In this document: in pieces, positions 1 to 60,000 of the stretch
How the letters are laid out: every line of letters begins with the position of its first letter
Position numbering within the stretch: the stretch's first letter is position 1
Source of the DNA: Malacoraja senta
Lineage: Eukaryota
DNA length: 60,000 nucleotides
Assembly (NCBI GenBank): GCA_038087875.1
Contig: CM075993.1
Location: forward strand, 1,056,001-1,116,000
Direction: 5' to 3'
The notes under the pieces: generated by a model
Seen by the model: the letters and a program-made list of their open reading frames with translations, nothing else
Told to the model about the DNA's origin: nothing
Databases searched by the model: none
Position numbers and translations under genes: made by a program

Positions 1-1373
1 TTCTGTCAGCAGGAATAACAAATCTACAGCAGAATTGTCACAATCGGCAGAGGCCTGAGCTGCAGCTCCCTGTGCAAAATGTGGGGCCGCTGAGATTACA
101 AAAAATGAAATATTGAGCATTTGTCACATCCCAGTTCGATAAGGACAGCTCTGATCTTTACATTCAATCTGCAGAAATCCACCAATACAACACTCTAACA
201 GTGTCTGTACAGCAACTGAAATAATTCATTTAGAATTCCCCTCCATTGGTGCAAACCAGCTTATATATCCACGACTGGAATAGAATCTGAGGATTGCACA
301 GCAGAACGGGAGGCCATTCGGCCCAATAAACCTGTGCTAGAATTCAGCAGTGATCCTATTGGTCCCATTCTCCAACTCATCTCACTATTCTGCTGCACCA
401 CTGAATTGAATTGAATTAAATACATTTTAAGTCTGTACACATACAAGGAATTTGCCTTGGTGCTTTGCTCGCAAGTATATACAGTAGACGATATACAGTA
501 AAAATATAATATTATAATTTACACATGTGAAGAAGGAAATAAAATACCAGAGCAAAAGGAGGCTACAGACTTTTGGCTGTTGAGTGGAGCCATCAGATCG
601 CACTTTCCGTATCTCAACATTGTGTGTGGACAATGGTTGTGAAAATCGCTGGTACTCTTTATCAATCACTTTACATGTATGTCCTCTAGCTTCTGAACCA
701 CTGCCACTCCTGATTTTGAACCCCCTCTTAAAGCTCTGCACTATAAGAAAATGTCCCCATTACTGAACTCCCTCATTTCTGTGTTATTCCCTCTGGACCC
801 GTTACAAGGCCATGATATTGGAATTGGTTTCTTATTGGTACATGTACAGTTTTGCATGCTACCCACTCAGTTTACACCATGCATGAGTACGTAAACCAGA
901 CAGGAAATATACAGAGAAAAGCAACCAGGATATATGGTGCAGACGATGTTACAGCTACAGAGAACGCAGATAAAATAAAGAAAAAATGCAAGGACAGCAG
1001 TGAGGTAGGTTGGGAGATCGGGAACACACCCTTGGCCTATGTGAGGTCCCTGCAGTAGTCTGATAACAGCAGAGAAGAAGTTGTTTCAGCCTTTGTTAAA
1101 GTAAACTGTACTTTACTGTCCTGAATTGAGAATAATTCTCCAGCTAATGCATAACCAATGGTTCATAAAGAGTTTATGATATATTAATAAAGCAAGTGTT
1201 CTGTGTGCTTTTCCATAGCCTTCTCAATTTATCTCATTCTAGGATTGTGCAACCTCTTTAGCATTGTGGCTTTTAGCTATTGTTTCTCCTCAGACTTTCA
1301 TTACTTCATCGTACATGCCTCGAGTAATGGTATCTGGTTGATTGAGATGGTTCCTTCATCGACTGCAGTCCTC

Positions 1374-1701
1374 ATAGTCATAGAGTGTGGAAACAGGCCC
1401 TTCAGCCCAACTTGCCCACACCGGCCAACATGTCCCAGCTATACTAGCCCCACCTGCCCGCATTTGGTCCATATCCCTCCAAACCTGTCTAATTGTTTCT
1501 TAAACATTGGTATAACCCCTGCCTCAACTACCTCCTCTGGCAGCTCGTTCCATACACCCACCACCCTTTGTTACCCCTCAGATTCCTGTTAAATCTTTTT
1601 CCCTTCACCTTAAACCTACATCCTCTGGTCCTCGATTCCCCTACTCTGGGCAAGAGACTCTGTGCATCTACCCGATCGATTCCTCTCACGATTTTATACA
1701 C
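1374..1701 (-). mobile_element. CR1 3' end of a second subfamily (other copies at ~4548-4823 -, 31852-32190 +, 34930-35152 -)
   Basis: Minus strand encodes the RFKVKGKRF.RNLRG...WNELP type C-terminus followed by a GGGCTGAAGGGCCTGTTTCC tail. Confidence 0.8.
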
Positions 1702-2876
1702 TGTGGGAGATTACAACATACCTCCTCTGGGACTGACACTGGTACTCCTCTCAATGGCCCTGTGGAAGGGTGGAAATTTGGACATGATGGTGTTCTTTCT
1801 TCACTATATATTCTATATTTTCATCGTGTTAACCCTGGGATCTCCACAGATTTTTCTCACTCTCTCCCCCATTGATTTAATGGTATTACACACTGTGAGC
1901 CTTTTGTCTGAGTTTCGAACTAATTAGCTTTTCTGGGATGCATTAACTAAAACAAACCTTTAATCATCCCACACCAGCAGGTTGAAGACACTTTGAGACG
2001 GGAGACTTTAATTTTATCTCTGACCATGTGGTGTCGATTGTGATATTCTCTTCAGGCTTCTCTTCTTTGTTTATTACCGTTTGAAGAGTTTTCATTTCAC
2101 GCTGATTTCGGTTTTTGAAGCAAGGGTTTGATTTTAACAGTGGGTGAAGATCTCTGTGGTGCGATTGTACCAGATGTTCGGTAAGATCTGTACATGCCAG
2201 CCTGATGGTCAGACCACGGGCAGGTACCTGGGAGTCTAATGAGCCTAATGGAAATAGAGCCTGCAGGAGGCAGTGGAATCTATCAGCTCACACAGGAGAG
2301 CCCTCAGGATATCTATTCAGCAGAAATGATTATTAAACCAGAGAGCAGCATCTGAACAGAAGACAGACCTTGGGCTAGTCTTGCTGCACCCCAACTGTGT
2401 TGATGAGATTTACAAGCACCTCCATTCCCAAAGTCTCACTCATTCAGGGACAGTTGTTATCAGGCAACAGAATCATCCTACCACAACCAGAGAGCAGTCC
2501 TGAACTACTATCTACCTCATTGGTGACCATCGGACTATCCTCGATCGGACATTGCTGGCTTTACCCTGCACTAAACATTATTCCTTTATCCTATACCTAT
2601 ACACTGTGAATTGTAATCATGTGTTGTCTTTCCGCTGACTGGTTAGCACACAACAAAAGCTTTTCACTGTAACCTCGGTACACGTGACAATAAACTAAAC
2701 TGAAACTGAAACCTACAAACCCGCACGGCTTTGGGATGTGGGAGGGAGCAGGGGTACCCAGAGGAAAACCACATGGACCATAGGGAGAACATGCAAACTC
2801 CACATGGACAGCACCTGTGGTCAGGATCGAACCTGAATCTCTGGCATTGTGAGGCAGCAGGTGTGCCATTGTGCCG

Positions 2877-3104
2877 TTCTTATGTCTTGTTTCATGACAG
2901 TTGGTGCTCTGGGATGACGGGAGATTTGATGGCCTGATTTTGTGACTCTCCTTGTAAATTGCAATGAGTCTTGGACCTGATTCTGCGGAGCTCTAGGGTA
3001 TCCCATCCGAGAGAAGTCAGCATATTATTCACGCTTGATTTGCGCTTGTAGTCATTACATACAAAGCGGGCAGCTCGCTGTTGTACTTTTCCCAGGGTAA
3101 TCTT
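2877..3104 (-). mobile_element. Fragment of a related divergent CR1-group LINE
   Basis: LGKVQQRAARFVCNDYKRKSSVNNMLTSLGWDTLELRR. Confidence 0.75.
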
Positions 3105-5149
3105 GTTGTTGTTTAAACTGTAATGTTTTATTATTAATGTTTTATGTGTCGTTCTTAATTGTCACCGTATGTCGTGTTGTTACTTGCGAGCGGAGCACCA
3201 AGGCAAATTCCTTGTATGTGAACATACTTGGCCAATATTCATTCATTCATTCATCCAGCTTACAGCCTCCTGCAGAGAGCAAGAGATCTCTGTGTGGACC
3301 TAGCCACTGTGTCCTTGCCCCACCCACAAATGCCATGGTTTTACCTGCATTTCAGGACAATGACAGTGACTGGGTGATGAGTGAGGAAGGGTCTCGACCC
3401 GAAACCTCACCCGTTCCTTCTCTCCAAAGATGCTGCCTGTTCTGCTGAGTTACCCGCGTGTGGCACAGACATTGAACGGAAGGCTGTGGGTCTACGCTTA
3501 TGCTGTGTGCCCTCAGGATTCTCACACACCGCTGTGGTGGCTGTTTAAGTTTAATCTTTATGTAGTTTTGTATCTTGTTGCCTTTTTGGTATGATTTCAC
3601 TGTACCTCGGTACACGTGACAATAAAGGGCCATTGAACCATTGACATCTACAATAGTTCCATTAGAAGCAGATTATGTTCCATTAATCAATAAAATCATG
3701 ACTGATCAGTCTATCGTCGGTTTAAACCAGCATCTGCAGTTCCTTCCTACACAGACTGAATATATATTTGTGCTTGCGCCTAATTTCATTTTATCAAATA
3801 TCCATCGCTTCTGACAAGCCAGTGTCACCTTTGATGTAACAAAGAAACTAATTCATTTCACAGCTTAACTGTTAGTTAGTGAAAGTTAAAAAGATTCTGG
3901 AGTGAAAGCGACAGAATGTTTTGGCAGCTGTCGATGACATACAAAGATTGCAAATTACTTTTACTGCATCTGCAATCTTCTTTTCCTATATATATTCATT
4001 TTCTCCTTCTGTTTGATCTTGATTATTAGATTCTGGGCATCTTCATCTCCCAGAAAATGTATTTGCCAATTCTGTGCTCTCAGCCTCTACCGTTCCAAAC
4101 CCCTGCCACTCTGTCCATTGTTCGATAACTGATATTGTTTCAGAATATTTATCTGCGAAGAAAAACGCTGTGACACTAAAATATGTTATCTTCTTCTTTA
4201 CAAATGTGCTTTCTCTCCTGTTGTAATGGTAGCACAGGTTACTTCAACCTGCCTACATGTATGGCTGGTGTTACTGTTCTTGTGGTCTCCACGGATGGTG
4301 ATATCATCTCAGCTCTGCGGTCAGTGAAGAGATGACTTTGACTCTCTTCAGTCATGTTCTACTTCAACTCTTCTTCCATTGAACAAGCTCAATCATTTCT
4401 ACACACTCAGAATCTTCTCGTGGGTATCGCGCGCTCAATCAACTTCCTTGCAAGCCTTTTCAAACCTTTACCCAACATGGAACCATATATCTTCACAGGC
4501 TCTCTCACTCCTTCTCCCTCTTTCTCTATTCCATTTTCTCATTGCTGATAGTCATAGGGTGATACAGGGTGGAAACAGGCCCTTCAGCCCAACTTGCCCA
4601 TGCCGGCCAACAACTCCCAGCTACACTAATCGCACCTGCCTGCGCTTTGTCCATATCCCTCCACACCTGTCCTATCCATGTACCTATCTACCGGTTTGTT
4701 AAATGTTGGGATAGTCCCAGCCTCAACTACCTCCTCTGGCAGCTCGTTCCATACACCCATCACCCTTTGTGTGAAAAAGTTACCCCTCAGATTCCTATTA
4801 AATCTTTTCCCCTTCACCTTAAACGTATGAAAACCTACACGGGTCTTGGGGTGAACATACAAACTCCGTACAGACAGCACCCGTAGTCGGGATGGAACCC
4901 GGGTCTCTGGTGCTGTAAGGCAGCAACTCTACCGCTGCGCCACCAATCTTTCTGTAAAGTTCAGCACGTGAATCTTCACATGTAACCTTCACTCTGTAGT
5001 ATATCCACTCCACCTCAACTGCTTATCTCCCACCTTCTCTTCCAGATTCAGTTGAACCAGACTCAGCTACAGTACGTCCTGAATCTTTCATTCGACAGCC
5101 TTTCTCCAGTTGAGCAAAGTTGTTCTGCATGGCAGATGAAAATTTGCTT

Positions 5150-5470
5150 ACACACAATATCCGATTTGCCTGCCAGGATTTGCTGTTTTAGCGTCTTTGT
5201 GCGTCGAACTCTGATCTCTCAGCTTGAGGTTGGACAGTAAGCAGATGTGAAGCAATGTTTGATTCCACTTTGTTTCACAAACTGCTCAAACTGAATGAAT
5301 AGTGGATCATTATCCACGCAAAGTATATTCCCTTCAGAACTAGCTCCTTCTCTGCAGAATCTTCACCTTCATTACAACTTGTAACTGAGTGTAATCTTTC
5401 CACATTTGTGCCAGCAATTTGGTAAATACTGGTAAAAGCGCTCCATTTGGATGCTCCAGGTTCAATATCA
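5150..5470 (-). pseudogene. Fossil Ty3/Gypsy integrase core
   Basis: ASKW...VERLHS / ILCVDNDPLFIQFEQFVKQSGIKHCFTSAYCPTSS*...TKTLKQ resembles SDNGPQF...GIKH...YHP.SNG..ER...TLK. Confidence 0.65.
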
Positions 5471-5683
5471 ACTTAGTCACAAAAAGCTGGAGTAACTCAG
5501 CGGGACAGACAGCATCTCTGGAGAGAAATAATGGGTGATGTTTCGGGTCAAGACCCTTCTTCAGACTGGTTAGGGATAACGGAAACGAGAGATATAGATG
5601 ATGTGGAGAGATAAAGAATGAATGAAAGATATACAAAAAAGTAAGGATGATAAAGGAAACAGGCCATTGTAAGCTGTTAGCAG

Positions 5684-6078
5684 CAAAGATCCCATAGCGA
5701 GCAAGATAGACCACTCGACGAAAAAGACTTAGTACGGTCATGGGCAGATTCATGGGTAATTTTCGGCCCCATTTCCATAACCGGCTTCCATCTCCGCACC
5801 AAAGATCCCATAGGATACTAGTGCGGAGACGGAAGCCGGTTACGGAAACATCCTCGTAAAAATAAAAGTTATTTGGGAAAAATCTTCTCCTCATTTTCAG
5901 AATTTTAATTTATTAACACAAACTGTTCCCCCGCAACGTTGATTACACTGCGAGTCGGGTCGGGTCGGGTTACGGAAATGGATGAAAAAAAGGCCCACGT
6001 TCCGTTCCGTTGCGTACTACACGTCAGCCCATTGCATTTAGCAGGAGTGGTCTATCTTGCTCCGCTATAGGATCTTTG
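5684..6078. mobile_element. hAT-type MITE, copy 1
   Basis: ~33-bp TIRs (CAAAGATCC...ACCACTC) and an 8-bp TSD GTTAGCAG/GTTTGTAG; splits a PLE terminal fragment. Confidence 0.8.
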
Positions 6079-6309
6079 GTTTGTAGGGTGAAAATGAGAA
6101 GCTGTTGCTACTTGGGTGGGGGAGGGATAGAGAGAGAGGGAATGTCAGGGCTACCTGAACTGAGAGATTCATCTATACCGCTCATAATTTTATATATTTC
6201 TCTTAGGTCTTCCCTTAACCTGTAACATTTCAACAAAATCAATCCAAGCATGTCCAACCTCTCCCTTTAGCTCCAACCCTCTACTCCAGGCAGTTTTCTG
6301 GTAAATCTG

Positions 6310-6610
6310 ATTGAAATTCAGTAACATTCTTTACTTTTTTTAGCCATAAGAATGTCTACAACCTTCTCTTTAATTGATTGTAGACTTTCATTCGCCCTCA
6401 GGCCCAGATAAACTGCATCTTTCCAGACAGAGGGGCATTTGTTCTGAGCTTTAGATTATGTTCACCATGCCACATGAATTCTTCAAGCTTTTAGCAATTT
6501 CCCTCATCTGTGAGGTTCTTGTGATCAATGCAAAGGCCACGTTGAATTACTTTGCACATTTTCTCCACTGCAGCATGAAATACATCGAGTGATGATTTCA
6601 TGCCATCAGA
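6310..6610 (-). pseudogene. Fossil Ty3/Gypsy reverse transcriptase
   Basis: GMKSSLDVFH...HNLKLR/NKC...AVYLGL...KEKVVDILMA/KNVTEFQS matches Gypsy RT C-terminal motif spacing, with stops and frameshifts. Confidence 0.6.
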
Positions 6611-6798
6611 TGCTTGGTGCTTGTTTCAACTCATTGCTTGCACTCCCACACACCGGCTTCCATCTCCGCACCAAAGATCCCATAGGATACTAGTGCCGGT
6701 CTTCCCAGCTTGCATCTCCATTTGTTCCCCTCTCCCATCCCCTCCCCACTCATAGGCCCATCTGCCCCATCGTACCCTGACCATCTAGATCCATCTGT

Positions 6799-7060
6799 GC
6801 CACCCCTTCCTCAGTCCCACCCCTTCTTCAGTCCCACCCCTTCCTCAGTCCCACCCCTTCCTCAGTCCCACTCCGCCCTCTGCCCCACCCCTTCCTCAGT
6901 CCCACCCCTTCCTCAGTCCCACCCCTTCCTCAGTCCCACCCCTTCCTCAGTCCCACCCCTTCCTCAGTCCCACCCCTTCCTCAGTCCCACCCCTTCCTCA
7001 GTCCCACCCCTTCCTCAGTCCCACCCCTTCCTCAGTCCCACCCCTTCCTCAGTCCCACCC
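6799..7060. repeat. 17-bp minisatellite (CCCACCCCTTCCTCAGT)n, about 15 units
   Basis: Direct inspection. Confidence 0.95.
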
Positions 7061-7124
7061 TGCCGTCTGCCCCACCCCATGGTATAAATGTAAATTGTCC
7101 CTAGTGTGTGTAGAGTAGTGTTTA

Positions 7125-7321
7125 AGGACCTGTCCCATTTGAGCATCATTTGCACGTCATGCAGATGGCGCGCGAAGATTTTGTACACCCCAAAATCCTG
7201 GGGCGCCACGCGCGTCACCACGCACCATGCGGGCATCAAGTGCGTCACGATGCGTGCGTCGTTACGCGTAAATGATGTTGCGTAATTGACACGCAAATGC
7301 CGCCCAAGTGGGACAGGCCCT
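7125..7321. mobile_element. PIF/Harbinger-type MITE with a different interior, inside a SINE
   Basis: TIRs AGGACCTGTCCCATTTG / CAAGTGGGACAGGCCCT; TTA/TGA flanks; CpG-rich interior. Confidence 0.78.
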
Positions 7322-10300
7322 TGAATGTGCGGCGATCGCTGGTCAGTACGGACTCGGTGGGCCGAAGGGCCTGTTTTCACGCTGTATCTCTAAACTAAAC
7401 TAAAAATTACTGCCCGACAGCTGAGTCTTTCTAGTGTCCTGTTTTTTGTTCCTCTTTCCATAGAGGCTTTCATCTAACTATCAGTGCAAGTTGTCTTAAA
7501 AGTAACGTTAGTACGGTGATTAAATTACTGGGCTAGTATTGAGAGGCTTGAATTATTGATTCAAGGACATGAATTCACATCCCACCACAGAATCTGGGAT
7601 AGTTAAGTTAAAATAATTTAATAAATGCAGAACTTTAAAAAGAACTAATTTATGTAATTAAACGGCCAGAGTGCTGCAATAATCCATCTTATTCTGTGTA
7701 TCTCAGGAGAGGGTAAGCTGCAATCCCATTGGGGTCTGGCAAATCTATGGCTCTGAATCTCAGAGTGCCAGAGATCAGGGTTCAATCCTGCCTTGGGTAC
7801 TGACCATATGGAGTTTACACTTCCTCTGTGTGACTGCATGGGCTCCCTCCGGGTGCTCCGGTTTCCTCCCAAATCCTAAACGATGACAGGTTTGCAGATT
7901 TAATTGGCCTCTGTAAATGCTACTTAGACTCTGTAGGGAACGGATGGGAAATTGGGATAACATAGAACTAGTGGTCGATGGTCAGTGTGGACTCGGTGGG
8001 CCGAATGGCCCGTTTCCATGCTGTATGTTTAAAATCAATCAATTCAGTCACAAATGGTCAGAACCCCCTCAACACTGCAAACGAGTTCGCCTGGACTTTG
8101 CACTCAAGAGCGGAAAATAAACCAGACTCCTCCTCGATTAGAAAGGTCCATCCGCTGGAGTTCAGCTATACTGTACTTCTGTTATTGTCAGAAGACACAG
8201 ATCAAGGCTGACTTTCTCTCTTCCTGTCCCAGAGCATCAAGTTAATTTTACAACAATTTCTATTCCAGTTGAGATCAAATAGCTCAGCTTAGACCAAAGT
8301 CTATCCCTCCCACAGAACATGACAATTCAACAGTCAGAGTTGATTCATTATATTACATTTAATGCTGTGCATTTGGGTCGCTTTTTTAATTCATAATGAT
8401 TGAATAACAGAATTTAAAGTTGAACGTAACGGATGTGTGAATCGCTGCTAGATATTTATGCCAATTGTATGGACGTCACCCATTCATTCTCTCCAGAGAT
8501 GCCGCCTGTCCCGCTGAGTTACTCCAGCATTTTTTATCCTTCTTCGGTGTCGGCTCGAAGGGCCGAATGGCCTACTCCTGCACCTATTTTCTATCTTAAC
8601 AAATTGCAACATCTCATATGTATCCGAATTAAACTCCATCTGCCATTCCTCAACCCATTTGCCCAGTTGATCGAGGTCCTTCTTCACCGTCTCATACCAT
8701 CTTTTACTGTCCTCAGCCCTGTGTCTCTGCCCAAAGTGGGTCAAGGTTGAGGGAGTTTTATTCTGTTAGTAGCCCTTGCTGTCCCCATCCTAGCAGTGTT
8801 GGACAGGAAAGCATTGAAGGATATAGGGAACGTTTCTCTGTATCCACTTGGATAGTCAATGCACATGGAATATCACAGTCTAGCTCACCTTTATCATACC
8901 TACTGTGGGAAGGACCAAGAATTTCTCAATTAAATTGGGATTATTTAATAATATAATTTAACATAAGTAAAACCATCCTTGAAATGCTACAAGTAGGAGA
9001 TTGCAAATAGGAGAATGCTGAATTCTCACGGCAAGATTACTGGGAGGAGAAAATGTATTGGATATAGGTATTACTCGAGATTGTGAAAGTGTTTCATTCT
9101 GCAGGTACTGTGAGCAATGAAAAGAGATATCTGTTTTAACTGGACATCTGATATTGTCAGTGACCCAGGTTTGATATCAGGAAATAAGTGAGGAAATGGA
9201 ACAGCTAGGAACACTCCAACAGCCAGCAGTAGCTCAATGGGCTGAAGGGTCTTTGTATACGCTGTAAGAATTAAGTGGCACAAAGGGGGGTTTTAAATGG
9301 TAGACATGATCCTTTGGGTCAGCGAGGAGCTGTGTGCCGTCACCTCACAAAAACACGTTATCCTTAACTGTCCGATGAGGATTAAAGATTCCCATTCCCC
9401 AGCCTGAAATATCTAAAAGGCCATCACTCCGGCAGGGTGCTTCATATATTCAAATCATGAATATCTATTCATTATTTGTTGAACAGCGGCTGTATTTAGT
9501 CAAATATGTTATTGATAAAGCAACGTGCCAAAGACTGGAGAAACATTAGAGAGGAATATGCAGAATACGGGCTATGTAATGACATAAACCTACACTGACC
9601 ATAAACCTACACTGAGTTACAGGATGCTGTAAAATGTCCACAGCCCTGACCTTACTGTACACGTGACACTGCATCATCTTTAATGGCTTTCTAATGCTGT
9701 CTAGTTAATGTCCGCGCTTTTAATATCCTGTTGTATCACAGCTCTTTGTTTCAAAGCCATTGAAGTAATAAGGTTCAGAAAGTATACGTGCCTCTGGAGG
9801 CCAGTTACAGTTCATATGGTTTTACATGTACACGTCCACCAGCAGTGGGGGTATATTTTCATGCAAGTCTACCAATCTATTCTCCTCACAGCCAGATTCC
9901 ATAGTCTGCACTGGAATGAATGGATGAGTTTATTGGCCAAGTATTCACATACAAGGAATTTGCCTTGGTGCTCCGCCCGCAAGTGACAACGGCATAGTGA
10001 CAAATGGGATGGAAATGTAGATCCCGCAATGCTGCACAGTCCACGTGTATCAAAGCAATTGCCCATCTCTACTGTTCCGTGATTACTCAAAATGAAGATC
10101 ACCACTAATTCTCCAGTACTGTGACAGAACGAGGATTCTCTGCATTCAAATACAGAATGTTTGGGGGCATCGCCAGGTAAAAATGTCTGACTTGCTTAAA
10201 AACAATAAGTACAGAGGTCTGAGATGGAGATGATGGCCAAACCAGCTTACTCTCTGGTCCCAGACCCTCAATCATTCATTACAATCGCTCCACTCCTTTA

Positions 10301-10564
10301 AACCGCGACTCCAGCAGCAGCATTTCCTACTCAAACTATAATATTTCAAAAACTATGTCTGAAGAAGGGTCTCGACCAGAAACGTCACCGATTCCTTCTC
10401 TCCAGAGATCCTGCCTGTCCCCGCTGAATTACTGCAGCTTTTTGTGTCTATCTCTGCTCTTCTTAATCTCGTCTCAGATCTGTTGATGCGCTAAACGTTA
10501 TTGCCTTTATCCTGTATCTGTACACTGTGAACACTCGATTATAATCATGTACAGTCTTTCCACG

Positions 10565-11209
10565 TGGAAGTTAAAAAAAGATTTTACTTTACAAAATAGA
10601 TTCAGCTGAAACTAAGACAAGCTTTCACCTTCTCCTATTAAATTGCAAAGCCAGCAAAAAGCACTAAACTTTGCTTTCAGTACATTAACAAGGCCAGCAA
10701 ACTGTTGATGTTCCCATTCCCATAACATAAGCGAGATAACAAGCACAGCTTCATGAATGTCTCCTCTATAATATAAACATTAGAGGGAATTCAGACTCTT
10801 GGCACTAACCCTTGTTCTATAAGATTATAATGTGCGTCATAACTAGAAAAAAACAAAATGCTTGTTCTGCAGAAATATAACCTTCTCATATAACCATATA
10901 TGGCTAACCCTTCCTCTGTCAGAAGAACCTGTCAATCTTAAGAAGCTGTCAATCTTAAGGATCTGTCAATCTTAAGAAGCAAGAGGCTGTACTATGCTCT
11001 GTAGATAAGGTATTGCTGAATCATTGATTATTGGGGTACACATGTACTGAGATCATTGCCCCTTTGTGTGGAGAATAGAACTCTGTATAGTCTGTAATCC
11101 GCATACTGTAAAGAGTTTTACCACGCCCGCCTGGCGAAATAAAGATTGTATTGCTTGATCACTGATTCTATTTGCGTTTTTGTCTGTTTAAGAACATCGA
11201 ACCACAACA
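10565..11209 (+). mobile_element. Solo LTR (ERV or Gypsy)
   Basis: TG...CA ends, 4-bp TSD CACG/CACT, AATAAA at ~11138 and 3x CTGTCAATCTTAAG; cleanly splits a Rex1 tail (CTTTCCAC|TGACTGG). Confidence 0.72.
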
Positions 11210-11473
11210 CACTGACTGGAAAGCACGCAACAAAAAGCTTTTTATTGTACTTTGGTACACTTGACAGTAAACTAAAATAAAATAAAATAAACAAGGATCC
11301 TGACCCGAAATGTCACCTGTTTATTTTCTCCAGAGATGCTGCTTGACCTGCTGAGTTACTCCAGCACTTTGTGTCTACCTTCTGTATAAACCAGCATCTG
11401 CTGTTCCTTTTTATTACAAAGTACAGAGGACTGTTTGAGATTTGATCTGAAGCATGAGATGCAAAAGAGAGTT

Positions 11474-12056
11474 CACCCAGAGAGTTGTGAGTTGGTGGGA
11501 TTCTCTGCCTCAGAGGGCAGTGGAGGCCAATTCTCTAGATGCTTTCAAGAGAATCAAATACACAGGACAAGATGTTAAGAAGTCCCTTGTGCCAATAGGT
11601 GGGGAGCATTTCACGACATTCGTTGATTGTTGCGAGTGGTAGACGCTCAACATCGGGGGGGGGGGGGTTTGGGGGGGGTAACCTTCAGGACAGTTGGGCA
11701 CAGGACACATCATCAGTAGTGTACCCTTGCATCACTGGGTGTTTCGGCCTTTTAACACTATACACCCTCCACAAGGGCGGTCCGCTGCAGGATGATCAAC
11801 CCTCAGCGCATGTCCTGTGTCAAACCGTCCCAAAGATTCACCCCGACATACTTGGGGCCCAGCATGGGTCTTTTCGCTTGAGCCAAATCCACCGGCTGCT
11901 TCTTTCAGAGAGCTAGATAGGGCTCTTAAAGATAGCGGAGTCAGGGGATATGGGGAGAAGGCAGGAACAGGGTACTGATTGGGGATGATCAGCCATGATC
12001 ATATTGAATGGTGGTGCTGGCTCGAAGGGCCGAATGGCCTACTCCTGCACCTATTG
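11474..12056 (+). mobile_element. HER1/CR1 3' end interrupted by a HERO-like fragment
   Basis: FTQRVV..WDSLP...GCTTTCAAGAGA resumes as GAGAGCTAGATAGG after the insert. Confidence 0.85.
11553..11906 (-). mobile_element. 3' end of an RLE-type non-LTR retrotransposon (HERO-like, R2 group)
   Basis: ERSSRWIWLKRKDPCWAPSMSG* at 11906-11838, then a 3' UTR; CTTTCA(A)GAGA on both flanks. Confidence 0.6.
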
Positions 12057-13698
12057 TTAACAAAACAAAATGTATAATATGGTGTAGACAGCCCTATTGA
12101 TGGAAGAACAACGTAACGGCAATTATATTGAAAAGTGGAGATAATTATTTTCATAATGAAAAGTTTAGAAGGATTTTGGTAAGGTCAGGGGTCAACTCTT
12201 CCAGGGAATTGGCATGGTTTGGATTGGCTGAACTGTCTATGACTGGATGCTGTGTGTGGGAAGGAACTGCAGATGCTGATTTAAACCGAAGATAGACACA
12301 AAAAGCTGGAGTAACTCAGCGGGACAGGCAGCATCTCTGGAGAGAAGGAATGGGCGTTGCTCCGGGTCGAGACCCTTCTTCAGATGGATGTTGTATTTCA
12401 CAGGCTGCAACTCACGTGAAAAGAGCTGACGTCTGCATCCCTCTGCGACAGGCTGCACGTCATCCCTTCACACCAGCATCACTCCCTCGCACATACATGG
12501 CTCTGAAGCATATACGGCACACATCCCTGGACACAAACATCAAGCCCCCCATACACATACATCCCTTCACTGTACACAACCCTTCTCACATACATCACTC
12601 ACTTCCCACCCTTCACTCATTAGACTTGGCGCCTTTATGTCACAACCTATCTTCTATTTATATCTCCCACACTTCTTCCCATTCCAACACAAAGAATAGT
12701 GCAAGGGATGATTCATTCCCTGTAAGGAAGTTGGCAAAAAGAAAAGCTGACGCAGATTTGAAGCAGCAAATCTCTCATGTTTTGTCCTTACAGGCGAGCA
12801 GTCCTGAGCTGCTGGGCAGAGCAAGCTGTTAAATATTCATGACGAGACGTGATTTACAGTCAGCACCAGAAAACTATCTTGCACCGAATATTCTCAGCCT
12901 CGTGTGGGGCAGCAGACATTCAAATAACTTCACGTATAACCCCTGCATTCCCTCTCTCTCCCCATCCCTCCCCCACCCAAGTCATACCAGCTTCAAAATC
13001 GTCATAGACACATCTCTGGAGAGAAGGAATGGGTGACGTGAAGAGTCTCGACCCGAAATGTCACCCGTTCCTTCTCTCCAGAGATGCTGCCTGTCCCGCT
13101 GAGTTACTCCAGCTTTGTCCACCTTTGATTTAATCCAGTATTTACATTTCTTTCCTTCACATTCAAAGATGTCACATTAAGTCTCATTGTCTGTATTTGT
13201 TTTGACCTAAGAAACATCTAACAATGGCCTGTTTCCTTTATCATCATTACTTTTTTGCTTATCTTTCATTCATTTGTTCTATATCTCTCAACATCACTGT
13301 CTATATCTCTCATTTCCCTTTCCTCAGACTCTCAGTCTGAAGAAGGGTCTCGACGCAAAACGTCACCCATTCCTTCTCACCAGAGATGCTGCCTGTCCCG
13401 CTGAGTTACTCCAGCTTTTTGCGTCTATCTTCGGTTCAAACCAGCATCTGCAGTTCCTTCCTGCACAGACATTCCAGCCAGCTACATTTCTGATTTTAGG
13501 TTAGGAGTTTTGTAACATTTGTAGCATCCAAAGTCTCAGGCTAAAATATTCATCCAAGAAATCTGCTTCCTCTCATATCTCGATTTATCACTTTGTAAAA
13601 ACGCAGGAAGTAACCGCAGTGTGGAGTGAAGTTTGTGGTTGGATTGAGACCACAAGTATAAGTGTTAATGCAAAACGATAACATTTAGCATTGCAAGT

Positions 13699-13885
13699 AG
13701 ACAAAAAATGCTGGAGAAACTTAGCGGGTGAGGCAGCATCTATGGAGAAAAGGAGTAGGTGACGTTACGGGTCGATACCCTTCTTAGGGACTCGACCCGA
13801 AACGTCACCTTTTCTCCATAGATGCTGCCTCACCCGCTGAGTTTCTCCAGCATTTTATGTCTACTATCGATTTTTCCAGCATCTT
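13699..13885. mobile_element. Head-to-head palindromic PLE terminal insertion
   Basis: Inverted arms around a hammerhead remnant; degraded TSD beginning AACATTTAG. Confidence 0.75.
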
Positions 13886-14974
13886 AAACATTTAGGATAA
13901 CAATCAGAAACGCATGATTGGGGGAAGGGACCAACTCTTCTCATAAATCTACCCGAGATAAGAGATGCTTGGTCACAGTCTGTCCCACATAGCTGCCATC
14001 TGTCGTTTTGCAGCCCACTCACGCTCAGAAACCATCTCACTTCACCCAGGGTCTTTTAAAGGAAGTGGCTGTAGAGATAGTGGATGCATTGTATTATGAT
14101 CTACCAAATCCCCCTGAATACAGCAGAGATCTCAGAGGACTGAAAAACCACAAATGTCACAACACTATTCAAGAAAGGATGGGGACGGAACGCAGGAAAC
14201 CAAATGCCTAATGTTTATCATTGGGGAAAATGTTGGAATCCATTTTTTATTTTTCAGATTAGTTTATCATCATATGCCCCAGGGTGCAATGGAATTCCTT
14301 GTTAGCATGAAGCTCATAGTAAACAGAATAGAGAAACGAAGAATACATTAATAAATACAACAACGAAAGCACAATAGCAGAATGATGGAAAAATTGTAGT
14401 GCAATCTCAAGTAGTGACACGGATAGGACAAGGTTTGGAGGGATATGGGCCAAACGCAGGCAGGTGGTGCGAGTGTAGCCGGGACATGTTGGCCAGTATG
14501 GGCAAGTTGGGCCGAAGGAGAATAACTGAATGCGGTAAAATGAAGAGTGAGATTACGTGGCAGCATCTCTGGGAAGTGGGTGTGAAAGTAGTGATTGGTT
14601 CAGGAGCCTGAGAGCGTTGAGGAAGACGCTGCTCTTAAATCTGGACATTATCATTAGTTTATTATTGCGTTCTGTACCAAGATACAGTGTAAACTTATTT
14701 CAACGCTCTCCAGTCAAATCATACCACGCATAATTACAATTGGGCCGTACGCAAGGTGGCGCAAAGAGACAAAAAACAGAGTACAGAAAAGTTTTAGGGT
14801 TAAAGAGAAAGTGCAGCTAAGAAAAAAAGAAAAAAACTGCAAGGGGCACAACCAGGTATCTTGACAGATTAGGATCACCCCTTTATTTGATGAGTGGACT
14901 ACTCAGCGATCTGATAACAGCGGGGAAGAGGCTATCCCCAGATTTGTTGGCAGATGCTTTGAAGTTGAATGAAA

Positions 14975-15302
14975 GGAACTTTCTGGAACTCTCTGCCACA
15001 GAGGGTAGTTGAGGGTAGTTGAGGCCAGTTCATTGGCTATATTTAAGAGGGAGTTAGTTGAATGAAAGCAACTCTCTGGAACTCTCTGCCACAGAGGGTA
15101 GTTGAGGCCAGTTCATTGGCTATATTTAAGAGGGAGTTAGATGTGGCCCTTGTGGCTAAAGGGATCAGGGGGTATGGAGAGAAGGCAGGTACGGGATACT
15201 GAGTTGGATGATCAGCCATGATCATATTGAATGGCGGTGCAGGCTCGAAGGGCCGAATGGCCTACTCCTGCACCTATTTTCTATGTATCTATGTATCTAT
15301 GA
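14975..15302 (+). mobile_element. HER1/CR1 3' end with a junction duplication
   Basis: Same 3' UTR family as the other copies; the first ~85 bp is duplicated. Confidence 0.85.
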
Positions 15303-16947
15303 AAGATACGATTCTGAGTTGTTGGTCTGGGGGTGGGAGATTGCAACCTTCACGTGGTCCAGCCCGTTTCGACGAATGCAATCAACCTGGCGTGCACAAA
15401 CAGAAGATCAAACAGGACAAGTTGTCTAACAACTTTAGGCTGTGCACGCCATACGCAAGAAGAAGAAGTGAATGCTCTGGTGTGGATACCCGGAGCTAGG
15501 AGACATGGTTGCACGATCAGGGATTGTTCCTTCAAGATTTAGTTGAACTGCGATTTCTTCTCAGAGTGCGTTGGAAATCTTCTCAGATCATCATCACCAT
15601 CATCATCATCATCATCGTTGAAAACATCAACATGTCGTACAATGCCGTGTACGACAGTGATCGCAACTTCTACTGAAGTGTGGATGGCCGTTGGCTCGCT
15701 AGGAGCTCATCCACCCTTTGACACGTCTTGTTTTTGGTCCTGCTGGGGGTCCACAGCCCCCTCCTCACCTGGCAAACCAGGTGGGGGAGACGGTTTAGTC
15801 GCCGACTATCTGACCATGGAGCAGGTAGCACGGGATTACATGGTACAATTCATACATCTTTTCCACAAAAACTATTGACAAAGAATAATGAGAAAGCAAC
15901 CTTAAGAAATGATCTGCAAATGAACATTTTATATTGTTCAGCAGCGAACTAGAGGAGACTGCAATGCTGATGCAAGTGGCTCCTTTAAGCCAGTGGGCAG
16001 CTGTACTATCAGCTGTGGTGTCTGTGTGAGATGCGGCCTGGTTTGTTCATTGTGAAAGGGCAGTGTACTGGTCTGGTGATGGTGCCTTACATCTCCCCCT
16101 CACGTTCCCCTCGTTGATGAATGGTGAAGGACAGCCCCCTGCTGTCCAATCCACTCCTCACAGCTCTCATGATAGGGCGACACAGTGGTGCAGCGGGTAG
16201 TGCTGCTGCCTCACAGTGCCAGAGACTCAGGTTCCATCCTGACCTCGGGTACTGTTTGTGTGGAGTTTGCATGCTCTCCCTGTGACCTAGTTGGTATGGA
16301 TCGCTCTATGAATCAAACTCTTAATCTAAGGAGTGTGACTGTCTTTTAGAACTAAGATTCCAGATAACACATTGATACATATTTCAGACCCAAGTTCATG
16401 AAGACAAAGATCCTGATGCCGTAGACTTTTATTGCAGGTGGGTTAACCCAGTTCCCTTAGCTTCCAACTTCTACCGCTGCCACATTGTACTCCCTGGAAC
16501 AGCGGAGGCTGAGGGGAGAACTGAAGGAAGTATATCAAATTATGAGAGGCACAGATAGGGTAGAGAGTCAGAACTTTGTACCCAGAGTGAAAATGTCAAA
16601 GACTAGAGGGCAGAGCTTTAAGGTGAAAGGGGAAAAGTTTAAAGAAGATGTGCAAACTGAGTTATTTAAGAGAGTGGTGGGTGCCAGGGGTGATGGTCGA
16701 GACAGATATAGTGGAATTTAAAAAGCTTTTTTCAATCTCTTACCTTGCCGGAGATGCGATTGTTTTCCGGATCGTATCTCTGGTTTCTCTGCGGCCTAAC
16801 ATCGTGGAGCTGGAGGCCTCGCTCGGGACGGACTTTGAGCCCCACCCCGGGGACGTGGACTTATCATCGGAGCCGATCCCTTGCCTGGGATCGACGCTCC
16901 AACCTCGGCCTGCGGACTTTAACATCAGGGAGCTCGCAGTCTCGGGT

Positions 16948-17240
16948 TGAGACCGATCCTCGGGATAGTTCAACTACGGTACCTATCCCACCACGGGTTC
17001 GATCCTCGTTTCTGCCTGTTCAAGCCCTCTAGGCCTCGCTCAGACAGAGACACTCCAGAAGGTCACGCAGTCCCAAGCGCTCTCCCAGAAGATCAACGCT
17101 GAGCCTCGTGATAGCGGACTTTTATATGTCCCGGGACCTCGAGGGGCCGAACCACATGGGGGTGGTCTCTTAACAACCCAATTACAGATATCAATTAACC
17201 CCATACATAGCAGGCATTTCCCTAACCCAATAATACAACA
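16948..17240 (-). mobile_element. Possible LTR fragment
   Basis: Minus strand begins TGTTGTATT and contains a TATA-like CATATAAAAG followed by a CpG-rich tract. No TSD confirmed. Confidence 0.35.
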
Positions 17241-18319
17241 TTTCAATACATGTACAAGAAAGAAAGCTCTCGAAGGAAGCAAACAAAAACAAACATTGAA
17301 ACATGTGCCCTGAGATTCAAACTATTTCTCCAAGGCTCAACAGTTCGACCAATCATCAATTAACAGGATGACCATCTTGCAACATTATGCACACTGTTTA
17401 CAATTATTTTGCAGCGATCCAATAGAAATTATGCATTTAAGGTTAGTTTGCAAAACCACTATACATGTTATCAATTTAAGAGAAACAGGAACACCTGAAT
17501 CCCTTACCATCCTGCATATCAATCTGAGCCTAGACTGGCTGGCGCCATTCAAAGCCTGTAAAGTTCAGCTGACAAGCGTTAAGGTAATTCTGACAAGTGC
17601 AGGTTATGGTGTCTTTAATTTAGTCAATATTAACACTACATCCACAGAGATGGGTCTGGACTACACACAGACAGGATGTGTAGGAAGGAACTGCAGATGC
17701 TGGTTTAAACCGAAGATAGCCACAAAACTCAGCGGGACAGGCAGCATCTCTGGAGAGAAGGAAAGGGTGACGTTTCGGGTCGAGACCCATCTTCAGACAG
17801 CAGATGGCTTGGAATATACATGGGAGGATCAGGCAGGTCAGTGCATACAGTATGAAAGACCGCACAGGAGAGAGGGGTTGGTGTGACCTGAATTAGAGGT
17901 GGGATACAGGTTGAAATTTAATCACAAGGACAGACAGCTGAGAAATGGGACAGAGATGAATGGGCATGCAATGAATTCTGCGGGATTTGCCACGGAGAGA
18001 AATTGTTGCAATCTTCACACATTTTATAAATAATTTGAAATTGAGTCCAGGAAGAGAGGTGCTGTATAAAAGATACCAGTGAGGGTATGGCTCAGTAGAT
18101 GAAGTTGTAGGGAATTACTGAATCAAATCTATCATATACTGCATTACCCGTCCCAAGGGGAGGCTCCTCCAATCCGTCAAAGCCAGTGTCCTTTGTGCAG
18201 ATCCTCATGCACTACCATTGCGGACAGCTGAGTAGTCACTTCTAATAAATCTACGTGCCCATTCAGTGGTCTCTGATACTACAATTACTTCATCCTGAAC
18301 CAGCCATTTGTTTGGAATC

Positions 18320-18735
18320 TTAGAAACATAGGTGCAGGAGTAGGCCTTTCGGTCCTCCGAGCCAGCACCGACATTTAATATGTTCATGGCTGATCTTCAA
18401 AAATCTGTAACCCATTCCTGCTTTTTCCCCCAACATCCCTGATTCCTTTAGCCCTAAGAGCTAAATCTAACTCTCTCTTGAAAACATTCAGTGAATTGGC
18501 CTCCACTGCCTTCTGTGGCAGAGAATTTCACAGATTCACAACTCTGGGTGAAATGGCCTACCCCTTATTCTTAAACTGTGACCCCTGGTTCTGGACTCCC
18601 CCAACATCGGGAACATTTTTCCGGCATCTAGCCTGTCCAATCCTTTAAGAATTTTATATGTCTCTATAAGATACCCTCTCACCCTACATTCCAGTGAATA
18701 CAAGCCCAGTCGCCCTATTCTTTCATCATATGTCA
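18320..18735 (-). mobile_element. HER1/CR1 LINE 3' end
   Basis: LIETYKILKGLDRLDAGKMFP...TRGHSLRI plus 3' UTR. Confidence 0.85.
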
Positions 18736-18869
18736 TATTTACCCACAAACTCCTGTGCAAGCTCAGAATGTGACCCTGTTCAGGATCAGAGGTTGCAGGA
18801 AGCAAGGGAGGGAAGTGTGGTGGCCCTGGCAGAGATACAGGCACCTTCGTTTGCCACAGGTTGAGTGCC

Positions 18870-20030
18870 AGAAGACTGGAGGGTGACCAATGTTGTGCCG
18901 TTATTCCCAAAGGGCAGTGAGGAAAACCATGAAAATCAGGTCCCACAAACCTGTTGGAGTTTGTTGAAGAGGTAACCAAGAGGAAGACAGGGCGGTGGAC
19001 ATCGTCAGTATGGATTTTAGCAAGACCTTTGTGTAGGAAGGAACGGCAGATGCTGGTTTAAACTGAAGATAGACACTAAAAGCTGGAGTAACTCAGACAG
19101 CATCTCTGGAGAAAAAGAATAGATGACAACAGACAATAGGTGCAGGAGTAGGCCATTCGGCCTTTTGAGCCAGCACCGCCATTCACTGTGATCATGGCTG
19201 ATCATCCACAATCAGTACCCCGTTCCTGCCTTCTCCCCATATCCCTTGAATCCACTATCTTTAAGAGTTGGGACCCTTCTTCAGTGTGAAGAAGGGCTCC
19301 AACCCGAAACATCACCTATTCTTTTTCACTAGAGATGCTGCCTGTCCCACTGAGTTACTCCAGCTTTTTGTGTCTATCTTCGGTATAAACCAAGTCTGAA
19401 GAAGGGTCCCGACCCGAAACATCACCTATTCTTTTACACTAGGGATGCTGCCTGACCCTCTGAGTTACTCCAGCATTTTGGGTCTATCTTTGACAAGGTC
19501 CTGCATGGTAGACATCTATTAGGCTAGATGGCATGGGATTCAAAGAAGGCTAGTTAATTGGCTTGATGGTAGGAAGCAGAGGATGATGGTGGATGACAGA
19601 AAGAACTGCAGATGCTGGTTTGTGACAAAGATAGACACAAAGTGCTGGAGCAACTCAGCGGGTCGGGCAGTATATCTGGAGAAAAAGGATAGGTGCCGTT
19701 TTGGGTCGGGACCCTTCCTTAGACTCAAGATCACACTAAAGATGGCGAAGCTTATCGACATTTACAGTAGGATCTTCATCAGCTATGCCAGTGCAATTTG
19801 TGACCTCGAACCAGGGTAGGGTCTTCACAGTGAACAGATAGCGCCGTGGGGATTGTTGTTGAGCTAAGGGATCCAGGAGTACAAGCACATCATTCTCTGA
19901 AAATGGCAGCATTGATGGATGGAGTGGCGATGAAGGCTTTAGGCACCCTGGCCTTCATCAGTCAGGGAAATTAATATACAAGTTGGGACAATATGATACA
20001 GTTGTACGTGGAGTTGGTATGAGTCATAAA
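18870..20030 (+). mobile_element. Old degraded CR1 RT fragment split by nested insertions
   Basis: DWRVTNVVPLF, LLEFVEEVT and MDFSKTF|DKVLHGR continue across the 19030-19491 insert. Confidence 0.7.
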
Positions 20031-20197
20031 TGGATGATTTAGAACATTTATTAGTTTAGGCTTCAAGTTTGGTTATTACAAGTTAAAGTGTTCCCAGCGT
20101 TACGTATATCGCTGTACATGAAAAGATTGAGACATGTAGCTACATTTTTAATTGATATTCTGGCTGGCAGCTTCATGACAGTTACAAATAGTGTAAG

Positions 20198-20543
20198 GAG
20201 TGGATGTGGAGAGGGTGTTCCCACTAGTGGGAGAGTCTAGGACCAGAGGTCATAGCCTCAGAATTAAAGGACGTTCTTTAAGGAAAGGGATGAGGAGGAA
20301 TTTCTTTAGTCCGAGGGTGGTGAATCTGTGGAACTCTTTGCCACACAAGACTGTGGCGGCCAAGTCAAAGAATATTTTTAAGGCAGCGATAGATAGATTC
20401 TTGCTTAGGATGGGTGTCAAGGGTTATGGGGAGAAGGCAGGAGAATGGGGTTAGGAGGGAAATATTGATCAGCCATGATTGAATGGCGGGATAGACGATG
20501 GGCCGAATGGCCTAATTCTGCTGCTATCGCTCATGATCCTATG
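20198..20543 (+). mobile_element. CR1 LINE 3' end
   Basis: ORF 20200-20454 (RTRGHSLRI...RVVNLWNSLP). Confidence 0.85.
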
Positions 20544-21046
20544 AAATGTTCTTCTCAGGTGTATTGCACAGACTTATGATCCTTGTCAAAGCAACGCACT
20601 AACCGTTCGTCAATCCTTTTTTGGGGAAAAGTCTGACTGCTGTGGGTTGAAAATAACCAATTCTGCAAATGGTTTTGCCCTCGATCAGATAAAATGAGCT
20701 CCTTATTCACTGGAATGTGCTTTTGTTTGTGAAGTGTGGAGTTTGTTGTATTATTCATGACAGCATATACCCATTTCAAGGCTATTCAGAGACGTTATGA
20801 TGGTGCGCTGTCATTTTAAATGCTCACTGGAGCATATTTATAGCATTCTGCTTGTGGCAAACATCCCAGAAATATTACTAGCTTATCAAAACAAGTATTG
20901 GAAAGTTCCAGCTTCTCTCCCTGTGATTACAATATCTTTTGTTTAATGACTGATGCAATGCTTGACCTGTGGGAGAATTTACTACCACCAAATGAAAAAA
21001 TTATGTGACTGTACACACACACAATAGACGGAAGCTACGTCATTCC

Positions 21047-21330
21047 TGCTCCTTGACACTGCCCAGTGACCTTTGCTCCTTTATACTGCCCAGTGACCTT
21101 TGCTCCTTGACACTGCCCTGTGATCTTTGCTCCTTGACACTGCTGTGACATTTGCTCCTTGACACTGCCATGACCTTTGCTCCTTGACACTGCCATGACC
21201 TTTGCTCCTTGACACTGCCCTGTGACCTTTGCTCCTTGACACTGCCCTGTGACCTCTGCTCCTTGACACTGCCCTGTGACCTTTGCTCCTTGACACTACC
21301 ATGACCTCTGCTCTTTGACACTGTGACCTC
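21047..21330. repeat. ~27-bp minisatellite (TGACCTTTGCTCCTTGACACTGCCCTG)n, about 10 units
   Basis: Direct inspection; explains the SVKEQRSQG repeat ORF. Confidence 0.95.
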
Positions 21331-21867
21331 TGTTACCTAACACTAGCCAGTGACCTTTCTTCTTTATTGCCGTGCCATGATCTACACCCTCACCTCACCC
21401 ACCTTGCCCCACCTCTGCCCAGATCAATACACAAAGATTATTACGCCATTCACAATTTATAATCCTTCATCACTATCCAACACTATCCAGCACAGTGCCA
21501 GAGACCCGGGCTTCAGAGACCTGACTACAGGTGCTGTCTGTATGGAGTTTGTACGTTCTCACTGTTACCGCGTGGTTTCTCCAGTTCCTCCCACATTCCA
21601 GACATATAGGTTTGTAGGTTAATTGGTTTCGGCAAAATTGTTCCTAGTGTGTAGAATCGTGCTAGTCTACGGGATAATAGCTGAGCATATCACACGAGAC
21701 CTCGCCAAAGGTCTTGCTAAAATCCATATAGACATCACCCACCAACCTTCCCTGCTCAACCCTCTTAGTTACCTCATAAAAATTCTAATAGATTAGGATT
21801 TGGTTCAATGGTCACAATTCACCACGGTCAGATGGATTCTCAACACATGCCATCTCAGTGAGGAGGT

Positions 21868-22009
21868 AGACAACAGGAGATCGTCTGAGGAAGGGTCTCG
21901 ACCCGAAATATCGCCTATTCCTTCTCTCCACAGATGCTGCCTCACCCGCTGAGTTCCTCCAGCATTTTTGTCTACCTTCGATTTTTCCAGCATCTGCAGT
22001 TTTCTTAAA
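21868..22009 (+). mobile_element. PLE-derived hammerhead unit with TSD
   Basis: 17-bp TSD CATCTCAGT(G/T)AGGAGGT. Confidence 0.75.
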
Positions 22010-24289
22010 CATCTCAGTTAGGAGGTTCACTTGGACCAGGAACCAGAAGCTAGCCAAAGGAAAATGCCCCTGATAGGCAACAACCACAGAAGCAAAGCGA
22101 TGAACATTATCACTATTATTCATTCCCTCCACTGAACTAACGTCCGCTTTTTTGCAGAAAAACTTCTGGTAATCTTGCCTGTGTGCCATCTACTATATCT
22201 TGTTCTGGCAAATAGGATATGGATGACACAATGGCACAGCTGGTAGAACTACTGCCTCACAGCACTGAGTGCTGTCTGTGTGGAGTTTGCTTGTTTCCCT
22301 GTGACCCGGTTTCCTCCCACATCCCATGGGTCTGTTGGTTAATTGACCTCTGTGAATTGCCCCCTAGTGTGTAGGGAGTGGATGCAAACATGAGTACTAG
22401 TGAGAACGGGTGATCGACGGTGGGCAGGGACTCGGTGGGCCGAAGGGCCTGTTTCCCTCCAGTATCTTTCCATCAATCAAATGTGAGCATTTACTAGTTC
22501 AGTTTAGGAGAGGAAAGAAACTCCGATAAAGGAGTGTTCAAGCTAAACAGCTCTTCCAAGATGAAAGGAAGAGCCCATGATAAATGTAAAAGATCAGGCA
22601 TCTTTCTGCATGATGGGTGAGGAACTTAATCACTTGATGTTAAAGCAAATCACTTCCTCTGTGTTCAAGAGACACCTCCGTATCTGTGATGTATTAGTGC
22701 AAGTCTGCGGCAGAGGATTTACAATGAGATTTCTGAATTATATCTATTGCATCTATGTCCCCCAGCTGATGATAAGATGTTCCTGCTACTTGGCCAAAAT
22801 TATAGTCACCCATCACTATTTAGAGAAAGAGCAATTAGACCCAAGGCAAACTAATACAGATAAAACCAATTACTCAGTTATATTACAATTGTCTGATCTG
22901 TCCTCTAAGCTTAATAATTAGATAGTTAAATCCTCAAAATGCCTAACTGAGATGGCACTGCCCAAAGATGCAATTAACCCCACATCAGCCAAGAAAGTGG
23001 TGGATTTGATCACAAGAGTTATAGATACAGCCCTCACTCTGCAATACAATTGGTTTTGGTTCCCTAGGAGATGATAAGGGAATCAATCAGAATTGATATT
23101 TCACCTGATCACTATCTTTGTTTGGGCCTGGAATCAGAATGAACTGAATTTGCCAGTACCACACTCCTTCAAAATCATTTGGGGAATAAAAAGTTTGATG
23201 GAAATGTTAGAGATACAACATGGAAACATGTATAGGAAGAAACTGCAGATACTTGTTTGAGCTGTAGACACAAAATGCTGGAGTAACTCAGCGGGACAGG
23301 CAGCATCTCTGGAGAGAAGGAATGGGTGAAGTTTCGGGTCGAGACCCCTCTGCAGACTTATGTCAGGGGAGAGGGAGATACATAGATAAGGAAGAGTAAG
23401 GTGCGAAAATAGGACAAAGGGAATGGAGACCAAGCAAATGTAGAATAGATCATTGTTGGCTGGGAGTTAGCTGCTTTAAAAAAAAAATCTCTGTTCAAAG
23501 TAAACAGAGAAAAAATGTGGTCAGCGACAGTAAGACTGGTCAGAGAACTGGGAAAGGGGAGGGGAGAGAGGGAAAGCAAGGGTAACATGGAAACCCACCA
23601 AATCCATGCCAACCACCAATCTCCCTTTCACGCTAGTTCCAGGTTATCCCTCTTTCTCATCCACCCTCTGCACATTTGGGGTATTTTACAGAGGTCAATT
23701 AACCCACAAAAGAACATTTTTTGTTCCATTTTTATTGGTTTTGTGGGATTTTCTGGAATTGCGTTCAAGATCGTGTGTAGCTTGTGGTATTGGGCTTTTG
23801 AATGGCCTCTCCCATCCTTCAATTAGTCTCAGAAATACACATTGATTTTCCCCTGCAATCTTTCACTAACTCGTGGAAAATATTGAGCAGTTTATCCAAT
23901 TTGCAATAGACCAACTACTTTCTCACAGCTGTTTTTTCTTGATCTTCAATGTTCTTACCTCCTATGTCTCACATATGAGAGTAAACATTTAGTGAGGCCA
24001 GGCTGTAGAAATCACAACCATTGATTGAGCCCAGTCTCTGCTGTTTGTAGACAACTAGTTCTGTGGAGCATTTCAGACCAAAAACTCTGCAGATGGGAGG
24101 AAGCCTCTTAAAAACTGGTAAGAGCTGCTTCAGGGCATATGCAGAGGATGAAGCGTGGAAACAGGCCATTCGGCCCAACATGCCCATGCTGACCAAGATG
24201 CTGACCACCTGCCTGTGTTTGGCCAATTTCCCTCCTATCCTATCCAAGTAGGAAACAAAACCTACTTGTGGACAAGTATAAATTTTAAC

Positions 24290-26130
24290 ATTATCCAATT
24301 TCCCTTAATTTAACACTCTTTTTTTTTTGTAGTGTACATAGTGGATAATTCACACTTTTCCGTTGTTTCTTCCATCTGCTGTGATCTTGCCCACTCAGTT
24401 TGTCTCTATCTCCATGAAACCTCTGTACATCACCTCTAGACTCACCCCTCCCTTGTGATCAACAGCCAACACACGTTCTAGGAAAATTAGGCCATTCGGC
24501 CCATCACATCTCTCCACTGATCTATCTTTCCCTCTGAACCCCATTCTCCTGCCTTCTCCCCGTAACCCCTGACCTTACTAATCAAGAATCTGTCAATCTC
24601 CGCCTTTAAAATATGAATGAATTCCATAGATTCACCATCTTCTGACTATAGAAAGTCCTCCTCATCTCCCTTGTAAAGGTACGTCCTTTTATTCTCAGGG
24701 TCTCGACCCGAAACGTCACCCATTCCTTCTCACCAGAGTTGCTGCGTGTCCCGCTGAGTTAGTCCAGCTTTTTGTGTCTAACTTTTCATTATATATCTAC
24801 TTCACTTTGCTGAATCTTCTTTGTTCTCTCCTTTAGTAGAGATTCCATTATTCACAATTGTTAAGTTAATTGATCTGTAATTCCTTGCACAAGTTCAATT
24901 TGCCTTCCTAAATGCAGGTATTACTTTGGTTATCTTCAGCACTCCACACTTTTACCCAATGAATTATTAACTATAAGTAAGATTGTCCACACTATCTCTT
25001 CTCAAGATTTGTTTAAATGTGTGAATGTAATACATCCTTTCATGGGCTTTTATCTTCTTTGGGCTTCATTTAATATATCTTGTTTTCGGTTTAAACGCAC
25101 ATTTCTTTACTCATTATCTTATGTCATGTTCAATAGGTATTCTGTGTCCCTGATAAATACTGAAGCAAAGTCATGATTAAATACTGCAGCCATTTCTCTG
25201 TTATCTTTCTATTCCTTAATGGCCCTTCTCCCATCCCATTATTGATGTGTAAAATATTTAGCTACTTTATTTTATGTTCCTTGTTAATTTAATATCAGAG
25301 TTCTTGTTTGCCTTTCTATTTTTTTAAAATCCTTTCCTAAACTCTCTAATACCATCAGTCTTCTGCTGCGTTTATTTAATGCATGCCTCTTTCTTGACCC
25401 TAAATTATTTTCTTGCTTCTTTATTTAACTATGAAGCCACGAGCTGTTTTAATGGCGCGTACATTTCCTGCACTCTAAATATCATTGAGTTATAGAGTGG
25501 TACAGCGCAGAAACAGGCCCATCGGCCCACCACGTTCCACGTCTATGCTGTCCATCATGCTCATCTATGGGTCTGGTGGCACAGCGGTAGAGTTGCTGCC
25601 TCACAGCGTCAGGGACCCTAGTTCTATCCTGACTACTGGTGCTGTCTGTAGGGAATTTGTACGTTCTCCCCATGACCTGCGTGGGATTTCTCCGGGATCT
25701 CCGGTTTCCTCCCACACTCCTAAGACAAACACGCTTGTAGGTTAACTGGGTTCGGTAAAAAATTGTAAATTGTCCCTAATGTGTGTAGGATAGTGTTAGC
25801 GTGGACAGGGACTCGCTGGGCCAAAGGGCATGTTTCCACGCTGTATCGTTAAACTATACTAATCCCACTTGCCTGTACGTATTAATTCCATATCCCTCCT
25901 TCTTGCTCATTCAATTGTTTTCAAACCAAATCATTTTAAATGCATTTTATTGCTGTTAGCCGATATTGTTATCCATTTTATCTTTCCAAGTTTGAATCTC
26001 AGACCTTCAAATCAGCTGTTGTCCAATACATTAATAATAGATCTTGCATTAGTTAGGCACATCTCTCGTATCCTCTTAAAATATTTTACATCTGGTTACT
26101 ATTGGCGGAACGTGTTCCTGAACCGACACT
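24290..26130 (-). mobile_element. Ancient fragmented CR1 ORF2 remnants
   Basis: Degraded motifs such as EMAAVFNHDFASVF (~25145-25196), interrupted by younger SINE and PLE copies. Confidence 0.5.
25569..25860 (+). mobile_element. HE1-like SINE (partial copies at ~2705, 4830, 7086, 7757, 16175, 21490, 22228, 32230, 49650, 49880, 51037)
   Basis: Same A/B box, central domain and tail. Confidence 0.82.
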
Positions 26131-27611
26131 TCTCTGCTCAAGCTCCGCTTCATTCCCCACTCTGATTCAACAGGAAATCCCCCCCTTGTTTGGCAATAAA
26201 TGGGATACATCAGAAGATGACAATATACATCGGAGGAACCCATTCCCCAATCCCGCATCTGCAGATTATTTTTGTCTTTTTCATCTCTGGCCTTTGTCCA
26301 AACATCTACCTGTTAAAACACCCTTCACCTGTATCCACCTATCACTTACACAGCATTGTCCCACCCCAACTCTCTCCCAGCTTTCTCCCCCCTACTACAA
26401 TCAGTCTGAGGAAGGGTCCCAGACATGTTGTAAATCCATGTTCTCCAGAGATGCTGGCTGACCAGTTGAGTTACTCCAGCAGTTTATGTATTTTTCTATA
26501 AACCGGCATCTGCAGTTCCTTTTTGACTCTTTCATCTCTGGCCTTTGGATCTACTGCCCTTCATTCCAAGCCGTCATGATCAAAACTGCTCTCTGGACTT
26601 GTGTAGATGCTGGTTTAACCCGAAGATAGACACAAAAAGCTGGAGTAACTCAGCGGGACAGGCAGCATCTCTGGAGAGAAGGAATGGGTGACGTTTCGAG
26701 GCGAGACCCTTCTTCAGACTGAGAGTCAGGGAAGAGGGAAACAAGAGATATAGACGATGATGAAGAGAGATATAGAACAAAGGAATGGAAGGTAACGATG
26801 ATAAAGGACTTAGGCTCTCCGGACTTGGTGATTCCCAAGGCTTGCCAGCCGATTTCTGTGAATGACTGAACTTCTAGAATGAAGAGTGTTTTTTGTCACG
26901 GAACAAAGAAATTCCTACCTGCAGCAGGACCTCAGATTGAAGAGAATGTTGCAGATTTCTGAGACCACATGTAAAATACAGTCGAGACTGACAGCCAAAA
27001 CTGGCCCATTGCTCCTAATGGTGTGTTGCTCTCCTGCTTAATTGCCCTTGTTTGTTTGAAGAAGTTTGTTGTTAGCTCCTGCAGTAATAATTACCGCCGG
27101 AAATCACAAGCAACATCTGATTTGCTTAAGTTTACTAAACCAACAGATGCTTAAAAGGCTTGCAGCAATTAGTGCTGATTGGGAATGAATTGCTGATAAT
27201 GTATTTACTGCAGCTGTGCTTTCACAGAGATTTGGTTCTCACTGTGATCTCTGCTGTTGCCCTTTCACTCAAACCCTTTTATTGCTGATTCCTTCATGAC
27301 CCATTTAACCACACAGATCAGCAGCGATGCAGAGTCATCACTATTGTGGTACACCTCACACAAGGGCACCGAGCACTCACTGGGACATTTTGTTGGAGTT
27401 TGTGTGAAATCTCCTCTTTCCAATTAATGAGACCCCTTCACAATAAGCCTCTGAACCTTCTTTCCAGATTGCACTAGAATATATTCAAATTGCAGCACAG
27501 ATGCAGTCCATTTGGCCCAACCTGTCCATGCCATCCAATTTGCCCTCAAGCACCTTTTTCTTTTGTCGGCTAAATCTGTCAGCTTTACCCTCTATCCTGT
27601 TCTCCCTTGTA

Positions 27612-28031
27612 TATATACTCACTAGAATTTAGAAGATTAAGGGGGGATCTTATAGAAATTTCTTAAGGGGTTGGACAGGCTAGATGCAGGAAGATTGTTC
27701 CCGATGTTGGGGAAGTCCAGAACAAGGGGTCACAGTTTAAGGATAAGGGGGAAATCTTTTAGGACCGAGATGAGAAAAACATTTTTCACACGGAGAGTGG
27801 TGAATCTGTGGAATTCTCTGCCACAGAAGGTAGTTGAGGCCAGTTCATTGGCTATATTTAAGAGGGAGTTAGATGTGGCCTTTGTGGCTAAAGGGATCAG
27901 GGGGTATGGAGAGAAGGCAGGTACAGGATACTGAGTTGGATGATCAGCCATGATCATATTGAATGGTGGTGCTGGATCCAAGGGCCGAATGGCCTACTCC
28001 TGAACCTATTTTCCATGTTTCTATGTTTCTA
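27612..28031 (+). mobile_element. HER1/CR1 LINE 3' end
   Basis: ORF 27671-27934 (DRLDAGRLFP...RVVNLWNSLP) followed by the 3' UTR. Confidence 0.9.
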
Positions 28032-28238
28032 TATTTGCCAAGCAATTCAAGGCTTTTAAGGTCAATTCATTGTCAATTAAGGTGCAGTGAAATACGAATT
28101 ACCACTTGAATCACTTAAATGCAGCAAATATTATTCTTCCCGTGGGGGTGAAGTCCCCATTCTCACCTTCCTGGGCAATAACGTTTCTTCTGAACTCGAG
28201 TCAAGATTGGATTGATTAATTTACAATCTAATTTTGAC

Positions 28239-28641
28239 CAAAGATCCTGAAGCAAGCAAGATAGTCCACTCGACGGAAAAGACGTAGTACGGTCACGGGC
28301 AGATTCATGGGTAATTTTCGGCCCCATTTCCGTAACCGGCTTCCGTCTCCGCACCAAAGATCCCGTAGCGGAGCAAAGATACTAGTGCGGAGACGGAAGC
28401 TGGTTACGGAAACATCCTCGTAAAAATCAAAGTTCTTTGGTAAAAATCATCTCCTCATTTTCAGAATTATAATTTATTAACACAAACTGTTCCCCCGCAA
28501 CGTTGATTGCACTGCGAGTTGGGTCGGGTCGGGTTACTGAAATGAATGAAAAAAAGGCCCACGTCCGTTCCGTTGCGTACTACACGTCAGCCCATTGCAT
28601 TTAGAAGGAGTGGTCTATCTTGCTCTACTATAGGATCTTTG
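28239..28641. mobile_element. hAT-type MITE, copy 2
   Basis: Same TIRs and interior as 5684-6078; perfect 8-bp TSD ATTTTGAC. Confidence 0.88.
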
Positions 28642-29794
28642 ATTTTGACTGCCTCTCATTCCACTCTTCCCCACAGAACATGGAACATAGGATCAAGCCC
28701 CTTGGCTCATGATATCGTTACCGAACACAGTGACAATTTGAACTGCACTAGTAAATTTGAAATGTCTCTTTGGAAGTTTAACAAGTGTTTTCTCTCCCTC
28801 ACTTTTGCCTGTTCATATCTCTTGTAAATGCCTTGTACACATTGGTATTGTGTGTGCATCCCCCATTTCACCGAGCAGTGTATTCAAGGCACCTACCACT
28901 TTGAGCAAAAAGACTTCTCAGAAAGATTCCTCTTTGAACAGTTCCCGCTCACACCTTGAAGCCATGCCCTCTAGTATTTACCACGCACCCTGGGAGAAAA
29001 ACTCTTGAGTATCTATGTCTCTCATGATTTTATAGACTTCTATCAGGTTGCCCATCAGCCTCCGGCGTTCCTGAGAAAACAATCTTAAGATTGTCTATTT
29101 TCACCTTATAGCTAATACTCTCAATACCCGCCAGCATTCTGCTGAAGAAGTTTCTGTAACCTGCTCGAGAGAGCCCAGCTATTGGCGGTTGTGCAGTGGA
29201 TGATCAGCCATGATCATATTGAATGGCGGTGCAGGCTCGAAGGGCCGAATGGCCTACTCCTGCACCTATTTTCTATGTATCTATGTATCTATGTAGATAA
29301 GCAGAAGCAGAAGAAGGGTCTTGACCCGAACCATCACCCAATTCCTCTCTCCAGAGATGCTGCCCATCCCACTGAGATACTCCAGCATTTTGTGTCTATC
29401 TTCAACATTCCGCACCCTCTCCACAGTCTCAACCATCTTCTTCTAATGTAGTGACCAGAACTGCACGCAATACCTCAAATAAGGTCTAATCATACGTAAC
29501 TGCAAGGTGAATTTCCCAACTTTTATACTCAACATGCCAACTGATGAAGGCAACATGCTGTACGCCTTCTTCACCACCCCATTTTTAGGGAGCTAAGGGC
29601 CAACACCCCAAAGTCCCTCTGTACATCAATGCTCTTAAAAGTCCTGCCATTTACTGTACCCTTCTCACATCTACCCCCAAATGTGCATCACCCCATATTT
29701 GTGCAGATTCTACTCCAGCTGCCGATTCCCACCATCTCTCTGTAGTCACTCTATCAAACCCCTTCCTTCATCATTATGATCTAAGTTGCTTATA

Positions 29795-30329
29795 GTTCAG
29801 TTTAGTTTATTGTCACGTGTACCGAGCTTTTGTTGCGTGCTATCCAGACAGTGGGAAGACAATACATGATTACAATCGAGCCGTTTATGGTGTATAGGTA
29901 CATGATGAGGGGATAATGTTTAGTGCAAGGTAAAGCCAGTAAAGTCCGATCAAGGGTAGTCCGAGGGTCACCAAAGAGGTAGATAGTAGTTCAGCACTGC
30001 TCTCTGGTTGTGGTAGGATGGTTCAGTTGCCTGATAACCGCTGGGAAAAAAACTGTCCCTGAATCTGGAGGTGTGCGTTTTCACACTTCTGTACCTTTTG
30101 CCAGATGGGATTATGCTGCTGGCCTTGCTGAGGCAGCATGAGGTATACATGGAGTCAATAGAAGGGAGAAGGGTCTGAAGAAGGGTTTCGGCCCGAAACG
30201 TTGCCTATTTCCTTCGCTCCATAGATGCTGCCTCACCCGCTGAGTTTCTCCACCATTTTTGTCTACCTTCAATAGAAGGGAGGTTGGCTTGTGTGATAGT
30301 CAGGGCTGCGTCCACAATTCGTTGCAATC
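29795..30329 (-). mobile_element. Rex1/Babar LINE 3' end (other copies at ~2420-2710, 10490-11290, 42510-42680, 51645-52263)
   Basis: PSGKRYRSVKTHTSRFRDSFFP plus the shared UTR. Confidence 0.82.
30169..30268 (+). mobile_element. ~100-bp PLE-derived hammerhead unit with TSD
   Basis: 14-bp TSD TCAATAGAAGGGAG at 30155-30168 and 30269-30282; inserted in a Rex1 tail. Confidence 0.85.
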
Positions 30330-30447
30330 TTCATCGCTGACTACTTAGTTCCAACCTAGCTTCCTCTCTTGTGGTAATGCTCCCAAGATATTCCCCATTT
30401 CGTGGTATGTACACGTCATCTTGAATGATCCAGTCTCTGATGGCTTC

Positions 30448-30717
30448 ATAGAAACATAGAAACATAGAAAATAGGTGCAGGAGTAGGCCATTCGGCCCTT
30501 CGAGCCTGCACCGCCATTCAATATGATCATGGCTGATCATCCAACTCAGTATCCTGTACCTGCCTTTTATCCGTACCCCCTGATCCCTTTAGCCACAAGG
30601 GCCACATCTAACTCCCTCTTAAATATAGCCAATGAACTGGCCTCAACTACCTTCTGTGGCAGAGAGTTCCAGAGATTCACCACTCTCTGTGTGAAAAATG
30701 TTTTTCTCATCTCGGTC
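30448..30717 (-). mobile_element. HER1/CR1 3' end
   Basis: Conserved 3' UTR with (CATAGAAA)n on the plus strand. Confidence 0.85.
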
Positions 30718-30813
30718 TCTTGACCCTATTCCAACCGATGGCATCAAATCCCTCTGAGAAGCTGAATGGAAGCCCAAGGAACTGCACATCCTCTTTCATT
30801 CAGGCACTTTTAC

Positions 30814-31163
30814 TCACACCCCGGCCACTCCCTCTTCTCCCCTCTCCCACCAGGCAAAAGGTACAGAAGTGTGAAAACGCACACCTCCAGATTCAGAGAC
30901 AGTTTCTTCCCAGCTGTTATCAGGCAACTGAACCATCCTACCACAACCAGAGAGCAGTGCTGAACTACTATCTACCTCATTGGTGACCCTCGGACTATCC
31001 TTGATCGGACTTCACTGGCTTCACCTTGCACTAAATGTTATTCCCTTTATCACGTATCTCTACACTGTGGACGGCTCGATTGTAATCATGTCTTGTCTTT
31101 CAGCCACCTGGGTAGCTCACAACAAAAGCTTTTCACTGTACATGACAATAAACTAAATTAAAC
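30814..31163 (+). mobile_element. Rex1/Babar LINE 3' end
   Basis: HPGHSLFSPLP.GKRYRSVKTHTSRFRDSFFPAVIRQLN followed by a UTR ending TGACAATAAACTAAA. Confidence 0.85.
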
Positions 31164-31511
31164 TTCCACAGCTTCTTCACTCAGCACCGAGTTCAACTAC
31201 TTTGTATCCTCCGCTCATGATTTATTTTGCAGCAGATGCAATAAATGATTCAATTTTCAACTCTTCAAGATTTATTTTGTTTCTTTGTTCCAACCCCATC
31301 TCATTTTGCCTTGACCCTTTTATTGTCTAAAGCCTGTTACCTTTAAGATATCATCCAAATCTCTCCCTATTATCCTGACTCAATACTTTCTTGACCTTGA
31401 ACCAGTTTACCATGAAGACATCCCTCCTCGAGCATAAATAAGGCCAAAATTGTAAACATTTTCTTGCACGTGAAATATCCGAAAGTTGAAATCACCTTTT
31501 TTGACATGCGA

Positions 31512-31824
31512 TTTTTAGTTTTAGAGATACAGCGCGGAAACTGGCCCTTCAGCTCACCGGGTCCACGCCGACCACCGATCCCCGCACATTAACACTATCC
31601 TACACACACTAGGGACAATTTTTTACATTTACCAATTAACCTACAAACCTGCACGTCTTTGGAGTGTGGGACGAAACCGAAGATCTCGGAGAAAACCCGC
31701 GCAGGTCACGGGGAGAACGTACAAACTCCGTACAGACAGCGCCCGTAGTCGGAATTGAACCCGGGACTGCGGCGCTGCATTCGCTGTAAGGCAGCAACTC
31801 TACCGCTGCACCACTGTGACCGCC
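31512..31824 (-). mobile_element. HE1-like SINE, full length
   Basis: Reverse-complement match to 44287-44599. Confidence 0.88.
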
Positions 31825-33119
31825 ATCATGGAATGTAAAGCAATGTGACAAGTACATGAGGGGATGTTAATAGGGTAGATGCACAGGGTCTTTTTACTCA
31901 GAGTAGGGGAATCTGGAGCCAGGGGACAAAGGTTTAATGTGAAGGGGGAAAGATTTAATAGGAACCCAAGGGGCATATTTTTCACACAGAGGGTGGTGGA
32001 GAGTTGCCAGAGGAGGAAGTTGACGCAGGTACTGTCGGAACATTTAAAAGGCAATTGGACAGGTACGTAAATAGGATAGGCTTAGACGGATATGGGCCAA
32101 ACGCAGGCAGGTATGACGTGTAGATTGGGCATCTTTGTCAGCATGAGCAAGTTGGGCTGAAGGGCCTGTTTCGATGCTGTGTGACTATGTTTTTACATGC
32201 AGGGTACGGATCATAATTGTCACAGTTTGGGTGGCACAGCACCAGAGACCCCAGGTTTGATCCAGACTACGGGTGCTGTCTGTACGGAGTTTGTACGTTC
32301 TCCCCGTTGCCCACGTGGGTTTTCTCTGAGATCTTCGGTTTCCTCCCACACTTAATTGCCTTGGTGTATGGGTAAATCGTCTCTAGTGTGTGTAGGAAGG
32401 TATTAATGTGTGGGGACCGCTGGATCCGTTGCGGACTCGGTGGGCTGAAGAGCCTGTTTCCGTGCTGTATCTCTAAAACAAAAACTGCATGTCACTGCAT
32501 CCTCACACTTCTTTGATTCAGGCTATTTACCAGATGGTTCTCCAGAGGTAGAATCGGTCAACTACTTCCGCTTTGCTTGGGAGGTTAAGCAGCACTGTAC
32601 TGATCTAATGGAGTGTTACATGTTCAGTGTCGGGGCTCACAGCCCACCTGTGGGGTTCCGAGCCACCAGTGACTGAAGATGTTATTTATATCGAAGCAGG
32701 TCTCCAGTTTCAGAAGTCAGAGGGACGTTGTTAATGTCTTGGTAATGCTGCATGCTTTTGTACTTTTCACTTTCCTGGTCACAATTGGATGGTTACAATT
32801 TAATGGACAAATTGGAATTCTCTTTTCAGTGCAACAGTCCATCGATATTCCATTTAAAACAACTTTTTCTGTCTTAATCTCGGAACAAAAGTAAGGAAAC
32901 TGTCACTGGAAACAGAGTTTGATGTAGTACTTGTACCTAAGGCCATTTTTTTTTTGTCAAGAAAGATCCTTTAGAAATTAGCTGGCATGTAAAAAGCATG
33001 TGGTGTTGCCTAAGAACATAGAAAGGTGCAGCACAGGAACCCTGCGTGGCTGGGGAGACAATGCCAGTCAGGGGTCTGTCTGCTATAAGCAAAATCTATT
33101 GAAAGAAGGTTTTACCAGA

Positions 33120-33430
33120 GAAACATAGATGCAGGAGTAGGCCATTCAGCCCTTCGAGCCAGCACCACCATTCAATATCATCATGGCTGACCATCCAAAA
33201 TCAGTACCCTGTTCCTGCTTTTTCCCCATATCCCTTGATTCTGTTAGCCCTAAGAGCTAAATCTAACTCTCTCTTGAAAACATTCAGTGAATTGGCCTCC
33301 ACTGCCTTCTGTGGCAGAGAATTCCACAGATTCACAACTCTCTGGGCGAAAATGTTTTTCCTCATCTCAGTCCTAAATGGCCGACCCCTTATTCTTAAAC
33401 CGTGAACCCTGGTTCTTGACTCCCCCAACA
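33120..33430 (-). mobile_element. HER1/CR1 LINE 3' end
   Basis: [14 protein letters not shown]...QRVVNLWNSLP plus the conserved 3' UTR on the minus strand. Confidence 0.88.
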
Positions 33431-34508
33431 AGCAAAGAGTAGGAGTAAACGGGTCCTTTTCACAATGGCAGGCAGTGACTAGTGGGGTACCGCAAGGCTC
33501 AGTGCTGGGACCCCAGCTATTTACAATATATATTAATGATCTGGATGAGGGAATTGAAGGCAATATCTCCAAGTTTGCGGATGACACTAAGCTGGGGGGC
33601 AGTGTTAGCTGTGAGGAGGATGCTAGGAGACTGCAAGGTGACTTGGATAGGCTGGGTGAGTGGGCAAATGTTTGGCAGATGCAGTATAATGTGGATAAAT
33701 GTGAGGTTATCCATTTTGGTGGCAAAAACAGGAAAGCAGACTATTATCTAAATGGTGGCCGACTAGGAAAAGGGGAGATGCAGCGAGACCTGAGTCATGG
33801 TACACCAGTCATTGAAAGTAGGCATGCAGGTGCAGCAGGCAGTGAAGAAAGCGAATGGTATGTTAGCTTTCATAGCAAAGGGATTTGAGTATAGGAGCAG
33901 GGAGGTTCTACTGCAGTTGTACAGGGTCTTAGTGAGACCACACCTGGAGTATTGCGTACAGTTTTGGTCTCCAAATCTGAGGAAGGACATTATTGCCATA
34001 GAGGGAGTGCAGAGAAGGTTCACCAGACTGATTCCTGGGATGTCAGGACTGTCTTATGAAGAAAGACTGGATAGACTTGATTTATACTCTCTAGAATTTA
34101 GGAGATTGAGAGGGGATCTTATAGAAACTTACAAACTTCTTAAGGGGTTGGACAGGCTAGATGCAGGAAGATTGCTCCCGATGTTGGGGAAGTCCAGGAC
34201 AAGGGGTCAACAGCTTAAGGATAAGGGGGAAATCCTTTAAAACCGAGATGAGAATAACTTTTTCACACAGAGAGTGGTGAATCTCTGGAACTCTCTGCCA
34301 CAGAGGGTAGTCGAGGCCAGTTCATTGGCTATATTTAAGAGGGAGTTAGATGTGGCCCTTGTGGCTAAAGGGATCAGAGGGTATGGAGAGAAGGCAGGTA
34401 CGGGATACTGAGTTGGATGATCAGCCATGATCATATTGAATGGCGGTGCAGGCTCGAAGGCCGAATGGCCTACTCCTGCACCTAATTTCTATGTTTCTAT
34501 GTTTCTAT
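33430..34508 (+). mobile_element. HER1/CR1 LINE 3' part (RT C-terminus + 3' UTR)
   Basis: [43 protein letters not shown]; (TTTCTATG)n tail. Confidence 0.93.
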
Positions 34509-34735
34509 GGGGAACATTTTTCCTGCATCAAGCCAGTCCAATCCCTTAAGAATTGTATATGTTTCTGTAAGATCCCCTCTCAACCTTCTAAATTCCAGTG
34601 AATACAAGCCCAGTCGCCCCATTCTCTCATCATATGTCAGTCCCGCCATTCCGGGAATTAACCTGGTGGACCTACGCTGCACTCCCTCAATAGCAGAATG
34701 TCCCTCCTCAAATTAGGAGACCAAACTGCACACAA
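34509..34735 (-). mobile_element. CR1/HER1 internal RT fragment
   Basis: QRRSTRLIPGM...RLRGDLTETY. Confidence 0.85.
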
Positions 34736-35448
34736 TCTATATGTACTATTTTAATAATATGTTAATTTTTAACATGTGTTCATTTTATACTTTTTAGTTA
34801 TAAGTTTATTAAATTAGAACTTGATTGGTCACAAAATCAAAACAGAAGAGGGGGTATAGTGATAGAAAAAACGTGTTGGTCAGTGTAGCTTGATTTTTAC
34901 TGGATAAGCATTTTTGTCAATCAATGGGTGGCCAAATTGTCCATGCCGAGCCCCAACTACACATGTCCCACCTGCCCGCATCTAGCCCACATCCCTCTAA
35001 ATCTTTCCTGTCCATGTATCTGTCCAAGAGTCTTTTAAATGTTATCGATCCATACACCCACCACCCTCTAGGTGAAAAAGCTGCCCCTCAGGTTCCTATT
35101 AAATCTTTTCCCTTTCACTTTAAACCTATATTCTCCGGTTCTTGATTCCCATTGATTCATTGAAACCAATGAAAGGGGAAGAGTAATCACCGTTGGAGTG
35201 GAGTGAAGTAAGTAAGTAAGTAAGTTTATTGGCCAAGTATTCACATACAAGGAATTTGCCTTGGTGCTCCGCCCACAAGTAACAACATGACATACAGTGA
35301 CAGGTACGAATGACTCAGAAAACACTAAACATTAATAATAATAAAACATTAATGCTAAAACACCATTGATCAAGCATGTGAACCAACAAAATACCAGATC
35401 AAAGGGAGGCTACAGATTTTTGGCTGTTGAGTAGAGCAACTACTCGTG

Positions 35449-35574
35449 GATCATTGGGACCTCTTTTGGGGAAGGTGTGACCTGTACAGAAAGGACGGGT
35501 TGCACTTGAACCCGAGGGGAACCAATATCCTGGCGGGGAGATTTGCAAAGGCTACTGGGGAGACTTTAAACTAG
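35449..35574 (+). pseudogene. CR1 ORF1 C-terminus (SGNH/GDSL esterase-like)
   Basis: Translates as DHWDLFWGRCDLYRKDGLHLNPRGTNILAGRFAKATGETLN*. DGLHL is the esterase catalytic block typical of CR1 ORF1. Confidence 0.85.
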
Positions 35575-35579
35575 AACGG

Positions 35580-38500
35580 TTGGGGGGAGGGACTCAAATA
35601 GAGAAAGATAGTAGAAACTGTGGGAGGCAGGAGGCAGAGAAGGGAAGCACTCAGACCCAAAATGTAGGGGAGAAAGAAGAAAAAGTTAATAAACAGAGAA
35701 TAAGAGGTGGTGGGTTTCTTAAATGTGTATATTTTAATGCTAGGAGCATTGTAAGAAAGGTGGATGAGCTTAGAGTCTGGATTGACACCTGGAAGTATGA
35801 TGTTGTGGCGATCAGTGAAACATGGTTGCAGGAGGGCTGTGATTGGAAACTAAATATTCCAGGATTTTGTTGCTTCAGGGGTGATAGAATTGGAGGGGCA
35901 AGAGGTGGGGGTGTTGCATTGCTTGTCAAGGAAGATATTACAGCAGTGCTTTGGCAGGATAGATTAGAGGGCTCGTCTAGGGAGGCTATTTGGGTGGAGC
36001 TGAGAAATGGGAAAGGTGTAGCAACACTTATAGGGGTGTATTATAGACCGCCAAATGGGGAGCGAGAATTGGAAGAGCAAATATGTAAGGAGATAGCAGA
36101 TATTAGTAGTAAGCACAAGGTAGTGATTGTGGGAGATTTCAATTTTCCACACATAGACTGGGAAACACATTCTGTAAAAGGGCTGGATGGTTTGGAGTTT
36201 GTAAAATGTGTGCAGGATAGTTTTTTGCAGCAATACATAGAGGTACCTACTAGAGAAGGGGCAGTGCTGGACCTCCTGTTAGGAAATGAGACAGGGCAGG
36301 TGGCGGAGGTAAGCGTCGGGGAGCACTTCGGGTCCAGTGATCACAATACCATTAGTTTCAATATAATTATGGAGAGGGTCAGAACTGGACCTAGGGTTGA
36401 GATTTTTGATTGGAGAAAGGCTAACTTTGAGGAGATGCGAAAGGATTTAAAAGGAGTGAATTGGGACATGTTGTTTTATGGGAAAGATGTAGAAGAGAAA
36501 TGGAGGACATTTAAAGTTGAAATTTTAAGAGTACAGAATCTTTATGTCCCTGTTCGGTTGAAAGGAAATAGTAAAAATTGGAAAGAGCCATGGTTTTCAA
36601 GGGAAATTGGACACGGTTCGGAAAAAGAGAGAGATCTATAATAATTATAGGCAGCATGGAGTAAATGAGGTGCTTGAGGAGTATAAAGAATGTAAAAAGA
36701 ATATTAAGAAAGAAATTAGAAAAATCTAAAAGAAGATATGAGGTTGCTTTGGCAAGTAAGGTGAAAGTAAATCCAAAGGGTTTCTACAGCTATATTAATA
36801 GCAAAAGGATAACAAGGAATAAAATTGGTCCATTAGAGAGTCAGAGTGGACAGCTATCTGCAGAGCCAAAAGAGATGGGGGAGATATTGAACAATTTCTT
36901 TTCTTCGGTATTCACCAAGGAGAAGGATATGGAATTATGTGAGGTAAGGGAAACAAGCAGAGTAGCAATGGAAACTATGAGATTCAAAGAAGAGGAGGTG
37001 CGGACACGTTTGAAAAATATGAAAACGGATAAGTCTCCAGGTCCTGACAGGATATTCCCGAGGACATTGAGGGAAGTTAGTGTAGAAATAGCAGGGGCTA
37101 TGACAGAAATATTTCAAATGTCATTAGAAACGGGAATAGTGCCAGAGGATTGGCGTACTGCGCATGTTGTTCCGTTGTTTAAAAAGGGTTCTAAGAGTAA
37201 ACCTAGCAATTATAGACCTGTTAGTTTGACGTCAGTTGTAGGCAAATTAATGGAAAGGATACTTAGAGATAATATATATAAGCATCTGGATAAACAGGGT
37301 CTGATTAGGAACAGTCAACATGGATTTGTGCCTGGAAGGTCATGTTTGACTAATCTTCTAGAATTTTTCGAAGAGGTTACTAGGGAAATTGATGAGGGTA
37401 AAGCAGTGGATGTTGTCTATATGGACTTCAGTAAGGCCTTTGACAAGGTTCCTCATGGAAGGTTGGTTAAGAAGATTAAATTGTTGGGTATTAATGGTGG
37501 AGTAGCAAGATGGATTCAACAGTGGCTGAATGGGAGATGCCAGAGAGTAATGGTGGATGGCTGTTTGTCAGGTTGGAGGCCAGTGACTTGTGGGGTGCCT
37601 CAGGGGTCTGTGTCGGGTCCACTGTTGTTTGTCATGTACATCAATGATCTGGATGATGGTGTGGAAAATTGGATTAGTAAGTATGCAGATGACACTAAGA
37701 TAGGTGGTGTGGTGGATAATTAAGTAGATTTTCAAAGTCTACAGAGAGATTTAGGCCATTTGGAAGAGTGGGCTGAAAGATGGCAGATGGAGTTTGATGC
37801 TGATAAATGTGAGGTACTACATCTCGGCAGGACAAATCAAAATAGGACGTACATGGTAAACGGTAGAGAATTGAGGAATGCAGTTGAACAGAGGGATCTA
37901 GGAATAACGAAGGTACACAAAAAATGCTGGAGAAACTCAGCGGGTGCAGCAGCATCTATGGAGCGAAGGAAATAGGTAACGTTTCGGGCCGAAACCCTTC
38001 TTCAGATCTTGGAATAACTGTGCATAGTTCCCTGAAGGTGGAATCTCATGTAGATAGGGTGGTAAAGAAAGCTTTTGGGGTGCTGGCCTTTATAAATCAG
38101 AGCATTGAATATAGAAGTTGGGATGTAATGTTAAAATTGTACAAGGCATTGGTGAGGCCAATTCTGGAGTATGGAGTACAATTTTGGTCGCCTAATTATA
38201 GGAAGGATGTCAACAAAACAGAGAGAGTACAGAGGAGATTTACTAGAATGTTGCCTGGGTTTCAGCAACTAAGTTACAGAGAAAGGTTGAACAAATTAGG
38301 TCTATTCTTTGGAGCGCAGAAGGTTAAGAGGGGACTTGATAGAGGTCTTTAAAATTATGAGCGGGTTAGACAGAGTTGACGTGGATAAGCTTTTCCCATT
38401 GAGAGTAGGGAAGATTCAAACAAGGGGACATGACTTGAGAATTAAGGGACAGAAGTTTAGGGGGAACATTAGGGGGAACTTCTTTACTCAGAGAGTGGTA

Positions 38501-38611
38501 GCTGTGTGGAATGAGCTTCCAGTGGAAGTGGTGGAGGCTGGTTCGATTTTATCCTTTAAAATAGATTGGATGGGTATATGGACGGGAAAGGAATGGAGGG
38601 TTATGGTCTGA
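35580..38611 (+). pseudogene. CR1 ORF2 (APE endonuclease + reverse transcriptase), broken by frameshifts, a stop and an insertion
   Basis: ORF pieces 35580-36641 (YFNARS, SETWL, YYRPP, GDFN, LDL, SDH), 36665-37723 (KSPGPD, NYRPVSLTS, QHGF, DFSKAFDKV, GVPQGS, YADD) and 37760-38611. Confidence 0.93.
37909..38004 (-). mobile_element. ~96-bp PLE-derived hammerhead unit inside CR1 ORF2
   Basis: 14-bp TSD GATCT(A/T)GGAATAAC; the CR1 reading frame resumes after the insert. Confidence 0.85.
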
Positions 38612-39264
38612 GTGCAGGTAGATGGGACTAGGGGGAAGTATTTATTTAAACTTTAAAAAAAATTAAAAAAAAAAAAAAATGTTCGGCACGGACTTGAAGG
38701 GCCGAGATGGCCTGTTTCCGTGCTGTAATAGTTATATGGTTATATGTTATAAAAACTGTTTTTTATGTCTGGCTGTGGCAGCTTTGACAGTCCTGAGTCG
38801 CCTTCCAGAGGGAAGTGATTCAAAGGAATGGAGGCAACTGAGAGAGTACGAGCGAGAGGGGGCGTTGCTAGGCACTGTGATTGAACGAGAGAGCTTAGAG
38901 ATGAAGCAGGGTGAGGTTCCTTAGCCTTTGCCACATGTTGGACCATTGTGGAACAAGCCTACCACCTAGTGGAAATAAAGTGAAACTGCCACTTTTGCAT
39001 GTCCAGACATTTATTTGTTATCAAAACTCTGGCCTAAAAAACAAAACTCTCCCTTCAGCTGCATCAACCTATTATTTGTGTAGGAAGGAACTGCAGATGC
39101 TGTTTGCACCGAAGATAGACACAAAATCACAAAATGGGTTCTTGAACAAAATGGGTCAGCTCTCCACTTCAGGGGCAATGTTGGCGAATGTATTCCAGAG
39201 GAAGAAATGAATTGAAGAAGGTTCATAAACACTAAACTGACCTCTTATGGGTCACATATCTTGC

Positions 39265-39800
39265 CAAATCTGAGGAAGGACATTATAGCCATAGAGGGAG
39301 TGCAGAGAAGGTTCACCAGACTGATTCCTGGGATGTCAGACTTTCATATGAAGAAAGACTGGATAGACTTGGCTTATACTCGCTAGAATTTAGGAGATTG
39401 AGAGGGGATCTTATAGAAACGTACAAAATTCTTATGGGGTTGGACAGGCTAGATGCAGGAAGATTGTTCCCGATGTTGGGGAAGTCCAGGACAAGGGGTC
39501 ACAGCTTAAGGATAAGGGGGAAATCCTTTAAGACCGAGATGAGGAAAAACGTTTTCACACAGAGAGTGGTGAATTCTCTGGAACTCTCTGCCACAGAGGG
39601 TAGTTGAGGCCAGTTCATTGGCTATATTTAAGAGGGAGTTAGATGCGGCCCTTGTGGCTAAGGGGATCAGGGGGTATGGAGAGAAGGCAGGTACGGGATA
39701 CTGAGTTGGATGATCAGCCATGATCATATTGAATGGCGGTGCAGGCTCGAAGGGCCGAATGGCCTACTCCTGCACCTATTTTCTATGTATCTATGTATCT
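39265..39800 (+). mobile_element. HER1/CR1 LINE 3' end
   Basis: Near-identical to 33970-34500; (CTATGTAT)n tail. Confidence 0.9.
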
Positions 39801-39946
39801 AAAATGCTGGAGTAAATCAGCGGGACAGGCAGCATCTCCGGAGAGAAGGAATGGGTGACGTTTCGGGTCAAAAGTCCGAAGAAGGGTCTCGACCCGAAAC
39901 GTCACCTATTCCTTTTCTCCAGAGATGCTGCCTGTCCCACTGAGTT

Positions 39947-40309
39947 ACTTTGTGTATATCTCTGGTGTAAACCAGCATCTAGGCCAGGTCTATCAGGTGT
40001 GAAATTCCGAAACTGCTCCTGACAGATATTCTCAGATACATTTGAAACCTTCTTAATGCTTATTTTGTGTCTAAAATTGAATTATCTTTGATAACTAAAG
40101 AGAAATGGAGAAATATGCAGCAAAGGAAGGAACTTGTCAGAGGCAGCCATGATCTCTGACAAGTTCCAGCCTTTGCTGCAAAGTACAAAATAAGCATTAA
40201 GAAGGTTTCTAACGTATCTGAAAATATCTGTTAGGAGCAGTGTTTCTGAATTTCACACCTGGTAAGATCTGGCCTAGATGCTGGTTTACAGCAAAGATAG
40301 ACACAAAGT
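39947..40309. repeat. ~360-bp imperfect foldback (inverted duplication)
   Basis: 39947-40068 is the reverse complement of 40185-40309; inner hairpin at 40116-40180. Confidence 0.9.
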
Positions 40310-40478
40310 GGGATAGGCTTGAGGGGCTGAAAGGATTACTCAGTTCCATGTTGCCTCTTGAACAATAATGAATGGTGTCCTATAGGTGGGGATGTTAGAC
40401 CCAACATAATCTAAATGAAGATGGTATTTAAAAAGTGAGCAGAAAGCCAGCTCTGCCAATTGGATTGTGATTCTTTAA

Positions 40479-40993
40479 AGGGCCTGTCCCACTTTCACTT
40501 TTAATCCAAAACCTCTGCCGAGTTTAAAGGAGTTTAAAAAGATCAAGATTTTGGTAATCTACGAATATGCTCCCGAACTGGAGTGAGAGGTCACGTGTTG
40601 ATGTTGACTGAAGCTTTTTATTTCACTCACCTTTTTTTCTCTGTGCAGCTGCCGAGCTACGAGTACCCACGAATATCTACGAGTCCCCAGGCTACCCACG
40701 ACTACCCTCACGGCCTACTGCGGTCTGCCAACGAACTAACTACGAGTAAAAAATTGAAATTTTTTTCATCCCGACTATTTTTTTTTTACTCGTGGACATT
40801 TTTCATCGGGCTGGGAAAAAAGGCCCGACTTACCTGATGCCCCGAGTACCTATGGCTGGCATAACGAGCCGCTACGATATATCTACGAACTCCTACGGCC
40901 TCCTACGGACTCGTTACGAACATTCTGCGAGTTTGAATCAGGGGAAAACTCGGGAGAATTCGTGAATTGCCTCGCGAAAGTGGGACAGGCCCT
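40479..40993. mobile_element. PIF/Harbinger-type MITE
   Basis: TIRs AGGGCCTGTCCCACTTTC / GAAAGTGGGACAGGCCCT; 3-bp TSD TAA. Confidence 0.82.
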
Positions 40994-43499
40994 TAAGGAT
41001 AATGCCCTTAGTTAGATCTTCGCTCTGGATTATAATCTAGCTGTGAGTGGTAAAGCTGATTTCAGATAAATGATGGTTATGAACACCACTGAAGATATGC
41101 TGTTGATAGATCAGGGAAACGGCAGCAGAAACGCTAAACTTTGAAAGCAAAAAACTCTAAACTTTCCCTGGAAGGATCTAATCTTCGGTCAAATCAGGTG
41201 GAATTGATTGACCTCATTTTGGTTGTTGCCTGCTATTGGCCATATCTAATGTTTACTGGCGATGTAAGCCTTCTCCCGTTCCTGTTTATCATGCGCTTGC
41301 GTTCAATAACCATCCTTAATTACAGACTTAACGCGGGAAAACAGGCGCAGATGCGTTGCGCGGTGTGTAAAGCTAAATCCAGGTTCCAGAGGAGATGGGT
41401 AAGCCGAATGTTTACAGCCATGTTTGTGCCACCCAGAACAGTAATCCCTTTCATCGGGCCAATTTCAAGATGGCGATCCGCGGGTAAACAAGTCAACACT
41501 TTGTGTAGGAAGGAACTGCAGATGCTGGTTTAAACTGAAGATAGATAGAAAACGCTGGAGTAACTCACGGGAAGGGCAGCATCTCTGGAGAGACGGAATG
41601 TGTGACGTTTCGGGTCAGTATGGGAGTGGGAAGGAGAGTTAAAATAGTTAGTATTTTAACATTCAGGTTTGTGAGAGGAAAGGAGTTTTGCTGCTGAACA
41701 TCCATCTGTAAATGTGGGCATGAAATCCAGATTTAAACGGTGAACTAAAGCACCAGGAAAGATGAATGTCTCACTCTGGGCTTGACGGATGGACCATAGA
41801 TTGTAGATAAAAATAAGACTCAGTAAACATCTTTAAAAACATTTCTGAGGCAGTTTATATCGCATTAACCTCTAGCAGTCTGATTTAACTCCAGTGCTAC
41901 AGTGGGTGCCACTGGAGATTAGGAATGGTCCTACTGATCTCCTTAGTACATTAATTTGATCAACAGTTCAACATCTTCTCTGACCAAGTGTCCAGCTAGA
42001 TACTGGAGATTCAACTGTCACAATGTTAATTCCCTCAGCGGACGGGTCCCGGTATTAATTACCAATTCAATGATCTATTATTTCTGGTGCTCGATCAAAC
42101 ATCAGCAGGAAGAGGAGATATACATTCCCACTGCTAAAGCTCCTCTTTAATTTGTTTCACTAAATGGTCTCAAGTGCCTCTAGTATTTGTTTAAATCAAT
42201 TTTAATTAATTGATTGAAACATTTTGATAATTATCGATGGTGATGGCAGATGGTTGCTACAGCTAATCCTCCCCAATCCAAACTCGCTTGTGTTTTGCTG
42301 ATTGAAGGACTTTATGGGAGATCAATGTTTAGCCTTCTGCTTAGAGGGACTCAGCGGCAGCTCCTGTGTCACCCCCCCCCCACCCCCCCACCCGCCCTCA
42401 AGCTGTAATCCTTAAACCACAGACTGATCACAACATTGTTCACTAAACATTCATCCTCGTGCATTCTCTGCGCGATACAACTCCTTTCTTTTATCTTTGT
42501 CCATTTAGCATCGGGCAAGAGGTACAAAAGTGTGAAAACACACACCTCCGGATTCAGGGACAGTTTCTTCCCAGCTGTTATCAGGCAACTGAACCATCTA
42601 CATTAAACATTATTCCCTCATCATGTATCGATACACTGTAAATGGCTCGATTGTAATCATGTATTGTCTTTCTGCTGCTGCCTCTAAACATAACAAAAGA
42701 CACAGAGTACTGGAGTAACTCAGCGGGTCTGGCAGCATACCTGGAGAACATGGACAGGTGACGTTTTGGGATGGGACCATTCTTCAACGTCTCCTATCCA
42801 AGTCCTCCAGAGATGCTGCCTCACCTGCTGAGCTACTCCAGCACTTTGTGTGTTTTTTTTTTTAAATACACCAGCATCTGCAGTTCCTTGATTCTATATC
42901 TGTCCATTAAACCTCGTTCGTTATAATCAAGACATTGTAAACGCACTCTCCTCATACAAGTCACTATCCCAGGAATGAATCAGGTGAAGCTCTTCCTGAC
43001 GTGGGGATACAAGACGTGGGCACAATATTCATGAATGCTCAATGTAATTGAAGCAAGACATCTCCACTGCTACAGTCAAAGCGTCTTGCAGTAGAGGCCA
43101 ACACCCAGCATGCCTTCCTAATTGGTTGTTGTGACAGCATGTCAACATTCAGTGATTACTGCACAAAAGACACCAATTTCTCTTTCAAACTCAACACTGT
43201 TCAATTTCTCTTCATTTAAAAAAAAGACAACTTTTCCTTCCAAAGTGGGTAGGCTGGCATATTAATCACAGTATAATCCTGGAGCAAGCACCACCTGTAA
43301 TCATGTGTCATTGTTACCACTTAGAGGGGGAAAGAAAAGGAACGGTTTGGAATTATATTCCTAATCTCACAAACCACAATTACAACTCCTCCACCTGATG
43401 GCCGTCCCAGATGCTGATGGACTGTCGCTGTCTGCACTGTTGGGCAATCTCAACAGGTAAGTGGCGCTGAAGAGAGAATGTTATTCTGTCTCCGCTGCA

Positions 43500-44095
43500 T
43501 CTCCTGTATCCAGGTGTGGACTTCTATATATCCACAAGATCAAGCGCAGGCTCGGCGATCGTTTCGTTCAACACCTCCGCTCAGTCCACCTAAACCTACC
43601 TGATCTCCCGTTTGCCAAACACTATAACTCCCCCTCCCATTCCCACACTGACCTTCCTGTCCTGGGCCTCCTCCATTGTCAGAGTGAGGCCCAGCGCAAA
43701 TTGGAGGAACAGCACCTCATATTTCGCTTGGGCAGCTTACACCCCAGCGGTATGAACATTGACTTCTCTAACTTCAAGTAACCCTTGCTTTCCCTCTCTC
43801 TCCGTCCCACCCCCACCCTTGTTCTCCCACTAGCTTCACTGTCTTCCTGATTAAAGGTTACTTTGCATGCCTCGTTGTCACCATCCCCACAACCAATAAT
43901 GAAGCATTCTACATTCTCCTTGATCATCATCTATGATCTGTCGTTTTCACACCTTACCCTTCCATATCTTTAGACTCCCTCTCCCCTGATGCTCAGTCTG
44001 AAGAAGGGTCTCGACCCGAAACGTCACCCATTCCTTCTCTCCAGATATGCTGCCTGTCACGCTGAGTTACTCCAGTATTTTGTGTCTATCTTCGG
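43500..44095 (+). mobile_element. Penelope-like element 3' part: decayed GIY-YIG + terminal repeat
   Basis: CGLLYI...KRRLGDRFVQHLRSV...RKLEEQHLIFRLGSLHPSGMN; intact motif at ~43995-44030. Confidence 0.9.
43994..44030 (+). ncRNA. Minimal type I hammerhead-ribozyme-like motif (PLE-associated)
   Basis: CAGT-CTGAAGA-A-GGGTCTCGACCC-GAAA-CGTC-ACC: CUGANGA core, an extra A, stem II, GAAA, palindromic ACGT stem III and a GUC cleavage triplet. Stem I is very short. Confidence 0.7.
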
Positions 44096-44286
44096 AGAAA
44101 GTTAGTTGCCTGAATGCTACCCTCATAACGAAGGTGACATGGTTGGAGTGTTGGCAAGTTGTGAGGCTGATGGAGTGGCCACTGGAGGGCCTACAGTGAG
44201 TAGATCAGCTACAGCCTGCACCCGCTGCATTGGCCAGTGATGAAAGGAACCAACAGCATCACTCTGACCCAGGCTGACCGCTAACA

Positions 44287-44599
44287 GGGTGGCGCAGCAG
44301 TAGAGTTGCTGCCTTATAGCGCTCGCAGCGCCAGAGACCCGGGTTCCATCTCGACTACGGGTGCTGTCTGTACGGAATTTGTACGTTCTCCCCGTGACCG
44401 CGAGCGTTTACTCCCAGATCTTCGGTTTCCTCCCACACTCCAAAGACGTACAGGTTTGTGGGCTAATCGGCTTGGTATATGTGTAAATTGTCCCTAGTGT
44501 GTGTAGGATAGTGTTAGTGTGCGGGGATCGCTGGTCGGCGCGGACCCGGTGGGCCGAAGGGCCTGTTTCCGCACTGTATCTCTAAACTAAACTAAACTA
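44287..44599 (+). mobile_element. HE1-like tRNA-derived V-SINE, full length
   Basis: A box TGGCGCAGCAG, B box GGTTCCATC, central TGCTGTCTGT..GGA(G/A)TTTG..GTTCTCCCCGTG domain, CR1-like tail and (CTAAA)n. Confidence 0.88.
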
Positions 44600-45023
44600 C
44601 ATCATTGATCCAGTGCTGCGAGGACATTGTGAAAATAAGACATTACATATCTTCGTAGACCCATATCACAGACGGAATCATACAACACAAAAACAGGCCC
44701 TTCTGCCCAACTTGCCCCTACCATGCTAGTCCCACCTGCCCAGGTTTGGCGCATATCCCTCTAAACCTTCCCTATCCATGTACTCGTTCAAATGTCTTTT
44801 AAATGCTGTCACACGGCTTGAGACTTGAAACTGTGCCCTGGAACATGGTGCCTGCCTGCTGCTGATCCAGAAGGGGATCTATTACAATTGCTTCTTGGTT
44901 CTTGGTTTCTTGGTTTCTTGGTCCTCCAAAATATTCCAAATGGAATTTAAACTGGAAGTGGTGGAGGGAGGACTTAAGCCAGAAAGGGTTTTTGGGAGGA
45001 AAGAGCTACCTTAAATTTAGTTG

Positions 45024-45711
45024 TCTATGATCGCTCCCTCCGTAACTCCCTTGTCAATTCTTCCCTTCCCTCCCGTACCACCCCCTCCCCGGGTACTTTC
45101 CCTTGCAACCACAAGAGATGCAACACTTGTCCCTTCACCTCCCCCTCGATTCCATTCGACCTAAGTAGTCGTTCCAGGTGCGACAGAGATTCACCTGCAT
45201 CTCCTCCAACCTCATCTATTGCATCCGCTGCTCTAGATGTCAGCTGATCTACATCGGTGAGACCAAGCGGAGGCTAGGCGATCGTTTCGCCGAACACCTC
45301 CGGTCGGTCCGCAATAACCAACCTGACCTCCCGGTGGCTCAGCACTTCAACTCCCCCTCCCATTCCGTATCTGACCTCTCTGTCCTGGGTCTCCTCCATG
45401 GCCACAGCGAGCAACACCGTAAATTGGAGGAAATGCACCTCATATTCCACTTGGGCAGTCTACATCCTGGGGGCTTGAACATTGAATTCTCCCAACTCTG
45501 CTAGCCCTTGCTGTCCCCTCCCCTTCATCATCCCTCTGGTTGTCTCCTCCCATCCCCCAGCCCTCAGGCTCCTCCTCCGCCTTTTTTCCTTTTTTCCTTT
45601 CTTCTCCCCACCCCCTATCAGTCTGAAGAAGGGTTTCGGCCCGAAACGTTGCCTATTTCCTTCGCTCCATAGATGCTGCTGCACCCGCTGAGTTTCTCCA
45701 GCATTTTTGTG
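45024..45711 (+). mobile_element. Penelope-like element 3' part: GIY-YIG endonuclease + terminal repeat with hammerhead-like motif
   Basis: ORF 45178-45504 (FTCISSNLIYCIRC..C..IYIGETKRRLGDRFAEH...PGGLN). 17-bp TSD TACCTTAAATTTAGTTG at 45007-45023 and 45712-45728. Confidence 0.92.
45619..45655 (+). ncRNA. Hammerhead-like motif, variant B
   Basis: CAGT-CTGAAGA-A-GGGTTTCGGCCC-GAAA-CGTT-GCC (UUCG loop, GUU triplet). Confidence 0.65.
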
Positions 45712-46351
45712 TACCTTAAATTTAGTTGCATCTGGTTGGGTAACTATAGTAGGGTGGAGATTATTCCATGCTTTAATTGTGCGGGGGAAGAATGAATTGC
45801 TGTCCACATCTGTCTTGGTAGCTGGAATCACAAATTGGATCGAATGCCCTCGTCTGCTCCTAATTGGTTTGGGTTTGGTGTAGGTCTTGTAATCTATGTC
45901 GAGCTGACCATTTAACATTTTGTAAAAACAGGTAAAACGGTGAGCTTCACATCTGTCTTGGTGAGGGTTCCATCCCAGAGAATTCAGAAGTTTGGTAACA
46001 CTCGCTTCTCTCTCATAGGTGTCAGTAACAAATCGAGCTGCCTGTCTTTGGACACGTTCGATGGAAGAAATGTTTTTATTTGTGTATGGGTCCCATGCTG
46101 CAACTGCGTAGTCCAAATTAGGTCTAACGTGGGTGAAGTATAGCTTCTCCTTGACAGAAGTTGAACATTCTTTAACTTGCGAATGAGAGTTAGATTCAGC
46201 TCTTGGGGCTAACGGACTCAACGGGATATGGGGAGAAAGCAGGAACGGGGTACTGATGATCAGCCATGATCATATTGAATGGGGGTGCTGGCTCGAAGGG
46301 CGGAATGGCCTACTCCTGCACCTATTTTCTATGTTTCAAGTGTATGTATGT

Positions 46352-46677
46352 AAGCGGCCGATTCGGAACCTCCAAGGCGCTGAGAGTGTTCTTCCGACGC
46401 CGGAGTACCAACATCTGGCGAGAGGGCCTGAATCATCGGGCCGTCCGTAGCGGCGACTGTGGAGGCCTCAATAGGCCCCGACCACGGGTGACAAGAGGAA
46501 GAGGACTGGACTTTTATTGCCTTCCCTCACAGTGGGGGAACGTTGATTCCACTGTTGGGGATGTTTTATGTTTTATGTTAAATTCTATCGTGTTGTGTTC
46601 ATCTTATTTGTGGGCTGCATGGTAACTCAAATCTCACTGCACCAATTGGTGTATGTGACAATAAATGTCCTTTATCC
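46352..46677 (+). mobile_element. Non-autonomous repeat, second copy at 56624-56933
   Basis: Two similar copies from GCGGCCGATTCGGAA to TGACAATAAATGTCCTTT. Confidence 0.7.
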
Positions 46678-47786
46678 TCATAATATAATTGGATAGCATG
46701 CACGACAAGCTTTAACTCACTGTAACTCAGCAATAATGACAATAATAAATGAAACAGACATTTAAAAAAATGATGGTTTTACCCACTCTGGACATTTACC
46801 AGACAAGTTGAATTGGTTCTACACGTGGATGCTTTACATAATCCCTTTGATTTAATTCCCGTACTCTTATTAACAATAGTTAGCATTAGACAAATCCACC
46901 TTCCAAGGTCTGTATGTGCCACACTCGTGATACATTACTAGAGCCTGTTTTAAGTAAGAACCTTGTTGCTTATCTGAATTATATACTTATTGGAATAACC
47001 TGTATGAAATGCATTGGAAATTTCAGTCCTTCCTTCCACTGAACAGCTGGTAAATTTAGCAAGATAAAATACATTGGCATAGTCCTGTTCTCATTTAATT
47101 AAGAGCACAGTAGACATTGAGACACCAGAGAATGCAGATGCTGAAATCTTGAGCCCACTATTAGTTACTTCTCTATCTGAAAAGCCTTGTCGGCAATTCA
47201 AACATCCATTTGGCCCAAGCACTCTACATTGGTTGGAAAGAACTATAGATGCTGGATTAAATCGAAGGTAGACACAAAATGCTGGAGTAACTCAGCGGGA
47301 CAGGCAGCATCTCTGGAGAGAAGGAATGGGTGACGTTTCGGGTGGAGACATTGGTGATGGTGTTCTAAGCCTCCCCCTCATCCCTCTTTATCCTATTCCA
47401 TCAGCAGAGCCTTCAATTCCTCTCTTTATCTAAATTCACCCTTTATTCTGCTTGCTTCAAATACTTAGTTCCTTCATATCTTTTCACACTCAGTGTATGC
47501 CACCCCCACTTCTACTTTTATTTGATCCCAGCCTGCAAGTTGATTAAATCTTCCCAAGACGCTGGCTCCGGGCCAGCTGGATCTCTTGTGGACGCAGCCC
47601 AGACCATCACACAAACCAATCTACCTTCCTGAAGAAGGGTCTCGACTGAAACGTCACCTATTCCTTTTCTCCAGAGATGCTGCCAGTCCCGCTGAGTTAC
47701 TCCAGCTTTTTGTGTCTATCTTCGGTTTAAACCAGCATCTGCGGGGTGGGAGATTGCAACCTTCACGTGGTCCACCCTGTTTCGAC

Positions 47787-47787
<1 letters not shown>

Positions 47788-47826
<39 letters not shown>
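47788..47826. repeat. (TAGA)n microsatellite (retroposon tail)
   Basis: Direct inspection. Confidence 0.95.
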
Positions 47827-47827
<1 letters not shown>

Positions 47828-48570
47828 TCCTTTATTGTCATTCAGACCTTTCGGTCTGAACGAAATTGTGATGCCTGCAGTCATACACAGAACCAATAAT
47901 AACAAAACATACAATAAACACAAATTAAACATCCACCACAGTGAGTTCACCAAGCACATCCTCACTGTGATGGAGGCAAAGTCTTAGTCTCCGTCTCTTC
48001 CCTCCTTGTTCTCCCTCTGCGCTGAGGCGATCGATCCAGGCCGAAGATGCCGCCCTCCAGTCCAGCGGACCTCCGTGGTGATGTCGCCGCCGCCGAAAGC
48101 CGGAACGCCGTCTCCGCTCTGAGACGGCCCGCCACAGCATCAGCTCCGGGTCGCCGCCCCAGCTCCGGGCCGCTGCCCCAGCTCCGGGTCCTGCAGTCTC
48201 CGCTCCGGACCCTGCTGCATCAGCTCCAGGCCGCCGCCGAAAGCCAGAACGCCGCACCAGCAAGTCAGGCCACCGCTGCCTCAGCCCCGATGACGGCCAG
48301 CATCTCGTTGGTAAGTCCTGGCTGGCTCTGCCTCCGTAGCCTCGGGGTCGGTCGCAGGTTGGAGGCCGCCAGCTCCGCCATTAGGCCTCAGCGCAGACGG
48401 AGGCAGAGAAGGGGGATACGACACGAAAAAGTCGCATTCCCCCGAAGGAAGAAACAGAGAACATGTCTCACCCCCCCCCTAACACAACCCAACAAACTAA
48501 AACTTAACCAAAACAAGACAAACAAAACAACAGGAAAAAAAGTAAAGACAGACGGACTGCAGGCGAGCCC
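47788..48570 (-). mobile_element. CpG-rich non-autonomous retroposed element with a (TCTA)n tail
   Basis: Ends TGACAATAAAGG-AA(TCTA)n; inserted in a short repeat that is also seen intact at 15330-15466. Confidence 0.65.
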
Positions 48571-48680
48571 GACGTGCACAAACAAGATCAAATATAACAA
48601 GTTGAGCTACAAGTTTGGGCTGTGCACGCCATACGCAAGAAGATGACCACCATCTGCAGTTCCTTCCTACTCCCTTACAT

Positions 48681-49111
48681 TGACTCCATTTATACCTCAC
48701 GCTGCCTTCGGCAAGGCTAGTAGCACAATCAAGGACCAGTCTTACCCTGGTCACTCCCTCTACCCCCCTCTACCATCAGGCAAATGGTACAGAAGTGTGA
48801 AAACGCACACCTCCAGATTCAGGGACAGTTTCTTCCCAGCTGTTATCAGGCAACTGAACCATCCTACCACAACTAGAGAGCAGTGCTGAACTATTATCTA
48901 CCTCATTGGTGATCCTCGGACTATCTTTGATCGGACTTTACTGGCTTTACCTTGCACTGAACGCTATTCCCTTATCATGTACTGTATATATACACACTGT
49001 AAATAGCCTAATTGTAATCATGTGTTGTCTTTCCGCTGACTGGTTAGCACGCAACAAAAGCTTTTCACTGTACCTCGGAACACGTGGCAATACACTAAAC
49101 TTAAATGAGAA
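48681..49111 (+). mobile_element. Rex1/Babar LINE 3' end
   Basis: ORF 48680-48889 carries the same C-terminal motif. Confidence 0.85.
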
Positions 49112-51758
49112 CTTTGGGAGAAGGACAGTTGGTGTTCTCAGAGGCTGAGGGGACATCTAAATGATATCAAAGCAGATGAGCCCTGTCAAGGGGATCAAGG
49201 GAAGAGCAATCTGACAGTAATCTGCTTTCAGCCGTGGCATAACGTCACCATTCTGCTGATGACAGGAGGAATGGCCAGGTCACTGCCACATGACAGCAGC
49301 TCAGAGGCCAGTGATCCAGGCTAATATCCGGCTATTGACACCACAACAGAAAAATAGGAGCACATAGAGTGAACAAAGCTGTCCTTGACCTCTGAACTTA
49401 TACACATCGCAATATTAATACTCAGGACAGACGAGTGCCGAATAAGAGTGCACGCAGATAGTGTCTTCAGACTGAGGTCAGATTACTTAAGTATGAAGAA
49501 TGCCGATACACCTTCTCCTGAAATGCTGCCTGGCCCGCTGAGCTACTCCAGCCTTATGTGTCTTCTTTTGTATACCAGCACCTGCAGTTCTGTGTTTCTA
49601 CTCTTTACTTAAGTACGTATTTGATAGATTGAACAACACAGCAGGGATACACGTTAACACTATCCTACACACAGGGCAATATTTACACTTACACCAATCC
49701 AATTAACCTACAGACCTGTACATCTTTGGAGTGTGGGAGAGAACTGAAGATCTGGAGAAAACCCACGCAGGTCACGGGGAGAACGTACAAACTCCGTACA
49801 GACAGCACCGGTAGTCGGGATGGCACCCGGTGTCTGCAAGGCAGTAAGTAGCTGTACCGCTCCAGCCCACCAAGTCCACACCACTTTTGCATCCACTCCC
49901 TACACACTAGCGGCAACTTAAAGAGGCCAATCAACCTACAAATCTGCACATATTTGGAATGCGGGAGGAAACTGGAGCACCCGGAGGAAACCCACTCAGC
50001 CTGAGGGTCACGATCGCTGGTTGGTGCGGACTCGGTGGGCCGAAGGGCCTGTTTCCGCGCTGTATCTCTAAACTAAACTAAAGCGTGCATACTCCACATA
50101 GACAGCACCCATGGTTAGGATCAACTCGGGTCTATGGCACTGTGAGGCAGTAGCTCTACCAGCAGCACCACTGTGCAGCCCATTTACAAATGTTCACTGG
50201 CAACAAACTAAAACCAGCACTTCCACAAAATACTCCAGAGATGCTGCCTGTCCCGCTGAGTTACTCCAGCCTTTTGTGTCTATCTTTGGTTTAAACCAGC
50301 ATCTGTAGTTCCTTCCTACATAGAACAGGTCAACACAGGAACAGGCCCTTTGGCCCACAATATCTGTGGTGAACATGATGCCAAGATAAACTAATCTGCC
50401 CCCATGCGTTTGTTACCCCTTCATTCCCTGCATATCCATATATCTTTCCAAAAGCCTCTTACACACACACACCACTATGGCATCTGCCTCCACCAGTGTG
50501 TTCCAGGTACCAACCACTCTCTGTGTCAACAAATGTTACAATGGATTTTTACCTTCTCAACTTGGCAGTCTTTCAAAGTTCAGATCCTGTGTGTTTCTAG
50601 ATTGCTAAGTTGTTTAATTTACCAATTCAACTGCTCCCTGTTACCTTGGCTCATGAGCAGGGAAAGGTCAAGAAATGCCCATGGAACTCTTTACATCTCT
50701 TCTGAAAGTGAACGGATTAGTTTTTAATGTGCCTGGCTGTTCTTATATCTTTTTTCAATGACTCGAGACGAGAGCAGATCTATGCATGTAGGTGCATGCA
50801 GCGAGAGATTTTAAGATAAGGTGATAAGCTGACATATTAAATCCAAAATAGTACCGAGGTGTCACAGTGCAGGCTTAAGAAGCTGTGAGATGACAAGACA
50901 CACCTGCTGGATCATTAACACAGTCCATGATTCACAAAATCAGCTGCCACACATGAACCATGCCAAGCAGCTTGCTTTTCTAAATTCCTATTATAGTAAT
51001 CAGAACTTCACAGGCATAAGGGGTGTTCACAGGCCCAATGGCACAGCTGTTAGAGCTGCTGCCTCACAGTGCCAGAGACCCGGGTTCAATCCTGACCCCA
51101 GGTGCTGTCTGTGTGGAGTCTGCACATTCCCCCCGTGACTGCGTGGGTTTTCTCCGGTTTCCTCCTACATACCCAAGTTAGAAGGTTAATTGGCTTCTGT
51201 AGATTGTCTGTAGTGTGTAGGGAGTGAGTGCCAATGTGAGATAACATGGAGCTGGAGTGAGCAGTGGTCGGCATGGACTGGATGGGTTGAAAGGCCTGTA
51301 ACCATGCTGTTTCTCTACATTGAAACAAAACACTGGGGCCGCATCACACAGTCACGTTACACTATAATGCGATCAAGGATTTGTTATCTGTAAAACCAGT
51401 CACAGTATTAGGTCAATGCCCTGTTTCAGTTAAGCAATTTGGATGACATGCTCGTCCATTTAAAAGATGAGAGAAAGGATGATATCTTTGCTTTAAACCA
51501 CACAGAAGGTCAATTTGTGACATCAAACTGACCAAGGATATTTTCCGCCAAGCTCATGCGTTGCAGAATGAACGGAATCAGTTGCCGTATCCCGACTTTA
51601 TCTCGCAGATGGTGTTAATCAGCACATGACCGGAAATCTCCTGCAGTTTAGTTCAGTTTATTGTCCCGTGTACCGAGGTACAGTGAAAAGCTTTTGTTGT
51701 GTGCTAACCAGTCAGGAGAAAGACAATACATGATTACAATCAAGCCATTTACAGTATA

Positions 51759-52146
51759 CTAGACCAAGTGCAGACCCGTTGGGTCTGGACCCCGAACGTG
51801 CTTCAGACCACGGGGCGAAAATCGCTAGCGAAAGAAAAAAAATGGTGGCGTTTTTGGAGCAGAGCCGGTCGGCAGCAGCCGTTATGGTGGCTGGCCAGCA
51901 GGAGGAGACAAAATGAGTGAGTGGGGGGGGGGGGGGGGATGGATTTTATTTTTAAATGTACATAAAAATGTCTAAATCTAATAAGGAGTGTGTTAGGGTA
52001 TGTAAAAGTGTAATGTCTAGCGAAATGGAAAAAATCTCGGAGTTTTCGCGTGTGGTTTTGGCGGAGCAAGGAATCAAAGGCCAAATGTGACACCCACAAA
52101 TAAATAAACACATCCACACACACACAGAGTTTTAATAGTATATAGA
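51759..52146 (-). mobile_element. Non-autonomous Helitron
   Basis: Minus strand starts TCTATATAC and ends CTAG; hairpin CAGACCC-nnn-GGGTCTG lies 8 nt before CTAG. Inserted between A and T without a TSD; (TG)n near the 5' end. Confidence 0.82.
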
Positions 52147-53789
52147 TAGATAGCTACATGATAAGGGAATAAGGTTTAGTGCAAGGTAAAGCCAGCAAAG
52201 TCTGATCAAGGATAGTGTGAGGCTCACCAATGAGGTATATAGCAGTTCACCGCTGCTCTCTGGATACATTTACAAAAGAAGTTTTCTACTGAACGAAATA
52301 AAGGCATAAATTTGCAATCATCACAGATCAATCACTTTGGATTGCTGAGAGCTGATGGACTATGCCCCAAGCCCATTCCAGCTCCTGGTTGATAATATGG
52401 TAGTTAGCAAATTCTGTCCCTGCATCATAATGTGTTTCATATTCAAACATAAATGCTGACTCGTTACATCATTAACATAATAATTTGTATTTATGTCACA
52501 CAGCGCTTTTACAGCCAATAACACTTTGGAGTACCATCACTATTATAATGACAGAAATGTGAGAACGAATGTTTGTGCAGCAAATTCCTGCAATTAGCCA
52601 CAGAGAGAAGCTTGGGCAGGCACGGACTTGATTCCTTGGAGCATAGGAGGGTGAGGAATGATCGAAGGATGTAGTTGAAGGCAGGTACAATAACAACATT
52701 TATAAGACATTTGGACAGGAACATGGACAGCAAATGTTTGGAAGGATATGGGCCAAATATGGATAAATTGGCATAAAAGCTGAGGCATTTTGAAAGGCAT
52801 GAACGAATTGGGTTATATGACTATCACTCTCCAAGTGCTCTATGAATAACAGGACTTAACAGTGGAGCAACACTGAAGTGCCCATGTCATACAAGACAAG
52901 AGGTTAACCATACCTCTTATGATTTTTACATGTCAATAAGGTCACCCCTTTCCCTCATACAGTTCAAAACAGAAAGAACTCCTAGCCTACCCAACCTCTC
53001 CCTGTAACTCCACCTGCAAGTCAAGGTAACATCCTGATGAATTTCTTCTGCACCCTTTCCAAATTAACGGCATCCTTTCCATAGCTGGGTGACTAGAATG
53101 CATGCAGTACATCAAGTGTGATATAGACAACACCTATGATAAATCTGGATACTTGGGAGGTAGTATACAGGGAATGATGAAGCATACTGCATGTTTGAAT
53201 TGGAAAAATCAGCCATAAACTCTAATTGCTGGAAGGTGCATGGTCAAAGGCACTAGAGACCAGATCTAGGATTAATTTCTGCTGCTGAGCAGCATGCTAA
53301 AGAACATACTGGAAGAAATTTGCTCGGCAAAGTAGTGGGATTTGATAAATGCCAGTGAATGTGCCAAAAACATTGTTGACCCACTAAACGAGAGTAGCAT
53401 CCCCCCAGTGACGTTGCCCGACATCACTGTCAGAGGAAGCAAAGAGAGGAGAGCTGTGGGAACAACTCAGCGGGCCAGACAGCATCTGTACAGAGAAATT
53501 ACCAGTCAACATTTTGGATCGGGACCCTACATCCAGACTGAAAGAAGAGGGTGAGTAGGTGGGACACAGAGATAGGGAGGTGGTGTGAAGCAAGTGGTTG
53601 CAAGGAATATGTGGATGGTGGTCGGGAGGGGGTTAGCTGGCATTTGGTTCTCTCAACGTGGCTTCCTCAACATCAATGACAACACACCCAGACTAGACGA
53701 CCACTTTGCCAAGACCTTAATTCTGGCCACTGTGGTTATCTGGATCTCTGGGTTGCCAGCCATTTTAATTCCCCTTTCCATTCCCCCAT

Positions 53790-54150
53790 TGTTGTATTGT
53801 TGTATATCTTTATTGTCATTTCCTGAGTATTCACATACCCAGAGGAAACAAAAAAACGTTCCTCAACCAGTGTCCATTTCAGTGTGCAGTAAAAAATAAA
53901 TAGAAGTAAAAATACATATATCATGAACAAATTAACACTCTACTCTACTAAACATCAACAGGCGTTCCGATCGGCAGCGGCACGACAGTGGCTCTGCTGC
54001 AGTGTGTCCAGGTTGGTGGTTGGTGCACGATACTTTGGCAGGGGACAAAGTCCGTTTATCAGTCTTATAACCTGCGGGAAGAAGTTGAGGAGCATCCTGC
54101 TGGTTTTGCACCTAATGCTCCGGTACCTCTTCCCAGATGGCAGGATGGAG
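53790..54150 (-). mobile_element. Third Rex1/Babar family 3' end
   Basis: FSILPSGKRYRSIRCKTSRMLLNFFPQVIRLIN. Confidence 0.8.
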
Positions 54151-54279
54151 AACACTGACCTGTCCGTCCTCAGCCTCCTCCACTACCAGGGTGAAGCCAA
54201 TTGCAAATTAGAGGAGCAGCACCTCGTATTCTGCCTGGGTAGTCTACAACCCAGCACTGATGTCCATAATTTCAGGTAA
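54150..54279 (+). mobile_element. PLE GIY-YIG C-terminal remnant
   Basis: TDLSVLSLLHYQGEANCKLEEQHLVFCLGSLQP. Confidence 0.8.
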
Positions 54280-54700
54280 CAATAGACAATAGACAATAGA
54301 CAATAGGTGCAGGAGTAGCCCATTCGGCCCTTCGAGCCAGCACCGCCATTCAATGTGATCATGGCTGATCATCCCCAATCAGTACCCCTTTCCTGCCTTC
54401 TCCCCATATCCCCTGACTCCGCTATTTTTAAGAGCCCTTTCCAGCTCTCTCTTGAAAGCATCCAGAGAACCTGCCTCCACCGCCCTCTGAGGCAGAGAAT
54501 TCCACAGACTCACCACTCTCTGTGAGAAAAAGTGTTTCCTCGTCTCCGTTCTAAATGGCTTACTCCTTATTCTTAAACTGTGGCCCCTGGTTCTGGACTC
54601 CCTCAACATCAGGAACATGTTTCCTGCCTCTAGCGTGTCCAAACCCTTAACAATCTTATATGTTTCAATGAGATGCCCTCTCATCCTTCTAAACTCCAGA
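54280..54700 (-). mobile_element. HER1/CR1 LINE 3' end (TTGTCTA-tail subfamily)
   Basis: RMRGHLIETYK...RVVSLWNSLP; (CAATAGA)n repeat on the plus strand. Confidence 0.88.
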
Positions 54701-55386
54701 GCCTGGGCACCCTCTGTCCCTTTCTCTCGCCCCCTGTCTACCCTAGTTCTCACACCCCCAGTTCCCCATTGGCCTGTTTCTTCTCTTCCTTTACCCCATC
54801 TATTCCATCTGTCCACCTTCCACACACGTCTCCCACCAGATCCTTCACCCCTACCATCCCTCTGTTGTTCCCTTCTGCCACCACCCCTGCTCATTCATTT
54901 CAACCTTTGCCTTTCTTTACCATCAGATTCCAGAACCTTCCGTCTTTTACTCTCCACCTATCACCTCCCAGCCTCCACCGCTATCTCCACCCTTCCCTCC
55001 CCGACCTCACCATTATCTGCCCTTCCTGACATATCCGTCTCTTGCTTGCTAGCTTCTTCCCAACCTCCCCTCCCACCTCAATATCCTGGCAACTTCCCCT
55101 CTACTCTTTCCATCTAGGTGAAGGGTCCCAACCCAAAACATCAGCTGGAGTAACAAGGAACTGCAGATGCTGGGTACTTGAACAAAATACAAAGTGCTGG
55201 AGTAACTCAGCAGGTCAGGCAGCATCTCTGGAAGCAACGTTGTGGACTGTCCAATTCCATCCACAGGTGTTGCCTGACCCGCTGAGTTCCTCCAGTAGTT
55301 CTATTGTTGCCATGGAATCGAGCGTCTGCATCCACTGTCAAAGGAAGAATCTACCCACTAGTCATCTCAAAGAGAAACAGTGTCTT

Positions 55387-55816
55387 ACATAGATACATAG
55401 ATACATAGAAAATAGGTGCAGGAGTAGGCCATTCGGCCCTTCGAGCCTGCACCGCCATTCAATATGATCATGGCTGATCATCCAACTCAGTATCCCGTAC
55501 CTGCCTTCTCTCCATACCACCTGATCCCTTTAGCCACAAGGGCCACATCTAACTCCCTCTTAAATATAGCCAATGAACTGGCCTCAACTACCCTCTGTGG
55601 CAGAGAGTTCCACAGATTCACCACTCTCTGTGTGAAAAGGTTTTTCCTCATCTCGGTCTTAAAGGATTTCCCCCTTATCCTTAAGCTGTGACCCCTTGTC
55701 CTGGACTTCCCCAACATCGGGAACAATCTTCCTGCATCTAGCCTGTCCAACCCCATAAGAATTTTGTACGTTTCTATAAGATCCCCTCTCAATCTCCTAA
55801 ATTTTAGCGAGTATAA
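55387..55816 (-). mobile_element. HER1/CR1 LINE 3' end
   Basis: ORF 55487-55864 C-terminus plus 3' UTR and tail. Confidence 0.9.
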
Positions 55817-58362
55817 AGCCACTACATTGCGGCAGAGTTGACCTTCCTCAACAGGAATCAGCACCCAAAGGAGAAACTATTTGTGGTTGCAGAGGTCAGT
55901 AACTTTGGTTGAGAAGGGATTAAAAATATTGCAACAAAAGATGAATTGAAAAAGGATTTCTTGACAATATCTCACATTAGATATTTATGATCTCTTACTA
56001 ACAGGGCAATGCCAAATGTTCGCTAAGTAGGTACTCATCGTAGTCCTGCTTTCTGTGACACAGTAGCCTGATCTGAACTTAAGTCTGTAATAAGCTAAAT
56101 CCACTATGAAAGAAAAACAGAGAAAAATAACAAAGTCAATGGCTTCACTCAACTAATTACTCTGTTGTTAACATATGGTGTGAATCTAGGGCTCTGCAAA
56201 GGATCATCTGTACAGCCTGCCTTAATCCACATGATAATTGTTTTTTGTGCTCTAAGAGGCCTTGTTTGTTTTCCTCCACTAAGGTGAGAGGGCAAAGTTT
56301 AAAGGAGATGAGTGGGTCAAGTAGTATTTTTTTTACACTGAGGGTGGTGAGTGCCTGGAATGCATTGCCTGGATTGGTGGTTGAAGCAGATACTTTAGTG
56401 AACTGCAGATACCCTAAGATAGACACAAAAAGCTGGAGTAACTCAGCGGGTCAGGTGGCATCTCTGGAGAGAAGGAGTAGCGATGTTTCGGGTCTCTGAA
56501 AAGAAGAGTCTCGACCCAAAATGTCACCATCAGGCAAAGACCAAGCAATGAAAAGATGGGAAATGTAGAATCTATAAGTCCAGAAAAAGTGTGAGAGGCA
56601 GCCTAAGGCAACAGGACCCCTCTGAAGCGGCCGATTCGGAAACTCCGTGCCGCTGAGAGTGTTCTTCCGTTCGAGGGCCTGAAACATCGGGCCGCCATTT
56701 GCAGTGGCTGCGGAGGCCTCAATAGGCCCTGACCACGGGTGAACACGAGGAAGAGGACTGAAGTTTGTAGCCTTCTCTCACAGTGGGAAATGTTGATTCC
56801 GTTATGGGGGGAGATGTTTTTATGTTCTATTTTAAATTCTATAGTGTTGTGTTCATCTTATTTGTGTGCTGCATGGTAACTCAAATCTCACTGCACCAAT
56901 TGGTGTAAGTGACAATAAATGTCCTTTGTCCTTTGAATCTTCAATGTTGTTTTAGATATACTGGCTTTCTTCTAAATTCCAGAGACTACAGTTCAATCTT
57001 CCTCAATGTCTCCTCATCAAAACTCTACCATCTCAGAAAGTATACAAACACGAGACAAGGAGCAGAAGAGGACCAGTGTGCACCTGAATGCGGTCCTAAC
57101 ATTCAATCCAGTGAATTCACTATGTTTTGAGTATCCTCGTGTAGGTACAGGGACTAGTAGGTACAGGGACCAGAGACTGATCCATACACAATAGGTGAAA
57201 TGGTATCAGACTGAAGCCCTGTACAATCTCAGCAAGCCTTCATAACTTTTGCATTCCAATCTGTTTGCAATAAAGGCTAACAAACAATTTGCCTTACTCT
57301 TTGCGTGTGAGCAGTACAGACTGAGGAAGGGTTGATAAAGACATGGAGAGACACAAAGATGCAAAGGAGAAGGCATAGAAAATAAAGACACAAAGGAGGC
57401 AGATATGTAAGAGACACACATGAAATAGTTCTGAAAAATGTATTAAAACTTAATGTACAACCCACTAATAATATTCACTTAAGATGCAGTTTGAAATCCA
57501 ATTGGCTCCTTGTACACTGTGACAATTCTTGATCCTTACTATCCAGCTGTCAAAAGATCAAACCCTGGTACAGTTCTATTCAGGAGAGCTTATAATTAGC
57601 AGAGAATGGTGCCAGTTATGCCTTGCCTGGTTCATAATTCATGGGCTGCCCTCACTGCCTGAGAATGAAATTAATATAGTGCAAGTGAAACTCAGTGATT
57701 AGAAATTCAATTAGTTGTGTAATTGAAATGCTTGCTCCCCTTTCAAAAGGAAAAGCAGAGCTACCAGGCACCTGAGCACCCCAGCAAATGGTTGCACCAT
57801 TATGTCCCTGCGCTATCAGATTTACATCAGGATATTGAGCATAAACTCACAGAGAAATGCTCGGCTAATGCTAGCAAACATTATAATTCACCTCTTCAGA
57901 ACTGACACGTATAATCTAGCCATCAGTCTATAGAAAAAAAGATGCATTGAGATATAATAAGCATTTTTATGCAGTGCAGTATTTAAAAGTAAGGCAGGTA
58001 GTACTAACACTGAGTTGAAACTTAACCATCTGAGACAGAGGAGGCTTTAGCATTTAAATTCTTTGTCTGCTGACTGACTGATTGATGCATCTTTCCAATG
58101 GACGGTAAAGATTAAGAGACTGACAAATAGGCATCTACTTAGTGTAAGAGGCTAATCTGCTGTGCGGGCTTGAGGAGCACAGGGAAAGCAGCAAGGCTCA
58201 TTCACACGTTGACTCCTCAGACTCCTGGCAGCAACAGTTTGAGGCTTCCAGCGATAAATCCGTCGAGGAGTGAGGCAGGATCAGACACACGGCAATATTC
58301 CCCCATTCAATTCTGGATTCTGCCTTTTTCTAAAGAGTTGGATTGTCCATTTATCTCTTAAG

Positions 58363-58528
58363 GTTGGATAGCCCCCCACTGGGGAATCCTGCTTCAACTG
58401 ATCAGCTGCTCCCAGCCCATGTTGCAAGAGGTTGTGTGCGCAGAGGTCAGATCTTCCTCTGAGGTGTAGAATGAGCAGCTCTCCAAGAGAGTTATCAGTC
58501 AGCCCAGAGTTGGAGGACAGCCAGACAG
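58363..58528 (+). other. Candidate exon in unique sequence
   Basis: Pyrimidine-rich TAAG acceptor and CAG|GTACGT donor; ATG at 58471 gives MSSSPRELSVSPELEDSQT. No homolog recognised. Confidence 0.25.
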
Positions 58529-59659
58529 GTACGTAAAAGACAGAATGAATGAGTATTTGTCTGAGAGAATGAAAGAATGAAACAATACGATAGAACTTTA
58601 TTTATCTCAGGAGGGAAATTAGTCTGTCAACAGTCATAAAACACAAGAGACTACATGAAACATGAAATTTAAGTGACGTGGGAAGTCCAGGATTTGGGGT
58701 GCGCAATGACGAGAGAGCAAATGTTCGAGGTTAACAGAAATGAAGACAGAGAGGACGAGAACATCTATGAGCAGGTATGAGAGATGGCTAACAAGGATAG
58801 CCATACAAATGGAAGAAGTGCAAGGACTGGCAAGTAGCTGGAAAGCCAGTGGAATGAAAAGGAGAGCAAGCCAGAAGCAAGGGCGACGGAAGGTAAAACA
58901 GTAAAAGATCTGAGAAAATGTGGGTGAAAGACTGATAGTCTCAGAAAAACGTGTTATTGGAGAGGAGACAGACAGATAGATGCACACACCTAGAGACAGA
59001 GTGACCGAGACCAAGATTCACTGAATTTGGTGATGATGTTCCTGTATTTGAAGTGCAATTTTGTCAAGGCTCAAATAATGGTAAACAGAGCAAGGAAGTG
59101 GCATGTTGGTAAAGGTACTACAAACACGTATGAATATTACAGCAGATTCTTGAAGCAGAGAAACATTCAAAGAATAATTAGGTGTAAATGTACTGTGTGG
59201 GCCTACAATCTAAAAAAAACATTTATGTAATAAACCCCTGGCCCTTTCGGGAACTGAAACCTACTAAATTGCATCCAGTCTGCTTTGGAAAATAATTTTA
59301 AGTATAAAATATCTATAAAACAAAGATTATTGAAATTTCACATCGAACAAAATACTGCTCTTAATTATACCCATTTATAGTATGAACCTAGAATTAGAAT
59401 GTTCATCCATTGATTATCATGGATCTATTTATGTATTAATGGTATAAATATGAATGTTGAGAGCGCACAGTTATATACTGATGTGAGACAGGCTCCAATA
59501 ATTTTGCATAAATCTCGCTGCAGCAAGACGTATCTGTAATGATACTGAAGACTCCAAGATGCCCTTCAGCTATTATCTTCAAGCTAAATTCCTAATTTTT
59601 TTGGAGTCACAGGAAGAACCACCTTTTGAGACTCTGAGAGAATCACATGTTTATCACTG

Positions 59660-59855
59660 GTAGGCAAAAATGCTGGAGAAACTCAGCGGGTGAGGCAGCA
59701 TCTGTGGAGCGAAGGAATAGGTGACGTTTCTTCAGAAGGGTCTCGACCCGAAACGTCACCTATTCCTTCGCTCCATAGATGCTGCCTCACCCGCTGAATT
59801 TCTCCAGCATTTTTGTCTACCTTCGATTTTTCCAGCATCAGCAGTTCCTTCTTAA
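59660..59855. mobile_element. Head-to-head palindromic PLE terminal insertion
   Basis: ~71-bp inverted arms (59660-59730 and 59750-59820) with a 15-bp TSD ACATGTTTATCACTG. Confidence 0.85.
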
Positions 59856-60000
59856 ACATGTTTATCACTGTTTATTGTTATTCAAAACGCTGGCATTTCT
59901 TCTTTCATATTAAGTACGATCAATATTTTTGATCTTGTGTTATTTATATTTAATTATCTGTTGAGGTAAATCCAAATCTCAGATAGGAATGAAGCGTACT

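Follow-up and report, generated by a model that had tools for sequence, protein, structure and literature searches.

Repeats and coding relics in the window

The window, the whole 60-kb stretch of DNA that was analysed, contains a short repeat at a density of about one stub per 1.6 kb. A profile built on 18 window copies gave 49 matches, 45 of them at E<1e-3, and none in the reversed window; the repeats occupy 8.3% of the window. This bears out the many-copy family claimed in the preliminary description, and a copy is present at all 11 coordinates quoted there. Pairwise identity has a median of 81% and a maximum of 95%. The alignment comprises 43 rows, two mis-registered fold-back rows having been left out; 19 of the 43 span C3 to H17, and an intact core with four stem-II pairs and a pairing palindrome is retained in 6 of these 19. 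Short copies outnumber long ones (25 versus 9 of 34 rows). An exact 38-nt pattern matched 0 loci in metagenome contigs and 0 in viral contigs. The approximately 45 short repeats are truncated ends of Penelope-like elements (PLEs) with a known miniature hammerhead motif; they are likely to be dead leftovers of the copying process and not an RNA parasite that cuts itself.

The features of the PLE relics are as follows (coordinates, strand, description).

43500-44095, +, long PLE relic: GIY-YIG C-terminal part (43506-43778), 3' UTR/pseudo-LTR (pLTR), hammerhead, short tail (site 1)
43995-44028, +, reference minimal hammerhead motif (consensus in PMC4209133 supplement): helix I 5' side 43996-43997, C3 43998, A9 44004, extra A 44005, stem II 44006-44017, G12-A15.1 44018-44021, palindromic C-G 44022-44023, U16.1 44024, C17 44025
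45007-45728, +, 5'-truncated PLE (45024-45711) with an exact 17-bp target duplication at its bounds: C-x4-C-x2-C linker, GIY-YIG, pLTR, intact hammerhead (second subfamily)
45169-45501, +, GIY-YIG endonuclease fragment, 111 aa (Pfam PF01541, E 6.7e-5, above cut-off)

The unit had been described as the 3' terminus of GIY-YIG fragments, and at both 43500-44095 and 45024-45711 coding sequence is indeed followed by the unit. Identity with the ends of these endonuclease (EN)-coding relics, together with PLE insertion hallmarks, supports the Penelope origin that had been put forward. The window holds three EN-coding pieces. The C-x4-C-x2-C linker is found in frame 45026; a CX2-5CxxC linker between reverse transcriptase (RT) and EN is part of the definition of EN+ PLEs (PMC8557442). 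The EN piece is most similar to cartilaginous-fish proteins, and in some of these RT sequence lies upstream. Related proteins of 820-1100 aa with RT matches exist, and the search for longer homologues returned no full-length protein labelled as cartilaginous fish. No full-length PLE or RT gene lies within the 60-kb window, so the donor element is not seen. Judged by sequence, the relics appear to belong to an EN+ PLE of the Neptune/Nematis type. A reading frame through the tail was considered as an ORF start and rejected, since on inspection it is not conserved between subfamilies.

The remaining copies are listed below.

3381-3756, +, short copy, split by later insertion (3381-3453 and 3709-3756)
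5451-6182, -, long copy reaching the EN stop region; MITE-like insert at 5696-6078
8473-8548, +, short copy, start +23 (inside core)
10357-10453, +, short copy, start 2 nt before C3, end at tail site 1
11290-11412, +, short decayed copy
12243-12384, -, short copy, start 1 nt before C3, full tail
12925-13470, +, long copy, pLTR and full tail, nested inserts inside
13011-13163, unstranded, head-to-head pair nested within long copy 12925-13470
13696-13884, unstranded, head-to-head pair with weak target duplication (score 9); site 1 is the end of one arm, and the other extends into the tail
17675-17798, -, short copy, intact core, full tail
19027-19493, unstranded, compound insert comprising a minus arm broken by a LINE 3' end, a plus arm and, in tandem with it (110-bp period, 89%), another plus unit; cores of the two tandem units damaged
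19594-19725, -, short decayed copy, start 3 nt before C3
21851-22026, +, short copy with full tail and 17-bp target duplication (1 mismatch); 5' junction carries a 10-nt inverted stub derived from tail site 1
23227-23589, -, long copy, 3' UTR/pLTR and full tail
24697-24790, +, short copy, start +7
26249-26547, +, old copy with decayed core; terminal direct repeat of 48 bp (85%), period 251
26588-26827, -, pLTR-bearing copy (26602-26813), 14-bp target duplication (1 mismatch)
29308-29407, +, short decayed copy
30155-30282, +, short copy with intact core, end at site 1; flanked by 14-bp target duplication, with 4-nt inverted stub
37895-38018, -, short copy with intact core; its 5' end is abutted by a 14-bp target duplication (1 mismatch)
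39074-39126, -, tail-only fragment
39801-39980, unstranded, head-to-head pair; minus arm cut by LINE 3' end
40275-40310, -, tail fragment, far end of inverted repeat with 39947
41498-41641, -, copy jumping from EN-coding sequence straight to stem II (internal deletion)
42698-42890, unstranded, old head-to-head pair
47232-47349, -, short copy, start +10
47629-47744, +, short copy, start at C3
49483-49615, +, decayed short copy, 11-bp target duplication
50233-50329, +, tail copy without hammerhead, start +42
53459-54280, unstranded, old relic with 5' inversion: pLTR/hammerhead on the minus strand, EN piece on the plus strand and interrupted by an insert
55020-55330, unstranded, rearranged old cluster: plus pLTR/hammerhead piece, minus tail, plus tail
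56397-56528, unstranded, head-to-head pair, very short plus arm
59645-59870, unstranded, head-to-head pair enclosed by a single 15-bp target duplication; site 1 (+93) is the end of the minus arm, site 2 (+132) that of the plus arm

Insertion hallmarks

Target duplications of 11-17 bp with a score of at least 11 flank 7 of 37 loci, compared with 0.23% of 1332 mismatched pairs, the locus edges having been set by eye after some duplications had been seen; a strong duplication is absent at the other 30 of 37 loci. Eight pairs of copies are arranged head to head, as described for PLEs (PMC8557442, PMC3846280). The 3' ends, counted from C3 (n=45), comprise 13 at +90 to +103, one at +104 to +112, 14 at +113 to +125, none at +126 to +131 and 12 at +132 to +141, with five shorter. 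The two preferred ends, at approximately +95 and +132, lie about 37 nt apart and delimit the PLE 'tail', which is defined by two internal RT start sites (PMC11167929). The target duplications, the eight head-to-head pairs and the two 3' end sites support the suggested mobilisation by PLE machinery. PLE hammerhead mutants insert normally (PMC11167929).

Minimal hammerhead motif

The majority letters satisfy CUGANGA, an extra base at 9/10.1, G10.1-C11.1, GAAA, the palindromic 15.2-16.2 pair and NUH, confirming in the window copies the sequence motif of the minimal type I hammerhead that had been recognised there. Stem II, previously given as 5 bp with a two-base loop, is in fact 4 bp closed by a four-base loop. 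The extra A, the zero-loop palindrome and the solo copies match the minimal hammerhead already published for PLE pseudo-LTRs (PMC4209133). All seven long copies have a helix I of 2 bp. Among 16 copies, 93.8% of cells in helices I and II are paired, with only one-sided U-A to U-G changes; no two-sided covariation was detected in these copies, and the score was not above shuffles. Core letters are kept at 265 of 280 cells (94.6%) versus 1991 of 2285 (87.1%) in the tail (p 1e-4), the best-kept part of the tail reaching 90.8% (p 0.04). An Rfam search, which the preliminary description had recommended, was run at E<=10 and returned no hammerhead family among 11 matches; the top match, MIR2118, was below its gathering score and corresponds to the hairpin of a head-to-head pair. 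Single-strand folding of six copies did not predict the hammerhead fold; 13325-13470 alone was conspicuous (z -2.5), owing to a hairpin in the tail. Prediction for the free dimer, which is weak evidence, likewise gave no hammerhead fold.

These data bear on the separate retrozyme-like RNA population proposed earlier, for which no support was found. A non-LTR retrozyme, whose tandem or dimerising copies self-cleave at C17 and whose monomers circularise and are re-inserted by PLE RT, would fit the better conservation of core than of tail, the one 110-bp dimer and one 251-bp 1.2-mer in the window, and head-to-tail joints in a relative's contigs (X9), the cores not being seen in these joints; moreover, vertebrate non-LTR retrozymes have been traced to pLTRs in a preprint that also reports them in one chondrichthyan. 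However, the motif is kept uncut, with 0 of 45 copies starting at the cleavage site; a head-to-tail dimer occurs at 1 of 37 loci, with damaged cores and neither unit passing the intact test; and short and long copies are intermixed. The 2-bp helix I and the lack of two-sided covariation also argue against such a population, and so do published findings: described retrozymes have canonical rather than minimal hammerheads, minimal motifs cleave poorly even when dimeric, and 8 of 9 predicted Xenopus dimers failed to cleave. Hammerhead-to-EN depth ratios of 5.4 and 10.1 in RNA-like runs are near the 4.8 of the DNA-like run, depth not being copy number. A retrozyme origin is very improbable.

The 5' boundary

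The 5' ends of 23 of 45 copies fall within -12 to +8, a 21-nt interval at the front edge of the ribozyme. The per-base stop rate is 0.063 in this interval versus 0.0047 downstream (p about 1e-13), a statistic based on profile-trimmed ends, an interval picked post hoc, arms of one insertion counted separately and a profile that is weak upstream of C3. Of the 45 copies, 14 begin further downstream than this interval, and none begins at +26 to +30. An upstream pyrimidine tract (>=0.75; background 3.2%) is present in 7 of 7 long copies versus 0 of 10 correctly placed short copies, one misplaced row of 11 having been left out. Because this tract is confined to long copies, and because target duplications abut the boundary at 30173 and 38006, the boundary is taken to be a real end.

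In the relative's contigs (X9), loose 5' ends with unrelated flanks occur at 43994, 43995 and 43996 in 1066, 1631 and 1481 contigs, respectively. Tail site 1 is linked back to 43993-43996 in 84 contigs, and six contigs, with several letter-bridged variants, link 44025 (C17) back to 43993-43995, so that some hammerhead-only tandems exist. No pile of RNA ends was found in the RNA-like runs, which are represented by contigs only and whose RNA nature is guessed. Run X22 (Hi-C reads) proved too distant, 1459 of 1531 reads being <90% alike, and runs X19-X21, with small shares, were left out of mapping. The base before the boundary is G by plurality only, with an agreement of 0.32-0.36 (X9 at 43995 and 43996, X16 at 43995), and A in X15. 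The boundary bases fit a 3' splice site equally well.

The sharp 5' boundary and the excess of short copies would also suit a dedicated SINE-like non-autonomous family with its own 95-135 nt master genes, borrowing the PLE protein. Such a family is very improbable: every subfamily has short and long members, 37904 and 30172 being 95% identical to the EN-bearing 45602; 14 copies start further downstream; and a tRNA-like head was looked for without result. Nor do the long copies form a clade. In a tree based on 98 columns with two well-supported branches, long and short labels intermix (9 label changes versus a shuffled mean of 8.2), and a single clade of long copies is rejected (p-AU 0.0002).

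Origin of the repeats

The repeats are very probably truncated terminal (pLTR and tail) pieces of several GIY-YIG PLE subfamilies, inserted by the element's own endonuclease and reverse transcriptase from RNA with an uncut hammerhead. By analogy with the anole element PAc, the PLE enzyme would cut both target strands, and cDNA would be primed internally at the two tail sites and copied toward the RNA 5' side. One cDNA would yield a single stub, and two cDNAs a head-to-head pair that is tailed on one side; a partial tandem would arise when copying jumps to a second RNA. Long copies would come from read-through RNA including the 3' pLTR, and inserted stubs would be mostly inert and decay neutrally.

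The least certain step concerns the pile of 5' ends, which could well be, at somewhat less than an even chance, the capped start of a pLTR-initiated transcript at an initiator-like TCAGT. If so, stubs of the commonest kind are complete run-off cDNAs of 95-135 nt, not randomly truncated copies. A competing account, which shares the PLE origin and differs in this step only, attributes the pile to RT stalling or template switching at the ribozyme front, caused either by a 3' splice site (pyrimidine tract and CAG, perhaps protein-bound) or by the TCAG/CTGA quasi-palindrome. The pyrimidine tract of all seven long copies, CAG before position -1 in six of these seven, and head-to-head junctions in the same region point that way; in D. 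virilis, an intron ends at the 5' end of helix I, the start site lying 46 nt before that intron. Against it, short copies share no spliced first exon (best pair score 9), no GT..AG joint is found among 15 of 688 joints, and 43997, the end expected from a splice site, is absent from the six loose-end places listed for X9. This account is possible, though less likely than not.

Returning to the transcript start, we tentatively propose that PLE insertions in cartilaginous fishes are predominantly strong-stop-like cDNAs that are integrated directly: transcription from the pLTR promoter would start at TCAGT on the hammerhead front edge, and RT, internally primed 95 or 132 nt downstream, would run off the capped end. 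Both ends of the in vivo PLE RT reaction could then be mapped from thousands of stubs, which would also show the template to be uncut, and a jump from the RNA 5' end to the second tail site would build partial tandems and, occasionally, retrozyme-like arrays. The repeats are a natural experiment, a genome with this density of stubs offering thousands of junctions on which the two-site internal priming seen in vitro can be tested; the junctions could also tell whether the template is ever cut at C17, and locate the RNA 5' end. They touch on how PLEs build pseudo-LTRs, tails and inverted ends, and on what their hammerhead does.

Comparison with known systems

A literature search, with Repbase, Dfam and subscription papers outside its scope, found no published study of skate or shark PLE hammerheads and no description of a Penelope strong-stop product. 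The repeats share with non-LTR retrozymes (PMC7229834; bioRxiv 10.64898/2026.07.22.740005) a type I hammerhead, the lack of coding capacity, pLTR ancestry and dispersed monomers. However, retrozymes are defined by circular RNAs and tandem units that each carry a complete hammerhead, canonical in the original work, whereas the only dimer here has damaged cores; the canonical type I hammerhead has a full helix I and a loop 1-loop 2 contact, unlike the window copies.

Insertion units of Neptune/Nematis-type EN+ PLEs show 5' truncation, partial tandems, an inverted pLTR and an optional tail of 30-40 bp (PMC8557442, PMC3846280, PMC11167929). The window copies resemble them in the C-terminal GIY-YIG, the CX2-5CxxC linker, target duplications, a 5'-side inverted arm, a one-end tail and two 3' end sites about 37 nt apart. 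In contrast, the copies here are mostly 95-135 bp, with 5' ends piled before the ribozyme, and no such pile is described in the cited portions of those sources.

The closest counterpart is the minimal hammerhead of metazoan PLE pseudo-LTRs (Cervera & de la Pena 2014, PMC4209133), found mostly as solo copies of truncated PLEs. Both have CUGANGA with one extra base, G10.1-C11.1, GAAA, a zero-loop palindrome and NUH; solo copies occur genome-wide there, and opposite-strand pairs are shared. Forms of the type CUGAAGAA...GAAA C G U C appear for fish and Xenopus in the published alignment, and the supplement file searched yielded no shark or skate entry. Helix II is 4 bp here versus 7-8 bp in Schistosoma; the 2-bp helix I has counterparts in Culex, D. 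virilis and Oikopleura. The class is thus already known, solo minimal hammerheads from truncated PLEs having been described in 2014.

Repeat copies and their link to a Penelope-like element

The hammerhead-bearing repeats of the window are real, dense and tied to a Penelope-like element (PLE), yet they are ordinary representatives of a known kind. Motif searches located the unit at all 11 coordinates quoted in the preliminary description. A profile built from 18 window copies gave 49 matches, 45 of them with E < 1e-3, and the same profile gave none in the reversed window. The 45 matches cover 8.3% of the window, have a median pairwise identity of 81% (maximum 95%) and fall, by our own grouping, into 37 loci. 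Rfam returned 11 matches at E ≤ 10, with no hammerhead among them. Positions are counted from C3, which is 43998 in the reference copy; C17 is at +27. The span from C3 to H17, counted after removal of two mis-registered fold-back rows, is complete in 19 copies, six of which are intact in core, stem II, palindrome and H17.

The Penelope origin proposed earlier for these repeats is correct, as seen from GIY-YIG coding, the linker and the insertion anatomy. Translation of 45169–45501 yields an endonuclease (EN) domain of the GIY-YIG type, preceded in another frame by C-x4-C-x2-C, a type of linker described as a mark of the Neptune and Nematis clades (PMC8557442). Segment 43506–43778 is 69% identical to this piece, and a third EN piece lies at 54154. 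The top database relatives are proteins of Leucoraja, Rhincodon, Mobula, Stegostoma and Hypanus, and several of these cartilaginous-fish proteins have reverse transcriptase (RT) sequence upstream of EN; a skate or ray is accordingly the likely host. Because preprint 10.64898/2026.07.22.740005 reports only Neptune and Poseidon in vertebrates, the window copies likely belong to Neptune.

Hammerhead motif

The motif is, as judged from its sequence, the published minimal hammerhead of PLEs. PMC4209133 describes that motif as having a conserved extra base separating positions 9 and 10.1 and a palindromic 15.2–16.2 pair, with copies mostly solo and 'probably related to truncated PLEs', some opposite-strand pairs, and low cleavage, dimers included. 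Here stem II comprises 4 bp closed by a loop of four bases, and 7/7 long copies (those bearing the pseudo-LTR (pLTR) or EN) have a helix I of 2 bp. Core letters are kept at 94.6%, compared with 87.1% for the tail (90.8% in its best-kept part); the better-kept core fits selection acting on the parent elements. Among 16 copies free of indels, pairing holds in 93.8% of the stem cells, with no two-sided stem changes and a pairing score not above shuffles.

The 5′ boundary

The clustered 5′ ends are the useful part of the finding. Starts of 23 of the 45 matches lie in −12..+8, whereas 8 lie upstream of that interval and 14 downstream of it; per base, stops occur at a rate of 0.063 in −12..+8 versus 0.0047 in +9..+90 (p about 1e-13, for an interval picked after the data were seen and with arms that are not independent). 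The boundary is a true end, because upstream sequence differs between long and short copies (a pyrimidine tract in 7/7 and 0/10, respectively) and target duplications directly adjoin it. In X9, a contig set from a relative aligned to 43470–44110, 1066, 1631 and 1481 contigs have loose ends at 43994–43996 with unrelated flanks; a further 2071 end at 43993, and these, whose consensus is rich in pyrimidines, look like members of other subfamilies.

This boundary is quite possibly an RNA start site, and its bases, TCAGTC, agree with the initiator consensus. An initiator-like TCACT has been noted in a rotifer pLTR (PMC3846280). Ahead of the boundary, the plurality letter is G at two places in X9 and also in a second contig set, X16, and A in a third, X15. 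In L1 and SVA, an untemplated G is the mark left when a cap is reverse transcribed (PMC3287187), and the G as a cap trace is a lead only. That RT stalling or template switching at the ribozyme front makes the 5′ pile is also plausible, at a somewhat lower probability. A 3′ splice site, as known from D. virilis (PMC4209133, PMC2377424), is another way to read the boundary bases, but no upstream exon common to the short copies was found, and there were no GT..AG joints among the 15 listed of 688 joints. Our literature search, with repeat databases and subscription papers outside its scope, returned no study of these elements in skates or sharks and nowhere found PLE stubs termed strong-stop products.

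Insertion anatomy

Target duplications of 11–17 bp with a score of at least 11 flank 7 of the 37 loci, whose edges were chosen by eye, versus 0.23% of 1332 mismatched pairs; a strong duplication is absent at the other 30. The 3′ ends group at +90..103 (13), +113..125 (14) and +132..141 (12), with 1 and 0 in the intervening gaps and five shorter. Eight head-to-head pairs are present. At 59645–59870 a single 15-bp duplication surrounds two arms ending at +93 and +132, and at 21851–22026 an inverted stub of 10 nt, derived from the first tail site, precedes a full-tail copy; both correspond to the inverted pLTR with one-sided tail described in PMC8557442 and PMC3846280. For an anole PLE, PMC11167929 reports cutting and extension of both target strands, two internal RT start sites that set the tail, normal integration of hammerhead mutants and an absence of RNA reads ending at the cleavage site.

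Rearranged PLE copies were also observed:
53459–54280, PLE relic in which the EN piece is inverted relative to the pLTR, resembling a 5′ inversion of the twin-priming kind
41498–41641 (−), copy joining EN-coding sequence to stem II via a short shared word, with the 3′ UTR and first ribozyme half deleted at the joint
39947–40309, 363-bp imperfect inverted repeat, 72% self-complementary, with PLE tail pieces as outer ends and an unrelated interior

Other repeats nearby

5696–6078 and 28251–28641, two copies (92% identical) of a 390-bp MITE-like element with inverted ends of ~30 bp, one copy inside a PLE relic
15070–15299 and 44287–44600, examples from repeat families D9, D11, D12, D14, D17 and D16, D20: LINE 3′ ends (many, carrying short-repeat tails) and SINE copies
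19125–19267 and 39572–39801, LINE ends inserted in two PLE stubs
36665–37720 (+) and 35481–36638 (+), two stretches free of stops (352 and 386 codons), resembling remnants of LINE ORFs
The LINE 3′ ends and SINE copies of the listed D families presumably resemble the shark HER1/CR1 LINE and HE1 SINE.

Comparison with retrozymes

The preliminary description had proposed a retrozyme-like RNA population mobilised by PLE RT; this is not supported, as both testable defining features of retrozymes fail. A tandem dimer occurs at one locus (19283–19490, 110-bp period), neither of its two units being intact, and none of the 45 copies starts at the cleavage site (+26..+30). Long and short copies are intermixed in a 34-row tree with only two well-supported branches (9 label changes versus a shuffled mean of 8.2), and a single clade of long copies is rejected (p-AU 0.0002). 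The hammerhead-to-EN depth ratio on 43470–44110 is 5.4 and 10.1 in two runs guessed to be RNA and 4.8 in one guessed to be DNA, contig depth not being equal to copy number. Contigs of the guessed-RNA runs have no pile of ends on this segment, and contigs cannot show RNA ends.

In 84 X9 contigs a joint leads back from tail site 1 to the 5′ boundary, and in six a joint leads back from C17 (44025) to 43993–43995, the latter with further variants having 2–7 letters between; the C17-to-boundary joints are tandem duplications of the hammerhead alone. A relative therefore does contain short tandems, some of which could function as retrozymes, and this counts against the non-retrozyme reading.

The sole further tandem candidate beside 19283–19490 is an old 251-bp 1.2-mer at 26249–26547 (+), in which the tail continues directly into the upstream portion rich in pyrimidines and whose terminal repeat measures 48 bp. 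Its layout resembles a 1.2-mer built from a unit with pLTR only, and it is the best retrozyme-like candidate here, with a decayed core.

As described in PMC7229834, non-LTR retrozymes are repeated in tandem, carry canonical motifs and have circular RNAs, whereas the window copies carry the minimal motif and include one dimer.

Follow-up and report, generated by a model that had tools for sequence, protein, structure and literature searches.

The 5′ ends of short copies of a Penelope-like element (PLE) with a GIY-YIG endonuclease pile up at the 5′ side of a hammerhead motif in the window (the whole 60,000-nucleotide stretch of DNA analysed here), and this pile-up is a genuine, non-random feature of a known element class. 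The short copies are the hammerhead-plus-tail terminal module of this PLE, longer copies of which lie in the same window. No description of a fixed 5′ edge of short PLE copies was found in a literature that consisted largely of papers open without subscription, and the mechanism proposed below for the edge seen here is plausible.

Short and long copies of the element

A BLAST search with the module returned 46 matches. After removal of a 21-bp chance match (8816–8836) and manual addition of an inverted stub of 18 nt (19267), the set comprises 46 arms, which belong to 37 insertions over the 60-kb window. Eight copies extend upstream into a pyrimidine-rich UTR, and two of these reach the end of the ORF with the GIY-YIG endonuclease. 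Offsets follow the hammerhead strand, position 0 being the G of GTCTGA, and this G0 lies at window positions 30173, 21883, 45621 and 43996. The long parent copies, the hammerhead motif and the three insertions named in a preliminary description of this DNA, with their target-site duplications (TSDs), are as follows.

45007–45728, + strand: long 5′-truncated parent copy B, PF01541, 17-bp TSD
43506–44095, + strand: long 5′-truncated parent copy A with the C-terminus of the endonuclease, a 3′ UTR and a hammerhead at 43996
30173–30204, + strand: minimal type I hammerhead motif, predicted from sequence and pair counts
30155–30168, + strand: left TSD, 14 bp, same letters as 30269–30282
30169–30268, + strand: PLE end-module insertion, 100 bp, subfamily B-like
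30269–30282, + strand: right TSD, its first bases also equal to the continuing tail (microhomology)
37895–38018, − strand: 96-bp copy 37909–38004 with 14-bp TSD (one mismatch), start at +1 to +3
21851–22026, + strand: 142-bp insertion 21868–22009 with 17-bp TSD (one mismatch), G0 at 21883, long tail

Copy B consists, in this order, of a remnant of the Cys-rich linker, the GIY-YIG C-terminus (45169–45501; PF01541, E = 6.7e-05, over the cut-off, with Atlas matches of 0.95–0.96), the pyrimidine-rich 3′ UTR, TCAGT with its A(−1) at 45620, the hammerhead and the tail. The fragment 43515–43778 of copy A has no Pfam match and shows 69% tblastn identity to the fragment of copy B. No copy within the window reaches the PLE reverse transcriptase (RT) region; a Cx4CxxC motif is present upstream of the GIY-YIG domain in the parent copy, across a frameshift, and a zinc-finger-like Cys motif within the linker that joins RT and endonuclease is a criterion for the Neptune and Nematis clades in the available text of PMC8557442. 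Exact patterns of the module had no match in the metagenome, viral or genome contigs scanned beyond the window. Further C-terminal fragments of PLE endonucleases occur at 54152–54255 and 53743–53791 without an adjoining hammerhead module. A repeat of about 400 bp with internal inverted repeats and a MITE-like look is present at 5684–6082 and 28239–28645, the copies being 91% identical, and one of them is inserted in the 3′ UTR of the long PLE copy 5566. An inverted TCAGTCTGAAGA motif with a different continuation is found at 49450–49480, upstream of the diverged copy 49511, and may represent a different PLE family or an inverted arm that has decayed.

The motif at 30173 is composed of a 2-bp helix I, CTGAAGA (30175–30181), stem II with a UUCG loop (30183–30194), GAAA (30195–30198) and an ACGT palindrome, with a predicted cut after 30202 (+29). 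In its sequence, this core matches the minimal type I hammerhead described in the accessible part of PMC4209133, and self-cleavage is predicted. Over 23 copies, helix II is paired in 92% and helix I in 72%, against 9–53% for slid controls; there are no two-sided changes in these copies and shuffles give equal values, so that covariation lends the pairing no support, and Rfam at the gathering threshold gave no matches over the 60 kb. The short copies begin about 30 nt upstream of the predicted cleavage site, as the preliminary description had stated, and its remark that they are not simple cleavage products holds as well: ribozyme-cleavage products were ruled out as their source because no copy begins at +30. 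Elsewhere in the window, a 17-bp tandem array (6800–7060; 15.4 copies, 95% matches) carries CTGAGGAAGGG, the start of the hammerhead core, on its reverse strand, and may be a minisatellite seeded from the edge of the PLE core or a chance likeness.

The coordinates and TSDs (14, 14 and 17 bp) first assigned to the three named insertions were borne out by comparison of their flanks. The insertion at 30169–30268, with a perfect 14-bp TSD and 95% identity to the long copy 45621 over +9 to +95, runs from four extra nucleotides through G0 at 30173 and the minimal hammerhead motif to the first tail end site; the four extra nucleotides can be read as an inverted tail stub or as a duplication from the core. 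The copy at 37909–38004, 99% identical to the long copy 45621, sits inside ORF2 of a LINE; LINE ORF2 remnants with APE and RT motifs, which we take to be CR1-like, extend over 35481–38352 and 33406–34240, and the copy splits the first of them. The insertion at 21868–22009 opens with 15 extra nucleotides. Taken together with the last four nucleotides of the TSD, the first ten or so of these spell the first end site of the tail in reverse complement, and to judge from these letters the opening looks like a vestigial inverted arm. The original account of monomers of about 100 bp is accurate for 30169 (100 bp) and 37909 (96 bp), and not for 21868, which is 142 bp long and no plain monomer. TSD scores of at least 11 were obtained for six of the 37 elements, the three named ones included, and for none of 150 mismatched-flank controls (maximum 10), the remaining 31 elements being at background in the same search; a later comparison added the 17-bp TSD of the long copy 45024–45711 (45007–45023 and 45712–45728).

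Distribution of the 5′ ends

The 5′ ends were taken from local alignments to eight long references, adjusted by hand and counted by insertion. The 5′-most end lies at −3 to +12 in 20 of the 37 independent insertions, 14 of which end at −3 to +3, in agreement with the earlier observation that many other copies start there. Proceeding from the tail, the ends among the insertions that reach each interval are 3/37 at +61 to +90, 0/34 at +46 to +60, 3/34 at +29 to +45, 3/31 at +13 to +28, 6/28 at +4 to +12, 14/22 at −3 to +3 and 0/8 at −19 to −4; that is, 28 insertions reach +12, 20 of them end within −3 to +12, and none of the eight survivors ends in the next 16 nt. The end rate per nucleotide is about 0.06 in the peak, compared with 0.004 downstream and 0.001 upstream (binomial p of about 1e-10 and 3e-12, respectively), the upstream rate coming from few copies, four of them with an undefined end. 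An arm-by-arm count agrees with the count by insertion on the peak. A count over the copies in the window, made in place of the genome-wide histogram of breakpoints that had been suggested earlier, shows a sharp peak at the 5′ edge of the core and no smooth spread.

An edge of this kind could also be an alignment artefact, if subfamilies diverged upstream of the core and homology only seemed to stop there. The pyrimidine content of the upstream flank averages 0.47 in 13 short copies and 0.80 in the eight long copies; the flanks of the short copies, being far below 0.80, are therefore not diverged PLE UTR. Moreover, four of the seven TSD-bounded insertions start at 0 to +6. Such an effect does occur: in three of four public sequencing runs (X1, X6 and X22), loose ends at 45617 come from long copies that belong to other subfamilies, and this class is separable by its position and its C-rich flank. 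An artefact as the main cause was ruled out on these three grounds (TSD-bounded starts, a separable 45617 class and flank composition), and the probability left to it is negligible.

These four of the 22 runs listed, from three organisms, comprise contigs (X1 and X6), contigs that are RNA by guess (X15) and raw polyA RNA reads (X22), and were aligned to the long copy B at 87% likeness. From the last UTR bin into the core the depth rises about eightfold in X1 and far more in X6, X15 and X22, part of the rise being other subfamilies whose UTR fails to align; the depth of the core is several times that of the ORF in all four. Among the positions listed, which are the best 24 of 1,880 and represent peaks, not a full histogram, 5′ loose ends with a C-rich consensus are found at 45617 (at least 125 in X1, at least 239 in X6 and 502 in X22) and are long copies of other subfamilies. 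The 5′ loose ends at 45620/45621, corresponding to −1/0, number at least 125 in X1, at least 203 in X6, 21 in X15 and 368 in X22 in the same listing; their flank consensus is AT-rich with an agreement of only 0.33–0.38, and they are junctions to unrelated DNA.

Further features of these runs are recorded here. A backward joint of about 34 nt, from 45661–45664 to 45620–45634, recurs in every one of the four, with 17 contigs in X1 and 17 in X6, and duplicates +9 to +42, the ends of which are paired in an alternative, ribozyme-inactive hairpin; this suggests structure-guided template switching. In X1, joints back to the start of the core carry the inserted letters 'G' (45664 to 45620) and 'GAGTC' (45664 to 45626). 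In X22, reads over the end of the PLE ORF (45030–45520) are biased two- to threefold to one strand, probably antisense, and those over the core are balanced.

Origin of the 5′ edge

In the explanation that we consider best, and to which we give an even chance of being right, the RT starts internally, 95–135 nt downstream, and runs off the RNA 5′ end at an initiator-like TCAGT. The parent PLE RT would, as PLE RTs do, prime on nicked target DNA and begin inside an uncleaved RNA, the dominant 5′ end of which would be A(−1) or G0 of TCAGT, most likely the start of a capped Pol II transcript. An RT entering 95–135 nt from such an end would, as its start is near the RNA 5′ end, reach that end and leave an insertion of a fixed 100–135 bp. 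The free cDNA end might then be joined to the target, giving monomers, annealed through the self-complementary ACGT and stem II sites, giving head-to-head pairs, or transferred to another template, giving tandems, and the long copies would derive from a downstream pseudo-LTR (pLTR) or from read-through RNA.

Several observations favour run-off. Upstream, the 5′ ends break off abruptly at −1/0, the shorter products being skewed downstream, and the junction peaks listed are at −1/0 and neither at +1 (an AG splice acceptor) nor at +30 (the ribozyme cut). TCAG is kept in six of the eight long copies even though it has no partner in helix I, and the TCAGT at the edge matches the initiator consensus. 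The tail ends fall at +89 to +102 in 12 of 45 and at +113 to +150 in 24 of 45, the other nine lying elsewhere, and these two zones fit the two RT start sites of PMC11167929, where, in the available text, a PLE RT starts internally about 110 nt into a hammerhead-bearing leader with uncleaved RNA as the template. An untemplated 5′ G has been linked to copying of the cap in L1 (PMC9341517, accessible part), and a G precedes the junction at −1/0 in the flank consensuses of two of the four runs (X1 and X6, at places where the element itself carries A or C; there is no G in X15 and X22) and in the two X1 joints described above, which hints at a cap. Against a cap, G precedes only two of the seven copies in the window that start at −1/0, and that of 30169 may stem from a templated duplication. 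The TATA-like motif seen around −30 is a weak one that the B copy lacks. In Penelope of Drosophila virilis the start site lies in the pLTR with an intron inside the 5′ UTR (PMC8557442), the 3′ terminus of this intron mapping to helix I (PMC4209133), and this precedent, as far as the available text goes, therefore puts the start further upstream. The one raw RNA run (from another organism, a fragmented polyA library of which about 6% was read) showed no position at which many RNA molecules begin; the strands are nearly equal over the core there (1849 versus 1767), a picture that looks like passive transcription.

Head-to-head pairs, absent from the preliminary description, make up eight of the 37 insertions, one of them together with a tandem copy; seven are as follows.

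19267–19490, + strand: inverted stub and a tandem of two short copies, period 110
59645–59870, no strand assigned: head-to-head pair with 15-bp TSD, arm starts about +6 and +22, tail ends about +129 and +93
39801–39982, no strand assigned: head-to-head pair, arm starts −1 and about +17
13690–13884, no strand assigned: head-to-head pair, starts about +5 and +9, with a 12-bp TSD candidate at background level
13011–13162, no strand assigned: head-to-head pair lying within the 3′ UTR of the long copy 13335, starts +3 and, at the ACGT palindrome, +25
42698–42890, no strand assigned: older head-to-head pair, starts +3 and +24
56401–56528, no strand assigned: head-to-head pair, starts +1 and +17

Also in favour of run-off, in seven of the eight pairs one arm starts at −1 to +6 (the other at +2 to +25, three times near the ACGT palindrome), and in the tandem at 19283 the downstream copy begins at A(−1) and is joined to tail position +108. 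The arms of 39801–39982 differ at two positions that vary among the subfamilies, a hint that a single event copied two distinct RNAs (by twin priming, with a hammerhead dimer perhaps as the template).

The edge could instead mark where an RT on a long template stalls and is released, because it meets a structured stretch of RNA or a bound protein within the hammerhead or just past it. The end rate does climb across the core (8 of 39 arms at +13 to +28; 6 of 28 insertions at +4 to +12), an alternative hairpin pairs +7 to +12 with +37 to +42, and the 34-nt backward joint connects these places of the hairpin in all four runs, showing that the RT does slip there. A structure, however, should stop the RT at its 3′ entry side, whereas the mode is at −1/0, beyond the core, and the next 16 nt are without ends; moreover, the folds of short-copy segments do not surpass those of shuffles (z = +0.5 and +1.05). 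The RT stop at the structured core proposed in the preliminary description fits poorly, because the RT comes in from the 3′ side and will already have copied stem II and CTGAnGA by the time it reaches the sharp edge, which lies beyond them on the 5′ side. With the mode on the far side of the core and an empty zone beyond it, a template end therefore explains the geometry better than a block, and we regard stalling as unlikely.

A fixed but processed and uncapped template 5′ end, from which the RT would likewise run off, would have the same geometry as a start site. Such an end would result from cleavage in the loop of a hairpin in which the pyrimidine tract pairs with GUCUGAAGAAGGG, or from the action of a different nuclease. 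In the long A copy 13335 the tract does pair with 0 to +12, leaving a loop just before G0 (z = −3.3, reached by none of 200 shuffles), whereas the fold of B (45590–45717) is no better than shuffles (z = −0.4, 64 of 200) and has a loop 20 nt wide. Processing also leaves the G hint and the conservation of TCAG unexplained, and we consider it improbable.

If the boundary were a 3′ splice site, formed by the pyrimidine tract and CAG, the short copies would come from spliced RNA or a splicing intermediate. The tract is followed by AG in all eight long copies and by CAG in seven, and the D. virilis intron ends at helix I (PMC4209133, available part). The listed peaks, however, are at −1/0 and not at +1, the upstream flanks share no common exon sequence (agreement of about 0.34), and GT..AG ends at 45621 occur in none of the best 15 of 155 joints, so that splicing is very unlikely to be the cause. 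The chances are slimmer still for an antisense RNA template, on which −1/0 would be the start of the RT and not its end. Antisense templates have been proposed for PLEs (PMC3846280, accessible part), and the two- to threefold bias of the X22 reads over the ORF has the direction that antisense RNA should give in common stranded libraries; against this, the long copies differ at the upstream end and have the tail ends in common, the microhomology with the target is at the tail (6 nt in the TSD of 45621), and initiation in vitro takes place at tail sites on sense RNA (PMC11167929, as far as available).

The short copies might also be a self-propagating, SINE-like non-autonomous element with its own internal promoter that is mobilized in trans, which would be compatible with the start-site reading. 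Sequences of the pLTR suffice for mobilization in trans according to the available part of PMC3846280, a group of five arms (21883, 59659/59735 and 13697/13786) has no long member of its own within the window, and the depth of the core exceeds that of the ORF severalfold in every run. By contrast, the short copies 38007 and 30173 are 99% and 95% identical, respectively, to the long copy 45621, the A-type short copies are closest to the A-type long copies, and the tail ends vary as they do among the long copies. Short and long copies interleave on a tree of 28 rows and 80 columns, which is weak (two of 25 branches starred); the long/short label changes seven times on it, against a mean of 6.3–6.4 in shuffles, 500 of 500 of which were as low. 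An independent mini-element is not supported, and the self-propagating element is rather improbable. A short-only lineage may nevertheless exist, as the tree is weak and the five-arm group lacks a long member of its own. Of the interpretation first offered, the pile-up is confirmed, the discrete minimal retroelement is not supported by this subfamily comparison, and the RT stop fits the edge poorly, as set out above.

Run-off at a template 5′ end can be extended to a strong-stop form of replication, which is possible but on the unlikely side. The RNA would start at the 5′ edge of the hammerhead, the RT would copy from the internal tail site only the 100–135 nt leader, and the cDNA would then be passed on to a different place on a template. 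This acceptor may be the 3′ end that hammerhead cleavage leaves on a unit-length RNA, which would have a terminal repeat of 31 nt (−1 to +29) in common with the RNA 5′ end. If true, this would account for how the pLTR is rebuilt and for what the ribozyme does, and the majority of genomic copies would be transfers that failed; the available texts see 'no obvious mechanism' for pLTR regeneration in PLEs (PMC2377424) and regard the role of the minimal hammerhead as an open question (PMC7761336). The edge, taken with the known internal RT start, predicts a strong-stop intermediate, and a 5′ edge drawn from thousands of fossil copies would map where the template starts even if no active element is at hand. 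Should the edge be no more than a stall, it is a modest refinement of known PLE anatomy.

Relation to known systems

Minus-strand strong-stop DNA of LTR elements and retroviruses arises by internal priming near the RNA 5′ end, which gives a short run-off cDNA that must transfer; here, in contrast, nicked target DNA would serve as the primer and the short product becomes integrated, so that the likeness is one of mechanism only. Short, inverted and tailed PLE insertions and dispersed minimal hammerheads are already known (PMC8557442, PMC3846280, PMC2377424, PMC7761336 and PMC9977147, in their available parts). Animal non-LTR retrozymes share a type I hammerhead, an origin from the pLTR, units of 50–1000 bp and some monomers (PMC7761336; bioRxiv 10.64898/2026.07.22.740005, available text). 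Retrozymes, however, form tandem arrays in which each unit extends between two cut sites and arises through a circular RNA (same preprint), whereas here one of 37 insertions is a tandem, of two units, the ends are off the cut site and the three named copies are single. A classical retrozyme was ruled out because the copies are not tandem, and none begins at +30.

The minimal type I hammerheads of metazoan PLEs share the CUGAnGA core, the extra base before stem II, GAAA and the palindromic ACGU in place of helix III (PMC4209133); the motif in the window, known here from its letters, differs in a helix I of only 2 bp and a stem II of 4 bp. Metazoan minimal hammerheads are mostly dispersed single motifs, 'probably related to truncated PLEs' in the accessible part of the same paper, and the very short PLE insertions of Chlamydomonas (median 128 bp) were ascribed to 5′ truncation (PMC9977147, available text). 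If the edge is a template end, many dispersed minimal hammerheads would be a defined class of products and not random truncations.

There are also likenesses to endonuclease-bearing (EN+) PLEs and to the Poseidon element of Anolis carolinensis (PAc). The 5′-truncated insertions of EN+ PLEs share the pLTR, a tail of 30–40 bp, an adjacent inverted copy and TSDs (PMC8557442 and PMC3846280, in the parts available), and the copies in the window resemble them in that the parent has a GIY-YIG domain, the tails end in two zones spaced by about 30 nt, and head-to-head arms and partial tandems occur. They differ in that their 5′ ends are not spread and stop sharply at the hammerhead's 5′ side, an edge that none of the available passages describes. 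For PAc, target-primed reverse transcription in vitro showed two internal RT starts downstream of the hammerhead, with uncleaved RNA as the template and both target strands extended; the accessible text of this study contains no map of RNA 5′ ends or of genomic 5′ breakpoints (PMC11167929). The parent element in the window differs from PAc in its Cys-rich linker, which may be of the Neptune/Nematis type.
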